From contig CAVSLC010000023.1 in the NCBI GenBank assembly GCA_963728565.1, forward strand, positions 160,001 to 224,000: a stretch of 64,000 nucleotides of DNA, given 5' to 3'. Positions 1 through 64,000 of this stretch are shown piece after piece. How positions within the stretch are numbered: position 1 is the first letter of the stretch; each line of letters starts with the position of its first letter. The DNA comes from an uncultured delta proteobacterium (GTDB lineage: Bacteria; Desulfobacterota; Binatia; UBA9968). Both the position numbers and the translations under genes were made by a program. Below the pieces are notes generated by a model. It had not been told where the DNA came from and did no database searches. It was given only the letters and a program-made list of their open reading frames with translations.

Positions 1-1743
1 CAATACGGGTCGGATGTCGTTGTCGATCTAATGAAAGCCCATGACATCGAATATGCGGCGTTCAATCCGGGAGCGACCTTTCGTGGCATTCATGACTCCA
101 TCGTAAACTACGGTGGGAACTACAAGCCGGAAGTGATTTTTTGTTGCCATGAGGAATTTTCCGTGGCGATCGCTCATGGCTACGCCAAGGCGAAAGGTAA
201 GCCGATGATCGCCATTGTTCACAACATGGTTGGCTTGCAACACGCGAGTATGGCAATCTTCAACGCCTGGATAGACCGGGTGCCAATCATTGTCTTGGGC
301 GGCACCGGCCCGATGAACACCAAGCGACGCCGGCCTCGCATCGATTGGATTCACACCGCCCTAGTGCAGGGAAACCAGGTTCGGGACTATGTGAAATGGG
401 ACGATCAACCCTATACGCTTGCGGATGTTCCAGATTCATTCATTCGCGGGTACCGGATCGCCACGACCGAACCGATGGCGCCGGTTTATATTAATTACGA
501 CGCCGACATCCAGGAAGAGTCTGTTTCCACCCCTGTCGAGTTGCCGGATATCAGCCGTTATGCGCCGCCAGCTCCGGTACAGGCCAACCCTGTGGAGCTG
601 AAGCGGGCCGCCGAGCTATTAGTCAATGCTCAAATGCCTTTGATCATTGCAGATAGCTTGGGACGCAACCCACAAACAGTGCCGGCATTGGTTGATCTCG
701 CCGAGCTGTTGGCGATTCCAGTGATCGATAAAGGGGCGCGTTTCAATTTCCCAACCACCCACCCATTGGATGTTACCGATGGGGCAAAAGAGATCTTGCC
801 CAAAGCCGATGTGATTTTGGCTCTGGACGTCGCCGATTTGTATGGATCTCTAACGACCGTTAGCAAGCAAACCCGCGACTGCGTCTATGTGACCTCACCG
901 TCAGTGAAGATTATCACTATTTCGATGCACGACATGCTGGTGCGCTCGTGGGCCGGAGATTACCAGGCCTTACAGCCCACCGATATTCCACTCACGGCCG
1001 ATACTTCGGTGGCGGTGCCGGAACTGACTCGCCTTTGCCGCGAACTTTTAGGCAAGGATTCGAAGAGGAAATCGGCAATGGAGGCAAGACAGAAAGAACT
1101 GGCCGACAAAAGTAAGAGTCGGCGGGCTAAGTGGTTGGCCGATGCGCAAGCCAAGGCTTCGCTGCAAAACATCTCGACCGCTTTTCTCGCGTATGATCTA
1201 GGTGAGGTAATCAAAAGAGAGGATTGGGTGCTGGTGAACGGAACGTCAAACGGCTGGGCTCGCCGTTTATGGGACTTTACCAAACCGAACCAATATCTTG
1301 GCGCTAGCGGGGGCGCCGGAGTTGGTTACGGCGCCAGCGCAGCCATCGGCGCAGCCTTGGCTTTGAAAGGGAGCGGCAAAGTCGCAATCGATATCCAGTC
1401 GGATGGCGACTTGCTTATGACCTCGAGTTGTCTCTGGACCGCGGCCAAACACAGGATTCCTCTACTGATGGTGCTGCACAATAACCAGTCTTTTTACAAC
1501 TCAGAAGAGCATGGGATCGAAGTGGCTAAGTTTCGCAACCGACCGGTGGAGAACGCGGGTATAGGAACTCACGTGGACGATCCGGAGGTCGATTATGCGA
1601 AGATGGCGCAGTCTTTTGGCGTGCATGCCGAAGGAACGATCCGCCGAACCTCGGAATTGCGTCCAGCGATCGAGCGGGCGTTGAAATACGTAAAGGAGAA
1701 GCAATTGCCGGCTCTGGTGGACGTGGTTTCAGAGCCGCGATAG
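1..1743 (+). CDS. Thiamine pyrophosphate-binding enzyme (acetolactate synthase/benzoylformate decarboxylase superfamily), 5' end probably outside window
   Basis: Frame open from base 1 (QYGSDVVVDLMK...). N-terminal CHEEFSVAIAHGYAK and C-terminal ThDP motif SDGDLL...NNQSF. Confidence 0.85.
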   Translation, partial: QYGSDVVVDLMKAHDIEYAAFNPGATFRGIHDSIVNYGGNYKPEVIFCCHEEFSVAIAHGYAKAKGKPMIAIVHNMVGLQHASMAIFNAWIDRVPIIVLGGTGPMNTKRRRPRIDWIHTALVQGNQVRDYVKWDDQPYTLADVPDSFIRGYRIATTEPMAPVYINYDADIQEESVSTPVELPDISRYAPPAPVQANPVELKRAAELLVNAQMPLIIADSLGRNPQTVPALVDLAELLAIPVIDKGARFNFPTTHPLDVTDGAKEILPKADVILALDVADLYGSLTTVSKQTRDCVYVTSPSVKIITISMHDMLVRSWAGDYQALQPTDIPLTADTSVAVPELTRLCRELLGKDSKRKSAMEARQKELADKSKSRRAKWLADAQAKASLQNISTAFLAYDLGEVIKREDWVLVNGTSNGWARRLWDFTKPNQYLGASGGAGVGYGASAAIGAALALKGSGKVAIDIQSDGDLLMTSSCLWTAAKHRIPLLMVLHNNQSFYNSEEHGIEVAKFRNRPVENAGIGTHVDDPEVDYAKMAQSFGVHAEGTIRRTSELRPAIERALKYVKEKQLPALVDVVSEPR

Positions 1744-1754
1744 GAGCTTTCGTT

Positions 1755-2588
1755 GTGAGCAACGATCTCTACGTTGCATTTCGCCAGGCCATCGATGGTC
1801 CGGAAGATCAGATCGATATCGGCCGCGCGGCTCTAGCAATTGCCACGCAGGAGTATCCGGATCTTAAAATTGACGACTGCCTGTCCCAGCTCGATGCGCT
1901 GGGACAGGCAGTCGAGCTTAGAATCGGTGACGAGAAAAATCCCTACCGCATTATCGCCGCCCTCAACACGGTCCTCTTCAAAGAGCTAGGTTTCCAAGGG
2001 AACCGTTCTGAATACTACGATCCTAAGAATAGTTTCCTAAACGATGTCATCAGTCGCAAGAAAGGAATTCCTATTAGTCTTTCGGTGGTTTACATGGAAG
2101 TGGCTCGGCGAGTGGGATTATCGCTTGAGGGAATAGGTTTCCCAGGTCATTTTCTGGTCAAGTATGACGATGGCAAATTGGAAATTTTCATCGATGTTTT
2201 CAACGGGGGAGAGATCCGTTCACGGGAAGATCTGGATCGAATGCTGCAGCAGCTTTATCGAGGTCAGCTGTCGTATCAACCCGGTTTTGTCGTCCCTTTA
2301 GGCAAACGAGACATTTTGCGGCGGATGCTCAATAACCTGAAATGGATTTACCTGGAGAGAGGCGAACCGCTGAAAACCTTGTCGGTGCTCGATCAGTTGG
2401 CGATACTGGATCCGAGCGCGGCCAGTGAAATTCGCGACCGCGGGCTCTTGTATATCACCCTTGAATGTTATGCGCAGGCACTCGATGATCTGGAAAGCTA
2501 CTTATCACTAGCTCCTGGCGCCGAAGATGCGGCGATGATAAAAGCGCAGATCGAATCGATAAGACACCGATACCTCCAGATTCACTGA
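1755..2588 (+). CDS. SirB1-family protein (transglutaminase-like core plus TPR)
   Basis: Motifs YYDPKNSFLNDVI, GIPISL, GFPGHFLV, EIRDRGL. Confidence 0.85.
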   Translation: MSNDLYVAFRQAIDGPEDQIDIGRAALAIATQEYPDLKIDDCLSQLDALGQAVELRIGDEKNPYRIIAALNTVLFKELGFQGNRSEYYDPKNSFLNDVISRKKGIPISLSVVYMEVARRVGLSLEGIGFPGHFLVKYDDGKLEIFIDVFNGGEIRSREDLDRMLQQLYRGQLSYQPGFVVPLGKRDILRRMLNNLKWIYLERGEPLKTLSVLDQLAILDPSAASEIRDRGLLYITLECYAQALDDLESYLSLAPGAEDAAMIKAQIESIRHRYLQIH

Positions 2589-2612
2589 CACGCAATTCTA
2601 TGGCACCGGTTC

Positions 2613-4829
2613 TTATCGTCTGGCGAATTCCTTAAAGTTTGCGGCGAAGGAAGTGGTTAACGAGAAATCCTGGATCATCGCCCGCGTAAGGCGCCATGGC
2701 CGGATGTGCCATAATTTCATCTGGCGCGCGTTGTGAATCGTATGGCTCCAAATCCGCTGCAGTTCCTGTCTGGAATAGACCACCCGATTGTTAATCGCGT
2801 CGAACTTAATCAGCCGTAAGCTAGCACGCGATGGCAATGAACCCCGTAACTTTGTGTAAGCTTCCTGCCACTCGTTCACGCGGTCGCTGAGACGTACGTT
2901 CGCCTGTAGGCTGTGCATCTCATCAAGGCAACTTCGTGCCGCTTCGGTTTCCACCCAACGGATCTCTTGTATCCTATTTCTCAGGTGTTCCCATTGCTTT
3001 AGAAAGCGGTTCAGATCGCTGCGGTTGTAAAGAATTCTCGACGAGAGCTCTTCCAGAGGATCTAGCAGGGCTCTGGCCCGTCCCGAAAGCGTTTCCCTAG
3101 CGCTACTGTAAACTTTTTGTAACTCAGCAATTCGTAAAGCTTGCCAAATATCGGTTTGAATTTTCTGGATCTGCTCGACCCAGCGCTCCTCGGTGTCGCT
3201 TTTTTTTCTGGTTTGCAGCCAAACTTCTTCAATCTCCTTCAGAAACTTTGCCCAGTTGACAAGTAGGTGCGTGATTTCTTTACTGCGTTTCCAGGCATGA
3301 ACCGGTACCGAGTCGATAGCATAGCCTGGCCGGCGGGTTTTACGATCCTTGAGCCGGAAAAAACCGGCGACCATCGGGTGCTGTTTCTCAATTAAAGCCG
3401 CGTTCTTGTACCACAAGAAAATCGACATAAGGTTCCAGTAATTTCTCGGATTATCGGTCCACCTGGAAAGGACCCTGATCATATTTTCTTTGCTGTAAAA
3501 TGTTCTCCATGCGTTTTCATAACAATCGGTCCACTCTTGTTCGCTCATCAGCGGGTGCTTGATGGTGGCATGAAACGAGTCGCGCTTATTGAAATCCGGG
3601 TCCATCCAATCGCCCCGTTTTTTCATCTCTCGATGATCGTGCGACCCCGGCAGGGGAGTTAGCATAAAAAATGAAGCCTGATCGGGGCCAACCTCGTCGA
3701 TGAGAAAGCGGATGTCGTTCGGAACCTGCTCTTTTGAATCCCAGGGTAGGCCGATGATATAGCCGGTATGAACCACTACTCCGACTTGATGCCATTCTTG
3801 GATGATCTCGCGATACTCTTCAACTTTGTTTTGCTTTTTGCCTTCAGACTCCAAGTTCTGCGGATTGACGCTTTCCATGCCGATAAAGACTTGCGTGCAG
3901 CCCGCTTTCGCCGCCAGCGAAACGAAGTCTTTCGGCTTCCTTGCGAGGTCAACCTGCATCATGAAGGTCACATCGAGACCTTCTTCTCGAAGTTTGATAA
4001 TCTCTTCAAAGGTTTCGCGCCAGAGCTTTTTGCGAGCAAAGTTGTCGTCGGTGAAAAAATAAAACGACACGCCATGATCGCGATAGTTCCGGCGCATCAT
4101 CGCCGCGATGCTTTGCGGGCTTCGTTCACGCATCTTACGCCCTTGAACATTGATGATCGTGCAGAAGCTGCAGGCAAATGGGCACCCGCGTGATGTGTCT
4201 GCCGTGCCAAAGCTCGGGTAGGCAAAATGCTCCATGGTTTTGGAGCTGGTTTTCGGCAATGGCGAATCTTCGATGTCGACCAAACTTTGTAAGTCTTGCG
4301 CGAAGCTATAAAGAGGTTTGAGTTTCCCTTCGAGAAAGTCCGCTAGAATCATGTCCCACTTGCCTTCGACTTCGCCGGATACCGCGCAGATGCCTTCCCG
4401 AAAAAGTTCTTGCATGTCGGGTTCCTGCTCACCCAACATGTTGACCGTTCCGCTCGTGTGAAAGCCGCCGATGATCACCGTGATCCCCTCGGCGCGCAGG
4501 GTCCTTGCCATATCAACAGCGCGGGGAAATTGATTGGTTTGCACGCCAACCATACAGACCAGCAGCTGCGTATTCGGTTCGCTGTTCCAGCGAATGATTT
4601 TGTGCAGAGGAACTTTTTCTGCGGTTTCGTCAAATGTGGTAATCTCTATCGGAAGATCTCCAAACACACGGCGTTGTATAACATCTTCAGTCAAGCCATG
4701 GAGAACGTTCAAGGTGTTACTCGGTAGGACGCCTTTCCAAAAGCGAATGACGTAACCGTCATCGTCATACTTGGAGGGCTTGATCAAAACTATCCGCAGT
4801 TTTTCAATTAACTTTTGCTGATACGTCAC
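2613..4829 (-). CDS. Cobalamin-binding radical SAM protein with long helical C-terminal extension
   Basis: SRGCPFACSFC (CxxxCxxC), FTDDNF, and N-terminal B12-like domain (IGGFH). Start moved to GTG at 4829 behind a GGAGG SD. Confidence 0.8.
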   Translation of the reverse strand: MTYQQKLIEKLRIVLIKPSKYDDDGYVIRFWKGVLPSNTLNVLHGLTEDVIQRRVFGDLPIEITTFDETAEKVPLHKIIRWNSEPNTQLLVCMVGVQTNQFPRAVDMARTLRAEGITVIIGGFHTSGTVNMLGEQEPDMQELFREGICAVSGEVEGKWDMILADFLEGKLKPLYSFAQDLQSLVDIEDSPLPKTSSKTMEHFAYPSFGTADTSRGCPFACSFCTIINVQGRKMRERSPQSIAAMMRRNYRDHGVSFYFFTDDNFARKKLWRETFEEIIKLREEGLDVTFMMQVDLARKPKDFVSLAAKAGCTQVFIGMESVNPQNLESEGKKQNKVEEYREIIQEWHQVGVVVHTGYIIGLPWDSKEQVPNDIRFLIDEVGPDQASFFMLTPLPGSHDHREMKKRGDWMDPDFNKRDSFHATIKHPLMSEQEWTDCYENAWRTFYSKENMIRVLSRWTDNPRNYWNLMSIFLWYKNAALIEKQHPMVAGFFRLKDRKTRRPGYAIDSVPVHAWKRSKEITHLLVNWAKFLKEIEEVWLQTRKKSDTEERWVEQIQKIQTDIWQALRIAELQKVYSSARETLSGRARALLDPLEELSSRILYNRSDLNRFLKQWEHLRNRIQEIRWVETEAARSCLDEMHSLQANVRLSDRVNEWQEAYTKLRGSLPSRASLRLIKFDAINNRVVYSRQELQRIWSHTIHNARQMKLWHIRPWRLTRAMIQDFSLTTSFAANFKEFARR

Positions 4830-4981
4830 GCCGCCCTCCGTCAGCTTGTAAGTGTAGCCGACATCTTTTATAGATAAATTAATAAATTCAAGCCTTTGGC
4901 GAACTGTAACAACCGCCCTATACCAAGTCAAGCTTTTTGCACAGTTGGCAGACTTGTAACTGTTTGCCGGCGTTACCCTCG

Positions 4982-6571
4982 ATGATCCAACTGCTTCACG
5001 TCAGCAAAACTTATCCGCCCAGTTCCCCGGCTCTGATCGACATTACGCTGAGTATCGAGGATGGGCATTTCGTTTTCCTGACCGGCCCTAGCGGCGCGGG
5101 AAAAACCACATTACTTAAGCTGCTGTTCCGGGAGGAGGAACCGAGTGAAGGACAGATTCTAATTGATCATCAGAATGTCACGCGCTTGCGCAGCCGCGGA
5201 GTCGCCCGCCTACGGAGGCGCATTGGGCTGGTCTTTCAAGAATTCAGATTGCTGCCGCGGCTCACTGTAATGGAAAATGTCGCGCTAGCGGCTCAAGTGG
5301 TGGGCGTTTCGCGACGAGAAGCTCAGATCAAAGCTGTTCGCATACTGAGGGAACTCGGGCTGGAAAAACCACAAGCCAAACCGCTGATGCTCTCGGCCGG
5401 GGAGCAGCAACGCGTCGCCATTGCACGAGCTTTGATCAATGAACCCAGATTGATCTTGGCTGACGAGCCGACTGGAAATCTCGATCCGGGCCTTGCCGAA
5501 GAAATTATGCGAATATTTCTTAAATTGCGCGAAGCTGGAACGACTCTCATCGTCGCCAGTCACAATCTGGATCTGATCAAGCGGTATGGCAGTCGAATTC
5601 TGTCACTGCGTCAAGGTCGCCTCGTTGATGATCTCGAAAGAGTGACGGAGGCGCACGCGTCTGTGAGCTGGTCGCATGTCGCGTTTGTCGCTCGTCGTGT
5701 GCGCCAAAGCTTATGGGAGTTGCTGTGGAGTCACGTCCTTACTTCGGGAACTATGGCGACCTCGCTATTCGTTTTCGGTGTTTTCATCCTCCTTCAGGAG
5801 AATCTTCAGCACATGCTAAACGGCTGGGGAGATCAGATTCAGATAAACACCTATCTCGCTAACGATGTCGGCACTGATCAAGTGGAAGCGATGATGGATC
5901 GCATTCGTGCAATGCCGGAAGTTGAGGGTTTGCGGCATATTTCCAAGGAGCAAGCCTGGAACGATTTCCAAACCGCTTTAGGCGCTCAGTCCGCTGTTTT
6001 AGAAGGCTTGCCCAGCGATGTTTTGCCGGCGTCGTTTGAAATCACCGTTAAGCCTGTCTTTCGGGACCCGGCGCGAGTTCAGGATCTCGCGGGTCGCCTC
6101 GGTAAGATCAACGGAATCGCGGCTGTGGAGTATCCGCAACAATGGGTTGACCGGCTCAACCTGTTCGTGTTAGCGGTCCGGTGGGCCAAGTGGGCGCTAG
6201 GCGGTATTCTTTTCATCGCGACCTTTTTCATTGTCGGCAGTACCGTTCGGTTGGCTTTGTTGGCGCGTAAAGACGAGATCGAAATCATGCAGTTCGTCGG
6301 TGCTTCGGAAGAACTGATTCGCGCGCCCTTTGTGGTTGAAGGCATGCTTCAAGGCACAATCGGCGCGGGCGTTTCTTTATTCTGTTTATGGCTATGTTAT
6401 GTGTTGTTGCAGCAATACCTGGTCGGCCATTTGGCTCTGTTCGGGCCCAAGATGCAATTGCGTTTTCTTGATCCCGCCAGCATCACGATGATCGTCGCGA
6501 TCGGCTTGCTGCTCGGCGGCCTTGGCAGTCTCTTTTCTCTTAGGAGGTTCCTTAGAAAGTGGCGCGGCTAG
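4982..6571 (+). CDS. ftsEX: FtsE ATPase and FtsX permease in one open frame (fusion or sequencing indel)
   Basis: Walker A GPSGAGKT, LSAGEQQRVAIARA, ADEPTGNLD, then FtsX TM helices and EIEIMQFVGAS. Precedes envC and ctpA. Confidence 0.85.
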   Translation: MIQLLHVSKTYPPSSPALIDITLSIEDGHFVFLTGPSGAGKTTLLKLLFREEEPSEGQILIDHQNVTRLRSRGVARLRRRIGLVFQEFRLLPRLTVMENVALAAQVVGVSRREAQIKAVRILRELGLEKPQAKPLMLSAGEQQRVAIARALINEPRLILADEPTGNLDPGLAEEIMRIFLKLREAGTTLIVASHNLDLIKRYGSRILSLRQGRLVDDLERVTEAHASVSWSHVAFVARRVRQSLWELLWSHVLTSGTMATSLFVFGVFILLQENLQHMLNGWGDQIQINTYLANDVGTDQVEAMMDRIRAMPEVEGLRHISKEQAWNDFQTALGAQSAVLEGLPSDVLPASFEITVKPVFRDPARVQDLAGRLGKINGIAAVEYPQQWVDRLNLFVLAVRWAKWALGGILFIATFFIVGSTVRLALLARKDEIEIMQFVGASEELIRAPFVVEGMLQGTIGAGVSLFCLWLCYVLLQQYLVGHLALFGPKMQLRFLDPASITMIVAIGLLLGGLGSLFSLRRFLRKWRG

Positions 6572-7708
6572 CGGTTGTGGCTGTCTGCCTCCTTGCAGGT
6601 TTGCTAGGGGCGCTAGCTCATTCGGCGAGTGTCAATCGAGATCTGGAAGGCATCAAGAAAAAGATCGAATCGGAAAAACGTGTCCTTTCTCAGGTGAACA
6701 AAAAGGAAGGTTCGGTGATTCAATCCCTGAGTCAGGTGGAGAGCGAACTTGAACGAAAAAACAAACTACTCAAACAGTCGACCGCCAGACTAGAAGTAGT
6801 CGTCTCGGAAATGCAGAAGAAAGAAGCGGAGGCGCTGCGAATGCGTGAGTCGCTGGAGCAGCGCAAAAGCTATTTGGCGCGACGCGCTGAAGCGCTTTAT
6901 CGTTGGCAGCGCAGCGGCAGTCCACTGATGATTTTCAATGGCGACCTATCCTTAAACTCTTTAATCAAGCGAAAATATTACTTGCAACGCACCGTGGCCT
7001 TTGACCGAGCGATGGTGCAATCGTTGAACGAGCAGGCGGCGCATCAGGAAATGCTTGCGCAAGAACTGGCCCGTAAAAGGCAAGACGTTGACGATCAGAG
7101 ACGCGACTTGGCCCAGGTCAAGGAAGCAGTTCAAAAAGAGGCGCAAAAAAAACGTGAGTTGCTCGCCAGCATCAGAGAGGAAAAAGAATCGCGCCAGCGC
7201 GCGTTGAAAGATTTAGAGCAGGCTGCCGTACGCTTGCAGAGAATGATCGAGGAACTTTCCAGGCGCTCATGCGGCCAAATCGAAGGAAGCTTCGGCCGAT
7301 GGCGGTTTAGAAAGCATGCGTGGGAAGCTCGATTGGCCGGTTAAAGGCCAAGTGATCGGCGGCTTTGGTAAAACCAAACACCATGAGTTTTCCACCGAGG
7401 TCTTCCGTAAGGGTTTGGAGATCGAAGCTCCCGTCGGGGAGGAGATTCGGGCTGTTGAGAAGGGGAAAGTTGTCTTCGCCGACCGATTCTCCGGGTATGG
7501 TAAAATGTTGATTATCGATCACGGCGACCGTTATTATACGGTTTATGCTCATTTGTCGGATTTTCTAAGGAAAAATGGAGATTTCGTACGACGCGGAGAA
7601 GCCGTTGCCCTGGTCGGTGATAGCGATTCACTGGCGGGCTCAAAGCTTTATTTCGAGATGCGCAAGGACGGCAAATCGATCGATCCGGCGCCCTGGTTTC
7701 GAAGATAA
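6559..7708 (+). CDS. envC: Murein hydrolase activator EnvC (coiled coil plus M23/LytM), frameshift near 7270
   Basis: ORF 6559..7344 is coiled coil and ORF 7316..7708 is LytM (LDWPVKG, GYGKMLIIDHG, YAHL, LYFEMR). Follows ftsEX. Confidence 0.8.
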
Positions 7709-7780
7709 TAGCTATTTCCAAACCGTTGATATAGTATTGTTTTACTACAAACGTGGCCAGAACTGGCGAGGTGAGATCCT

Positions 7781-9139
7781 ATGCGTTCGATGACTAAGCA
7801 TGGTGTGAGTCTTTCAATTCTACTTGTTGGAATTGCCCTGGGATTCGTTTTAGCCGGACAGTGGGTTCCCAATGTGTCGGCGGTGCCCCGGCAGGACTAT
7901 GAAACTTTAGAAACCTTTACCAACATACTTTCCATCGTCAAGAAGAATTATGTCGAGGATGTAGAAACCAAGAATCTCGTCAACGGGGCGATTAATGGCA
8001 TGCTAACTTCACTCGATCCTCATAGCGCTTACCTGACCCCCGACCTCTATAAAGAACTGCAAATGGACACCCAGGGGAGATTCGGCGGCCTTGGAATTGA
8101 GATCACCGTTAAAAACGGTGTGCTGACGGTGGTTTCACCGATTGAAGATACGCCGGCGTTTAAAGCCGGGGTGAAGCCGGGCGATATGATTTTCAAAATT
8201 GAAGATGATTTTACCAAGGACATGACACTGGTTGATGCCGTCAAAAGAATGCGTGGCCCGAAAGGCAGCAAAATCAACCTTTCGATCAAACGAGAAGGGA
8301 ATCCGGAACTGATCAATCTAAGCTTGACCCGCGATACCATCAGGGTTCAAAGCGTTCGCAATCGAACCTTGGAGCCGGGGTATGGGTATATCCGTCTGGC
8401 ACAGTTCCAGGAGCGCAGTGACCGTGATTTACAGAGGGCGCTGGAGAAAATGGCGGCGGAAAAAGGCGGTTTGAAAGGGCTCGTTCTTGACCTGCGGAAC
8501 AATCCGGGCGGTTTACTGACGCAAGCGGTCAGGATTTCCGACATCTTTTTGGATTCGGGCTTGATCGTTTATACCGACGGGCGCATCGAATCTCAAAAGC
8601 AGAAGTTTTTTGCCCAGAAAGATGCCTCCTCGATGGAGTTCCCGCTGGTGGTGCTCGTGAATGGCGGCAGCGCCAGCGCCTCCGAAATCGTTGCCGGCGC
8701 TTTGCAGGATCACAAGCGCGCCGTGGTCCTGGGCACCAAAACCTTCGGCAAGGGTTCAGTGCAGACCATTCTGCCTCTGGACGACAACTCTGCGCTGCGA
8801 CTTACCACCGCGCGTTACTTCACCCCCAAGGGGCGATCTATTCAAGCCACTGGAATCGTTCCCGATATCACCGTTGAGAGCACGCCGCAGCAGGACGGCA
8901 AGCTCGACGATCGCAAGAGGCAGAGCCTGCGCGAGGAAAATTTGCCCGGCCACCTGCAAAATCAGCAGCAGAATCCGTCGTCACAAGAGCAACTGGATAG
9001 GGAGCGGGAAAAGCAGATTCCATCTTCGGCTCCGACTGGAGACGAAACGATTGACAATGACGCTCAATTAAAGCGTGCTTTGGATCTATTAAAGAGCTGG
9101 GATGTGTTCAAGCAAGTCGTGCAGAAGAAGGCCGCGTAA
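7781..9139 (+). CDS. ctpA: Carboxyl-terminal processing protease, S41 family
   Basis: PDZ GLGIEI, LDLRNNPGG, SASASEIVAGALQD, TFGKGSVQ. Confidence 0.93.
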   Translation: MRSMTKHGVSLSILLVGIALGFVLAGQWVPNVSAVPRQDYETLETFTNILSIVKKNYVEDVETKNLVNGAINGMLTSLDPHSAYLTPDLYKELQMDTQGRFGGLGIEITVKNGVLTVVSPIEDTPAFKAGVKPGDMIFKIEDDFTKDMTLVDAVKRMRGPKGSKINLSIKREGNPELINLSLTRDTIRVQSVRNRTLEPGYGYIRLAQFQERSDRDLQRALEKMAAEKGGLKGLVLDLRNNPGGLLTQAVRISDIFLDSGLIVYTDGRIESQKQKFFAQKDASSMEFPLVVLVNGGSASASEIVAGALQDHKRAVVLGTKTFGKGSVQTILPLDDNSALRLTTARYFTPKGRSIQATGIVPDITVESTPQQDGKLDDRKRQSLREENLPGHLQNQQQNPSSQEQLDREREKQIPSSAPTGDETIDNDAQLKRALDLLKSWDVFKQVVQKKAA

Positions 9140-9162
9140 TCTTGTTGGTTGCTATCACTGTG

Positions 9163-9194
9163 AATTAGCCCTCCCACGGAGGGCTAATTTTTTT
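9163..9194 (+). terminator. Intrinsic terminator after ctpA
   Basis: AATTAGCCCTCC-CAC-GGAGGGCTAATT followed by a T run. Confidence 0.8.
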
Positions 9195-9207
9195 GTGAAA
9201 CTAGATC

Positions 9208-10432
9208 GTGATTAGGAAAGAAGCGGGTTTACCGCTATTCACCCAAACTCCTAAGTATCTCACCGTTAGTCAGCTCAATCAGCTCGTTCGGGTGACCTTG
9301 GAAACACGCTTGGATGCGGTTTGGGTGCTTGGGGAGATTTCTAACTTTCGAATCCCTCCCTCGGGCCATTGTTACTTCACCCTCAAGGACGAAAAGAGCC
9401 AGATTTCAGCGGTGCTGTTTCGACGACAGGGTCAGTACGTTGGCATTCGTGCCGGAGAACGGCATGCAGGTTTTATGCTTTGCCCGGGTCAGTCTTTACA
9501 CGGCGCGCGGGGATTTGCAGATCTATGTCGAATCGCTGGAGCCCCGAGGTCAAGGCGCGCTCTACCTGGCGTTCGAGCAACTCAAAAAAAGGCTGGCTCA
9601 GGAAGGCTTGTTTGCTGCCGAACGAAAACGGCCCTTGCCTTTCTTACCGAAGACGATCGGAATCGTGACCTCCGACAGCGGCGCGGCGTTACACGACATG
9701 CTGAGAATTATCCGGGATCGTTACCCTGATCGGCGTGTGGTCGTGCGTCCCGTTAAAGTTCAAGGCCTCGGATCTGCAAATGAGATCGCCGCCGCCATTG
9801 CGGATCTATGTACGACCGGCGTGGACGTCATGATCGTCGGGCGGGGTGGCGGCTCATTGGAAGACCTCTGGGCTTTCAACGAAGAAGTCGTCGCGCGGGC
9901 GATTTTTGCCTGTTCGGTGCCGGTGATTTCCGCCGTCGGTCATGAAGTTGATTTTACCATCGCGGATTTTGTCGCCGACCAGCGCGCGCCGACGCCGACC
10001 GCCGCCGCGGAAATGGTTGTGCCGTGCAAAAAGGATTTGCTGGCGGAATTGCAACTGATCGAGAACCAGTTGCTTCGCTGTATGCAAAGTAAAATAGACG
10101 ACGCCCAGGAAATTTGCCGCGGGCTGGTCAAAAGATTATCCGACCCCGGGCGCAAGTTGCGCGAAAAGCAACAACATCTGGATGACCTTTCGGTGGATCT
10201 ACAGCGCCGTTTTTCAGATCGGCTGAACCACTTTAAAGAACGTTTGGGCCACGAGAGTAGCCGCTTGAGCGCCTTGAGCCCACTGGCTGTTCTCGATCGT
10301 GGCTACAGTATCACCCACAAAGTCCCGGATGGCGCAATCGTCAAGGCCGCCGAGGGCCTAATCGTCGGTGATCTCGTGCGGATTACCCTGGCTCAGGGCA
10401 AAGCGACTTGTCGGGTCGAAGGCAAAGAGTGA
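9208..10432 (+). CDS. xseA: Exodeoxyribonuclease VII large subunit, frameshift near 9435
   Basis: N-terminal GEISNF..SGHCYFTLKD in ORF 9208; GRGGGSLEDLWAFNEE, SAVGHEVD and APTPTAAAE in ORF 9314. Confidence 0.9.
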
Positions 10433-10433
10433 C

Positions 10434-11333
10434 ATGATCACTGTGGGCGCAGTTGTTCTCCTACTCTGTTTCTCAGGTTCGGCTGTCCATGCGACAGAGT
10501 CTTTTCCTCTGAGCTGGCCGGCGCGCCTCAAAATTCCGCGAGGTGAAATCGCCGAGTTAAAAATTTACGGCGAAGGCCTATCTTCGGTTGAAGCACGATG
10601 GGCCGAACAGAATCTGCCGTTCTATGCGCTTGCGCCAGGATTGTTTGCAGCAATCATAGGTGTCGATTTGGAAGCTAAACCGGGAGTATCTAAAATCACG
10701 ATCACCGCCACGAACGATGCCGGTAGGCAGCGACGCGCGGAAACGATCGTACAGACGCTGTCGAAAGCCTTTCGTCAGGAGTCGTTTACTGTGGCTTCAT
10801 CATTCGATCAGTTAAGTCCGGAGGCGCTCGAGCTAATTCGTAGCGAACGGGCAGATTTTGCGCTAGCGTTCTCGACGCCGGCGGCCGAACGTTTCTGGGA
10901 AGCTCCTTTCATCCGGCCAGTGCCGCAGGAATCCTCCTCTTCCTTTGGCTATCGTCGCATCATCAACGGAAAGCCGCGAGCGCCTCATAGCGGCGCGGAT
11001 CTGCGCGCTCCCATCGGTACCGAAGTGCTGGCGGCCAATCACGGCCGAGTCGTATTGACCGGAGACTATTTTTTCGCCGGTAAAAGCGTCGTTCTCGATC
11101 ATGGCCGCGGACTGTACACGATGTATTTCCATCTGTCCGAGCTCAAAGTTGATGCCGGCGCTATGGTGCGTCGTGGCGATGTGCTTGCTTTGTCGGGGAT
11201 GAGCGGACGCGTGACCGGGCCGCACTTACATTGGGCTGCGCGCTTGGGGAATGCTCGGGTTGACCCCATGGAATTGATTCAGAAAATTTCAGTCGGCCAA
11301 TCTCAACAAACCGAAAGCGCTATCGGCAACTAA
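10434..11333 (+). CDS. M23 family metallopeptidase, exported
   Basis: Signal peptide, HSGAD (HxxxD), YFHL and GPHLH (HxH). Confidence 0.88.
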   Translation: MITVGAVVLLLCFSGSAVHATESFPLSWPARLKIPRGEIAELKIYGEGLSSVEARWAEQNLPFYALAPGLFAAIIGVDLEAKPGVSKITITATNDAGRQRRAETIVQTLSKAFRQESFTVASSFDQLSPEALELIRSERADFALAFSTPAAERFWEAPFIRPVPQESSSSFGYRRIINGKPRAPHSGADLRAPIGTEVLAANHGRVVLTGDYFFAGKSVVLDHGRGLYTMYFHLSELKVDAGAMVRRGDVLALSGMSGRVTGPHLHWAARLGNARVDPMELIQKISVGQSQQTESAIGN

Positions 11334-11348
11334 TCAGACGGAGCAGGT

Positions 11349-11612
11349 ATGGCAAAGAAGGATCCGCAAGATTTGAAATTCGAAGATGCCATCGCAGACT
11401 TAGAGCAGGTGGTCGAGCAGTTAGAGTCGGGAGATCTTTCGCTGGAGGATTCACTGGCGGCTTTCGAAAAAGGTGTGGGATTGGTGCGCTACTGCAATCA
11501 AAAGTTGAGCGAAGTCGAAAAAAAAGTGGAATTGCTGGTAAAGGATAAGCAGGGCCACTTGCAGTTACAAGCATTTGGCAACGGCCCGGCGGACCCCGAG
11601 TCGGGCCAGTGA
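11349..11612 (+). CDS. xseB: Exodeoxyribonuclease VII small subunit
   Basis: FEDAIADLEQVVEQLESGDLSLEDSLAAFEKG. Confidence 0.95.
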   Translation: MAKKDPQDLKFEDAIADLEQVVEQLESGDLSLEDSLAAFEKGVGLVRYCNQKLSEVEKKVELLVKDKQGHLQLQAFGNGPADPESGQ

Positions 11613-11665
11613 GTTGGAACACGGCTGCAGACCCCAATTTCGAGTTACGCTAGAATTTGGCAAAT

Positions 11666-12406
11666 CTAAAACGACAACCGCCTTACTTTCTCCTCACAGT
11701 AGCGGATCAAGTCATTCTCGGACGCATAGCTGTCACGATTGATCGGCTCGCCAAAGCGCACATGTGCGTGCCAAGTTTTCCCCGAGCTGTACTGTAGACC
11801 TGTCGGGATAATCGGCAGTGATGCGCCCAGGCGGCGCTCAGCGGCACGGGCGATTGCGACGAATCCTCGCTTGAACGGTAAGAAGCCGTGGTTGTCGATC
11901 TTTGGCGTATAAGCCGGATCTATGTTCGGGTAGCCTTCAGGAAAAACTACGAGCAAGCGATTTTCTACGAGCAACTGCACCGAGTTCTTGAACGCCCTGC
12001 GCCGGTATCGCTCCACATCCGCGAGTGAGAATCCATTGTGAGAATGTCCGCCCCCGTCATTTTTGTGTAATAAGGCATCGGCTCGCAGGACCACAGGCCA
12101 TCGCGCCAGGCGCGTTAGCTGTGTCATCAGCGATTGCATGGCCGCATTTCGAACCCAGTCCAGCGTAACAAGAATATGAAATTGGCGCGGCATGGCAGCA
12201 AACAGCGCCAGACCATCGTACAGATGATGATAATGCCGGACGACAATAAGCGCAGGTCCATTCGCAGGGATGTGCCCGACGCCTGAAGAGATCGTCTGCA
12301 AGCGGCCGAACGCGACAGCACGGGCGATCAGTCGCATCGACTTTGCTGTTGCGGATTGAGCTACGGATCGCTGTGACACCATGCTTTGTTGTCTTGGAGT
12401 AGGCAC
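11666..12406 (-). CDS. PlsC-like acyltransferase, putative carotenoid glycoside acyltransferase
   Basis: HYHHLYD (HxxxxD) and VFPEG motifs; downstream of the GT2 gene in the carotenoid cluster. Confidence 0.7.
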   Translation of the reverse strand: MPTPRQQSMVSQRSVAQSATAKSMRLIARAVAFGRLQTISSGVGHIPANGPALIVVRHYHHLYDGLALFAAMPRQFHILVTLDWVRNAAMQSLMTQLTRLARWPVVLRADALLHKNDGGGHSHNGFSLADVERYRRRAFKNSVQLLVENRLLVVFPEGYPNIDPAYTPKIDNHGFLPFKRGFVAIARAAERRLGASLPIIPTGLQYSSGKTWHAHVRFGEPINRDSYASENDLIRYCEEKVRRLSF

Positions 12407-12409
12407 TGT

Positions 12410-13564
12410 TTAGCAAGTTTCTTTTGGCTCAAACATCCCAGCGCTTCTGCGAACATAGGAACGGCCGCGCCAGCTGTGTTTCCGTGATCGAGCGCTCTGG
12501 ATGAGCCGAACAGCCGCGGCGAAATCACAGAGCGGCGACAACCAGTAAGTCCAGGGCCGCTGATCATAGGCTCTGGCGGTGCCGAACAAAACTCCCACGC
12601 GTAGGGCTAAAAGAAGCGCATTGAGGGCGAAAATCAATCTCGGAGCGCCTATATTCCAAGCGAAAATCAGCATCGGCACGGGCACACCTTGGACAAAAAA
12701 CACTTCGAGCAGGCCCAGTGCCTGCCGCCAAGCGAAGTACTGATCGCGCATTGGCAGCGACCTTGGCCAGTTGCTCCAGGTTTCACGCCAATTGAGATAC
12801 ATGGATACTTCCGCCAGACCGTCGGTTTCATAAAAGCCGACCGCTTCGCCCCGTTCGACCAATCGACGCGCGATCGTGATATCCTCGCAGAGAGATGAGC
12901 GAGCGGCGGCAAAAGCTTGTGCGCCGAGTAGAGTCTCCCTAGGGCTAAAGAAACACTGTCCATTGGCTTGTACTTGATGAACCTTTTGATAAGCGCGGCC
13001 GGGTTGCCCGAAACGGTAAACCAAAGTCGTTAATAGAGGAGGGTGGATCAATGCTTCCAATGTCCCCGATAGATGCTGACGGGTGGCTACCGAAAATGTC
13101 GATACTCCAGAGCGCGCCGCATGGCTTATCAAGGAGCGAGCTAGTTTCGGGGAGACTCGCACATCGGCATCGATACAAAGAATCCACTGGTTCGCCGGAT
13201 TGGAGCGAGCGAGACCGAAGTTGAGATTCCAGGCCTTGCCTATCCAGCCCGCCTCGGCGGGGCTGGCATCAATCCATTGCACGCGACCATCGTGCAGGTG
13301 ATAAAATTCAGTGATGGCTCGGGTCGCATCAGTGGATCCGCCATCAATTACCAAAATCTCGGCCACTTCATCGGGTTGAGCGATGAGGGATTCCAGGCAA
13401 TTTGCGATGCGCGTTGCTTCGTTGAGGACTGGTAGGAGTATAGTGATGCGCGCCGATGAGGGCTGATGGGATGTTTCAACAAGCCTGCATTGCGAAGTTT
13501 TCGACATGCGAAAAAATACTCGCGCTGCAAGTATCGTCTGCAATAAGCCCAGCAACAAAAACAA
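12410..13564 (-). CDS. Family 2 glycosyltransferase, putative hydroxycarotenoid glucosyltransferase (CruC/CrtQ-like)
   Basis: PVLNEA, DGGSTD, GWIGKAW, DAD, ANGQC, LCED, WRGR. Confidence 0.8.
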   Translation of the reverse strand: MFLLLGLLQTILAARVFFRMSKTSQCRLVETSHQPSSARITILLPVLNEATRIANCLESLIAQPDEVAEILVIDGGSTDATRAITEFYHLHDGRVQWIDASPAEAGWIGKAWNLNFGLARSNPANQWILCIDADVRVSPKLARSLISHAARSGVSTFSVATRQHLSGTLEALIHPPLLTTLVYRFGQPGRAYQKVHQVQANGQCFFSPRETLLGAQAFAAARSSLCEDITIARRLVERGEAVGFYETDGLAEVSMYLNWRETWSNWPRSLPMRDQYFAWRQALGLLEVFFVQGVPVPMLIFAWNIGAPRLIFALNALLLALRVGVLFGTARAYDQRPWTYWLSPLCDFAAAVRLIQSARSRKHSWRGRSYVRRSAGMFEPKETC

Positions 13565-13576
13565 TTTGAGCTCCTA

Positions 13577-14404
13577 CTAATCTTTCTGCGTCGACTTGCG
13601 CGGCGAGCCCCGCAAGGTTTCGCAAATACTGTCCTGTGGGATAGCGATGATCGTGAACCGGCTTGCGCCGGGATCGGGGACGATTTCCGGAGAGCGATTC
13701 AAGAACCCCGGCCAAGCGCCAAGGACCCGGTGTTCGAAGCTGCGCACCTCGATGCTGCCCTCGACTCTTCCTGGTCCAGTGATACGGCCGTTGAGAATCG
13801 AGTGACCTCGCTGGACTACATACAATTCTCCGTCTGGCAGTAGCGGCACGGAAATTTTCAGGGTCGCGGCCGGATGCCCGTCACCATCCCAATCATAAAC
13901 TGAAGGGTCATTTAACTTCGTCGGCAAATTCGGTTCGCTCGAACTCGGCTTGTAGCCGATTCGTTCAACTCCTAGATCCGCTCGATAGCGCCATCCTTGA
14001 CCGTCTTTCTCAACTTGGATGGGATAGGAGTGTTTGGCCAATGCGGCAACGAACTTGTCGGGGAATATCATCTTGATCATCGCCGAGTCTTGGAGCACAT
14101 GAAAGTCGCATACTTCGTGGCGCTGCAGTAACCCGGTTTGATCGCTTTTAACCTCGATTAATGAAACCGACCTGGAAGCGGATTTGGACACGCCAAAAAT
14201 CGGCACGCGTGCCACCGATGCCAAAATCATTTCGAGACGATACACGCCGGGCGGCAGGGGATTGTCGTCTTGTGCCGCGGAAACGCCGCTCAAAAACATC
14301 AAGCTGCTTAGTAATACCAAGCATCGGCCAATGCACCGTCGGGCGGTTTCCATCCTGCCTTTTGGCTCCGTGTTCGTAACGCTGTCCTGCCCCAGGGGAA
14401 TCAT
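13577..14404 (-). CDS. Hypothetical exported protein
   Basis: 275 aa ORF co-oriented with the GT and acyltransferase. Signal-peptide-like segment ending SAAQ and an acidic DWDGDGHP loop. Confidence 0.6.
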   Translation of the reverse strand: MIPLGQDSVTNTEPKGRMETARRCIGRCLVLLSSLMFLSGVSAAQDDNPLPPGVYRLEMILASVARVPIFGVSKSASRSVSLIEVKSDQTGLLQRHEVCDFHVLQDSAMIKMIFPDKFVAALAKHSYPIQVEKDGQGWRYRADLGVERIGYKPSSSEPNLPTKLNDPSVYDWDGDGHPAATLKISVPLLPDGELYVVQRGHSILNGRITGPGRVEGSIEVRSFEHRVLGAWPGFLNRSPEIVPDPGASRFTIIAIPQDSICETLRGSPRKSTQKD

Positions 14405-14566
14405 TTCGACTTGTACCCGATCGAAATTCGATGCGCTAAGCTGTCGATTCGTTCAGGTGGACGTTCTTCATAGACAGATGAGTCAGATTGAAGCTCCCGA
14501 CCGAACGACAGCCCAATTGCACGCACATGGCTTCTTGAGGAGCATTGCCCGCTTAAAATTAGAAAA

Positions 14567-15043
14567 TTACAAACCGTTGCCGAGTCTTTTTTCATCCCGC
14601 GGATTAAAGATGGTTTTTAAAGCCGTATGACGGTACTTAAAGATTCGATCCAGATCCGGTGCGACGAAAAATCTATTCACCAGAGCACCGCCGAAAACCG
14701 AGTAACGGACGTGATCGTTAACTAAAGTGCCGCCCTGCTGCTCAAAGAAGGTATGTTCATGCTCCCAAAACTGATAGGGGCCTTTAGTCTGCCGGTCGAC
14801 AAATCGGTGCGGCGGATTCCAAACGCTAATCTCACTTTGCCATTTAATCGGTACGCCGTGAATGCGCAAGCGGTAGTTCAGCCGTGCTCCTGCTCGCATT
14901 ATTGGCGGGGCTTCGCTGATGATCTCGAACCGGAGCCAGCCGGGCGTGAGCCGTTCAAGATTTCTCGGGTCGGCGAAGAACTGAAAAATCTCAGAGCGCG
15001 ATTGAGGCAGCCATAGCTCGGTTCTTAGGTGATGGATTTTCAT
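14567..15043 (-). CDS. SRPBCC (START-like) family protein
   Basis: FFADPRNLERLTP and FVDRQTKGPYQFWEHEHTF. Confidence 0.8.
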   Translation of the reverse strand: MKIHHLRTELWLPQSRSEIFQFFADPRNLERLTPGWLRFEIISEAPPIMRAGARLNYRLRIHGVPIKWQSEISVWNPPHRFVDRQTKGPYQFWEHEHTFFEQQGGTLVNDHVRYSVFGGALVNRFFVAPDLDRIFKYRHTALKTIFNPRDEKRLGNGL

Positions 15044-15210
15044 GCCCTTCGCCAGGCAGGTCGATCAAAGTTGCCGGAGCATCAGCCTTTGAATCTCACT
15101 TACCAAATCATGCCGCGACCTTTCCTTTTCCTCCCGGTTTAGGTCTAATTATCTCCGAATGTTTCTTAATGCTGAATTTCTATGTTGACTATTCAATACA
15201 TTCATCGATC

Positions 15211-15234
15211 TAAAGTCAACTATACTTGACTTTA
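15211..15234. promoter_or_regulatory. Perfect palindrome in the divergent promoter of the carotenoid cluster (candidate operator)
   Basis: TAAAGTCAA-CTATAC-TTGACTTTA, with an extra TTGACT half-site at 15185. Confidence 0.6.
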
Positions 15235-15261
15235 CAAGAGGAAATGATGAGAGTAGTTCAG

Positions 15262-16168
15262 ATGAAAATTGTGATAACTGGCGCCAGCGGCTTCATCGGA
15301 TCTCTTCTCGCCGATCATCTCTGGAGGCAGCGTCATCATCTCATTTTAATAAGCCGTAAACCTCCTCGAGAATCCAATGTCACTCAACAGGAGTGGGTTT
15401 TTTGGGTGCCCGGCGAATCCGGTGAATGGGAAGAGGCCATTGATGGTGCGGATGGCATAGTTAATCTCGCAGGCGAGCCAATCGCGGCCAAGAGATGGAG
15501 CGATGTGCAGAAGGAGAAAATTAGGGTTAGCCGGGTTGAGACCACTAGGGCTTTGGTCAACGCCATTGCTAGGACCAAACAGAAACCAAGATTTTTCATC
15601 AGCTCCTCTGCGGTAGGTTATTACGGCGGTCGCGGTGATGAAATCGTTACCGAAGAAACTGCCCCGGGGAGTGATTACTTGGCGCGAGTCTGTGTTGATT
15701 GGGAAAGAGAGGCGAGAAAGGCCGAATCGTATGGTATACGCGTCGCCCTAGTAAGAACAGGGATCGTGCTCGATAAAGGACAGGGCGCGCTAGCAAAAAT
15801 GGTCGTGCCGTTTAAGTTGTTTGTCGGCGGTCCTTTGGGGTCGGGGAATCAGTGGATGCCTTGGATTCATATTGAAGACCAAATCCGCTTACTGTTGTTT
15901 CTAATCGAAAACCAAAATGCTCGGGGTCCTTTCAATGCCACGGCTCCGAATCCGGTAACCATGACCGAATTTTGCAAAACGATGGGCGCGGTTCTTAACC
16001 GGCCCTTCGTGGGCGACTGTCCCGGGCGGTGTATTGACTCTGCTGCTCGGCGAGATGGCCGAGATGCTGCTAAACGGTCAACGTGCTGTGCCGCAGGCCG
16101 CCACGAACCTCGGTTATGAATTTAAGTATAACAATCTGCTGCCGGCTCTGGAGTCCTTGCATCTTTGA
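15262..16168 (+). CDS. TIGR01777/YfcH-family NAD-dependent epimerase, frameshift near 16005
   Basis: ITGASGFIG, NLAGEPI, SAVGYYG, GSGNQWMPWIH. C-terminus (GEMAEMLLNGQRAVP) continues in another frame. Confidence 0.85.
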
Positions 16169-16175
16169 AACGCTG

Positions 16176-17076
16176 ATGAGCGCAGTAAACGAATATCAGA
16201 CTGGTCAACGACAGCAGCTTTATGTTCGAGCCCTGTTGAACGGTGACGATGAGGCTGCGTTTCAGATCATCAATCAGTTGCTGCTGGCGCGGCGGCCGCC
16301 CGTCGATGTTTACTTAAATCTGATCACCCCCGCATTGATCGAGATAGGTCAGCTTTGGTGTGACGGAGAGATCGGTGTGGGCCTGGAAAAACTTGCCTCT
16401 CATCTTGTGCTGAAGCATATGGACCGACTGCGAGGACATGCACAGCAGCGAGAGGCCACGGTTGCCGCAACGTATCCTGGTTGCATGTGTGGAAGGGGAA
16501 CTGCATTGCATCGGCGCCCGGATGGTGGCTGACTTGTTGGATATTGAAGGATGGTCGGTGGACTTTCTCGGAGCCGACGTTCCCACGCCGTCATTGATCG
16601 AGACAATCAAAATTCGACGACCGCACTTAGTGGCACTCTCTGTCAGGACGTCGAGCGGTCTCGCTCACGCACGCCGTGTGGTAGGAGAATTCAGGACGAT
16701 GGCGGATGCGCCAAAGATTCTTTTGGGTGGGCAGGCAATGATACGAAATGAGTGGCCGTCAGACGCAACATGCGCAGTTGCTCGTAACGCCCTCGAAGGA
16801 GTGCAGCTTGCCGGCAAGCTGCTGAAAGCCGGGCGGCCTAAAGCTGTATTGAAGGAATACCTGATCGGATTGGGTCGCGGAGTGCGCGACTTGCGCAACA
16901 AAAAGGGTTGGACCCAAGAGCAATTAGCCGAATCGGCGCGCCTTACGCGTGTTTCCATCGTCGCCATCGAAGGCGGAAAACAGAACATTTCAATGGATGT
17001 GGTACTGCGTCTGGCGAATTCATTGGGGACTTCGCCGGAAGATCTACTATCGAGCCACAACATCTTCCGGTCTTAA
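16176..17076 (+). CDS. Cobalamin-binding transcriptional regulator (CarH/LitR-type B12 module plus C-terminal XRE/Cro HTH), frameshift near 16437
   Basis: Helical cap IGQLWCDGEIGVGLEKLAS, Rossmann GELHCIG (ExHxxG)...LGADVP...VALS, then LRNKKGWTQEQLAESARLTRVSIVAIEGGKQN. Confidence 0.75.
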
Positions 17077-17086
17077 GGGAGGATTC

Positions 17087-18205
17087 TTGAAAAACTTAAG
17101 CCTCAATTTGTCGAACGAGGTGTCGGCTGAGCGGATTTTCTCGGACCAGGCGAAAAATCAGGAGCAGCGGAATATAGGTCGAGAAGGACTGCGCAGCATG
17201 TTGCCCAAGACTGAACGCATGGCGGAACTGCTCGGTTTGGATGACCCCTCGATTGTCCAGGATATTCTTCGTGGCGCTTTAATTGACCCACTCGCCGAAG
17301 CGACTTCGACCCGTGGTAAACGCATACGCGGACAGTTGGTGACGTTGGGCTACCGTCTCGTTAGCGACACTCCAGCCTGCGTTCTTGCCACCAAACAGTG
17401 CGGCTGGTGCGCCGCTATAGTCGAATTGATTCATACAGGATCCCTGGTTATCGACGATATCGAGGATGGCAGCAGTGTGCGCCGGGGCCGTCCGGCACTG
17501 CATCTTCAATTTGGTGTCCCGATCGCGGTGAACGCAGGCAACTGGCTCTACTTTTGGCCATTCGAATTGCTTCGTGAAACCGAACTGCCGGTCGATAAAA
17601 TTTTTTACCTCTATGAGCATTGTCATCGAACTCTGCTGCGCGCCCACTTTGGGCAGGCGGTTGATTTGGGCGCCCCGGTTAGATCCCTGCCCCAGCACCG
17701 GGTTGCACCAGTTTGCCTGGCATCGATGAAACTCAAGACCGGCGCATTGATGGGCTTTGCCACCATTCTGGGCGGCGCCATTGCACGAGCATCGGAAGGT
17801 GCCTTGTCGATTCTGGATCAGTTCGGGCAGGACCTCGGCGTCTCGCTGCAGATGTTCGACGATTTGGGTAATCTCATCGGTAAATGCGAACCGGCCAAGC
17901 GGTATGAAGATCTTAGATTGTCTCGACCCTCATGGGTCTGGGCATGCGCCGCAGACAGCAGCACTCGAGAGCATACGCAGAGTTCTGTACCGCAGTCGGT
18001 AGTTTACCGGATGCGCATAAACTGGAGTCATGGTCTGAGGCGCATAACCTTACAGAACGGGTCCGTCTCTATGCCCGAGGTTATTTGGACAGCCGCGTTT
18101 CGACAGTTAAAAGAGCGCCTTGACAGCGCCAACGTACATTGGTCGAAACGTGCTTTTGAAGATCTACGAGAACTCGGCGAGGAGATCGCAGTTGCCTATG
18201 GATAG
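17087..18205 (+). CDS. crtE: Polyprenyl (GGPP) synthase, with possible compensating frameshifts ~17970-18095
   Basis: GKRIR, DDIED..RRG, GQAVD, KTGAL, QMFDD. Overlaps the crtI start; TTG start behind GGGAGG. Confidence 0.78.
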   Translation: MKNLSLNLSNEVSAERIFSDQAKNQEQRNIGREGLRSMLPKTERMAELLGLDDPSIVQDILRGALIDPLAEATSTRGKRIRGQLVTLGYRLVSDTPACVLATKQCGWCAAIVELIHTGSLVIDDIEDGSSVRRGRPALHLQFGVPIAVNAGNWLYFWPFELLRETELPVDKIFYLYEHCHRTLLRAHFGQAVDLGAPVRSLPQHRVAPVCLASMKLKTGALMGFATILGGAIARASEGALSILDQFGQDLGVSLQMFDDLGNLIGKCEPAKRYEDLRLSRPSWVWACAADSSTREHTQSSVPQSVVYRMRINWSHGLRRITLQNGSVSMPEVIWTAAFRQLKERLDSANVHWSKRAFEDLRELGEEIAVAYG

Positions 18206-19733
18206 AGTCTCTGCCGCTGTCATCGGCAGCGGTTTCGGCGGGCTCGCCCTAGCCATCCGTTTGCAAGCAGCCGGTTGTCGCACGGTAATCTTTGAAAAAC
18301 GCGATCAGCCAGGAGGCCGGGCGTATGTTTATCGCGACCAGGGGTTTACGTTCGATGCCGGACCAACGGTGATTACAGCTCCCGATTGTTTAACAGAGCT
18401 TTTTACCTTGGCAGCAAGATCAATGGCTGATTATGTCACGCTGCTGCCGGTTAAACCTTTTTATCGTCTATTCTGGCAGGACGGTTTTAGCTTCGATTAT
18501 TCGGCCGATCTGGCCGATGTCGAGCGACAGATCGCCAGCAAAGCACCGGGGGATCTGCACGGTTACAGGAGCTTTCTGAGATATTCCGAGAGAGTTTTCG
18601 AAGAAGGATATGTGAAGCTGGCGCATGTGCCATTTCTGGATTGGTCGAGTATGGCGAAGGTAGCGCCGCAACTGCTCCGGCTCAAAGCTTATCGATCGGT
18701 GCATAGTATTGTCGCCAAGTTTATTCAAGATCCGCATCTTCGACAGCTTTTTAGCTTTCACCCTCTGCTCGTCGGCGGCAATCCGTTTACCACCACGTCG
18801 ATCTATACGTTAATTCATTGTTTGGAACGGAAATGGGGCGTGTTTTTCCCCAGAGGCGGCACCGGCGCACTCGTGCAGGGAATGCTGAAGCTGTTTCAGG
18901 AATTGGGCGGGAGAATTCGATTGGAGTCGGAGGTATCCGAGATTCTAACCCGCGGCAATCGTGTTGTCGGGATCGCGACCAAAACCGGCGAGAAACACGA
19001 GTGTGATTTAGTGGCCAGTAACGCCGATGTGGTTCATACCTACGATCGCCTTCTGCGTCGCGAGCCGAAAATCCAGCGCACGCGCAAAAGATTGGCCGCC
19101 ATGTCTTACAGCATGTCGTTGTTTTTGATCTACTTCGGTACGCGTCGCCAGTATTCAAACCTGCAACACCACAACATCATCTTTGGACCGCGTTACCGGG
19201 AGCTTCTGAAGGACATATTCCGCCGCGGTCGGTTGGCAGATGACTTCTCGCTTTACCTGCATGCGCCGACACGATCCGATCCGTCGCTGGCGCCGCCGGG
19301 TTGCGAAGCCTTCTATGTGCTATCTCCCGTGCCTCATTTGGGCAAGCTGTCGGTGGACTGGAGCGTGGAAGGGCCGCGTTATGCCGAGCGAATCCTAGAG
19401 TATCTTGAGCGGCATTACATTCCAAACCTGCGCAATGAGATTGTCACGCAACGGATTTTTACTCCGCAGGATTTTCACTCAGAGCTGAATGCCCATTTTG
19501 GATCGGCGTTTTCACTGGAACCTCGTTTGATGCAGAGTGCGTATTTTCGGGTTCAGAATCGTGACGCAAATCTCATCGGCTTGTATCTTGTCGGCGCCGG
19601 GACCCATCCCGGGGCAGGAATTCCCGGCGTCGTAAACTCTGCCAAGGCCACCGCCGGGCTTATTCTGGATGACATCAGAAAAGCTGTGTTAGTGCGCAGT
19701 TCCAACCAGGTGCAGAGATTATCCTATGCCTGA
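18198..19733 (+). CDS. crtI: Phytoene desaturase
   Basis: IGSGFGGLA, FDAGPTVIT, LYLVGAGTHPGAGIPGV. Confidence 0.95.
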   Translation: MDRVSAAVIGSGFGGLALAIRLQAAGCRTVIFEKRDQPGGRAYVYRDQGFTFDAGPTVITAPDCLTELFTLAARSMADYVTLLPVKPFYRLFWQDGFSFDYSADLADVERQIASKAPGDLHGYRSFLRYSERVFEEGYVKLAHVPFLDWSSMAKVAPQLLRLKAYRSVHSIVAKFIQDPHLRQLFSFHPLLVGGNPFTTTSIYTLIHCLERKWGVFFPRGGTGALVQGMLKLFQELGGRIRLESEVSEILTRGNRVVGIATKTGEKHECDLVASNADVVHTYDRLLRREPKIQRTRKRLAAMSYSMSLFLIYFGTRRQYSNLQHHNIIFGPRYRELLKDIFRRGRLADDFSLYLHAPTRSDPSLAPPGCEAFYVLSPVPHLGKLSVDWSVEGPRYAERILEYLERHYIPNLRNEIVTQRIFTPQDFHSELNAHFGSAFSLEPRLMQSAYFRVQNRDANLIGLYLVGAGTHPGAGIPGVVNSAKATAGLILDDIRKAVLVRSSNQVQRLSYA

Positions 19734-20679
19734 AGCAATGTCGCCGAGAGTCAAAGCGGCGTTGGACGAATGCCGCTGGATGATCACCAAAGGTTCGAAA
19801 AGTTTTTCGCTCGCAGCTCGGCTTTTTGATTCGGGCACCAGGGATGCGGCGTTTTTTCTTTATGGCTGGTGCCGTTACTGTGATGATCAGGTGGATCGGG
19901 CGGGAATGGAGGAGAGCCGCGAACAACTTGAACAGCGCCTAGCCAAGCTCTCTGAGGCCACTCGGTCGGTCTTTTCTGGCGCCGCTCAGGATCAAGCGGT
20001 ATTTATCGCGATGCAGTACATCGTCCAACGCTATTCGATTCCAGCTCATTATGCGTTGGAACTAATCGAAGGAATGGCGATGGATGCTCGTGGTACCCGG
20101 TACCAGACATTTAATGATCTTGCACTTTATTGTTACCGCGTGGCCGGAACCGTCGGATTAATGATGTCTCACGTGATGGGGCTGCGCGATGAGCAGGCGC
20201 TTAAGCACGCAGCAGACCTTGGAATTGCAATGCAGCTTACCAACATTGCCCGGGATATTACCGAAGACGCATCAATGAGGAGAATATATCTGCCTTTGAA
20301 ATGGTTAGAAGAAGCAGGTGTAGAGCCGGAAGAGATCGCCGCGGTAAAAAATCGCCCAAAACTGGCGCTAATAACGAAGCGGCTCCTTCAGGAAGCGGAA
20401 CGGTATTATCTTTCAGGAGATGCCGGCTTGTGGCACTTGTCGTTTCGTTCCGCTTGCGCCGTTGCGGCGGCGCGGCATGTTTATGCCGAAATCGGTTCAC
20501 TTCTTCTGCATAAAGGGCCGTCGGCTTGGGACCAGCGGAGCTATGTTACGGGCGCGCGTAAACTTTGGGTCATACTCTTCGGGGTGCTTCACGTAATCAC
20601 TTCTATCCCGGCTCGATTGATGCGGCCATGGTCTGCCGCGCCAATTCATCGGGTCTGGCGGCATTCAGAACTCAGGTGA
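19726..20679 (+). CDS. crtB: Phytoene synthase
   Basis: GSKSF, CRYCDD, YCYRVAGTVG, MQLTNIARD, RIYLP. Confidence 0.95.
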   Translation: MPEAMSPRVKAALDECRWMITKGSKSFSLAARLFDSGTRDAAFFLYGWCRYCDDQVDRAGMEESREQLEQRLAKLSEATRSVFSGAAQDQAVFIAMQYIVQRYSIPAHYALELIEGMAMDARGTRYQTFNDLALYCYRVAGTVGLMMSHVMGLRDEQALKHAADLGIAMQLTNIARDITEDASMRRIYLPLKWLEEAGVEPEEIAAVKNRPKLALITKRLLQEAERYYLSGDAGLWHLSFRSACAVAAARHVYAEIGSLLLHKGPSAWDQRSYVTGARKLWVILFGVLHVITSIPARLMRPWSAAPIHRVWRHSELR

Positions 20680-20717
20680 TCTGGGAGAAATATTAATCGT
20701 AGCAGGGAGATTGCCCG

Positions 20718-21563
20718 ATGCACTATATCCCATGGCTGTGTTTAATCGTCCAGGGCGCCATCGTCGCTGCTAGTTTGCTGGGCTACGGTATCTTCACTTC
20801 TCGTCCCGAGCTTCTGATGCAACTCGACCCAGGCGCGCGTTTTTTTACTTGGGCTTTTTATGGATTTGCCGTCGGCAATATGCTGTTCGGCGGTTTTGCT
20901 GTCATGGCAGAAGCGTTTTTGCGTGATCGGACGAGCGGTCTATGGGCCTTTGCCTTGATCTATTCGGTCAGTCTTGTCAGCGAACTACTTGGCACTACGT
21001 ACGGAATCCCATTTGGCGCGTATTCCTATACCGCGCTGCTCGGTTTTAAATGGTTCGATCGCGTGCCGCTCTTGATTCCATTGAGCTGGTTCACGATGAG
21101 TTGGGCCTGCTGGGTAATTGCGCGGCAGCGCAGGGACGGGCGTTCGGCCGTAATTCTCGCCACGGCTCTCTTGGTCGCGTGGGATCTTTTGCTCGACCCG
21201 GCGATGAGCAAAGTCACCAGTTACTGGATCTGGGGGCAAAGCGGCACCTACTACGGGATGCCCTGGATGAACTTGCTCGGCTGGGGCGTTACCGGGTTAG
21301 TGCTATTCGTCATACTCTCCAAAATTGCGCCAGCGCCGCATAGCGAGCTGAGATTTGCAATTTCGGTATACATCATCAATTTCGCTTTGCCGCTCGGATT
21401 CTGTGTGTTGAATCAGTATTGGTTGGCGGTTTGGGCGGGTTTGGGCGCTATCGCAATTGCTTTTCTCGTGTTCGGCAGGAACGGAAGCACATTAGCGGCG
21501 CGCGAGCTGCGAGACCTGGGTCCGTCTGGCAGAGCGAGGGCATTGTCTTCACAAGGAGAATGA
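20718..21563 (+). CDS. cruF: Carotenoid 1,2-hydratase (CruF/LyeJ-like membrane protein)
   Basis: ELLGTTYGIPFGAYSY, VPLLIPLSW, WDLLLDP, YYGMPWMNLLGW. Confidence 0.8.
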   Translation: MHYIPWLCLIVQGAIVAASLLGYGIFTSRPELLMQLDPGARFFTWAFYGFAVGNMLFGGFAVMAEAFLRDRTSGLWAFALIYSVSLVSELLGTTYGIPFGAYSYTALLGFKWFDRVPLLIPLSWFTMSWACWVIARQRRDGRSAVILATALLVAWDLLLDPAMSKVTSYWIWGQSGTYYGMPWMNLLGWGVTGLVLFVILSKIAPAPHSELRFAISVYIINFALPLGFCVLNQYWLAVWAGLGAIAIAFLVFGRNGSTLAARELRDLGPSGRARALSSQGE

Positions 21564-21686
21564 CGGCAAATTGCAATTGAAGAACCAACGTTGTCAGGGT
21601 AAATTGCAGGATAATTTGGTTTTTATACATTCACGCAGTTTAACGAGCCTGCTCACCGCCATTACGTCGCATGAGGATCCAACCCG

Positions 21687-22621
21687 GTGACTCAGTCTGA
21701 ACTGGCCGACTATCTTCAAAAGCAGCGGACGGCCATCGATCGCGCTCTCGAGCAGTTTCTGAAGAGTCTATGGCGGACAGACGCAAGCAATTCTTAAGGC
21801 CATGCGATATGGGCTGTTTCCCGGCGGCAAACGAATTCGCCCGATCCTCACATTAACGGCGGGTGAAATGTTCGGCGCTAAACAGAAAGAGCTTATGCCG
21901 TTTGCATGCGCCGTGGAGTTGATCCACGCTTATTCGATTATTCACGACGATCTGCCGGCGATGGATAATGATGATTTGCGCCGCGGCGAACCCACCGCAC
22001 ATAAAGTGTTTGGCGAAGGAATGGCTTTGCTGGCGGGAGATGGTCTGCTCACCGAGGCTTTTCATTTGATCTCCGGTCCAGAAGTCAGGCGGCTGCCTGC
22101 CGAGTTGGTGCTCCGTCTAATTCACGAATTATCCCATGCAGCCGGTGTGGCGGGCTTGGTTGGCGGCCAGGCAGTCGATTTAGAATCGGAAAACAAAGAC
22201 GTCGATCTTGCTACGGTCGAGTATATCCATGTCCGAAAGACCGGCGCTCTGATTCTTGCCGCGCTTCGCATCGGCGCCGAGATTGCGGGTGCAAAGACTG
22301 GTGAGTTGCGAAGGCTTTCCAAATTCGGCGAGTATTTAGGATTGGCCTTTCAAATCGCTGACGACGTTCTCGATAATATCGGAGAAACCAATGCTGGCGA
22401 GGGCGCCGAGTCGGGTCGCAATGAGCTCAAGAAGGCGACCTATCCATCAGTGGTCGGAATCGTTCAAGCGAACCGAACGCTTGCAGGAATTGTTGAAATT
22501 GTGCGATCGGGAGCTGTTATCCTTCGGCGAGAGCGCGGCACCGCTCCGGGCGATCGCAAAAAATGTCATTGCACGGGCCGTCCAGGATAGAGGCAGAGCG
22601 GCAGAGGAGAGTATTTCATAA
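21687..22621 (+). CDS. ispA: Farnesyl diphosphate synthase, frameshifts near 21775 and 22472
   Basis: GGKRIRP, HDDLPAMDNDDLRRG, KTGAL, FQIADD, KATYP. Directly upstream of dxs. Confidence 0.88.
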
Positions 22622-24538
22622 ATGGCTAACTTGCTTGACGGCGTCGAGTACCCCAAAGACATTCGCGGTTTGACGCTTGATGAACTCAATCAACTCGCAG
22701 CCGAAATACGTCAGGAAGTGATCTCGGTTGTTTCAGAAGTGGGCGGACACTTCGCTTCCACCCTCGGCGCCGTGGAGCTTACTCTTGCGCTTCACTATGT
22801 GTTCAACACGCCCGAAGATCGGATCGTTTGGGATACGGGACACCAGGCCTATGCGCACAAGCTCATCTGCGGGCGCCGCAGCCGACTTGCGACCATCCGC
22901 CAATTTGGCGGTCTCAGTGGTTTTTTGAGTCGGGATGAGAGCGAGTACGACGTTTTTGGCGCGGGCCATGCGGGCACTTCCATCTCAGCCGCGCTCGGTA
23001 TGGTCGAGGCGAAAACGCTCGAGTCATCTTCCCGCAAGGTGGTTGCGGTGATCAGCGATGGCGGCTTGAGCGCGGGATTGACTTACGAAGGTTTAAACCA
23101 GGCCGGGCATTTGGAGAAGGATCTGATTGTGGTTCTCAATGACAACGCCATCTTCATCGATCCGCGGGTCGGTGCGGTGTCGTCTTTTTTGAGCAAGCAA
23201 TTTACTACCGATGCTGGCCTGCGATTGCAAAAAAATCTCTCCACGCTTTTACGAACTCTGCCCAAGGGCGAAAACCTGTTTCATCTGGCGCGAAAAGTCA
23301 AGGAATCTTTTCTCGGCTTGGTGACGCCTGGATTTCTCTTTGAAAGCCTTGGTTTCCAGTATGTCGGTCCCATCGACGGTCATAATATCGAAGAAATGAT
23401 CACGACTCTGGAGAACGTTAAGAAAATAGAGAAGCCAACTCTAGTCCATGTCCTGACGACCAAGGGAAAAGGTTATCCGCCTGCTGAAAAAGAGCCGGTA
23501 AAATTTCATGGCGTGACTCCTTTTCACGTTCTTACGGGGAAACCGAAAAAAGGCAAAGGTGCGATCCCAACGTACACGGATATTTTCGGCGAATCGTTGG
23601 TTCGGCTGGCGAAGGAAAATCCCAAAGTCATCGGTATTACCGCAGCGATGGGAAGCGGGACAGGAATCGATAAATTTTCGCGCGAGATTCCGAACAGATC
23701 TTACGATGTCGGCATTGCCGAACAGCATGCGGTTACCTTTGCGGCGGGCATGGCGACCGAGGGATTCGTACCGGTCGTGGCGATCTACTCGACTTTTCTG
23801 CAAAGAGGATATGACGAGATCTTGCACGACGTCTGCTTACAAAATTTGCATGTTGTCTTTGCTCTCGATCGCGGCGGTCTGGTGGGCGCGGATGGCCCGA
23901 CGCATCACGGCGTTTTCGATTTCGCCTATATGCGTTCGATTCCAAATATCGTCATCATGGCGCCAAAGGATGAGAATGAGCTGCAACATATGTTGAAAAC
24001 TGCGGTTGAGTATTCGGGGCCTATTTCAATTCGTTATCCAAGAGGCGAGGGCTGCGGTGTCGAAATGGATGCGCAGATGAAAAATTTAGAAATAGGCAGG
24101 GCTGAACTGCTCAGGGACGGACGCGATGTGGTGATCGCGGCCGTGGGCCAGACCGTCATGCCGGCGTTGAGAGCAGCCCAGGACCTGGTTTCTTTGGGAA
24201 TCGATGCGGCCGTGGTGAACGCTCGGTTCGTCAAGCCGCTGGACCGAGTTCTGTTCCGAGATTTGTTGCTGCGCGTGCCTCGTTTGATCACGGTGGAAGA
24301 TCACACGGTGGTCGGCGGCTTCGGCAGCGCGCTGTTGGAATTGATGGCTGAAGAAGGGATCACCGGAGTAGAGGTTAGGCGTCTGGGCGTGCCCGACCGC
24401 TTCGTTACGCATGGGACTCAGGACGAATTGAGAAAACTATGCGGCTTCGACAAGGAGGGCATTGCTCAATCGGCATTACAGATCGTGCGGCGCGCAAAAA
24501 GGAAAAGTAGAGAGGGATGGGAAAGAGGGAGCGCCTAG
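22622..24538 (+). CDS. dxs: 1-deoxy-D-xylulose-5-phosphate synthase
   Basis: WDTGHQAY, GHAGTSIS, DVGIAEQHAV, YSTFLQR, DGPTHHG. Confidence 0.97.
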   Translation: MANLLDGVEYPKDIRGLTLDELNQLAAEIRQEVISVVSEVGGHFASTLGAVELTLALHYVFNTPEDRIVWDTGHQAYAHKLICGRRSRLATIRQFGGLSGFLSRDESEYDVFGAGHAGTSISAALGMVEAKTLESSSRKVVAVISDGGLSAGLTYEGLNQAGHLEKDLIVVLNDNAIFIDPRVGAVSSFLSKQFTTDAGLRLQKNLSTLLRTLPKGENLFHLARKVKESFLGLVTPGFLFESLGFQYVGPIDGHNIEEMITTLENVKKIEKPTLVHVLTTKGKGYPPAEKEPVKFHGVTPFHVLTGKPKKGKGAIPTYTDIFGESLVRLAKENPKVIGITAAMGSGTGIDKFSREIPNRSYDVGIAEQHAVTFAAGMATEGFVPVVAIYSTFLQRGYDEILHDVCLQNLHVVFALDRGGLVGADGPTHHGVFDFAYMRSIPNIVIMAPKDENELQHMLKTAVEYSGPISIRYPRGEGCGVEMDAQMKNLEIGRAELLRDGRDVVIAAVGQTVMPALRAAQDLVSLGIDAAVVNARFVKPLDRVLFRDLLLRVPRLITVEDHTVVGGFGSALLELMAEEGITGVEVRRLGVPDRFVTHGTQDELRKLCGFDKEGIAQSALQIVRRAKRKSREGWERGSA

Positions 24539-25263
24539 ATCTTTTGCTGGTACAGCGCGAATTAGTCTCCAGCCGTGAAGAGGGACGGCGCAGGATCCTC
24601 GCAGCTGAAGTGCTGGTAAACGAGCAACCGTTGACAAAAGCAGGCGCGTTGGTCGATCAAGCCGCCGAAGTCCGGCTTAAAGCAGGTTCGCCTTATGTGA
24701 GTCGTGGCGGCTTGAAACTGGAAAAGGCGCTTCGCCAATTTCAGATTGACGTAAAAGATAAAGTGGCTTTGGATGTTGGCGCCTCAACCGGCGGGTTTAC
24801 GCATTGCCTGTTATCTCATGGCGCGCGTCGGGTATACGCGGTCGACTGTGGCTATGGTCAGCTCGATTGGACGCTCAGAAACGATCCACGTGTGGTAGTT
24901 CTGGAACGGAGAAACATTCGTTACCTTGAAGCTTTTGATTTGCCGAGCCTAGCGGCCTTCGCGACGATCGATGTCTCGTTCATTTCATTACGCTTGGTTC
25001 TTCCTAAAGTTAAGACTCTACTATCGCGCGGAGGCGAGATAATCGCGCTGATCAAACCTCAGTTTGAGGTTGGCAAAGGCAAGGTCGGCAAGGGTGGCGT
25101 GGTCCGATCTAGCGCAGAACACCTGCGTGTGATCGAAGAAATCAAGCAGTCGGCAACAAGCTTGGGCTTCACGGCTCAAGATGTAACCGAATCACCACTG
25201 CTCGGCCCCAAAGGCAATAAGGAGTTCCTAATTCATTTGACTGATCCGGATTCCCGAACCTAA
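24517..25263 (+). CDS. tlyA: TlyA-family rRNA methyltransferase
   Basis: S4 domain, YVSRGGLKL, DVGASTGGFT, DVSFISL, KPQFE, GPKGNKEF. Confidence 0.93.
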   Translation: MGKRERLDLLLVQRELVSSREEGRRRILAAEVLVNEQPLTKAGALVDQAAEVRLKAGSPYVSRGGLKLEKALRQFQIDVKDKVALDVGASTGGFTHCLLSHGARRVYAVDCGYGQLDWTLRNDPRVVVLERRNIRYLEAFDLPSLAAFATIDVSFISLRLVLPKVKTLLSRGGEIIALIKPQFEVGKGKVGKGGVVRSSAEHLRVIEEIKQSATSLGFTAQDVTESPLLGPKGNKEFLIHLTDPDSRT

Positions 25264-25317
25264 CTACAGCCATCGCGCGGTTTCAATTCACGCATCGTCT
25301 GCTAACCTGTCCTATGT

Positions 25318-26046
25318 ATGGCAAAGTTTCTGCGCATCGCCCATCGCGGCGCGTCTGGGAGCTTCCCGGAAAACACCTGCCTAGCTGTTGAAAAAGCCAT
25401 TGAAGCCCGTGCCGATATGATCGAGTTGGACTGCCAATTGTCCAGCGACGGTCATGTGGTCATTTTTCACGATGAGCGGCTTGTTCGCATCACCGGCGCG
25501 GGAGGTGTCGTTAACCGCACGCCTTTAGAGCAGCTCAAGAGATTGGATGCCGGGGGGTGGCGAAAAGCCGCATTCAAAGGGGAACGGATCCCGACTTTGG
25601 AGGAGGTTGTCGCGCTGGTCGGCGGCGAGGCTGAGCTCTGCCTCGATATCAAACAATACCCGGGTTCTCCGCCCGGCATTGAACTAAAGCTGCTTTTCAT
25701 TCTTAGCCACTACGATTATCTCGATCGAACAATCATTTCCTCCTTCGACTATGATTGCCTTCGCAGGGTGCGTGAACTGGGTCCAGAAGCGCGGTTGGGC
25801 GTGATTTACGGTACCGGAATCGAAGAGAACCCATTTGTGATAGCTGCAGAAATCGAAGCTGCGTCTTTGCACGTGCAGAAAGAACTTGCGAGCCGCGAGT
25901 TCTTACAAACGGGTTGGGAGTTGGGGCTGGATGCTTTCGTGTGGACAGTGAACGAGCTGCGAGAGATGGAAGATTTCGCCTCATTGGGTGTTCAGGGAAT
26001 CATGACCGATTTCCCGGAGCGGTTTTGGCGCCTGGAGAAGCGATGA
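25318..26046 (+). CDS. Glycerophosphodiester phosphodiesterase
   Basis: AHRGASG..PENT, IELD, HD, WTVN, GIMTDFP. Confidence 0.9.
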   Translation: MAKFLRIAHRGASGSFPENTCLAVEKAIEARADMIELDCQLSSDGHVVIFHDERLVRITGAGGVVNRTPLEQLKRLDAGGWRKAAFKGERIPTLEEVVALVGGEAELCLDIKQYPGSPPGIELKLLFILSHYDYLDRTIISSFDYDCLRRVRELGPEARLGVIYGTGIEENPFVIAAEIEAASLHVQKELASREFLQTGWELGLDAFVWTVNELREMEDFASLGVQGIMTDFPERFWRLEKR

Positions 26047-26146
26047 AAGCTCATCGCTCTTAGCGCGTAATTCGGCGCTACGAGACTGTCTGTCGATAGT
26101 ACTTGTTTTATGCTCGAAAAATAGCGGAGTTAGGTCGGTGAATTGC

Positions 26147-26174
26147 TTGACTTGAGGCGTATTTAGGATAAAAT
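26147..26174 (+). promoter_or_regulatory. Sigma-70 promoter of the rpsU operon
   Basis: TTGACT-16 nt-TAAAAT. Confidence 0.5.
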
Positions 26175-26216
26175 TGCAGTCCCATACGTGGTCAGAGATC
26201 GGGGGTGATTCAATCC

Positions 26217-26411
26217 ATGACCGGTGTTCGAGTTAGAGAAAATGAATCCATCGAAAGTGCCATCAGGCGTTTCAAAAAGCTTTGTGAGAAAGCGGGCATT
26301 TTGGCGGAGTTGCGAAAGCGGGAACATTACGAAAAACCCAGTGTTAAAAGAAAGAAGAAAGCCATAGCGGCTAAGAAACGTGCGTTACGGCGAGTGCGTC
26401 ATTCTTTTTAA
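26217..26411 (+). CDS. rpsU: 30S ribosomal protein S21
   Basis: ESAIRRFKK...[14 protein letters not shown]. Confidence 0.96.
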
Positions 26412-26458
26412 TCGTCTGGAGCTTTCGTGTCTACTTACCCTATAAAAAGAAATTCGTC

Positions 26459-26908
26459 ATGCAGTTAAAGGCCGAAATTCAGGACTCTATAAGGTCGGCC
26501 ATGAAAAGCGGTGATAAGATCACGCTGGAAAGTTTAAGGCTCGTACTGGCGGCTATAAAGAACGAGGAGATCAAATCTCGGAGAGAGCTCACAACCGATG
26601 AGATCCAACGGACGATTTCGACGCTCTGCAAACAGCGTTCGGAGTCCATTGAGATGTTTCAAAAAGGCGGTCGCAGCGATCTCGTGGAAAAAGAGCAAGC
26701 CGAGTTGAAAGTTCTTCACCGTTTCCTACCTGAGCCTCTGAGCGAGGACGAGATAATCTCGGCGATTCGGATCACAATCCGGGAGTCGGGCGCGCAAGGT
26801 TTGCAAGATCTTGGCAAAGTCATGAAAGAAGTGATGCCAAAGGTGAGCGGCCGAAGCGATGGCAAAAGAGTCAATGAGCTGGCCCGAGAAATACTTCGTG
26901 GCGCCTGA
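26459..26908 (+). CDS. yqeY: GatB/YqeY domain protein
   Basis: AMKSGD, KQRSESIEMF..GGR.DL, DLGKVM, SDGKRV; follows rpsU. Confidence 0.9.
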   Translation: MQLKAEIQDSIRSAMKSGDKITLESLRLVLAAIKNEEIKSRRELTTDEIQRTISTLCKQRSESIEMFQKGGRSDLVEKEQAELKVLHRFLPEPLSEDEIISAIRITIRESGAQGLQDLGKVMKEVMPKVSGRSDGKRVNELAREILRGA

Positions 26909-26966
26909 ATGCTTATAGGGCACGTTCTCTTTACCTTCACATCGAACAATCAATGGCCGCTCCTTT

Positions 26967-26994
26967 GCTGCTCAGCGGCGTTGAGCAGCTTTTT
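26967..26994 (+). terminator. Intrinsic terminator after yqeY
   Basis: GCTGCTCA-GCGGCGT-TGAGCAGC followed by TTTTT. Confidence 0.6.
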
Positions 26995-27098
26995 GCCAGA
27001 AGAATGTCACCCCTGCTCTTAATGCCTCGAAGGAACCGATGCTTCGAATGGTGGCGTTTACGATTAGCGAGAGTTAACAAGACGGATGGCTGTCACCG

Positions 27099-27632
27099 GT
27101 GAACATCGTCGATATTATCCTGCTGTCCCTTCTTTTTCTTTTTGGGTTGCGAGGTTTTGTCAAAGGTTTTTTCCGAGAGATATTTTCGCTCGCGGGGCTG
27201 ATAGTTGGCTTCATGGCAGCTGCGCGGTATAACCACACTGTAGCAACGCTCAGCCAAGAGTATTGGAAAATTTCTCCATTTATCCTCAAGGGAGCTTCTT
27301 TTGTCGGGATCTTTTTTGCCGTCTATCTCTGTTTTAACTTTTTGGGCTGGTTTTTTCATAATTCTGAGAAGTTTCTCTTTCTGCAGACATTGAATCGAGC
27401 GGGCGGTATTGTTATTGGAATCGTTAAGGGTGCGGCAGTCATGGCGTTAATCGTTTTTTTTATGAGCTCCGCGTCTTGGATTCCACCTTCTGTTAGTGAA
27501 AAAATCAAGGCTTCTGTTTTGGTCCCATCCTTATCCCGATTAGCCGAACTTATTATTCGTGTCGGAAAAGAAAGGATCTTGACGACAGAGGACAATCGGG
27601 TGCGACTGTTAAGTCAAACCCGGGTCTTATAA
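27099..27632 (+). CDS. CvpA-family membrane protein
   Basis: MNIVDII..GFVKGFFREIFSL and LNRAGG...G.VKG. Confidence 0.85.
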   Translation: MNIVDIILLSLLFLFGLRGFVKGFFREIFSLAGLIVGFMAAARYNHTVATLSQEYWKISPFILKGASFVGIFFAVYLCFNFLGWFFHNSEKFLFLQTLNRAGGIVIGIVKGAAVMALIVFFMSSASWIPPSVSEKIKASVLVPSLSRLAELIIRVGKERILTTEDNRVRLLSQTRVL

Positions 27633-27640
27633 GTTGCCGC

Positions 27641-29443
27641 ATGATCACTCAGGAGAAGATCGCTGAGATTCGTGCTCGGGCCTCCGTCGTTGAGGTCGTT
27701 TCCGATTACGTGACGCTAAAAAAGATCGGCCGTAATCATGTCGGGCTGTGTCCCTTTCACGGGGAAAAAACTCCCTCTTTCACGGTGAACGATGAGAAGG
27801 GGATTTTTCACTGCTTCAGCTGCAAGGCCGGCGGCAGCGTCTTCAACTTCTTGATGCAGTATGATCATCTTTCTTTTCCTGAAGCGGTTGAGTGTGTGGG
27901 TAAGCGCTACGGCATTATCGTGGAACGCTCAGGAAAGAACCGAGACTCGGGGGGAGACGATGACCGCGATGCTCTCTTTCGTCTCAATGAATGTGCCGCG
28001 GCGAATTATCATCGCGTTTTGTTCAATGACGTCTTGGGAAGAAGAGCTCTCGAGTATATCAAGAAACGTGGTATCGAGGAGTCGGTTGCGCGGCGTTTCA
28101 TGCTAGGGTTCGCGCCACGCCATGGTTCAGGGCTTCTGGAGGTTGCCAAAAAGGAAAAGCTTTCGCTGAAAGATGCCCTTCGGTTGGGGCTGATTGGCCA
28201 AAGGGAAGGCAACCGGTTCCACGAAAAATTTTTTGACCGGCTAATTTTTCCCATCGTCAACGCCGGGGGCAAAGTCATCGGCTTCGGCGGGCGGGTGCTA
28301 GAACAAGGAATCCCGAAATACCTCAACTCAAGTGATACCCCGCTTTTTCGGAAAGGGTCTACCCTGTATGGTCTGTTCCAAGCCAAAGAAGCGATTCGCA
28401 AAAGGGACCGAGCCGTCGTCGTAGAAGGTTACCTCGATGTTATAGCTTTGCACCAATATGGTGTTGATTATGCCGTCGCCACCCTCGGGACAGCGCTCAC
28501 GGTGGAGCATGTACGCGCTTTGTCGCGTTACACAAAGAACGTTGTGGCGTTTTTCGATGGAGATGATGCCGGTAGCCGAGCCGCAGAGCGAAGCTTCCCA
28601 ATCTTTGTTGAAGCCGGACTGCTTGGGCGAGCCGCTTTTTTGCCCAACGGTGAAGATCCGGATACTTTTATCCGCGCGCGGGGCAAAGCGGCCGTGGAAG
28701 AACTGCTTGATAGATCAGTGCCGTTGGCGGACTACTACTTCTCATCTCTAGAGCATCGTTACGGCAAAACTTTGGAAGGCAAAAGCGAAATCGCCGGGGA
28801 GATCTCACGCGTGCTGCAAAAGGTGCGTAACCCTTTCGAAGTCGATCTTCTGATTGCTCGGGCGGTAGATTCGCTAGGTATCCGGGAGGAGTTCTTTCGC
28901 AAGCCTCTGCAGAGTTCGGTCCCTCCCAAGCCGCCGTTGTTGGCAAACCGACGACTCTCTCCCAGTGATCTCGGCAATCGCGCAAATGCCGCGGAAAGAT
29001 CCCTCATATCTCTGATTTTACGTTATCCCCGAATCGCCGGATATGTATTCGAGGAAGCAGACGTGCGACAATGGGTCGGATCGGCTTGGCGCGAGATTAT
29101 TGATCTGATCAGGACCGAGTGGCAAGAGCATGAAAACGTCGATGTCGGGAGGATCGTGCAGGCCTTCGATTCAGAGGTGGCTGCTCAGATAGCCGCTTTG
29201 GCAATCGAAGGAGAAAACGTTCCTGAAACTGAGTCCCAAAAGATGGCTGATGACTGCATAGCCCATCTGCGACGAAAGTATTTGCGAGAGCAAGAAAGAA
29301 ATTTGCGAATCGCGATCCGAACTGCCGAAGAACAAAAGGACGAGAACGCAACCAGGGAGAGGATACTAGAATGGCAAGAAATCGTACGAAAAGAACGCCA
29401 GCTAGAACGCCGAAAGCTCGCGCCGAAGATAACCGCTCGATAG
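27641..29443 (+). CDS. dnaG: DNA primase
   Basis: [41 protein letters not shown]. Confidence 0.97.
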
Positions 29444-29499
29444 CCAACGATAAAGCTTCCTCGCGTCATGCCGCCGGGCAACCGGCGGAGAAAAAGAAC

Positions 29500-31245
29500 A
29501 TGAAGGAGGTGAAGAAGCTCATCGATCTCGGCAAAGAGAAGGGTTACCTGACGTATGATGATGTCAACGATATGCTTCCTGCGGAAGTCGTTTCTCCGGA
29601 TCAGATCGATGACGTGATGTCCATTTTTGGCGAAATGGATATCGAGGTTGTTGATTCCAATCAACGAGTCACTCTTGGAGGAGCGGGTGAGGATCTTGCC
29701 GACGACGAAGAGGATGAGAAGGAAATCGAAGGCGAAACCGATGGGGATACGGTTGGCAAGACCGGCGATCCAGTGCGTATGTACTTACGGGAGATGGGAA
29801 CTGTTTCACTGCTGAGCCGGGAAGGCGAAGTAGAGATCGCAAAGAAAATTGAGGTAGGCGAAAAGAAAGTCATTGAGGAAGTATTATCCAGCCCGCTCGC
29901 ATTGCGTTACGTTTTGGAACTCGGTGAAAAATTGGCGCAACATGAGATCCGAGTGCGTGAAATAATTAAAGATGGTGATGAGGATGCCGAATACCTCGAA
30001 GATGAAGAGGTGCACGAACGACGCTTGCTCGATCAAATCGCTAAAATCCGCAGGGCCGCTAATGAGCGAGACAAGATTAAAAACGAACTCGAGGGCAAGC
30101 GCCTGTCGGCGCAACGTCGTCAGGCGCTGCAACAAACTTTAGAAAAGTATCACGACCGAATCGTCGGCGGCCTGAAAAATCTTCAGCTGAATCGAAAGCA
30201 AACCGAAGCGATTGTTGATGGTCTCAAGAGAGCCATGGATCGAATGCAAACGCTTGAGCGCCGGGTGAAGGAATTCGAGCAAAGGACCGGGAAGAGCGCT
30301 TCCGAACTCCTGAAGCTTGTTGCAAACCTGAACGGACGTAAGAAGGATTGGCAACGCCTCACCAGTTCGCTGCGCATGGGGCATGATGCGGTTCTGCATA
30401 TGTCAGACGAGATCAGGAGCGCGCGGCGCGATATACGGCATATCGAAAAAGACCTTGACATCCCGGCGGAAGAGATCAAGCGGCGCGTTTGGTCGATTGT
30501 TGATGGTGAGACCAAAGCTAATCTGGCGAAGAAAGAACTGATCGAAGCGAATCTGCGGCTGGTTGTGAGTATTGCCAAGAAGTACACCAACCGTGGATTG
30601 CAGTTTCTCGATCTCATCCAGGAGGGAAATATCGGCTTAATGAAAGCCGTCGATAAGTTTGAATATCAGCGAGGATACAAGTTTTCGACCTATGCCACCT
30701 GGTGGATCCGTCAAGCAATCACTAGAGCGATCGCCGATCAGGCTCGGACAATCCGCATACCGGTTCACATGATTGAGACCATCAATAAACTTATCCGGAC
30801 CTCTCGGTATCTAGTGCAAGAAATTGGCCGCGAGCCAACGCCCGAGGAAATTGCCACGAAAATGGAAATTCCCTTGGATAAAGTAAGGAAGGTCCTTAAA
30901 ATCGCCAAGGAGCCCATATCCCTGGAGACTCCGGTGGGTGAGGAAGAAGACAGTCATCTTGGGGACTTTATCGAGGACAAAAGGATTATCACTCCTTCCG
31001 ATGCGGTGGTGAATATCAATCTGCAAGAACAAACAAAGAAGGTACTCGCCACTTTAACTCCACGTGAAGAGCAGGTTCTGCGCATGCGGTTCGGAATCGG
31101 TGAGAAATCCGATCACACTCTTGAAGAAGTCGGTCAAAAGTTTACCGTCACACGCGAGCGCATTCGGCAAATCGAAGCCAAGGCGCTCCGGAAGCTCAGA
31201 CATCCCAGTCGCAGCAAAAGGCTGAAGAGCTTCATGGAGACCTAA
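29500..31245 (+). CDS. rpoD: RNA polymerase sigma factor RpoD
   Basis: [43 protein letters not shown]. Start uncertain; frame open from 29371. Confidence 0.96.
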
Positions 31246-31285
31246 GCATCAGCTTTCTATCATCTCACGCGCATTTCCTTGTTAC

Positions 31286-31362
31286 GGGCCCATAGCTCAG
31301 TTGGTTAGAGCCACCGGCTCATAACCGGTTGGTCCCTGGTTCGAGTCCAGGTGGGCCCACCA
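31286..31362 (+). tRNA. tRNA with CAU anticodon, most likely tRNA-Ile2 (lysidine-modified)
   Basis: GGGCCCA/TGGGCCC acceptor stem, AGCTCAGTTGGTTAGAGC D arm, CCGG-CTCATAA-CCGG anticodon arm, GGTTCGAGTCC T arm, CCA end. Position after rpoD matches ileX. Confidence 0.92.
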
Positions 31363-32272
31363 ATTCTTTTCCCTGTAACTTTAACCCCTTGACCTACGAC
31401 AACACGCTGGATGTTGTCGGGGGTCACGGTTGGGGTCACGGTTCCAGCCAGTCTTTCAAGCTGTTCGGCTGCATCGCTCTTGATGTATTTCCCGTAATGC
31501 CGCTCGATCGTGGTAACCGAAGTACCGCAGTATTCCGCAAGCCATTTGATGTTGACTCCATTGCTCAAGCCCACGCTGATAAACGTGTGGCGCGTGCAGT
31601 AGGGACGCCGCGGCCTGATCTCCACGCCTCTTAGGATTCGATACCAAACACCGGCGCGCCAGGTGTGGAAGTTAAGCGGGTTAGATTCCTGGTTGAGAAA
31701 CACATAATCGGTCTCGGTGGTTCGAAGAGGCTTTAACCGCTTCAGTATCTAGGTCACTGATCCAATGAGTTTGATCGACCGATCACTGCCGGCCGTTTTG
31801 GGTGCGCCTTCCTCGTCGATGTATTGGCTTTTGCTGATCGTGATGAATCCTGTTCTCAAATCAACGTCGCCCCAGTTCAACGCGAGTAATTCAGAAGGCC
31901 GGGCGCCGGTCCAGAAGAGGGTATGGACAAAGGGAACATAGAAGGGGCTTTTCCTGGCGAAGGCCGCAATGATGCTATCTCGTTCGAGTTCGGTGAATGG
32001 ATCCGGCTTTGGTGTTTGCCGCCGCGGCCATATCAAGGCCTCAAACGGGTCACGGTCCAGCAAGTAATCAATCTTGCGTGCATCGCGCAGACAAGCGCGG
32101 AAGCTGGCGTCAATGATGTTCCGGCATGACTTGAGGCTTAAAGCGCGCTCGTTTAGCAAATAGGCGCGAAATCGTCTAAGCGCCTCGGCGTTACATCGAT
32201 CAAAGCAATGGTTTTGAATTTGCCGAGAATGTAGCGGTTGAAGGCAAAATAGAAGCTTTTTTCATTTGACAT
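31305..32272 (-). pseudogene. Tyrosine recombinase/phage integrase, inactivated
   Basis: WTGARPSE, YCTRHTF and ERHY motifs. In-frame TAG at 31749-31751, frameshift ~32190, N-terminus missing; the C-terminal frame runs antisense into the tRNA. Confidence 0.8.
31420..31443. repeat. Tandem 12-bp direct repeat (candidate integrase arm-type sites)
   Basis: GGGGTCACGGTT twice, preceded by the inverted repeat CGACAACA-N7-TGTTGTCG (31397-31419). Confidence 0.6.
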
Positions 32273-33763
32273 CTTTGTTCTTCTTTTACTAAGTACCGGG
32301 GATGGACGATTTCCAGATTTTGACGTGGATTATCGGAGCCGCGATTCCGGCCATAGTGGAAATCTTTTTTCATCGCGGCGAGTGACTCATCCTCTCAACA
32401 TGCAATTCATAATCACGTCGCCGGCTTTGGCGTCTCCGTCCATCTCTGCCAAAAACTCTCTGGCGCTCCTGGTGACCGGCGATAGTCTGCCGCCGTTGTC
32501 GATCAGCTCGCCGGTCGGTAACTGAATGTCTTCGCTTTCCAGTATCGCCGCGGCCTTGGCGTTTAGTTCGTCAAAATAGCTGGCCTCTTCGGCTTCAGCC
32601 CAGCGCTGAAACTCTCGTTCAATCTCCAAGTCCATCTTGCGCTCGAAGAAATCGCCGTGCGTGCTGTGGATCTTGTCGCCAGATAAGTCTCGCTCTAGTG
32701 CTTCTTTGAGTAATGCCGGATCTGCTTCGTCGATGAAGCCTGATTCATGGGCCAGCTGGGCAAGCTCGTCCGCCGGAGCACTGGCAGGAACCATCAAGGC
32801 GGGTGTCCGCGGTTATGCACGGCTTACCAGGCCACGGCTTGAAGGCGTTGACGACATCCTCGAGGCCTTGGAGAAGCACGTCCTGGAACCCAACACGACG
32901 CAAAGAGACGCAGCGCACGTACTCGGCAACTATGCCGACGTGATGAGAGAGAATCCCTTCAGCTTAGATCATCCCTTAGCCGATCAGATTCATTTAGAAG
33001 CCACCGCTGATGATGTCGCGCACGTCTACCGGCCGGCCTGCGTCAAGGTCGGCGATCGCTTTAGCGCCGACACCTGCAGCGCCGACCCGTATCAGTGCAT
33101 CGCTTACGTCGTACGGGCTGTTGAGGGTTTTCTTGTAGCGGTAAACGAAGGGTTGAATCATCGCCTCTGATAATGCGCCAAAGCCTGCTTCAATCAGCGC
33201 TGTTTTGAGAATCCCCGCCGATGTCGAAGCGCCGAAGGGTATCGTTCCAATAACTAACGGATCGGTAAGAGTGGCGGCCATGGCGCCGGTGAAGCTGCCG
33301 ACCTTGCCGGCAAACGTGCTGTTGCTAATGACGCTCTCTGACGTCTGGCGCAGCCGCTTTGAATCCTCGATGATCTTTCAACAAGTCTTCGTCGTTCTTG
33401 ATCTCGGGGTGCTGATTGGAAAGCTCTCTGATCTGCCGCTCTGCCGATAACCGCGCCTTCTCCACTGTGGTTAAACCTGGATCCGTAGGGTTTGCCGTTG
33501 CGGTAAACGGCTTGCCGGTAATCTCGAGAATTTTCTCGTTTCTCTGCTTTACTTTGTCGAGATAGTTCTGCCGCTCGCTGATGCTCAAGTCTTCTTGCCG
33601 GGTGGTGTCATAGCTGGCGCTAAAGCCTTCCATGAATCCCCCGGGCGGTCTGTCCACCGGTTGGCGTGCCGCGTCGATGATCGCTTGCTGATAGCCGTCG
33701 TCAGAAATGCCCATTAGATACCCTTTAAAGGAGATTCAGAGATAGCTTGGACTGACATCATAA

Positions 33764-33973
33764 TTGTGTTATATCTTACGAACTGTGCGTAAGTTGCAGG
33801 GTTTCTGGTCCAATTACGGTAAGTCAATTTTAGTGGTTCTTGCTGTGACGATCATGTTTTTAGGACCCCGCGTTCTTACTCGGTACCTTCAATCTCAAGG
33901 TTTTTATTTGGGTAAATCCGCTTACGACTGCTTCGAAGATGCCGAACCATATGTTTTCACTCGAGGTTGTTAG
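33764..33973 (+). CDS. Small hypothetical membrane protein
   Basis: AT-rich ORF with one hydrophobic helix (SILVVLAVTIMFLG), opposite strand to the flanking genes. Confidence 0.35.
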   Translation: MCYILRTVRKLQGFWSNYGKSILVVLAVTIMFLGPRVLTRYLQSQGFYLGKSAYDCFEDAEPYVFTRGC

Positions 33974-34152
33974 AACTTATGACCGATGCTCTAAAGGATT
34001 GTTTGCTCGTTTTTCTTGCCGCCGCCTTTGCGTTCCTCACAAACTACTACGTGATCAATTCCCGAAGTGACCGGGCACCCGTTGCACAGGCGCAGCCGGG
34101 GATAGTTCGTTCTGAACTATTCCACCAGACCAGCGATACCGCCCGTCCGTGA
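33967..34152 (+). CDS. Small hypothetical membrane protein
   Basis: GAGG upstream and a hydrophobic helix CLLVFLAAAFAFL. Confidence 0.35.
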   Translation: MLELMTDALKDCLLVFLAAAFAFLTNYYVINSRSDRAPVAQAQPGIVRSELFHQTSDTARP

Positions 34153-35867
34153 TCCTGTCATCGCTCTATTCACGGTTGCGCAAGGTCCAAGACAAATGGC
34201 CCGCTGTCTGACTGCACGTAGCCCGGACCAACCTTAACCAGATACTTACCGTCTCCGATTGACTCAAAAAGTCCGTGCTTCTTGATGTCCTCGGCCTTGA
34301 ACCCTTTGGCCTTTGAGTAATCAGCAACATTCAGTAGATCTTTGAACTCGCCTTCGGTCATGCCGGAGCGTGGCGGCTGGATCTTGTAACCGCGGCTGAA
34401 GTAGCCGCCGCCGATACTGAGAAGCCCGCCGGTTACTTCCTGCACCGCTTCATCCATGCGCGAACTGTTAAACGTGCCGCTTAGGTCCTTGGCTTGCCAT
34501 GATTTGGCGGCATAGGCTGCCAAAGCTGCGTCTGTGATGGTGTCGTGGTGCTCGACGTTGCCCTGATAGGCTGAGCGAGATTGCTGTTGATTCTGTCGCG
34601 TGCTGCGGTGAGCTCGGCGCCGGTCAGTCCTACCTTGGGCTCTTGCTTCAAGACCCCCTGGCCGCGGAGAATCGTGCTGGCGGCTCTCGGTGCTTCCATC
34701 GATAGCCCCATGGTCAAGGCGGTAATCGATTCCTTCTTGCCGGCCAGTTGCGCGGCAATCGCTCTGACTCGCTCATCGCTAAAGCCGTTGCGCAGTTGGC
34801 GGAACATATTCACCTTGCCGTCTGCGGGTACCGCGTCGAGCTTTTTCTTTAGTGCGTCTGATTCCTCGTCCGATAATGGGCTGATAGTGCCGAGCCCGTA
34901 GCGCTGCTCGACAATGCCGGCGGAGATATCCAGCGCTCGCATTGAAGTCGGGTTGTTTAGATCAAGCGGTGCCGGCGGCGGGATAACCCGGCGCAAGACT
35001 CCCGCGGTCATAGGATCGGTCTTCAGTTGCGCCTTGGTGGTCTCGTGCGCTGCTTTCAAGTCGCCAAGAACTTCGCTTCCTCGCCGCTCTTGGGTGCCTG
35101 GGCTTTCTTCCGTAAATATTCCTCTTACTGTAATGGAGACATGGCATTGAAGACAAACAGCTCGCTCGCATTGCGCTGCACCTGGATGAAATCGGCTTCG
35201 TGCTCGGTGTTTCTGACCCTGGCGCCCAGCTGTGCAAGGTTGCCACTCCATGGTGATCCGGACATCACCGCGGCTTTGTAGTCGCTCACCTGTTTACCTA
35301 TCTGCCGCTCGTTCTCTTTGCGCTCGCTTCCTGCTTGCGTGCCATGGCCTCAAGGCGCTGCTGTGCTTCACCACGCAGTGCCACAATATGGCGCTGACTT
35401 AAGTTGCCGTCATATTTGCCGGTGTTTAACTCGGCTAGGCTGCCAATCTCTGCAGCGTGATCAGCCGGCAGGCCGATCAACTATCGCCCATAGCAAATTG
35501 ACTAATGGCTGAAAGCCTCAACCACCGGCGGAAAAGTAAGAACCCAACCTAATGCAATTTGGATGAGTGACACGAAAAATGCACCGAAGTTCACATGTTT
35601 GCCCCGCGGTGGAATGGAATACCGGCCTAACAATCAGCCAGACGATTTACGCCGACACCGGTTTAACCAATCAAGGTCCAACTGCTCCGGAGCAAGTCGA
35701 TGCCGCCCTCAATAACTGGCTAATCTCCGCTGGCATTTGCCCTTTCATGGGCATGTCCTTTCCTCCTGCGCGAGCACGGGAGGAAGATCAAGCGCCGCCG
35801 ACACCCGCTGCGGTGATAACCTCTTGCAGTACTAGACTTACTTAGGTTTTCAGCTCTTCGGCTCACA

Positions 35868-36257
35868 TCACCGGAGCCCCGGACATTTGGCCGGAGTTGT
35901 CCGTCGGCCGGAACCCTGCGACTTTTCGCGACGGCACTGACACTCGGCACAAAAGGTCGTTTCAGGCGCCGTTTGGAGGCGGTGCAGTTCGATGGGCCGC
36001 CGGCAACCGATGCAAGTGCCGTAGGCGGCTTCGCGCATCCGGATCAGCGCGTGATCGATTCGTGTGGTCTCACTGGCATACCACTCAGCTAATCTTTCGA
36101 GCAGATGACGTCTGCTTTCGTAGGCCGCTTTGTCGATTGAGTGTTTATTTTCGACCAGCGTCCGTTGTTCTTGATTTAGATAGTCTAGCGTCCGCAAGAT
36201 TTCGACTCGGCGCTGGTATAGTCTTTCAAAATACTGCTCGGTTTTTTTTACGATCAT
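35868..36257 (-). CDS. TraR/DksA-family C4 zinc-finger protein
   Basis: YGTCIGCRRPIELHRL..PETTFCAECQ; SD AAAGGAG. Confidence 0.85.
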   Translation of the reverse strand: MIVKKTEQYFERLYQRRVEILRTLDYLNQEQRTLVENKHSIDKAAYESRRHLLERLAEWYASETTRIDHALIRMREAAYGTCIGCRRPIELHRLQTAPETTFCAECQCRREKSQGSGRRTTPAKCPGLR

Positions 36258-36724
36258 CTGATCTCCTTTGCGATCCGTGCCAAAATCAGCCATAACCCGT
36301 CGCGCAGTGTCTTGACGAGTTCCTGCATCATTTCTTTGAGGCGTTTACCGTCTCCGGCGTTCAGGTAAATCGCCGCCGGCGCGTCGGGTTGCTTGAAATT
36401 ATGAACGTAGACCCAATCGCCGGGTGTGGCGCTGGAAGACACGCGCTCAGCGATCCACCGGCGCAGCGTCTCTAATTTACCGGCGCCGGTCAAACCCGAC
36501 ACAAAAATGTTGTAGCCGCTGCTCCCCACTCCGAGCCCCAATTCCAAGGCAGCGAGCGCGCGTTCCTGGCCGACGAATTCTCTCGCGCCGCTCAGCTCGC
36601 GAGTCGAGGAAAATTTGCCGGCGATCTTGGTCTCAAAGTGCAGATCTTTCGCGCTCAGCTCACGCGGGCGAGTAGAGGATTCGGTCGCGGGCTCGAGAGT
36701 TGCCAATTCACTGTCGCCATTCAT
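36254..36724 (-). pseudogene. N-terminal fragment of a Lon-like (LonB/LonC-type) ATP-dependent protease
   Basis: FVGQERALAALELGLG..GYNIFVSGLTGAGK and DWVYVHNF..P..P. Similarity ends after ~140 aa. Confidence 0.75.
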
Positions 36725-37149
36725 GCTGCTTCTCCTGCAGGTTTTTTGGCTTTCGGTATGGTCACGCGCAACACGCCTTCATAGAACTCCGCTTTGATCT
36801 GGCTGGCATCGACCGACTCCGGCAGTTTCAGGCGCCGTATGAAGTGGCCCGATGAGCGCTCCATCGTATGAAAGTGGCCGTGACGATGGGTTTCTTCCAA
36901 CGCACGGGAGCCCTGTAAGAGCAAATCGCTGTTTGCAATCTCCACCTTTACATCATCGAGCTTGACCCCAGGAAGATCAGCTTCCAACATGAAAGCATCG
37001 TCCATTTCATAGAGATCCACGGATGGATTCCAGCCGCGCATCTCACGGCAAAAGCCCCAAGGCCGATGAATCATCTCGTCGAAAAGGCGCTCCACTTCGC
37101 GCGAGACATGAATTGGAAACGAAATTAGGTCGTTCGGGGTTTTCGCCAT
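36721..37149 (-). CDS. Hsp20/alpha-crystallin small heat shock protein
   Basis: PSVDLYE, ADLPGV, ERSSGHFIRRLKLP, AEFYEGVLRVTIPK. Confidence 0.93.
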   Translation of the reverse strand: MAKTPNDLISFPIHVSREVERLFDEMIHRPWGFCREMRGWNPSVDLYEMDDAFMLEADLPGVKLDDVKVEIANSDLLLQGSRALEETHRHGHFHTMERSSGHFIRRLKLPESVDASQIKAEFYEGVLRVTIPKAKKPAGEAA

Positions 37150-37207
37150 CGCCGCAATTCCTCCTCATTCGTGGGCTGCATACTTTACCGTGTCCCACAT
37201 CAGTAAA

Positions 37208-37223
37208 CGCAACGGCCGTGCCA
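37208..37223 (-). promoter_or_regulatory. Sigma-54 -24/-12 promoter (hsp20)
   Basis: Minus strand TGGCAC-GGCCG-TTGCG. Confidence 0.8.
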
Positions 37224-37347
37224 CGTACATGCTTGATTTTCTTGCCGGTTTGCAGCGAGACAGGCGGTGTTTCTCAAACGTGGGAAGGGGCGGCATGGTG
37301 TCTTGCAAATCTTGCGAAGGGGCCTCGCGCCGCCACTCAAACATTAC

Positions 37348-37363
37348 TGGCACATCGGTTGCG
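37348..37363 (+). promoter_or_regulatory. Sigma-54 -24/-12 promoter
   Basis: TGGCAC-ATCGG-TTGCG. Confidence 0.8.
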
Positions 37364-37411
37364 TTTTCATCCTTCTGAAAACGAGCTCAGCATAGGAAGG
37401 ACGCTACGTCG

Positions 37412-37741
37412 ATGGCAGAGAGCCTCCAGTGTATGATGGGCAGTGACACTTCGGTTACGGAACCATTCTTCGCTACTCTGCGCCGAAGTGAACATCTCGA
37501 GCCGGAAAAGAATTTATTGATCGCGATTCTGCGGGATGCGATTCATGATTATCGCAAGTACTGCCGGGCTCGAGATCCGGAGGGGAGGGGACACTTCCGA
37601 GAAGCGCAGCAGTGGATCATGGCAGGCGGTAACAACTGGATTTTTTCTTTCAATAATATATGCGAATTTTTAGGTCTCGATCCGGATTACATTCGTCGTG
37701 GGCTTAACGAGCCGGATGCAGATCGTAACACCAAAAGATAA
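37412..37741 (+). CDS. Hypothetical protein, 109 aa
   Basis: SD-like AGGAAGG and its own sigma-54 promoter. Helical sequence EKNLLIAILRDAI...FSFNNICEFLGLDPDYIR. Confidence 0.7.
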   Translation: MAESLQCMMGSDTSVTEPFFATLRRSEHLEPEKNLLIAILRDAIHDYRKYCRARDPEGRGHFREAQQWIMAGGNNWIFSFNNICEFLGLDPDYIRRGLNEPDADRNTKR

Positions 37742-37774
37742 GTCTCGAACTACTGCAAGCAGTGGCGCAGCAAA

Positions 37775-38587
37775 TCAAGTTCCCTGCGGCCAATAGAGCA
37801 ACAGAGGCACCCCTGCGTGCCGCACGCAAGATGCGGCGATGCTACCCAGTACGACTCGCTTCGCCGCGGCATGGGCATGAGTCGTCATTGCCAGCAATGT
37901 TTCGGGGAGGTCTTTTAGGTACCGACTGAGTGCGTCGCCCGGTTCTCCATGCAGCACTTCCCATTGCGCTTCGATTCTATGAACGGCTTCGATTTCGGCG
38001 GCCAGTCGATGCAGGTAGGACGTTTCGAGAAAATCCGACTCTTGCTCGTGTAACAGCGCCTCGGGACGGTGCACCGGCAACGCCTGGACCAAGAACAGGG
38101 GCGCTGACAATGACCGAGCGGCTCTGACGGCGTACGGCAGTATTTTCTCGGAAAAGGCACTACCGTCCACGGCGGCTGTAACATTGGTAATTTTACTCGG
38201 CGCCTCGCGGTCTTTGTGATGCGCCCCAAGCAAGAGCACGGGTCTCATAGCTTCACGCAGAACCCGGAAAGCAACGCTGCCGATGATCGCTTCGGTCCAT
38301 GCTGTGCGCCCGTGAGTAGTCAGCGCCGCAATCGCGCGCGGCTCTCTTTCGAGCTCTGTTCTTATCGCGGCGGCTGGATCTGGTGATACGACAAAGCGCA
38401 GCTCGGCGCCGTATCGGCGAGCGCATTCCTGCAAATAATCTTCTTCGATCGACTTTTCCGCCGGATCCTGAACGACGCGCAAAAATATCAGCTTGCCCGC
38501 TGTCGCCCGTGTCACGCCGCGCGCCAGCGGAATAATCTGCTCCGCGAGCGAGGAACCGTCCAGGCAAACTATCACTTGCTCAAACAC
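37775..38587 (-). CDS. Universal stress protein (tandem USP)
   Basis: LDGS..AE, THGRT...GSVA..V; second VDGS and LGSIA. Confidence 0.9.
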   Translation of the reverse strand: MFEQVIVCLDGSSLAEQIIPLARGVTRATAGKLIFLRVVQDPAEKSIEEDYLQECARRYGAELRFVVSPDPAAAIRTELEREPRAIAALTTHGRTAWTEAIIGSVAFRVLREAMRPVLLLGAHHKDREAPSKITNVTAAVDGSAFSEKILPYAVRAARSLSAPLFLVQALPVHRPEALLHEQESDFLETSYLHRLAAEIEAVHRIEAQWEVLHGEPGDALSRYLKDLPETLLAMTTHAHAAAKRVVLGSIAASCVRHAGVPLLLYWPQGT

Positions 38588-38938
38588 AGTGGCCTCGTCC
38601 TTCGGTCGGCTATCGCTTCATTCATCATAGTGCGGGCGGCTCTGCCAATTGATGGCTGATGGCATTTTTTTGTTAAAGCAACTTCCACTCCACCACGTGC
38701 GCTGCCCCATGCACTCGCCTCCTTGTCGACCGGATGCTAGTGGCCGCATGTTACTTAAGCGAGCGCCATAGTTCTTTCCTTTCGGTGCTCGCTGACTTAA
38801 AAAAAGGCGGCAAGAGCCATGCAATTATAGGTTAATAATTAGATCGCTTTCTTCGCAATGCTGGGAAGAACGTTCATGCAGGATTCGCACGGATGCAGAA
38901 CCGCAGGAGCTATTTAAAATCAACTGGCTGAGTAATAG

Positions 38939-38954
38939 GGGCATGCTTCTTGCG
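38939..38954 (+). promoter_or_regulatory. Sigma-54 -24/-12 promoter (ybaK-like gene)
   Basis: GGGCAT-GCTTC-TTGCG. Confidence 0.7.
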
Positions 38955-38991
38955 CTGTGAGCAATAGGAATCAAGCAGAAGGAGAAAACCC

Positions 38992-39477
38992 ATGCCAATT
39001 ATCAAAAAACTTAAAGACCTCTTCGACGAGACAAAGGTTAGTTACGAAGTCTACAACCATCCGCTGGCGTATACCGCGCAGGAGATCGCTCAGAGACAAC
39101 ACTTCTCTGGTAATGAGATGGCCAAGGTTGTGATGCTCAAGGTGGACGGCAAAATGGTGATGGCGGTGGTTACCGGGAATCAAAAAGTGCACCTGCCTAC
39201 CGCACGCGCAAGCCTCGCCGCCTATGAGGTGAGTTTGGCGACGGAAGACGAGTTTTATTCTAAATTCCCGGGCTGCGAAATCGGCGCGATGCCGCCGTTT
39301 GGGAATTTGTATGGTCTACCTGTTTACGTTGACCCGGCGGTAACCAAGGATGAATGGATTTACTTCAATGCCGGAAACCACGTTCAGACGGTTCGGATCC
39401 GCTATAAGGACTTCGAAAAACTCGTAAACCCACAGGTGGTCCGATTGACTGAGGAGAAGAAACAGCATGCAGCCTAA
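38992..39477 (+). CDS. YbaK/EbsC-family aminoacyl-tRNA deacylase
   Basis: MAKVVML, GCEIGAMPPFG, FNAGNH. Confidence 0.88.
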   Translation: MPIIKKLKDLFDETKVSYEVYNHPLAYTAQEIAQRQHFSGNEMAKVVMLKVDGKMVMAVVTGNQKVHLPTARASLAAYEVSLATEDEFYSKFPGCEIGAMPPFGNLYGLPVYVDPAVTKDEWIYFNAGNHVQTVRIRYKDFEKLVNPQVVRLTEEKKQHAA

Positions 39478-40180
39478 GACTCCAGGCAACCATCGGCGTG
39501 AGCTGGCGCGTTTATCAGACGTATTTCTAGGAAATATCCGGTCGTCGTAGCCGGGATGCCGAAAAACAGCCTGAGGGTTTAACTCGGCAGATTGCCGCCT
39601 TCGACTCCGGACCGCAGCCTCATGGCCGCGCTTGGTTGCAGAACCATCCCTGGAAACTCACAGAGTCTTCCCCCAAGCACATCATCAGAACAATCGATTA
39701 TTCGAGGCAACCTGATAGTGTGCCCAGTCAAGGGAACGGTTGTGCAGTCTCCAGACCCACGTAGTCTCTAGCGACACTTTCACTGAAGCACTTGGCGAGG
39801 CCGGGGTGACCCGTCGGCTGGCAAAACTAAACGTGCGAATGGCGATCGTGGCGACGCTGCGATCGCGTCAGCAGCACGTTCAGAATCACCATCAATAAGG
39901 ATAGGAGCACGAAATAGAAGAACAGGCTTTCGGTTACCATACTCCACCTCCGCTTCAAGAGTTTCTAGTTGAAGTGAGCGCAAAGCCAATGCCAACCCGC
40001 TGCCACCATAGGCCCGCCGCGCCCTTACAAATCCTATGGGATTGCTATGCGTTTGCTTGACACCACCGATCGACGGAAATAAAGCTATTCCCAGCTTCAA
40101 GAAAGGTAACGCAAGTTTCGAGAATCGCGATATCTCGAATCAATTGCTGCGGACGACCCGAAAACACGGGCCGGCAACAC

Positions 40181-42760
40181 ATGCCTGTATTGACTGAAGT
40201 CCAACAGAATGTTGAGGCTCCCGTAACCAGGCAGCAACGCGCGCTCGAGGAGTCCGATTTACTGTTACGTCTTTACCGAGCGCTCATCGAGAATCCCGAC
40301 CTATCTTCCGGCCTCCGCGCCGCTCTTGAAATCGTGTGTCAATTTACCGGTTGGGTTGTTGGAACCGCGTGGCTTCCTTCAGACGACGAAACAGAAATAA
40401 GGCTCTGCTCCTCGTGGCATGCAGACGATCCAAAGCTCGCCGAGTTTATTGGCCTTTGCCGGCAGCTGTCGTTTCCCCGCGACGTTGGCATCCCCGGCCG
40501 GGTTTGGCACCGCGGAAAAGATGAGTGGACGCGCGATCTGGCCGCTGAGCCTGCCGAACCGTTCCCTATGGCACCTGCGGCGAAACTTGCGGATCTCAAA
40601 GCCGCCTTCGCGGTTCCGATCACTCACGATGAGGACGTTGATGGCGTGTTGGTGTTCCATGCGCGCGAGGCGAAGGAGGAAGACGGACGTCTAACGCAAG
40701 TCGTTTCCACCATCGCAACCCAGCTAGGATTCGCGCTCCAGCACAAACGGCTCGAAGAAGAACTCTTGAAGCAGCAGGCTTTGGTCCGTCGAAGCCATGA
40801 AAACTTGGAAGAACAGGTTGAGCAGCGAGTGCGGCAGCAGGAGGCCGTAGTCGATCTTGGCCGCCAAGCCCTAGGCGGAGCGGACTTGTCAACGCTCATG
40901 CGCTCGGTTACCGAGTTAGTCGCCAAAACTTTGAGCATCGAGTTTTGCAAAGTGCTGGAGCTGCTGCCCGGGAATGACGCTTTTCTTTTACGCGCGGGGG
41001 TCGGGTGGAGGGAAGGGCTTGTCGGCCAGACAACCGTGAGCGCCGGCACGAACTCACAAGCCGGCTATACGTTGCTCTGCAAAGAGCCGGTGATCGTTGA
41101 AGATCTCCGGAAAGAAGCGAGATTTATCAGGCCGCCGCTGTTGCGTGATCACGCGGTCGTAAGCGGCATCAGCGTCATTATCGGACACAGCGATCATCCT
41201 TACGGAATTCTTGGAGCGCACAGCGCAAAGGCGCGGGCGTTTTCACAAGACGACATTCATTTCTTGCAGGCGATAGCTAACGTGCTTTTCCAAGTTATCG
41301 AACACAATCGCGACTTGGCAGAGATTCGGCGCAACGCCACCTGGCTGCAGCGTCTCATCGATACTACCCAAGACGCGGTTGTTTCCATCGACCGGCGCGG
41401 CTGTATCGTCTTGTTCAATGCCGCCGCGGAACGAGTGTTCGGCTACAGCGCGGACGAGATTGTCGGACGCAAGGTCAATGAACTGATGGCCGAGCCCTAC
41501 GCCACCGAGCACGACGGTTATATTGCCCGCTACGAACGGACCGGCGAGCCACGCGCCATTGGCCGCATCCGCACAGTGGAGGGACGGCGTAAGAGCGGCG
41601 AGACCTTTCCCCTCGAGCTTTCAGTGACGCAAGTCGCGACCGCTGAAAACGAAGAAGTTCACTACGCCGCTTTTATCCGGGATATTTCCGAAGTGAGACG
41701 GGGCCAGGCCTGGTTGCAGAGCCTGATCGAAACAACGCAAGATGCCGTCCTGTCCATCGATCGTCAAGGGCGGGTTGTTCTATTCAATCCGGCGGCTGAA
41801 CGGATATTCGGTTATCCGCGCAACGAAGTTATCGGAGAAAAGGTCAATATGCTCATGGCGGAGCCGTATGCTACAGAGCACGATGAATATATCGCGCGCT
41901 ACGAAAGAACCGGTGAAGCCCGCGCCATTGGCCGGATTCGAACAGTCAGCGCGCGGCGAAGTAATGGCGAGCCCTTTCCCATCGAGCTCTCCGTCACTGA
42001 AATATCAGTAGATCAAGAAGTGCATTATGCCGCCTTCATTCGCGACATCTCGGAGAAAACCAAGTTACAGAACCAGCTGATGGAAACCGAACGGCTGGCT
42101 GCCATCGGCAGCACGGCGGCTAAGATCGGCCATGAGCTCGCCAATCCGCTTAACGGAATGTCCCTGACGATTCAGCTGCTGGAGCAGCGTCTCAGCAGGC
42201 TCAGCGATAGCGCCGGGACTCAATTGACCCCGACTGTGAAAAGACTCAAGGACGAAATCTCCCGACTGCAGAAATTGGTCGGAGAGTTCGCAACAATCTC
42301 GAGAAAAGAAAAATATGTCCTTCGACCGATCAACCTGAAGCAACTAGTCGAAGATATTGTTGACCTACAAGCGCCCCATCTTGCGCAGAGCGGGATAGAG
42401 CTAAAGACTTCCGTACCTTTTGATCTGCCGGTCATCAGGCTCGATAGGGATAAGATGAAGCAGGCTCTGCTCAATCTGGTTAAAAACGCCGGCGAGGCGA
42501 TGCCTCAGGGCGGCAGGATCACCATTGATGCCTTTACGGCGGACGACGCAATCATACTTGAGATTACCGATACCGGAGAAGGTATTCCTCTGGACATCGA
42601 TGCGTTTGAGCCTTTTGTGACCACGAAGGAACAAGGTACCGGGATCGGATTGGTCATAGTTCGGCAAATCCTCGCCGCCCATGATGGAAAAATATCCTAT
42701 CGAAGTAAACCGGGAGAAGGAACTACCTTCCGGCTGGAGCTGCCGCAAGGATTGGGTTAG
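40181..42760 (+). CDS. Soluble sensor histidine kinase GAF-GAF-PAS-PAS-HisKA-HATPase with FixL-like heme PAS domains
   Basis: Two copies of MAEPYATEHDxYIARYERTGExRAIGRIRTV; H box GHELANPL; NLVKNA, DTGEGI, GTGIGL. No TM segment. Confidence 0.9.
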   Translation: MPVLTEVQQNVEAPVTRQQRALEESDLLLRLYRALIENPDLSSGLRAALEIVCQFTGWVVGTAWLPSDDETEIRLCSSWHADDPKLAEFIGLCRQLSFPRDVGIPGRVWHRGKDEWTRDLAAEPAEPFPMAPAAKLADLKAAFAVPITHDEDVDGVLVFHAREAKEEDGRLTQVVSTIATQLGFALQHKRLEEELLKQQALVRRSHENLEEQVEQRVRQQEAVVDLGRQALGGADLSTLMRSVTELVAKTLSIEFCKVLELLPGNDAFLLRAGVGWREGLVGQTTVSAGTNSQAGYTLLCKEPVIVEDLRKEARFIRPPLLRDHAVVSGISVIIGHSDHPYGILGAHSAKARAFSQDDIHFLQAIANVLFQVIEHNRDLAEIRRNATWLQRLIDTTQDAVVSIDRRGCIVLFNAAAERVFGYSADEIVGRKVNELMAEPYATEHDGYIARYERTGEPRAIGRIRTVEGRRKSGETFPLELSVTQVATAENEEVHYAAFIRDISEVRRGQAWLQSLIETTQDAVLSIDRQGRVVLFNPAAERIFGYPRNEVIGEKVNMLMAEPYATEHDEYIARYERTGEARAIGRIRTVSARRSNGEPFPIELSVTEISVDQEVHYAAFIRDISEKTKLQNQLMETERLAAIGSTAAKIGHELANPLNGMSLTIQLLEQRLSRLSDSAGTQLTPTVKRLKDEISRLQKLVGEFATISRKEKYVLRPINLKQLVEDIVDLQAPHLAQSGIELKTSVPFDLPVIRLDRDKMKQALLNLVKNAGEAMPQGGRITIDAFTADDAIILEITDTGEGIPLDIDAFEPFVTTKEQGTGIGLVIVRQILAAHDGKISYRSKPGEGTTFRLELPQGLG

Positions 42761-42770
42761 GATTTTTGGC

Positions 42771-42786
42771 TGGCTTGGGTATTGCT
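42771..42786 (+). promoter_or_regulatory. Sigma-54 -24/-12 promoter (response regulator)
   Basis: TGGCTT-GGGTA-TTGCT. Confidence 0.65.
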
Positions 42787-42861
42787 CTACTTACATCCAT
42801 TGAGGAACTAATCTAAGAATCAGCCTAGCGCATTTGCACAACTAAGATTTTTTTTAAATAG

Positions 42862-42879
42862 TTTCTCAGAACTGAGAAA
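42862..42879. promoter_or_regulatory. Perfect palindrome, candidate activator binding site
   Basis: TTTCTCAG-AA-CTGAGAAA just before the regulator start. Confidence 0.65.
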
Positions 42880-42892
42880 GTGGAAAGCTACG

Positions 42893-44239
42893 TTGACCGG
42901 GACAATACTAGTCGTTGAAGATCAAGAATCGGCGCGTGAAAGTTTAGTCGAGTTATTGAGAGGGGAGGGGTTTGAAGTTCATGCCGCCGCTGACGGCAAA
43001 GCCGGCATTGAGTTCGTCGATCAATACGATCTCGATGTGGTGCTTACCGATTTAGCCATGCCCCACGCCGACGGTATCGCCGTGCTGCGGCACATTCGTG
43101 AGATCTCGCCGCAGACATTGGTAATATTGATGACCGCACATGCTACGGTCGAGACCGCCGTCGAAGCCATCCGTCTCGGCGCCCAAGACTATCTGCTCAA
43201 GCCGCTTATTTTTGAAGATGTGCTGCGCAAAGTGCAGCATTTGATGAACCATCGGAAGCTTGCCTGGGAGAACCAGCTGCTGCGCCGCGAGATCAATACC
43301 CGCTTCAGTTCCGATCGGCCGCTCGGGCGCAGCCAGGCAATGCAGGAAATCGCCCGCTTAATAAAAAAAGTCGCGCCGGCTCCCACCACGGTTCTAATCA
43401 CCGGCGAGAGCGGCGTCGGCAAAGAAGTGGTTGCGCGCACGATTCACGCGCACAGCCGGTTCAGCGATAATGTGTTTCTGCCGGTAAACTGCAGCGCCAT
43501 TCCGGAAAATCTTCTCGAGAGTCAGCTGTTTGGACACGTTAAAGGCTCCTTTACGGGAGCCGTGAGTTCTCAAGAAGGCCTGTTTCAAAGGGCGCGCGGG
43601 GGCACGATCTTCCTCGATGAGATCGGCGAAATGCCGCTGACCCTTCAGCCAAAGCTGCTGCGCGTGCTCGAAGAAAAAGTAATTCTTCCGGTGGGCTCGA
43701 CAAATCCCGTCAAGGTCAATGTGCGCATACTGGCGGCAACCAATCGCGATCTCAATGCCGAAGTGGAAGCCGGGCGCTTTCGCGACGATTTATTTTATCG
43801 TCTGAATGTATTCGAAATCAATATTCCGCCGCTGCGCAAGCGGCTTGACGATCTGCCGGGGTTGGTGGAGCATCTTATCCAGCGCCACAACCAGGAGATG
43901 AACACGACCTATAAAGGCGTCGATAGCGCGACCATGCGGATTCTCATGTCGTTTCCGTGGAAGGGAAACATCCGTGAGCTCGACAACGTTCTGGAGCGCT
44001 CGATGATTCTGGGCGACGGCGAATGGATCAAGCCGTCGGAACTCCCTGGGCAACAAACCGACGGCGGAGAATTCAATTACGAGGATAGTCTCAGCGCGGC
44101 GCTTGATCTCTACGAAAAAAGCCATATCGAACGCACTTTGAATAAAGCCGGCGGCGACAAGATACGGGCGGCCGAGCTCATGGGATTGAGTCTCTCGACG
44201 CTTTACCGAAAGCTCGAAAAACTGGGTATCGAGAGCTAA
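42893..44239 (+). CDS. Sigma-54-dependent response regulator (NtrC/AtoC family)
   Basis: Receiver VLTDLAMP, GESGVGKE, GSFTGA, FLDEIGE, FRDDLFYRL, WKGNIREL and Fis HTH. Confidence 0.95.
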   Translation: MTGTILVVEDQESARESLVELLRGEGFEVHAAADGKAGIEFVDQYDLDVVLTDLAMPHADGIAVLRHIREISPQTLVILMTAHATVETAVEAIRLGAQDYLLKPLIFEDVLRKVQHLMNHRKLAWENQLLRREINTRFSSDRPLGRSQAMQEIARLIKKVAPAPTTVLITGESGVGKEVVARTIHAHSRFSDNVFLPVNCSAIPENLLESQLFGHVKGSFTGAVSSQEGLFQRARGGTIFLDEIGEMPLTLQPKLLRVLEEKVILPVGSTNPVKVNVRILAATNRDLNAEVEAGRFRDDLFYRLNVFEINIPPLRKRLDDLPGLVEHLIQRHNQEMNTTYKGVDSATMRILMSFPWKGNIRELDNVLERSMILGDGEWIKPSELPGQQTDGGEFNYEDSLSAALDLYEKSHIERTLNKAGGDKIRAAELMGLSLSTLYRKLEKLGIES

Positions 44240-44386
44240 ACAGAGATCTCATTTCCCCGAACATCTTCAAGATCCAAAGGCGAGGCGATTGAGCGACAAC
44301 GAAGCATATGGATATTTTTCAGCAGCCCTGCTAGCCGCAAACTCCGGTTGTAGCAATAACCCAAGCGAAATGCCCGAACGGTAATC

Positions 44387-45748
44387 ATGCTTGCGGACAT
44401 TAAAACGAGCGCACTGCTGACCGATCTCTACCAGCTGACGATGCTGCAAGGTTACTTCGATCAGGGGATGAAGGAGACCGCGGTCTTTGAATTTTTCATT
44501 AGAAAGTTGCCGGCAAAGCGCAATTTTCTCATTGCAGCGGGACTCGAGCAGGCATTGGCGTTTCTCGAACAGGTACAGTTTTCCCCGGAGGAACTTGAGT
44601 GGATCGCAGGCTACGGCGCTTTTCGCCCCGCCTTTGTACGGCATCTGGAAACCTTTCGCTTTACCGGCGACGTCTATGCGATGCCGGAAGGAACCCTGTT
44701 TTTCCCCGACGAGCCCATCTTACGTGTGATCGCGCCCATCGCCGAAGCACAGTTGGTCGAAAGCCGATTGATCAATCTAATTCATTTTCAGACTCTGATC
44801 GCTTCAAAAGCGGCGCGCTCGGTGTTGACGGCGCCGGACAAGCTGCTGGTGGATTTTGGCTTGCGGCGCGCCCACGGGGCAGAAGCCGGATTATTGGCGG
44901 CGCGCGCGAGCTACCTCGCTGGTTTTGCCGGCACCGCGACAGTCATGGCGGCGCCGCTTTTCGGAATCCCGGTGTACGGCACGATGGCGCATTCCTTTGT
45001 CCAGGCCCACGATGATGAGGCCGCCGCCTTCGATCACTTCGCGCATTCATTGCCGGAGAACGTCATTCTGCTGATCGATACTTACGATACCGAAGCCGCT
45101 GCGGAAAAGGTCGTTCGTCTCGCGCCCAAGCTGATGCGCGACGGCATCAAGATCAAAGGGGTGCGGCTGGATAGCGGCGATTTGGCCGATCATGCATTCA
45201 AGGTGCGGCGTATTCTCGACCACGGTGGGCTGCAAGATACCACCATCTTTGCCAGCGGCAGCGTCGATGAATACATCGTTGAGCGCCTGATGCAGCAAAA
45301 CGCGCCCATCGACGGATTCGGCATCGGCACGCACATGGATACTTCCGCTGATGCTCCTTATTTAGATTGCGTCTACAAATTGGTTGAATACGCCGGCAGA
45401 GCGCGGCGCAAGCGCTCGGAAGGGAAGGCCGTGTGGCCGGGCCGCAAGCAGGTGTTTCGCCGCTACGGCGCAGATGGCGGCCTGCACGGCGACATCCTTT
45501 CGGTCGACGGCGAGCGGTTAGAAGGCGAGCCCTTAATCACAGCGGTGATGAAAGGAGGACGGCGCCTCTCACCGGCGGAGTCTTTGCAGCAATCCCGGCA
45601 GCGGGCGCTGGGGGAGCTGAAGCGTTTACCCGAGTCGCTCAAGAGTTTAGAAGCTGCGCCGGCCTATACGGTCACCGTTTCCGCAGCGCTGAAAAACCTC
45701 GCCGCCGAAGTTGACGCGCTCCAAGCCCATGCCTACGGTCGAGATTGA
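44387..45748 (+). CDS. pncB: Nicotinate phosphoribosyltransferase
   Basis: LLTDLYQLTM, DFGLRRAHG, GTMAHS, LIDTYD, VRLDSGD. Confidence 0.93.
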   Translation: MLADIKTSALLTDLYQLTMLQGYFDQGMKETAVFEFFIRKLPAKRNFLIAAGLEQALAFLEQVQFSPEELEWIAGYGAFRPAFVRHLETFRFTGDVYAMPEGTLFFPDEPILRVIAPIAEAQLVESRLINLIHFQTLIASKAARSVLTAPDKLLVDFGLRRAHGAEAGLLAARASYLAGFAGTATVMAAPLFGIPVYGTMAHSFVQAHDDEAAAFDHFAHSLPENVILLIDTYDTEAAAEKVVRLAPKLMRDGIKIKGVRLDSGDLADHAFKVRRILDHGGLQDTTIFASGSVDEYIVERLMQQNAPIDGFGIGTHMDTSADAPYLDCVYKLVEYAGRARRKRSEGKAVWPGRKQVFRRYGADGGLHGDILSVDGERLEGEPLITAVMKGGRRLSPAESLQQSRQRALGELKRLPESLKSLEAAPAYTVTVSAALKNLAAEVDALQAHAYGRD

Positions 45749-45946
45749 GAGTCGCACCGGAGAAGAGCCCTCATCCGAACTTTGCCTGGGGGTTGCCGCC
45801 AAGCTTCGCGGTCTGGGTTGAATCGCCGTGGCGCAATCGTAAGCAGCCGCCAGTAGGCAAGCCGAACGTTGACGAATAGCAGAGTCGAGCGGAACGAGGC
45901 GAATTCAGAGTACCACGCTGGACCCCGGTAGTGTGTGGATCGGAAC

Positions 45947-46372
45947 TCACCGCGCCGTTTGCGGCGATTTCGCGACGAGCTTTCCAATCTGGGAGATTTC
46001 GTCTCCAAGCAGTGCGATGAGATCATCCATCGTGACGATTCCAAGAACGGTCTCCAGGCCGCCCATGATCGGTATCCGCCGAACGTGGTGCGTGTGCATC
46101 AGCGACAACACATCCCCCACGTCTCGATCAACGGAAATGCGCACCGGATCTCGGGTCATCACTTCCTCTACCATGGTGCTTAGCGGGTCTCTTTCTTCTC
46201 CTGTTACTTTCATGGCGATGTCACGATCGGTTAAAATGCCGCACATCCTATCGTGGCTCTCAACAACAAGGCAGCCGAGTTTTTTGTCCTTCATCAGCCA
46301 GCAAGCCTCTGCGATGCTCCTTTCCGGCGAAATAGTACTCACGCGCTTTTGGCAAAACGCTCGTAGAGACAT
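45947..46372 (-). CDS. CBS-pair protein
   Basis: GILTDRDI, VMTRDP, RRIPI, GIVTMDDL; SD GGAGG. Confidence 0.9.
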   Translation of the reverse strand: MSLRAFCQKRVSTISPERSIAEACWLMKDKKLGCLVVESHDRMCGILTDRDIAMKVTGEERDPLSTMVEEVMTRDPVRISVDRDVGDVLSLMHTHHVRRIPIMGGLETVLGIVTMDDLIALLGDEISQIGKLVAKSPQTAR

Positions 46373-46392
46373 CGAGCACCTCCCTATTTCCT

Positions 46393-47166
46393 TCATTGTT
46401 CCTCGGGTGTTGGTTTGTCCGGGGCGATAAAATCTTTCTCTTCTTCGGTGCTCTCGGCTATGTCTTCGGTTCCAGGCGACTCTTGCCCGGCAGGGAGCAG
46501 CTCAGGCGCGGTTTCTTTGGAGCGGGCTTCACGCTCCCATAGCAGCTCTTCCACCTGAATTCGATCTACGATTTCAGTGATACCAAGAACATCTGTCACA
46601 ATCTTCAGCAGGATCTGGTGCTCGGCTTCGCTGGGAAGCGCTCCGGTCAGATAAACAACCCTCTTGCGGCAGACGATCCGCAGCTCTTCGGTATCGATTC
46701 GGCCGTCTTCCTTCAGATGGTCACGAATAACCTGGACCCACTCAGCGTCCTCGAGCGGGCTCAAATCTGGCGGGACCGGCGCGGTTGACGCAATCTCCGG
46801 TTCTTCGGCTGGAGCAGCGCTTGGTTGCTCGTCTCTCGCTGCGCAGTCCGTACAGCGCCGGGTTGCCGGGAGAGCGCGAAGCCGATCCACCGGTATGTAG
46901 TGGCCGCATGCTTCGCAGAGGCCGTAAACACCCGTGAGGATGCGTTGCAGCGCCGCATCGACTTCGCGCACCGCCCGCAAAGTTCTATCATCCAGGTGGT
47001 TCAGCACCCGTGCGGATTGTTCTTCTTGAGCATGCTCCTCCAATTCGCTTTCCCGTTCTGCGGCGATTGATTCCAGGCCCTCTTCGGCTTTTCTAAATGC
47101 TTCCAAGTAATGCTTGCGCTGCTTGCGCAACTCCTCGGCGAAGGTCTCGATAAGATTGTGTTCCAT
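46393..47166 (-). CDS. TraR/DksA C4 zinc finger fused to a BON domain with acidic tail
   Basis: YGLCEACG..I..DRLRALPATRRCTDCA, then VVYLTGALPSEAEHQ...GITEIVDRIQV. Confidence 0.8.
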   Translation of the reverse strand: MEHNLIETFAEELRKQRKHYLEAFRKAEEGLESIAAERESELEEHAQEEQSARVLNHLDDRTLRAVREVDAALQRILTGVYGLCEACGHYIPVDRLRALPATRRCTDCAARDEQPSAAPAEEPEIASTAPVPPDLSPLEDAEWVQVIRDHLKEDGRIDTEELRIVCRKRVVYLTGALPSEAEHQILLKIVTDVLGITEIVDRIQVEELLWEREARSKETAPELLPAGQESPGTEDIAESTEEEKDFIAPDKPTPEEQ

Positions 47167-47190
47167 ACATCACCTCTCGCTCATCAAGAG

Positions 47191-47206
47191 GGCAAACTAT
47201 ATGCCA
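47191..47206 (-). promoter_or_regulatory. Sigma-54 -24/-12 promoter (dksA-BON/CBS)
   Basis: Minus strand TGGCAT-ATAGT-TTGCC. Confidence 0.75.
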
Positions 47207-47678
47207 GTAGGCTGATCAACTGCGGGCCGTTATTTCCTCACTCGTATCCCGATCACTGAGTTTGAATTGGCTGCGCCCGCAAGGCGCTCGTTTCTCAGCT
47301 ACTGGCAATAACTGTGGGGCGACAGCAACTGGAAACTTTCGTCAGTGGTGAGAAGATTGGCGGCGCAGCATCGCAAAAATGAGAATCAGGTTTCCGTGTG
47401 CGAGACCAAAGCTGGACTGTCGGTGATTTCAAGTCAAAAGGGGCTTAACCAAACATCCGGCGTAAAATAGCCCACTCGAGCAGCGACCAGCTTAGAAAAA
47501 AGCGAAAAGAATCCAGTGAGCCGTCTACCGGCGGTTCGGCGCGATTTCCGCTTTTCGAATCAGAAGTGTCAACCCTGGCTGAGGCAAGTTGCTGTGCAGC
47601 CCATCCTCTTAGGCGGATTCCCGGATTCAGCAACCAACGCTCTTCACCGAGTGTTTTTCGAGCGTAAGAAAAGAACGT

Positions 47679-49307
47679 CTAAAGTTGGCGCAGTCCATGA
47701 GATGGTTCTCGCGCCTCGAAAATACGCCCGAGGCTATCCAGAACCTGCTGCGCGCCCTGCTCCGGATCGTTTTCGGTGCTCAAGATCATTCGCTTTGAAT
47801 CTGGAACCTCGCTTAATGGCGCGAACTCGTTGCGCTGGCGCAAATAAATGGCGGCCGTAGCGTCAGACACCGCGCCAGGCCGCCGCCGCCGGTTTTTCAG
47901 CCGTTCGAGAGTTTTTTCCTCGCTTGCTCGGCACTCCACAAACAGCACGGGTAGACACCTGCGGGATGACAACTCCAAAAATTGCTGCCGGTGTTGCTGG
48001 TCTTTGAACGTTGCGTCAACGATCACGCCTATTCCTGATTGTAAACACGCTTCGGCCTGTTTCAGGAGGGAATCGTAAGTGCGAGCATTGAACGATTCAG
48101 TGTACAAGCCTTTGCCATACTCCTCCGGCGAATGGAAGTTTAGTGGAATGCCCGCCAGCTGCTTGCGGACGACGTCGGAGTCAAGGAGTTGATAGCCCGT
48201 GCGAGCGCCGACAATCCCAGCTATTGTTGATTTTCCGGATCCGGCCAGACCGCAGACAATGACGATGGCGACAGGATAGTGATCGCTTGTATAGCGATAC
48301 GCAAGATGGAAGTAGCGACGCGCCCGCCGCTTAGCTTCCTCACGCTCGTCCTGGGGCACTTCGGGTTCGTTGGCTTTCAGCATTTCCACTTTGCCTCGGA
48401 CACACGCTCTGTAAGTTTTATACAACGGCAGAACGCGTAGGAGATCCGGATCTTTTGTGAAGTTCTGAAAGGACCTAACGAAATGGTCCGAGAGCACGGG
48501 GGCTCCGAGGTAATCCAAATCCATGGAGAGAAACGCAATCTCCGAGGCCGTATCGCAGTAGCGAAACTCCTCGCTAAACTCAATGCAGTCGTAGATTACA
48601 GGCTCCTGCTCAAGGCAGATGTGCTCGGCGCGGAGATCCCCATGTCCTTCTTTCACGCGACCATCTCGAAGTCTTGTCTCGAGAAGATCGCCATTGCAGG
48701 TCAGAAAATTTGCAGTGTAACCTCGGATGTCCCTAAATTCTTGCAAACTGAGGGTCTCGCCTATAAACGGCTCGAGCTCTTTCCCGTTTTGTTCTAGATT
48801 TCGACGAATCAGCTCCGGAGATCCGTATAGAGAAGCTTGATCGGTTGCCGCGGTCTCATAAAAATCGGCCAGCTTCTTTGCGATTCGCTCTAAGTCCTCC
48901 CGTCGAGCCCTGGCTTCCTCAATCATCCGGTCGAGGAAATATTCCTCGGGAAGGCGGCGCATTTTGACGGCATATTCGACGATTTTCTCTCGAGTTGCTG
49001 GAGATTCCCGCAGATTGAATCGTTCTCCGTCGTGTATGATGGCAACCACATTCAGATAAACCGTTGGTGCAAGTTTTCGGTTCAGACGGACTTCCTTGTG
49101 GCAAAAGCAGCGGCGCTTCTCCAGTGTCGAATAATCGAGAAACGCGAAACGGACCGGTTTCTTAACCTTGTAGACGTAATCGCCTGCCAGAAGCACGTAT
49201 GAGATATGGGTTTGCCTAAGCTCTACTGAGTCGGGGTGATGCGGGTAGAAGCCAGCATCCAGCATGGCTCGAATAAAAGGCGGCAGGGACGGAGATTCGC
49301 TGGCCAT
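47679..49307 (-). CDS. Aminoglycoside-phosphotransferase-like plus P-loop kinase fusion (Rv2004c-like)
   Basis: QTHIS, YKVKKP, EGHGDLRAEH, DCIEF, GLAGSGKST, SDVVRK, VDATF. Confidence 0.88.
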   Translation of the reverse strand: MASESPSLPPFIRAMLDAGFYPHHPDSVELRQTHISYVLLAGDYVYKVKKPVRFAFLDYSTLEKRRCFCHKEVRLNRKLAPTVYLNVVAIIHDGERFNLRESPATREKIVEYAVKMRRLPEEYFLDRMIEEARARREDLERIAKKLADFYETAATDQASLYGSPELIRRNLEQNGKELEPFIGETLSLQEFRDIRGYTANFLTCNGDLLETRLRDGRVKEGHGDLRAEHICLEQEPVIYDCIEFSEEFRYCDTASEIAFLSMDLDYLGAPVLSDHFVRSFQNFTKDPDLLRVLPLYKTYRACVRGKVEMLKANEPEVPQDEREEAKRRARRYFHLAYRYTSDHYPVAIVIVCGLAGSGKSTIAGIVGARTGYQLLDSDVVRKQLAGIPLNFHSPEEYGKGLYTESFNARTYDSLLKQAEACLQSGIGVIVDATFKDQQHRQQFLELSSRRCLPVLFVECRASEEKTLERLKNRRRRPGAVSDATAAIYLRQRNEFAPLSEVPDSKRMILSTENDPEQGAQQVLDSLGRIFEAREPSHGLRQL

Positions 49308-49545
49308 GGTTTTGTCTCCGATGAAAGCTGAAGTGCTTACTACGACGGACCAGACCAATGGACAAGGGAACCAAACGTACCCCAATCCAGATGCCGGAAT
49401 CTCGCCGCCTAATTTGTCAATGCAATCCTCTGCCGCACCAACCGGAGAGTTGCGCGAGTTTATTCTGTCTGAAGACAGCGTCTAAAGGGCTGGTCGTCCG
49501 CAGCTCTCCTATCACTGGAGGCCTGTGGCAACGCAAAACAAAAAC

Positions 49546-50208
49546 TTATGCGACGCTTTTCTCTTTTGACTGTTCTGCCGCGCTCACCGATTCCAAAACT
49601 GCAATAACTTGTTCATCCGTTACCTGGGAGAAATCGTCAAAGTATTGCCCCACGGCCATAAAATCTTCAGGTGTATCCAAATAAACTATCTCATCCGCAT
49701 ATCTCCTGATCTCCCTTAACGTCGAGACAGGAAGTACGGCAACCGCCCCCACCAGCTTAGCTGGACTTTGCTCCCGTATGGAGCGGAGTGCTGCGATCAT
49801 GGTGGCACCGGTGGCGATGCCGTTGTCGACAACAATGACGACGCGGCCCGTGGGATCGATAGGAGAACGGAGCGGCGTGTACCGAGAGCGGCGCCGACGC
49901 AGCGTTTGGAGCTGCTCTTCTTTTTCGCGGGCCACATACTGCGGGCTTATCTCCAACTCGGCTGCGGCATTCGTTAAGTACACCCGTCCTTTTTCGTCAA
50001 CGGCGCCAATAGCGAACTCCGGCTGTCCGGGCGCACCCAATTTGTGCACCAGCACGACGTCCAATTCGCCCTGGAGACCCTCGGCGATGATTTTCGCCAT
50101 AGGCACCGCCCCTCGGGGGATCCCTAACACCAGCGGCTTCTCCGCTTTGTACTTGGCCAGTTTTCGGACTAAGAGTCTTGCCGCGTGCTCGCGATTTCTA
50201 AATTTCAT
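49546..50208 (-). CDS. Phosphoribosyltransferase-family protein (Rv0571c/Rv2030c N-terminal type)
   Basis: FRNREHA, IPRGAVP, KLGAPGQPEFAIGA, VVDNGIATG, AVGQYF.DF.QV.D. Confidence 0.88.
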   Translation of the reverse strand: MKFRNREHAARLLVRKLAKYKAEKPLVLGIPRGAVPMAKIIAEGLQGELDVVLVHKLGAPGQPEFAIGAVDEKGRVYLTNAAAELEISPQYVAREKEEQLQTLRRRRSRYTPLRSPIDPTGRVVIVVDNGIATGATMIAALRSIREQSPAKLVGAVAVLPVSTLREIRRYADEIVYLDTPEDFMAVGQYFDDFSQVTDEQVIAVLESVSAAEQSKEKSVA

Positions 50209-50417
50209 AGCTATCTCCGTATGTGAATGCCTTGTCAGCCGGTACCGCATAGCCTTTAGCGCTGTACAAAAGCGCCTCATCAAAGGTTGCGGACCTGCAG
50301 GGAAACGCACGATCTCATCTATCCCCGGATCTGGTCATCACCTAGCCACGTGAGAAAGCCTTGTACGACCTTCAGCAGTCAATCTGTCGCTTTGATGACC
50401 ACTGCTGAAGTCAAATT

Positions 50418-50433
50418 CGCACGGCGCGTGCCA
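50418..50433 (-). promoter_or_regulatory. Sigma-54 -24/-12 promoter (PRTase)
   Basis: Minus strand TGGCAC-GCGCC-GTGCG. Confidence 0.6.
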
Positions 50434-50569
50434 AATTCCAAGATCCATGAGGATAACTTAACGCGCCGAAAATTTTCAATTTTGCAGTTTTAGGAACGAA
50501 TTTTTCGCAGTTCTTAAAATGAAATTGACGAAGACCCCAATCGATGGTTGGAGTCTTAGCCGCTCCGCT

Positions 50570-50585
50570 TGGCATTCGATATGCT
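50570..50585 (+). promoter_or_regulatory. Sigma-54 -24/-12 promoter (HPF-CSD)
   Basis: TGGCAT-TCGAT-ATGCT. Confidence 0.7.
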
Positions 50586-50636
50586 CCTTTGAAGAATCAC
50601 ATCGTGATGGTCCACTGTAAAACGGGAGGTGCAACC

Positions 50637-51275
50637 ATTAACATTCCAATACAAATTACATTCAAAAACATGCTGGCTTCCGAGCCCATTGAAGCCAACA
50701 TTCGTGACAGAGCAGAAAAGCTGGAGTCCTTCTGCGATAAGATTATGGGCTGTCGGGTACTCGTCGAAGCGCCACACCACCACCATCGCGCAGGGCAGCG
50801 TTACCACGTCCGTATCGATCTCACCGTTCCAGGCCGGGAAATCGCCATCAAGCGTGCACCAAGGCTGGTTACCGCAAAGCCGTTGCGTTCTCAGAAAGAC
50901 GCCAATGGTCTGGAGCTGGAAGAGAGCCGGGAACCGAGCAAATACGCCGTCCATGACGATATCTTATTAGCGATTCGCGATGCGTTCGACGCTGCGCGCC
51001 GTAAGCTTCAGGACTATGCCCGCCGTGAACGTGGAGTAGTGAAGGTGCACGAGGGCTCCCCCCATGGCCGAGTTATCAAAGTTTTTCCGGAAGAAGGTTT
51101 TGGTTTCCTCGAAACGCACGACGGACGGGAAATCTATTTTCACGAACACAGCGTACTGGACTCCGGTTTCGCTGGGCTGAAGGTCGGGACCGAGGTGCGC
51201 TTCGTCGAGGAAGCCGGTGAAAAAGGTCCCCAAGCCAGTACGGTGATGCCGGTCAAGCACCATATGACGAGATGA
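50637..51275 (+). CDS. HPF/RaiA (S30AE) ribosome-associated protein fused to a cold-shock domain
   Basis: IPIQITFKNM, CRVLVE, AIRDAFDAARRKL, then GFGFLET.DGREIYFH. Start codon uncertain (ATT behind GGAGG). Confidence 0.85.
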   Translation: MNIPIQITFKNMLASEPIEANIRDRAEKLESFCDKIMGCRVLVEAPHHHHRAGQRYHVRIDLTVPGREIAIKRAPRLVTAKPLRSQKDANGLELEESREPSKYAVHDDILLAIRDAFDAARRKLQDYARRERGVVKVHEGSPHGRVIKVFPEEGFGFLETHDGREIYFHEHSVLDSGFAGLKVGTEVRFVEEAGEKGPQASTVMPVKHHMTR

Positions 51276-51650
51276 ATCTTGCTAAACGAGATTTGCTAAC
51301 TTCGGCTCCAACGCAACGCTACCGTGGAAGAAAGTGCCCGCGGCACTTGAGGTACACTGATCGGACCGCAAGAGAGGTTTCCCCGGCGTGTGTTATTTCA
51401 CGAGTCCACGGGAAAATATTCCCGCGAAGATAACTTGTTCGTCGGTATTGATCTCGTCGAGGAATCTGAGAAGTATCGGCACGCCGTCCGACCCGAAGAC
51501 GCGCATTTGGTAAACGATTACTCCGTCCGATTCAACCGGTGCCAGCGCGCGGGACTAGATGATCGATTCCGACGAATGCTAAAAAAAACCAGTCTTTCTT
51601 CATTGCTGCGATGATCGCACGATGAACTCTTTGATTGCGTGTGATGATTT

Positions 51651-51666
51651 GGGCATGGCAATTGCG
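51651..51666 (+). promoter_or_regulatory. Sigma-54 -24/-12 promoter
   Basis: GGGCAT-GGCAA-TTGCG, followed by GAGGAG and GTG at 51693. Confidence 0.65.
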
Positions 51667-52064
51667 CATTACGTGAGAGAGGAGAAATTAAAGTGGACGT
51701 ACTCTTTTTGACACTTGCGAGACTGGCAAATGGAAGCTTCCATGTTGCTAGGCCGCTGACCCGGCCTAATCGCCACCAAAAAATCATCAAACGCGCGGCA
51801 TGCGAGGAGACCGCCAGGAACAAAGGTGCCAACAGCTCTTCAGCGAAGCCGAATAATAAGAGTTCGGCAAAGAAACATTGAGCGGCGGCATCGGAGTAAG
51901 AAGTGCCGCCTGAAAGGAGGCCGTGTGCTTTACTTAAGTGCCGGCCGAGAAGTCACTCGAGACGATCCTCGGGCATTTCTCTTCGGACTGGAAGGCGATA
52001 AATATGCTCGAGCGCGCGAGAAGGTCAGCTCAATGAGGCAGAGAAGAATTCGCCCTGAAAAAGG

Positions 52065-52973
52065 TTGATGTATACCAAGTTGTTGATCCCATTGGACGGA
52101 TCGCGGCTAGCGGAAGGGGTTCTGCCTTACGCGCGTTTACTTGCACATGGGCTTGATGTGCCGGTCGAGCTCTTGCGCATCAACGATCCCGCCGAGAGTG
52201 GTTCCTATCTGGCACCCATTGACCGCGATGAATACTATGAAAAAATCGCAGCGTCTTTTTCAATGCCGACGAACGTTACGCATAGAGTTGAGGCGGGAAA
52301 CGCGGCTACTGCCATCGTCAGGCTCGGCGCTGCCCAACCAGGCGCTCTGATTGCGATGGTCAAGCACAGACAGCGCGGGCTTCAGCGCCGGCTATTGGGA
52401 AGCATTGCAGAGAACGTTCTACATAAAGCGACAAACGACTTGTTGTTAGTGCAGCCCTCAGACGACAGCCGTGGCGAGGCACGGTTAAACAGTGCTTTCG
52501 TACCATTGGACGGTTCCGACTTGGCCGAACGAGTATTATTCACCGTCACTGATCTAGCCACTCGATTGCAGTTGGAAATATGTTTGATGCATGTTGTGAT
52601 CCGTGTTTATTTCGGGCCGCCGGAGGGTTTTCTTCCCGTTTTCAGCGGAAATATCCCAAACCAGAAACAGCTCTGGGCGGAGGCCGCCGCCCAGGCAACC
52701 GAATATCTGGCTCGCAAAGTCGAGCAGTTACGTGCGCAAGGGGTGTCACGCGTTTCCTCAGTGTTGATCGAGGGCAGCGCCGAAGGAGCAGCGGCGGAGA
52801 TCATAGACCGGGGCAGCAAAAGTTCCAACACTTTGGTCATCATGAGCACGCCCGGTCGATCGGGTATCGGGCGCTGGCTGATCGGAAGCGTGACGGAAAG
52901 GGTGGTTCGTCACTCACTCAACCCGGTGCTGGTCACTCGCTCACACCCTAATGGGTTAGGTCGGTTCCGCTGA
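52065..52973 (+). CDS. Universal stress protein (tandem USP)
   Basis: PLDGS twice, LLGSIAENV, GRSGIGRWLIGSVTERVV. Confidence 0.9.
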   Translation: MMYTKLLIPLDGSRLAEGVLPYARLLAHGLDVPVELLRINDPAESGSYLAPIDRDEYYEKIAASFSMPTNVTHRVEAGNAATAIVRLGAAQPGALIAMVKHRQRGLQRRLLGSIAENVLHKATNDLLLVQPSDDSRGEARLNSAFVPLDGSDLAERVLFTVTDLATRLQLEICLMHVVIRVYFGPPEGFLPVFSGNIPNQKQLWAEAAAQATEYLARKVEQLRAQGVSRVSSVLIEGSAEGAAAEIIDRGSKSSNTLVIMSTPGRSGIGRWLIGSVTERVVRHSLNPVLVTRSHPNGLGRFR

Positions 52974-53131
52974 AACCGGACCCAAGGCACAAGCCGACGC
53001 AGCCGCTGACGCAAAATCAGTGACCTGAATTCCATCTGAATACCGAGGTGGAATTGACATCCGTGCGGCATTCAAGCTTGCGCACGTGGGTCGAACTTTA
53101 TCGACGAGGTAAGTTTTGGACCTCTTAGATA

Positions 53132-54466
53132 TTGGTCATGCTCAAAGAAAAAATGACGAGAGCGCCAGCTGAAGCCGCCGAACGTGACTACCGGCGTGTC
53201 GTGAACGCATGGGCGATGTATGATTGGGCGAACTCCGCGTTTGCCGTCATCATGCTAACCGCGGTTTTCCCGGTGTACTATCGCTCTTTGGCTACGACCG
53301 CCGGGTACGCTGCCGAAGATGCAACCGCGTACTGGGCCTATACTACATCACTGTCTCTGCTGGTTGTTGCTCTGGTTGGCCCGGTGCTCGGGGCGATCGT
53401 CGATATACTTGGCGCCAAGAAGCAGTTCTTGGGCGTCGCTCTGGCATTGGGCGCATTGGGTTCGCTGAGCCTGGCGTTTTTGGGCAAGGAAACGCTCTTG
53501 CTGGGTGCTCTTGTGTTCGCGATTGCCAACCTGGGTTTTGCCGGCGGAAATATTTTTTACGAGGCCTTGCTTCCGGACGTGGCGCGGGTCGATGACATCG
53601 ACCGTGTTTCGGCGCGCGGTTATGCGCTGGGATATCTTGGCGGAGGGCTTCTTTTGATCATCAATATCCTTTGGCTCCTCCGGCCGGGTTGGTTTTGGAT
53701 GCCTGACCGGGAGTTTGCGTTGCGCGCGAGCTTTGCCAGCGTGGCGGTATGGTGGGTTGTTTTTGCTTTGCCGTTGTTTTACTCGGTGTCTGAGCCCGGA
53801 AGCCGCCGCCGGACGCCTATTTCGTTGAGCGTGATCACCAAAGGCTTGCAGCAACTACATCGCACGGTCAGCCGCATTGGGCACTACAAAGAGCTGGCGC
53901 TTTTTCTTCTCGCCTTCTGGATCTACAACGACGGCATCGGTACCATCATCAAAATCGCCACGGCTTACGGTGATGAAATCGGCATCGATCACAATCAGAT
54001 GCTGATCGCTCTTGTCTTAACTCAACTCATTGGCTTTCCGTGCACGCTTGGATTCGGCCTGCTCGCTCGTCTCCTCAGCGCGAAACGCGCCGTTTTGCTC
54101 GGGCTTGCCGCTTATATGATTATTTCGATTGCCGGCTTTTTCATGACAAATGCTTGGCACTTCTACGTGCTGGCGGCTGCCGTGGGCATCGTTCAAGGCG
54201 GGACGCAAGCGCTAAGCCGATCGTTGTTCGCGACCATGGTTCCCAAGACGCGTACCACGGAGTTTTTTGGCTTCTACAGTACCGGAGAGAAAGTAGCAGG
54301 TATCGTTGGACCAAGCATATTCGGGCTGGTGGGACAACTCACGGGTAGCAGTCGGTGGGGAATCGTATCCGTGATTGTGCTGTTTATCGCCGGCGCTGCG
54401 TTACTCTGGCGTGTAGACGAACGCGAGGGCCGGCGCGTGGCCGAAGCAGTGGAAGATTTTGCCTAA
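53132..54466 (+). CDS. MFS transporter, UMF1/ATG22-like
   Basis: WAMYDWANSAF, GYALGYLGG, YNDGIGT, GGTQALSRS, EFFGFY. Confidence 0.88.
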   Translation: MVMLKEKMTRAPAEAAERDYRRVVNAWAMYDWANSAFAVIMLTAVFPVYYRSLATTAGYAAEDATAYWAYTTSLSLLVVALVGPVLGAIVDILGAKKQFLGVALALGALGSLSLAFLGKETLLLGALVFAIANLGFAGGNIFYEALLPDVARVDDIDRVSARGYALGYLGGGLLLIINILWLLRPGWFWMPDREFALRASFASVAVWWVVFALPLFYSVSEPGSRRRTPISLSVITKGLQQLHRTVSRIGHYKELALFLLAFWIYNDGIGTIIKIATAYGDEIGIDHNQMLIALVLTQLIGFPCTLGFGLLARLLSAKRAVLLGLAAYMIISIAGFFMTNAWHFYVLAAAVGIVQGGTQALSRSLFATMVPKTRTTEFFGFYSTGEKVAGIVGPSIFGLVGQLTGSSRWGIVSVIVLFIAGAALLWRVDEREGRRVAEAVEDFA

Positions 54467-54543
54467 GCTTATCCAGATGTGCGCAGCGAAGAAGAGCGGG
54501 AGGGCGGCAGAAGAATCCGTTAGCGGTACCTACAAATGCCGCC

Positions 54544-55167
54544 TTACCGTCGATCGACGAAGCGCTCGTCGAGCGTTTTAAGCTTCTCTACGATTCCTGT
54601 GTATTCCAACTCTGACATCGGCAGCATTGCGGCACCGAAGAAGCCTTGACGGCGCATACCGATGGCTTTTTTTGCAACGACGTCACGTACCGTATCCCAG
54701 AACGGGTGGGCGAAGGCGTCCACGGGCTCGGTCATCTTGCCGCGATGCATGGCAAAAGCAGCACAGCTAACCACGGGCGGCCCGTCGAAGTAGCTGATGC
54801 CTGAATTGAGCACGACGGGCATTAGCGGCATCTGGTGCGAGCCGCGCATCGCTCCGGCAACATAGGGGCCGATGGCATATGGGGAAAGAATCTCCCCTGT
54901 GGCTGGAAAATCCTTCTGCACACGGGCGAGCATCACGGGATCGTCTTTGCCGGTGTATTTGCCGGCAATGTTGTGTAACCGCGATGTCGAGACAGCTACC
55001 GCCTGTTCGGCTGTGCTACGCGACCAAACGGATTCCACCACATAACGCTCAGTGTCTCTCAGCAGGGTGGCGATGGCGTAGAGCTCCTCGGGCGCGTTTA
55101 ACTCGATGATGCGGTCGTGTTCCGTGCAATTCACATCCATGATGACAAACCTGAACCCGTCGCTCAT
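54544..55167 (-). pseudogene. C-terminal fragment of fructose-1,6-bisphosphate aldolase/phosphatase (class V FBPase)
   Basis: YTGKDDPV, MRGSHQMPLMPV, FDGPP, RRQGFFGAAMLPMSELEYTG. N-terminal portion absent. Confidence 0.8.
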
Positions 55168-55380
55168 GGCGGGATTAGGAGAGGATCCACCGTCGCAATA
55201 AAAACCACGCTACGGGGAATAACGTCTTGATCTATTCACCTCTTTTGAGACACTATTCCGGCTGAATCCGGCGCGCTGTAAGACCAGAGATTCCTTCCGA
55301 TAGGAATCGACGACTCCTCCTAGGGGAGGAGATATCTCCAGCCCAGCCATGATTGCCCCAGATCGATAGGGATACGCATA

Positions 55381-56774
55381 ATGCGACGCACAAAAATTAT
55401 ATGCACCGTTGGTCCTGCTATCGAATCAGCTGAGATACTTCGCAAGTTGGTGGAGGCCGGCACCGATGTCTTTCGTCTCAACTTCGCTCACGGAACGGTA
55501 AGCGGACACCAACTCATCATGGGCCGCATTAGCGACGTCGCGGAGGAGACCGGAAAGGCCGTTGCCATCTTTCAGGACTTAGCCGGTCCGTAGACCGGCT
55601 TGGCGTTTTCAAAGATGGATCGGTACGAGCTTCATGCCGGAGATCGATTCCGCCTCACGAGCGAGGACCTTCTCGGGAATCATGAACACGCTTCGGTTAG
55701 CTATTCCGAACTTCCTGACGAAGTGAGGCCAGGCCAAAGCATTATACTTGCCGATGGGACTGTGGAGCTCGAGGTCGAATCAACCGGCTCCACGCGACGA
55801 TCGTTTGCCGAGTCGTTCTCGGTGGAGTTATTACCAGTGACAAAGGCGTCAACGTGGTAGGAGGAACCTCAAGCTTGCCCGCCTTCACCGAGCGTGACCA
55901 GGAACTTCTTCTGTCCGGCCTTGAAGCATGTGTGGATCTGGTTGCACTCTCCTTTGTCCGCTCCGCGGTTGATGTTCAGTCTGCCCGAAGTTTCCTCGCG
56001 ACCCGCCGAGGCAAAGCTTCCTCTAATGGCGAAAATCGAGAAGCTCGAGTCGTTAGACATTATAGACGAAATCATTGCTGTCGCTGATTCCATCATGGTA
56101 GCGCGCGGCGATCTTGGTCTTGAAGTTCGATTGCGAAGTGCCGCATATCCAGAAGGAACTGATCGCCAAAGCGATCCAGGATGTCAAACCTGTGATGACA
56201 CTACATAGATGCTTCCTTCATGGTTGAAAAACCTCGACCACCGTGCGGAGGTAGTCTGACATTCTAACGCGGTACTCGACGGTTCCGATGCTTTGATGCT
56301 TTCAGAGGAAAGCACAGTGGGCGCCTATCCTGTGGAGGGAGTCAAGGATCTGGCAGAGATGCCGAGGTAGGAAGCCCGGCTTTTTGCCCGGCGTCACTTA
56401 ATTGCCTGTCTCCGATCAAGCATTCCGCCGCTGAAGCATGCGAATGTCGCAAGGTTGAGGCGCTCCAGGTCAAAGCGACAGCGATTATATGCTGCACCCG
56501 GACAGGCCAGACAGCTCGGCTTGTGGCCAAATACCGACCGGTCCAACCCATTATAGCTATCATCCCTGAGCCCCAAACCGTGCGGCCGCTCATGCTTGTC
56601 TGGGGTGTCCAGCCATTTCTGCTAGATGAATGCAGATCGATTGACGCAATGATAAAGGCGGCAATTGACCTTACTTCCAAAAAAAGGATTGTGAAGCCCG
56701 GAAAAGTAGTGATCGTGGCGGCCGCCCCATATTCTCCCCGAGGAGAAACGGATTTCCTCCGTGTTGCTAATTGA
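55381..56774 (+). pseudogene. pyk: Pyruvate kinase pseudogene
   Basis: [47 protein letters not shown]. In-frame TAGs at 55591 and 56206 plus several frameshifts. Confidence 0.88.
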
Positions 56775-56941
56775 ACTACGGACGGGGCGAGACGGTTGAG
56801 AAAAGAACGAGGTTACGGAACGACGCTGTCGCGCGTGCAGACGCCGATAGTTGCGTAAATCCCAAGGCATCGTTTTGCGGTGATCTAATGTCGCCTTAAT
56901 GCTCGTGGCTGCGCGTGGAAGATCAATCACCGGAGGGCTTT

Positions 56942-57055
56942 ATGAGACAGGAAATGGAACTCGTTGCGCTTATTATCCTGATATTTGTAACTTTGATTGT
57001 TCACCTGATCATCTCGTTTATGAGTTCTCGGCGAAACGGCACGACGCGTCGGTGA
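56942..57055 (+). CDS. Small single-pass membrane peptide, 37 aa (not in ORF track)
   Basis: GGAGG SD; MRQEMELVALIILIFVTLIVHLIISFMSSRRNGTTRR*. Confidence 0.45.
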   Translation: MRQEMELVALIILIFVTLIVHLIISFMSSRRNGTTRR

Positions 57056-57260
57056 AAACGGAATGCAACCGGACGCACGAGCAAAACGACTTGGGCTTTG
57101 ATCTGGGATTGCTCACGAAGCGGCTTGGTAAATTCGAATTTTTCGCCAGTGACAATTAGGCGTTCGGACAAAGCGATATTTGTTTCAGGGACGCGGGCTT
57201 CCCTGCCACAGATGGCGCGCTTGGCTAAAGGATGCACTGCTTACCATGCGGAAGGTAAGG

Positions 57261-57542
57261 CCTAGCGGGACCAAGCTAGGCAATAGTCAGAAAGCTGCTC
57301 GGAATCTGGCGTAAAGAGTAAGCAGCCTATATACCAACAAGGCATCTCTTCTAGTTTGACATTTATTAAGTCAAACTTCCCAGCTGAGCGGCGGCCGATA
57401 TTTTTCTAACAAAAGAAGGCGCGAGCGGTGTTAACCATGATGCAAAGGTTGCATGTCAAGATATAATTGCGGCTCTGAGACAGTTCCTAGCGTGACCAAG
57501 CATGTATAGTTATAAAGCTGCTCGGAATCTGGCGTAACGAGT
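57261..57542. repeat. Imperfect ~58-bp direct repeat pair (57261-57319 and 57486-57542)
   Basis: Exact 24-bp core AAAGCTGCTCGGAATCTGGCGTAA at 57291 and 57514. Confidence 0.75.
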
Positions 57543-57659
57543 TTGTTTGTTCGCAAACCGAGGAGGGAGTAGTGGTTTGCTTAATGCAAGATGTTGCACG
57601 TCTGAAGACCTAATTGCCGCGTCTCATGTAGGGTCGTCGCCGGTCTCAAAGCGACATGT

Positions 57660-59840
57660 CTAATCAGCCGTGTCTTGCTCTGCTTCACCGGCCAATATTT
57701 TCTCGACCAATCTCCCCGCCGCAACATAATTGACCTTACCGTTTCCCAGCAGTGGTATGGAGCGGGTGATAAAAATCTTTTTCGGCAGGCCGATCGCACT
57801 GACTCGTTCATTCCGCGCGCGCTCCACAAGCGTCTGAAGTCTTGCGTCGCTGTAGTCCGTAAGAAGGATGAGCTCTTCGCCCTTACGCGCATCGGCGAAA
57901 TTGAAGACTGCGTGATGCTTTCTTGGCCAGGTCCGCTGCGCTAATTCTTCAATGGCCGCCAACGAGACCATCTCTCCGCCGATCTTGGCGAAGCGCTTGG
58001 CGCGGCCAATAATCCACATAAAGCCATCGTCATCCACCCGCACGATATCTCCGGTGTCATACCAGCCAGTGCCGCGCTCAGTTGCCGGCAGCGTGACGTC
58101 ACCGTGTCGTAGATAGCCGAGCATCACATTGGGCCCGCGAACGCACAGGCGCCCGCCGTCCTCGATGCCCGGCACGGGTTCGAGGTAGTACTCAACGGCG
58201 GGCAGCAGCCGGCCTACACTGCCCGGCCGGTATTGCATCGGCGTATTCACGGCCAGCACCGGACCGGTTTCCGTCGCGCCATAACCTTCCAAGAGCCGCA
58301 CGCCGAACTTCTCGACCCAAGCGCGGCGTGTTTCTTCCTGCAGCTTCTCGGCGCCGGCAAACACATAACGGATGCTGTAGAAATCGTAAGGATGGGCAAA
58401 ACGAGCATAGCCGGCAAGAAATGTATTAGTGCCGAACAGCAGTGTGACATTGTTCTCATAAGCGGTCTCTGGAATCCTACGGTAGTGCAACGGCGAAGGG
58501 TAGAGGAAGATTTTAACCGAGCAAAATAATGGCAACAGGGTTCCAGCCGTCAGGCCGAAAGAGTGAAACATCGGCAAGCTGGTCAACACCGTATCGCGCG
58601 CGTTTAAATCGATACGCGCGGCGATCTGGCTACAATTGGCAAGCAAACTATGATGTGACAGCGCTACCGCTTTTGGCAGCCCCTCGGAACCGGAAGTGAA
58701 AAGTACCACGGCAGGATCTTCGGGCCCGGTGTTGTCGGGTAATCGTCGATAAAGGCGCTCGGCAAAGTATCCGTTGAACCATCCCATGAGCTTGTCCAGA
58801 ATAGTGATCTTGGCGCGCAAATCTTCCAGGCAGATGACACGGATATACCTTTCCATTGCCGCTACGGTGTCGACCAGTCTAGCTGACTCGATAAAGCGGC
58901 GTGAGGAATAGACAGTGCGTATGCCCGCGGTCTCGCACGCCGTCATAATTCCTTGAGCGCCTGCCGTAAAGTTCAGCATTGCCGGTACCCGCCCCCGGAG
59001 TTGCAGCGCAAAGAAGGCTATCAAGGTAGCGACGGTGTTGGGCAGTAATAATCCGACATATTCTCTCGGCGCGGTATTCTGCGCGAATAGTTTAGCAAGA
59101 ATAAAAGCGCGGCTGATGAGCTGATTATAGGTGATAGGGGTGTGCTCATTATCTTCGACGATGACGTGTCGTCCGCTATGAACGCGGCGAGCATCGAGAA
59201 GAGCTTGAAACAAAGGCCGGTAATGATCGCCCGTGGCAAACATCATTTCGCTCATGATGTCGCTCAGCACTGTGGCGGCCCGGTTGCGCCGGGCGCGCCC
59301 CCGCAAGTGCTCGGGCAGGGAAATCCGGCGCGGCGGCTGTATCGATAGCGCAATACGCGGAAACCACCGCTGTTTGATACGACTGCCCAGATGCGTAAAA
59401 GGTGTATGTTGCGTGCCGTCGATGCGGATCGGCAGCACCAGAGCTTGCGATCTGTCAGCCAGCAGGCCAGGACCTTGGTAAACTTTCATCAAGCCGCCCG
59501 TAACGGTCAGACGGCCCTCCGGAAAGATCATGAGCTTCCGGTTCTCGGATAAGAATTTGATCAGCGACCGGGTCGATAGCGGGTTCGTCGTATCGATCGC
59601 GAAGAAATCCACCAAAGCAAGTGCGGGACGCACCCACCAGGCTTTGGCTATGCGACTGTCTACTGTAAACGTTACCCGGTCCGGCAGAAAAATTGCCAGG
59701 AGCACGCCGTCGAGGTAAGAGGCGTGGTTGGCGACAATAAGAACCCGATCTCCCGCTTTCTCGTAATTATCGAGACCGCTGATAGTGACGCGATAGAGCA
59801 TGCGGAAGAGCCGCTGCAAAAAAGCTTTGATGAATTCCAT
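57660..59840 (-). CDS. aas: Aas: acyltransferase plus acyl-ACP synthetase
   Basis: NHASYLD and FPEG; FTSGSEGLPK, EGYGATE, YDTGD, RFAKIGGE. Confidence 0.9.
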   Translation of the reverse strand: MEFIKAFLQRLFRMLYRVTISGLDNYEKAGDRVLIVANHASYLDGVLLAIFLPDRVTFTVDSRIAKAWWVRPALALVDFFAIDTTNPLSTRSLIKFLSENRKLMIFPEGRLTVTGGLMKVYQGPGLLADRSQALVLPIRIDGTQHTPFTHLGSRIKQRWFPRIALSIQPPRRISLPEHLRGRARRNRAATVLSDIMSEMMFATGDHYRPLFQALLDARRVHSGRHVIVEDNEHTPITYNQLISRAFILAKLFAQNTAPREYVGLLLPNTVATLIAFFALQLRGRVPAMLNFTAGAQGIMTACETAGIRTVYSSRRFIESARLVDTVAAMERYIRVICLEDLRAKITILDKLMGWFNGYFAERLYRRLPDNTGPEDPAVVLFTSGSEGLPKAVALSHHSLLANCSQIAARIDLNARDTVLTSLPMFHSFGLTAGTLLPLFCSVKIFLYPSPLHYRRIPETAYENNVTLLFGTNTFLAGYARFAHPYDFYSIRYVFAGAEKLQEETRRAWVEKFGVRLLEGYGATETGPVLAVNTPMQYRPGSVGRLLPAVEYYLEPVPGIEDGGRLCVRGPNVMLGYLRHGDVTLPATERGTGWYDTGDIVRVDDDGFMWIIGRAKRFAKIGGEMVSLAAIEELAQRTWPRKHHAVFNFADARKGEELILLTDYSDARLQTLVERARNERVSAIGLPKKIFITRSIPLLGNGKVNYVAAGRLVEKILAGEAEQDTAD

Positions 59841-60053
59841 GGCTAAAATCTGCAGAAATTTTGGGTTCGCACGCTCGAAACAATAGTCGTATTCAAAAGC
59901 AACTAACATACCGCCGCCACCAGCCGAACTGTCAGGTCTTGGGGGGGGCCGTACTGCTGACCGCAGAGTTGCGAATTAGCTGGAGGGAAAGAACTCGTTC
60001 GTGAGCTGAAAGAGACTTGGCTCTGCAGCGAGGGCGGGCGGCTGCCAAGGCCT

Positions 60054-60482
60054 CTATGGCCACAGCTCTTGAAGCGTCTTTGGGAGCAGGTGTTTGACTT
60101 TCTCGGTCTCTCCGGCATTGATGTGCCGCGCAAGGACCTTGAGAACCGAACGCATGACCTTCTCAGGGTCCACCGTGTCGTCGTCCCGAAACACAACCGC
60201 GATGTGATCCAGGAATTCGCTCTTGTGGCGCTCCCTCACCGGCTTTCCGGTGAGTTTCCATCCCTCATAGTAAATACCCCTTATGAGGATCGGCAATTGT
60301 GCTCCGAGATGAACGGCTTCCTCGTTGGTCAACCGGTCGCGCAGGGCATGCAACGCCGTGCGTAGAGCCAGGCACGCCTTCTGCGGCTTTTCTTCCCATC
60401 CGAGCTCGCGCATGAGATCATTTAACCATACCTGGGTTTTTTGCAGCGACGCATCGAAAACCTCTAAGACAGCGCTACTCAT
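60054..60482 (-). CDS. DUF2267-family protein
   Basis: ALRTALHALRDRL..EAVHLGAQLP..IRGIYYEGW. Confidence 0.85.
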   Translation of the reverse strand: MSSAVLEVFDASLQKTQVWLNDLMRELGWEEKPQKACLALRTALHALRDRLTNEEAVHLGAQLPILIRGIYYEGWKLTGKPVRERHKSEFLDHIAVVFRDDDTVDPEKVMRSVLKVLARHINAGETEKVKHLLPKTLQELWP

Positions 60483-60556
60483 CGACGACTCCTCACTCCA
60501 TTTTCAGTGGACTACGGCGCGCGGAAACCACCCATTTCGGCTTGTTCTTCTCCTGG

Positions 60557-60572
60557 TGCAATTATGGCGCCG
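60557..60572 (-). promoter_or_regulatory. Sigma-54 -24/-12 promoter (DUF2267)
   Basis: Minus strand CGGCGC-CATAA-TTGCA. Confidence 0.55.
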
Positions 60573-60730
60573 CCGATTTTAGCAATTCTAAGGAAGTATA
60601 AAGCCATGCCGTGGCCCCTGTGAAAACAGTCGAGCTGCAAGTCCGAAAGTTTATTTTCTCAGCAATGATAATTGGCAGCTTTCCTCATGTCATCCATGCG
60701 AACGACACCGCATCATTGAGGAATATCTCC

Positions 60731-60746
60731 TGGCATATCGGTTGCG
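60731..60746 (+). promoter_or_regulatory. Sigma-54 -24/-12 promoter (HAD-ATPase)
   Basis: TGGCAT-ATCGG-TTGCG. Confidence 0.78.
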
Positions 60747-60862
60747 TTTCAAATTCTCTCTCGTATACGCGGATTTATTGGTCGTAGAACCGCAGTGCGC
60801 GCTATTTGCCGCAGCGGTAGAAAACCGATCTGCTTCAATAAGCCCAACAAGTCTGAGGAGGA

Positions 60863-62602
60863 GTGCAAGTGTATTGTCGTGCGATCGCTTGTGATTTTGA
60901 CGGTACTGGAGCGACTAACGGCCGTCCGGCGCCGGAACTTTATGCCGCGTTGGCGGCAGCACGCGGAGACGGAATCGTTACGCTTCTGGTAACCGGCCGG
61001 GTTTTGGAAGACGTACAACGCGCCTGCGAAGAGTTGTCGCCGTTCGATGCAGTAGTGGCTGAAAACGGTGCGATCATTCATCTCTGCGGTATCGACCGGA
61101 CGATTCAGCTCGGTCAGCCGCCGCCGGAACATTTTCTCGGTGAACTGCGAGCTCAGGGGGTGCCGTTTCACAGTGGCGCCGTTATCATTGGTACTTGGGA
61201 ACAACACGCTAACAAACTGTTAGAACTGGTTCGCCGTCTGGGTATCGACGGGCAGTTGGTTTTCAACCGCGCCGCACTGATGCTATTACCCAGCGGGATT
61301 AACAAGGCGATCGGTATCCGCCGCGCGTTGGATGAGTTGGGGCGTTCGGAACGTAGTTTAATCGCTTTCGGCGATGCCGAGAACGACATACCGATGTTGA
61401 TGAGTGCGGAGATGGGCGTGGCAGCTTGGGGATCAGTTCCAACGGTGGTAGCCCTCGCCGACGATTTCGTTGCGCAACCTGGCGGCGCCGGTGTTTCTCT
61501 CTATATCGGCAAGATCATAGAAAAACGCGGTATCGTTGCGACACCAAAGCGACGGGCGGTGGTACTTGGAACCTCATCGGACGGCTCTGAGGTGAGATTG
61601 CCCAGCTCAGGTACCAACGTTGTCATCAGCGGGGACCCGCGATCCGGCAAATCCTGGATCGCGGGAGTTCTATCGGAACAGCTTATTGAGGAAGGCTACC
61701 AGGTTTACATCATCGATCCTGAGGGCGACTATGCACAGATGGGGCAGCGTCCAAAGGTTGTGACCTTTGGGCCTGATTTAGCTTTGCCTTCTTCAGGGGC
61801 CGCGGCGCGGCTGCTCAGCAGCGAGCCACTCAGCACAGTATTCATACTCTCATCGTTAGCGCCTGACGAGCAGTGGAAATACGTCGACGAACTGCTCACG
61901 GCCACTCAACGAGTGCGAGATAATACGGGACTACCACACTGGGTGGTAGTCGACGAAGCTCATTACTTTTTTCAGGCAGGGAGCCCTTTGCTGAGGCATC
62001 TTAGCAGCACGACCGGGAGCTTGTGTCTGGTGACATACCGTCCGAGCTTACTCGCCGACGAAGTGTATGGATCGATCGGTGCGCATATAGTCACCAGCAC
62101 GAAAGTCGAAGACGAGCGTTACTTCGTGACTAAGATTCTTCAGGCGCATGATGGTCTCGATGTTCAAGCGCACGTAGCGCTCGACTCGCTGGAGGTGCCG
62201 CGCGCAGGATTGCTGTTAACGGCTGCGCCTGAAACGCGTTGGCAAGTTTTTACTCCGAGCAAACGCATTTCGCGCCATGCGCACCACGCTCGCAAATACG
62301 CTGATACGCGTCTATCCCAGGACAAGGCATTCCGCTTCATCAATGCGGGCGAGCCGCTTATTGCCTACAATATGATTGAATTCCATCGGGCCATCCAGTC
62401 AGCGCCTCTCGCTTCCTTACGTCATCATCTGAGTAAAGGCGACTTCTCACGCTGGGTGGGCGAGATCATTGGCGACGAGCAACTTGCCAGTGGCTTGCGT
62501 AAACTGGAGCGTAGCACCCTGCCTGGCTCAACTCTCGACCGTTCGGAGATCCTCGCCCATATCGACGACCATTATTTGATTGAACGGAGCGGAACGCAGT
62601 AA
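60863..62602 (+). CDS. Cof-type HAD phosphatase fused to a P-loop ATPase domain
   Basis: DFDGT, VTGR, AENGA, GDAEND; Walker A GDPRSGKS, IDPEGDY, Walker B VVVDEAH. Confidence 0.82.
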   Translation: MQVYCRAIACDFDGTGATNGRPAPELYAALAAARGDGIVTLLVTGRVLEDVQRACEELSPFDAVVAENGAIIHLCGIDRTIQLGQPPPEHFLGELRAQGVPFHSGAVIIGTWEQHANKLLELVRRLGIDGQLVFNRAALMLLPSGINKAIGIRRALDELGRSERSLIAFGDAENDIPMLMSAEMGVAAWGSVPTVVALADDFVAQPGGAGVSLYIGKIIEKRGIVATPKRRAVVLGTSSDGSEVRLPSSGTNVVISGDPRSGKSWIAGVLSEQLIEEGYQVYIIDPEGDYAQMGQRPKVVTFGPDLALPSSGAAARLLSSEPLSTVFILSSLAPDEQWKYVDELLTATQRVRDNTGLPHWVVVDEAHYFFQAGSPLLRHLSSTTGSLCLVTYRPSLLADEVYGSIGAHIVTSTKVEDERYFVTKILQAHDGLDVQAHVALDSLEVPRAGLLLTAAPETRWQVFTPSKRISRHAHHARKYADTRLSQDKAFRFINAGEPLIAYNMIEFHRAIQSAPLASLRHHLSKGDFSRWVGEIIGDEQLASGLRKLERSTLPGSTLDRSEILAHIDDHYLIERSGTQ

Positions 62603-62682
62603 TCTCGACGGCCAGGGTCGCGGCGGCGTTGTCGGCGAATCTGGCGGCGCAGTTTGTTCGCCGAATGCATGGCACGCCGCCA

Positions 62683-64000
62683 TTAGGATGCCGTGGCCGC
62701 CCGCGGTGCCGGCTGGGCAGCTTCGATTTCCAGGATTCTAATCGTCGTTTTGAGAACCGCATCGGGATTGAGCGAGATGCTGTCGATGCCCAATGCGACG
62801 AGAAAAGCGGCAAACTCGGGATAATCACTGGGCGCCTGGCCGCAGATGCCGATCTTTTTGCCTTTGCTCCTGGCGGCTTGAATGACACTGCCAATCATTT
62901 TTGTCACGGCCGGATTGCGCTCATCGAAAACATGCGCGACGATCTCCGAGTCGCGGTCCACGCCCAGAACGAGCTGGGTCAGATCGTTGGAGCCGATGGA
63001 GAAGCCGTCGAAGATATCGGCGAATTCGTTTGCCAGGATGACGTTACTGGGAATTTCGCACATGACGTAGACCTGCAGTTCGTTGATGCCGCGTTTCAAT
63101 CCGTGTTTTTCCATCTCTTCGAGCACGCGCCGCCCTTCCCCCACCGTGCGGCAGAATGGAACCATAAGCTTCACGTTGGTGAGGCCCATTTCGTCGCGCA
63201 CCTTTTTCATGGCGCGGCATTCCAATGCGAAGCCGGCTTGATAACGCGGATCGTAGTAGCGTGAAGCGCCGCGGAAGCCGATCATGGGATTCTCTTCAAT
63301 AGGTTCGTACGCCTTGCCGCCGATCAGGTTCGCATACTCGTTGGTCTTGAAGTCGCTCAGGCGGACGATCACGTCCTTGGGATAAAAAGCGGCGCCAATC
63401 ATGGCCACGCCTTGAGCCAGCTTGTCGATGAAGAACTGGGACTTGTCATTGTAACCGGCGGTAAGCCGCTCGATCTCGACGCGCGCGGCGTGGTCTTCGA
63501 GGCGGTTGAAGTCGAGCAAGGCCAGCGGGTGAATCTTGATATAGGTCGTGATGATAAACTCTTCTCGCGCGAGACCGACTCCATCGTTGGGCATAAACGA
63601 CAGGTGAAAAGCCTCCTCCGGATTCCCGACATTCATCATGACCTTGGTGTGCGGTCTCGGCAGCTCTTGAAGGTTGATGCGTTCGATATCGAATTGCAGG
63701 GAGCCCTCGTAAACAAAGCCGATTTCACCCTCGGCGCAGGAAACCGTGACCGCTTGCCCGTCTTTCAAGTTTTCGGTCCCATTGGCAGTTCCGACCACCG
63801 CTGGTAGACCCAATTCGCGACTGACAATCGCCGCATGGCAAGTTCTGCCGCCGCGATCGGTGACGATCGCCGCCGCTTTTTTCATGGTCGGCTCCCAATC
63901 GGGATCGGTTTTTTCCGTGACGAGGACGTCGCCGTCCCGGACCTCGTCAAGATTCTGAGCGCTTCTGACGACGCGCACGGGCCCGCGGGCGATTTTTTCG
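62683..64000 (-). CDS. ppsA: Phosphoenolpyruvate synthase, C-terminal part (5' end outside window)
   Basis: [50 protein letters not shown]. Confidence 0.95.

Follow-up and report, generated by a model that had tools for sequence, protein, structure and literature searches.

In Myxococcus, hypoxia induces a CBS/USP operon that belongs to a sigma-54 regulon controlled by a haem kinase through an NtrC-like regulator (PMC11841059). This system, NmpRSTU, is the closest precedent for the gene cluster described here, which likewise combines a predicted haem kinase, an NtrC-like regulator and a sigma-54 regulon. The gene set also overlaps at the protein-family level with the DosR regulon of M. tuberculosis, and more so when the part beyond the window is included. 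However, while the cluster resembles the tuberculosis dormancy programme, its regulatory parts differ, comprising a haem-PAS kinase and a sigma-54 activator. In the reading favoured here, to which a probability of about 0.62 is assigned, the ~20 sigma-54 promoters of the cluster form one regulon under the embedded kinase and activator, serving an O2-responsive survival programme.

The window is the whole stretch of DNA analysed (64,000 nucleotides), and the region under study is its 28-kb part from 35868 to 64000, on contig C23 of a 4.53-Mb assembly. The host is a soil bacterium of the uncultured Binatia group.

Genes and sigma-54 promoters of the region

The genes considered are as follows.

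35868..36293, minus strand: DksA/TraR-type zinc-finger protein, last gene of the Hsp20 operon (Pfam PF01258)
36254..36724, minus strand: small protein with LonC helical domain (PF20437)
36721..37149, minus strand: Hsp20/alpha-crystallin, 59 nt downstream of its promoter (PF00011)
37412..37741, plus strand: 109-aa protein, no Pfam family
37775..38587, minus strand: tandem universal stress protein (USP; PF00582, two stretches)
38992..39477, plus strand: YbaK-like aminoacyl-tRNA editing domain protein (PF04073)
40181..42760, plus strand: sensor histidine kinase, GAF-GAF-PAS-PAS-HisKA-HATPase (Pfam), both PAS of the FixL haem type
42893..44239, plus strand: NtrC-family enhancer-binding protein (EBP; Pfam receiver, sigma-54 AAA+ PF00158, HTH_8)
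44387..45748, plus strand: nicotinate phosphoribosyltransferase, PncB (NCBIfam NF006696, equivalog, 655.7 bits against a cut-off of 503)
45947..46396, minus strand: CBS-pair protein, second gene of the DksA-BON operon (PF00571)
46393..47166, minus strand: DksA-like zinc finger fused to a BON domain (PF01258 and PF04972; NCBIfam DksA-like below cut-off)
47679..49385, minus strand: APH-like N-terminal part and AAA_33 P-loop kinase domain (PF13671)
49546..50310, minus strand: phosphoribosyltransferase (PRTase)-domain protein (PF00156)
50544..51275, plus strand: ribosome hibernation factor (S30AE) fused to a cold-shock domain, HPF-CSD (PF02482 and PF00313)
52065..52973, plus strand: second tandem universal stress protein (Pfam)
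53132..54466, plus strand: ATG22/MFS transporter (PF11700)
60054..60482, minus strand: DUF2267 protein (PF10025)
60863..62602, plus strand: HAD-IIB phosphatase fused to a HerA/DUF87-like ATPase (Pfam and NCBIfam)

Pfam and NCBIfam confirm the Hsp20, USP, CBS-pair, PncB, PRTase and HPF-like families named in the sequence-only reading. For the kinase it called Rv2004c-like, the Pfam domain found is the AAA_33 P-loop kinase, and Atlas matches lead to APH-type phosphotransferases. The DksA/TraR-type ORF overlaps with upstream genes, and the LonC-domain protein is linked to Hsp20 in the relative G014 too. The 109-aa protein has seven paralogues in the genome and belongs to Atlas clusters that are commonest in Candidatus Binatota; the divergent arrangement of its gene is kept in G014 and L024. 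The true start of HPF-CSD is likely near 50608, and the relatives' proteins align from residue 26-34 only. In G014, the transporter gene again follows the USP gene, and the HAD/HerA-like gene comes after the YbaK-like gene.

Ten -24/-12 elements had been proposed for the region, each upstream of a gene in matching orientation. The sigma-54 matrix used to score them was trained on 38 sites of the form TGGCAY-N5-TTGC, all intergenic, gene-oriented and outside the window. Nine score as sigma-54 sites, seven of them strongly and two moderately (50419- and 50570+, which reach only ~10 bits); the tenth, given as 60557-, is weak (<6 bits), although its CGGCGC-N5-TTGC keeps the GG/GC spacing. The orientation holds for every element, with a start codon 23-117 nt downstream on the same strand. 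For 51651+, the nearest start is that of a 62-aa ORF, and the USP gene starts ~400 nt further on. One further strong site, on the minus strand at 39980-39994, adds to the proposed set.

37209..37223, minus strand: Hsp20 operon promoter, TGGCACGGCCGTTGC, 20.0 bits
37348..37362, plus strand: promoter of the 109-aa protein gene, TGGCACATCGGTTGC, 22.8 bits
38939..38953, plus strand: promoter of the YbaK-like gene, GGGCATGCTTCTTGC, 14.7 bits
39980..39994, minus strand: extra promoter, 15.5 bits, with a 37-43 aa hydrophobic ORF (39827-39958) downstream
42771..42785, plus strand: promoter between the kinase and activator genes, 12.6 bits
47192..47206, minus strand: DksA-BON/CBS operon promoter, TGGCATATAGTTTGC, 17.7 bits
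50419..50433, minus strand: moderate promoter of the PRTase and kinase-like genes, TGGCACGCGCCGTGC, 10.0 bits
50570..50584, plus strand: moderate HPF-CSD promoter, TGGCATTCGATATGC, 9.5 bits
51651..51665, plus strand: promoter located before small ORFs and the second tandem USP gene, GGGCATGGCAATTGC, 14.0 bits
60545..60559, minus strand: weak candidate promoter, CGGCGCCATAATTGC, <6 bits
60731..60745, plus strand: promoter of the HAD/HerA-like gene, TGGCATATCGGTTGC, 23.6 bits

A genome-wide scan bears out the enrichment of these sites. Of 95 genome matches to the strict pattern TGGCAY-N5-TTGC, five are in the region, where 0.59 would be expected, and six of the 100 non-coding matrix matches of >=12 bits fall inside it (Poisson 4.7e-5). 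By the latter count, the region is the joint-top 28-kb sigma-54 cluster of the assembly. The stretch from 1 to 35.8 kb of the window contains zero non-coding matrix matches of >=10 bits, in line with the earlier remark that the first 31 kb lacks such elements. No sigma-54 promoter of its own was found for the kinase gene, and the first tandem USP gene has just a weak site (38678-, 9.2 bits). In G011, G015 and G017, a sigma-54 site immediately precedes the orthologue of the second USP gene. A search for rpoN (PF04552, PF04963) in the assembly, which is 80.6% complete, found no match; the gene is present in 20 of 20 relatives searched.

A palindrome shared by the promoters

A 16-bp palindrome, TTCNCA-N4-TGNGAA, lies 55-97 nt upstream of most promoters of the region. 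De novo motif discovery on eight window intergenic regions finds it with an information content of 11.64, whereas dinucleotide shuffles give 9.81-10.67, lower in eight of eight cases. The same palindrome was recovered independently de novo from 21 upstream regions of six relatives, with the window genome excluded. The relatives' syntenic contigs (182 kb) hold 15 matches with at most one mismatch, compared with ~1.5 expected from the background rate of the window genome. Its occurrences in the region are listed without strand.

37271..37286: common to two divergent promoters, TTCTCAAACGTGGGAA, 17.9 bits (relatives-only matrix); 63 and 77 nt from the two flanking TGG elements
38852-38867 and 38884-38899: two palindromes 32 bp apart, 17.2 and 13.1 bits; 87 and 55 nt upstream of the 38939 promoter
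42863..42878: perfect palindrome at the activator gene, TTCTCAGAACTGAGAA, 18.9 bits
47339 and 47370 (47339..47385): two palindromes 31 bp apart, 9.5 and 14.6 bits; 148 and 179 nt upstream of the promoter
50481 and 50504 (50481..50519): two overlapping-phase palindromes between divergent promoters, 11.8 and 12.4 bits
60656..60671: between divergent promoters, TTCTCAGCAATGATAA, 14.5 bits; 75 nt upstream of the 60731 promoter and 112 nt from the weak 60545-60559 site

With a matrix built from the relatives only, the ten best non-coding matches in the 4.53-Mb genome are all on C23, nine of them with a sigma-54 site within 100 nt. When a pair is defined as a sigma-54 site 40-200 nt from a palindrome, C23:195,868-292,500 (2.1% of the genome) contains 30 pairs covering 22 distinct sigma-54 sites. 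Elsewhere there are 17, against ~15 expected by chance genome-wide, which is chance level. Palindrome-promoter distances are grouped at 55-67, 74-77, 86-89 and 95-97 nt, with a spacing of 30-32 bp between tandem palindromes. These pairs mark ~20 promoters over ~97 kb (C23:195.9-292.5 kb), from 35.9 kb in the window to ~68 kb past its end. The window part is the left third of this chromosomal cluster, which is larger than the sequence-only reading reported. Families past the window end include RtcB, a P-type ATPase, a second Hsp20 and further USP and CBS genes, and predicted targets of the cluster also include NrfHA, Prs, archease-RtcB, KatG, OsmC and a CDF efflux protein.

At three promoters of the window, no good palindrome is present: 39980-, which has only a weak one at 40088 (9.0 bits), 42771+ on its upstream side, and 51651+, which has none of >=8 bits. 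Such gaps, together with 42 strict, intergenic, gene-oriented sigma-54 sites over many contigs and at least 54 EBP-like matches in the genome, would be compatible with several unrelated regulons that lie together only because the genome uses sigma-54 very widely, with no single programme. That account is scarcely tenable, as the palindrome is shared, confined to the cluster, regularly spaced from promoters and independently recovered from relatives. Moreover, gene order is shuffled in other genera, yet the same families remain linked to the kinase-activator pair. The families linked across genera are Hsp20, USPs, CBS, HPF, PncB, PRTase, RtcB, the P-type ATPase and NrfAH, and this synteny is found in six or more genera as well as in a named Candidatus Binatia MAG. 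Orthologous HPF-CSD genes in G013, G014, G011 and L024 have sigma-54 sites of 13-19 bits and the palindrome, and in G014 the PncB gene has its own palindrome and sigma-54 site.

The activator and its paralogue

In the single regulon favoured here, the palindrome would be bound by the embedded activator. This activator is a complete NtrC-type protein whose sigma-54 contact loop reads GSFTGA (GAFTGA or GSFTGA in seven of seven orthologues read), with orthologues of 70-95% identity in nine relatives. The kinase gene lies directly upstream of the activator gene in seven of nine loci. The 42863 palindrome is downstream of the 42771 promoter and 15 nt upstream of the activator start codon, a position repeated in G013, G014, G015 and G010; in five of nine loci (those four and G000), a palindrome lies 15-35 nt upstream of this codon. 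Because it sits between the sigma-54 promoter of the gene and its start codon, it suggests a putative autoregulatory site. Counterparts of the 42771+ site are present in G015, G017 and G010.

A position downstream of a promoter is more typical of a repressor site, and the palindrome could instead be bound by another regulator, with the embedded pair controlling a few neighbouring genes. The binder might be a non-EBP repressor or activator, or the 61%-identical activator paralogue at C10:132847, one of the EBP-like matches, which has a similar HTH region, adjoins a sigma-54 site and a paralogue of the 109-aa protein, and could share the activator's DNA specificity. A few good palindrome-promoter pairs also exist beyond the cluster (C10:78628, C11:160254 and C9:110833). 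However, the paralogue's own locus is without a palindrome of >=11 bits, and the palindrome tracks orthologues of the embedded activator in other genera, often just before the start codon. Furthermore, five of the seven same-genus genomes searched have just the paralogue and no close HPF-CSD, so that the system does not belong to the core gene set of the genus. A different binder is considered improbable.

The kinase and its likely signal

The sequence-based assignment of the kinase as a FixL-type haem-PAS kinase adjoining an NtrC-type sigma-54 activator is well supported, and the protein probably binds haem. PAS1 and PAS2 match FixL haem domains in the PDB (1dp6 at 3e-28, 1d06 at 1e-27), and in both the residue that aligns with the haem-ligand histidine of FixL is conserved, with flanking arginines also aligned. 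The histidine motifs are EHDGYIARY and EHDEYIARY, compared with RHDSYISRY and EHDGYLQRY in FixL. FixL is also the best NCBIfam model, at 333 bits, below its cut-off of 850.

As a group, haem-PAS proteins bind CO and NO as well as O2. The trigger may be something other than O2 limitation, with regulon and regulators unchanged: the haem-PAS domains would sense NO, CO or redox, or the GAF domains would bind a metabolite or nucleotide, and the programme would serve as a general response to starvation or to nitrosative or oxidative stress, not as a hypoxia or dormancy response. Two GAF domains precede the PAS pair and could receive a non-gas signal, and PAS2 additionally matches the DosP/EcDOS haem-PAS. 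The input module varies, since orthologous kinases in G013, G014 and L024 align over the C-terminal PAS-kinase part only and the N-terminal part is not conserved. KatG, OsmC and the CDF efflux protein are among the predicted targets, and KatG fits oxidative stress equally well as hypoxia. Against this, both PAS domains have their closest structural matches in FixL O2-sensing domains, and the targets include NrfHA and families typical of hypoxia regulons (PMC5309233). A non-O2 trigger is possible but rather unlikely.

Under the favoured O2-responsive regulon, the two FixL-type haem-PAS domains would sense O2 or, less probably, NO or CO, and, if it works like FixL, the kinase (40181-42760) would become active once its haem lost O2. 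The kinase would phosphorylate the adjacent activator (42893-44239), which would bind palindromes, single or in pairs 30-32 bp apart, assemble on them once phosphorylated and open sigma-54 promoter complexes. The predicted output comprises chaperones (two Hsp20), ribosome hibernation (HPF-CSD), USP and CBS proteins and DksA-like factors. It would also comprise NAD and nucleotide salvage (PncB, PRTase, Prs), nitrite ammonification (NrfHA), RNA repair (archease-RtcB), a P-type ATPase, KatG and others. The initial proposal of a DosR-like dormancy regulon under a FixL-like/NtrC-like pair is partly supported: its architecture and the family overlap hold, and the palindrome ties most of the sigma-54 promoters together, whereas co-induction of the genes and induction by low O2 are predictions. 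Dozens of survival genes occupy one chromosomal stretch, and a nearby haem-based gas sensor with its partner activator apparently turns them all on together.

Sigma-54 promoters and the genes behind them

The sequence-only reading had proposed an oxygen-sensing, sigma-54-driven, DosR-like dormancy regulon at 35868-64000, with ten -24/-12 elements as its promoters. Sites in this 28-kb region were scored with a matrix derived from 38 TGGCAY-N5-TTGC sites, all intergenic and gene-oriented, elsewhere in the genome (assembly G000; 4.53 Mb, 28 contigs, 80.6% complete, 5.8% contamination), the window being left out. Sites had to combine a TGGCAC-N5-TTGC-like sequence, a spacing of exactly 10 nt between the GG and GC elements and a position upstream of, and directed toward, a gene. 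Nine of the ten elements score 9.5-23.6 bits (seven strong, two moderate), and the remaining one, 60557 on the minus strand, falls below 6 bits. As proposed, all sites lie upstream of genes in the same orientation, with the start codon 23-117 nt away on the same strand.

Sigma-54 promoters of the region (window position, strand, strength)
37209, minus: strong, 20.0 bits
37348, plus: strong, 22.8 bits
38939, plus: strong, 14.7 bits
39980-39994, minus: strong, 15.5 bits; added here, absent from the earlier list; precedes a hydrophobic ORF of 37-43 aa
42771, plus: strong, 12.6 bits
47192, minus: strong, 17.7 bits
50419, minus: moderate, 10.0 bits
50570, plus: moderate, 9.5 bits
51651, plus: strong, 14.0 bits
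60545 (60557 in the earlier list), minus: weak candidate, CGGCGC-N5-TTGC, below 6 bits
60731, plus: strong, 23.6 bits

Enrichment over background, suggested as a check by the same reading, is borne out: the strict consensus matches five times in the region against 0.59 expected (95 matches genome-wide). Six of the genome's 100 non-coding matrix matches of at least 12 bits also fall there (Poisson 4.7e-5), and by this measure the region is the joint densest 28-kb sigma-54 cluster in the genome. The first 35.8 kb hold no non-coding match of at least 10 bits, in agreement with the earlier remark that the first 31 kb had none. Weak sigma-54-like matches at 44361 (minus), 49382 (minus), 59899 (minus) and 57322 (minus) were rejected for start-codon overlap, lack of a downstream gene or lack of the palindrome described below.

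Sigma-54 use in this genome is unusually heavy, with at least 54 EBP-like matches in 4.5 Mb and 42 strict intergenic sites. Sigma-54 promoters as such are therefore common, and the cluster-specific feature is the palindrome. The rpoN gene (PF04552, PF04963) was not found in the 80.6% complete assembly; it is present in all 20 relatives searched, including seven of seven from the same genus. This tally includes G012, which with G018 (both unpublished genomes) enters only the relatives' counts for rpoN and the activator; no locus of theirs was used.

The family calls made earlier for the window were confirmed by Pfam and NCBIfam. Beyond 64 kb, palindrome-promoter pairs precede more genes, to position 292.5 kb of contig C23, on which the window occupies 160,001-224,000. 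Since the regulon continues past the window end, the original finding covers the left third of the whole cluster, which measures about 97 kb.

Genes of the cluster in the window
Leftward operon (minus strand): Hsp20, LonC-helical protein, DksA/TraR zinc-finger protein
109-aa protein of no known family
Tandem USP proteins, two in the window (Pfam)
YbaK-like editing-domain protein (Pfam/NCBIfam)
PncB, above the equivalog cut-off
DksA-like/BON fusion, then a CBS pair (Pfam/NCBIfam)
PRTase, then a protein with an APH-like N-terminal part (Atlas lead) and an AAA_33 domain
S30AE hibernation domain fused to a cold-shock domain (HPF-CSD)
ATG22/MFS transporter; DUF2267 protein; HAD phosphatase-HerA-like ATPase fusion

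Genes behind paired promoters beyond the window
124-aa protein, then archease, RtcB and Prs
AMP-forming ligase
Second Hsp20
DoxX
CBS pair, then a 115-aa protein, NrfH and NrfA; a divergent USP
Glycogen-phosphorylase-like protein and P-type cation ATPase
CoA-binding/CBS protein
PaaA-like protein, OsmC and CDF transporter
HlyD and ABC transporter
C23:290039-292491: KatG (catalase-peroxidase), with a tandem palindrome and an 11.9-bit sigma-54 site

KatG is an oxidative-stress gene within a putative low-oxygen regulon. Atlas clusters resembling one of the family-less window proteins are commonest in Candidatus Binatota.

RNA libraries from soil and sediment share only 5-8% of sampled words with the query in a sequencing-run search. 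Contigs from four runs in three studies are 92-99% alike to the window and thus come mostly from relatives. They overlie parts of the Hsp20/LonC-helical, 109-aa, USP, YbaK-like, activator (3' part) and PncB genes, and one spans the 37348 promoter. Transcripts from EBP-dependent sigma-54 promoters would start about 11-13 nt 3' of the GC element. These contigs show neither starts nor strand, and DNA carry-over is possible; they are neutral on transcription from the predicted starts, neither for nor against.

Immediately left of the cluster, at 27641-31362, lie dnaG, rpoD and a tRNA-Met(CAT) gene. The tRNA gene (31286-31362) follows dnaG and rpoD; between it and the first regulon gene lie 4.5 kb of small ORFs that matched no Pfam family. 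A mobile-island reading gained no support: the 3' half of the tRNA gene has no recurring exact repeat of at least 16 nt on the contig, no integrase family appeared among ten ORFs tested near it, and GC content is flat. A search of 30-64 kb with Rfam at the gathering threshold returned the tRNA only. Within the cluster, a degenerate patch of about 3 kb holds a truncated class-V fructose-1,6-bisphosphatase (FBPase_3) at 54544-55167 on the minus strand, covering profile positions 160-360 of 361, and a decayed pyruvate kinase at about 55380-56780 on the plus strand, whose PK-barrel fragments lie in separate ORFs with stops and frame changes between them. The orthologue of the truncated enzyme in the relative G014 matches the same 207 residues at 82.5% identity. 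A 37-nt direct repeat (57283-57319 and 57506-57542; 92% identical, 223 nt apart) lies in a stretch of about 900 bp without good ORFs and matched no Rfam family at the gathering threshold.

A palindrome shared by most cluster promoters

Eight intergenic regions of the window, searched de novo with a greedy method, yielded a 16-bp palindrome, TTCYCA-N4-TGRGAA. The motif reaches an information content of 11.64, whereas eight of eight dinucleotide shuffles gave only 9.81-10.67. This margin is modest, and the tests independent of the window are stronger. The same palindrome was recovered de novo from 21 upstream regions of relatives alone. Syntenic contigs of seven relatives (182 kb in total) contain 15 matches with at most one mismatch, about 1.5 being expected from the G000 background, and nearly all adjoin sigma-54 sites. 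When the 4.53-Mb genome was scanned with the relatives-only matrix, the ten best non-coding matches all fell on C23, nine of them with a sigma-54 site no more than 100 nt away. Pairs of palindrome and promoter 40-200 nt apart number 30 (22 distinct sigma-54 sites) in C23:195,868-292,500, which makes up 2.1% of the genome; the 17 pairs elsewhere are about the chance expectation of 15. Chance clustering of the promoters was rejected on these pair statistics together with those for the strict consensus and the matrix matches.

Within the window, the divergent promoters 37209/37348, 50419/50570 and 60545/60731 (minus/plus in each case) have the palindrome between them, and the single promoters 38939 (plus) and 47192 (minus) have it upstream. 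No convincing palindrome was found near 39980 (minus) and 51651 (plus). NtrC-family EBPs bind a dyad-symmetric site about 80-150 bp upstream of their target promoters, and the conserved palindrome sits where such an upstream activator site is expected. Distances from palindrome to TGG cluster at 55-67, 74-77, 86-89 and 95-97 nt, and at seven promoters a second palindrome lies 30-32 bp from the first. This bunching and tandem spacing are as expected of EBPs assembling on one helix face. The cluster promoters very probably form a single regulon, and the activator encoded within the cluster is a good candidate for the protein that binds the palindromes.

The predicted haem-PAS kinase and its NtrC-type neighbor

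Two adjacent genes and one site make up the putative regulatory core.

40181-42760, plus: sensor kinase, 859 aa, GAF-GAF-PAS-PAS-HisKA-HATPase
42863-42878: perfect palindrome, 15 nt 5' of the activator start codon and 3' of the 42771 promoter
42893-44239, plus: activator, with receiver (PF00072), sigma-54 AAA+ (PF00158), lid (PF25601) and HTH_8 (PF02954) domains

In the PDB, both PAS domains of the kinase match haem domains of FixL (1dp6, 3e-28; 1d06, 1e-27), and PAS2 also matches DosP/EcDOS. The PAS1 segment EHDGYIARY aligns with RHDSYISRY and EHDGYLQRY of FixL (1dp6, 8js5, 1d06) with the histidine kept, and PAS2 carries the corresponding motif EHDEYIARY. The aligned F-helix histidine of FixL is the haem ligand, and the PAS domains of the kinase are predicted to bind haem. 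The GAF domains matched neither DosS nor DosT in the PDB at E <=1e-5. The best NCBIfam model is FixL (NF041777), but the score of 333 bits falls short of its cut-off of 850; because of this shortfall, the kinase is regarded as carrying a FixL-like sensor module and not as a FixL orthologue.

The activator has the features of the NtrC family, namely a receiver, an AAA+ domain with a GAFTGA-type loop and a C-terminal Fis-type HTH. Its loop reads GSFTGA, and GAFTGA or GSFTGA is found in seven of seven orthologues. No named NCBIfam EBP equivalog, AtoC, NtrC and ZraR included, is matched above its cut-off. Among named public records, the closest to its gene comes from a Candidatus Binatia MAG (79% identity). 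On this match and the Atlas clusters noted above, the organism is taken to belong to this uncultured group.

The arrangement recurs among relatives. The kinase is directly 5' of the activator in seven of nine loci, and the palindrome before the activator start is also present in the relatives G010, G013, G014 and G015, making five of the nine loci examined. Across at least six genera, and in the named Binatia MAG as well, the gene families of the cluster are linked to the kinase-activator pair, though in shuffled order. In four relatives (G010 C163, G013 C30, G014 C38 and the locus L024), a sigma-70-family gene adjoins the activator where G000 has PncB. It is 38-47% identical to the window rpoD over residues ~130-624 and may encode an alternative sigma factor of the programme.

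A paralogous activator, 61% identical, is encoded at C10:132847, a locus without the palindrome. Together with a paralogue of the 109-aa protein and a strict sigma-54 site, it makes up a smaller second system in G000 (C10:131622-134187). A paralogue of the PAS2-transmitter part of the kinase, 58% identical, lies at C11:170313-171383. Five genomes of the same genus with only the paralogous activator also lack a close HPF-CSD; the system thus occurs either whole or not at all and does not belong to the core of the genus.

Related systems and the proposed low-oxygen programme

Rhizobial FixL and the Binatia kinase share matching haem-PAS domains (1e-27 to 3e-28), the aligned proximal histidine and a HisKA-HATPase transmitter. 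Unlike FixL, the Binatia kinase has two haem-type PAS and two GAF domains. The partner of FixL, FixJ, is a LuxR/FixJ-type regulator that acts at sigma-70 promoters, whereas the partner of the Binatia kinase is an NtrC-type sigma-54 activator. The kinase has neither equivalog-level similarity to FixL nor a FixJ-type partner, and the FixL/FixJ output is not shared.

The DosRST system differs in its regulators. DosS and DosT hold haem in GAF domains, DosR is a NarL/LuxR-type regulator at sigma-70-type promoters, and pncB2 belongs to its regulon. The Binatia system has, in contrast, predicted PAS haem, an AAA+ EBP as regulator, -24/-12 promoters and a different palindrome; the GAF-haem kinases, NarL-type regulator and Dev boxes of DosRST are not among its parts. 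The DosR regulon has a gas-sensing haem kinase and about 50 genes in blocks, and the families it has in common with the Binatia cluster are alpha-crystallin Hsp20, USPs, CBS, S30AE factor, PRTase, RtcB and P-type ATPase (PMC5309233). In the cluster, the DosR-type families, including PncB, all lie behind palindrome-sigma-54 promoters; the match is at family level only. At this level, DosRST has much of the output in common with the cluster, but none of the regulatory parts.

The lxa locus of Burkholderia cenocepacia encodes many USPs and further stress proteins, and we know of no sigma-54 or NtrC-type wiring for it. It is described as a large contiguous chromosomal locus activated at low oxygen, a comparable low-oxygen island but in a different phylum (PMC6127331, PMC12973609).

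The nearest published case, and the nearest haem-sensor-to-NtrC-type pathway in the open-access literature searched, is the NmpRSTU relay of Myxococcus xanthus (PMC11841059). A haem (globin-coupled) kinase signals through the relay to NmpR, an NtrC-like protein that binds GCGCA-N5-TGCGC palindromes, often two of them 14-15 bp apart, upstream of sigma-54 promoters (PMC11841059). Its regulon of seven scattered promoters and 23 genes is read as serving oxygen utilisation (cbb3 oxidase, HemN, hemerythrin) and includes a hypoxia-induced CBS/USP operon; the operon of the sensor kinase (nmpU) has an NmpR site in front of it too (PMC11841059). Both systems combine a haem-type sensor kinase, an NtrC-like activator and palindrome-fronted sigma-54 promoters, haem binding and the palindrome binder being predictions in the Binatia case. 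NmpRSTU is a four-protein relay with a protoglobin kinase and a second hybrid kinase, whereas the Binatia cluster has a single tandem FixL-type PAS kinase beside its activator. The palindromes also differ (GCGCA-N5-TGCGC versus TTCNCA-N4-TGNGAA), and the Binatia regulon is clustered, about three times larger (about 20 promoters) and dormancy-type in content. With a PAS/GAF sensor, a single adjacent kinase and its own palindrome, the cluster falls outside the NmpRSTU type.

By analogy with FixL, deoxy-haem in the PAS domains would switch the kinase on. The kinase would then transfer phosphate to the adjacent activator, which would bind the palindromes upstream of the sigma-54 promoters and, through the palindrome at 42863, regulate its own gene; the cluster genes would be co-induced at low oxygen. 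The target list fits low-oxygen survival: it covers chaperones and ribosome hibernation, RNA repair, nitrite ammonification and the salvage of NAD and nucleotides. Given KatG and OsmC among the targets and a GAF input that varies, the signal may instead be NO, CO, redox or some other stress, and oxygen limitation is only slightly favored as the trigger.

The cluster is a real and coherent feature of a kind already known, in which a gas-sensing two-component system drives a sigma-54 regulon. What distinguishes it is its convergent, DosR-like, island-organised output. The full reading is that Binatia, an uncultured soil lineage, independently assembled a functional equivalent of the mycobacterial DosR dormancy regulon, a convergent hypoxia switch in which a single FixL-type tandem haem-PAS kinase acts directly on an NtrC-type activator to control an accessory 'dormancy island' of about 97 kb and about 20 promoters, all sigma-54. 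The island is called accessory because only some members of the genus carry it. We hold this reading tentatively, at a probability of about 0.45. In the main texts of the open-access papers and bioRxiv preprints searched, neither a Binatia sigma-54 stress regulon nor a pairing of a haem-PAS kinase with an NtrC-type activator was described.

For a phylum that has, to our knowledge, no cultured member, the cluster supplies a complete, bench-testable model of a regulon, with sensor, activator, 16-bp site, about 20 target promoters and spacing rules. With the palindrome-promoter signature, metagenomes can be searched for the programme and soil metatranscriptomes screened for oxygen stress. If the signal is oxygen, a FixL-type haem-PAS kinase would be paired directly with a sigma-54 activator, and distant bacteria would have reached the same survival set (small heat-shock protein, USPs, CBS, ribosome hibernation, NAD salvage and RNA repair) under unrelated transcription machinery. 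This would point to the gene set itself, rather than its regulator, as the selected unit of hypoxic persistence.
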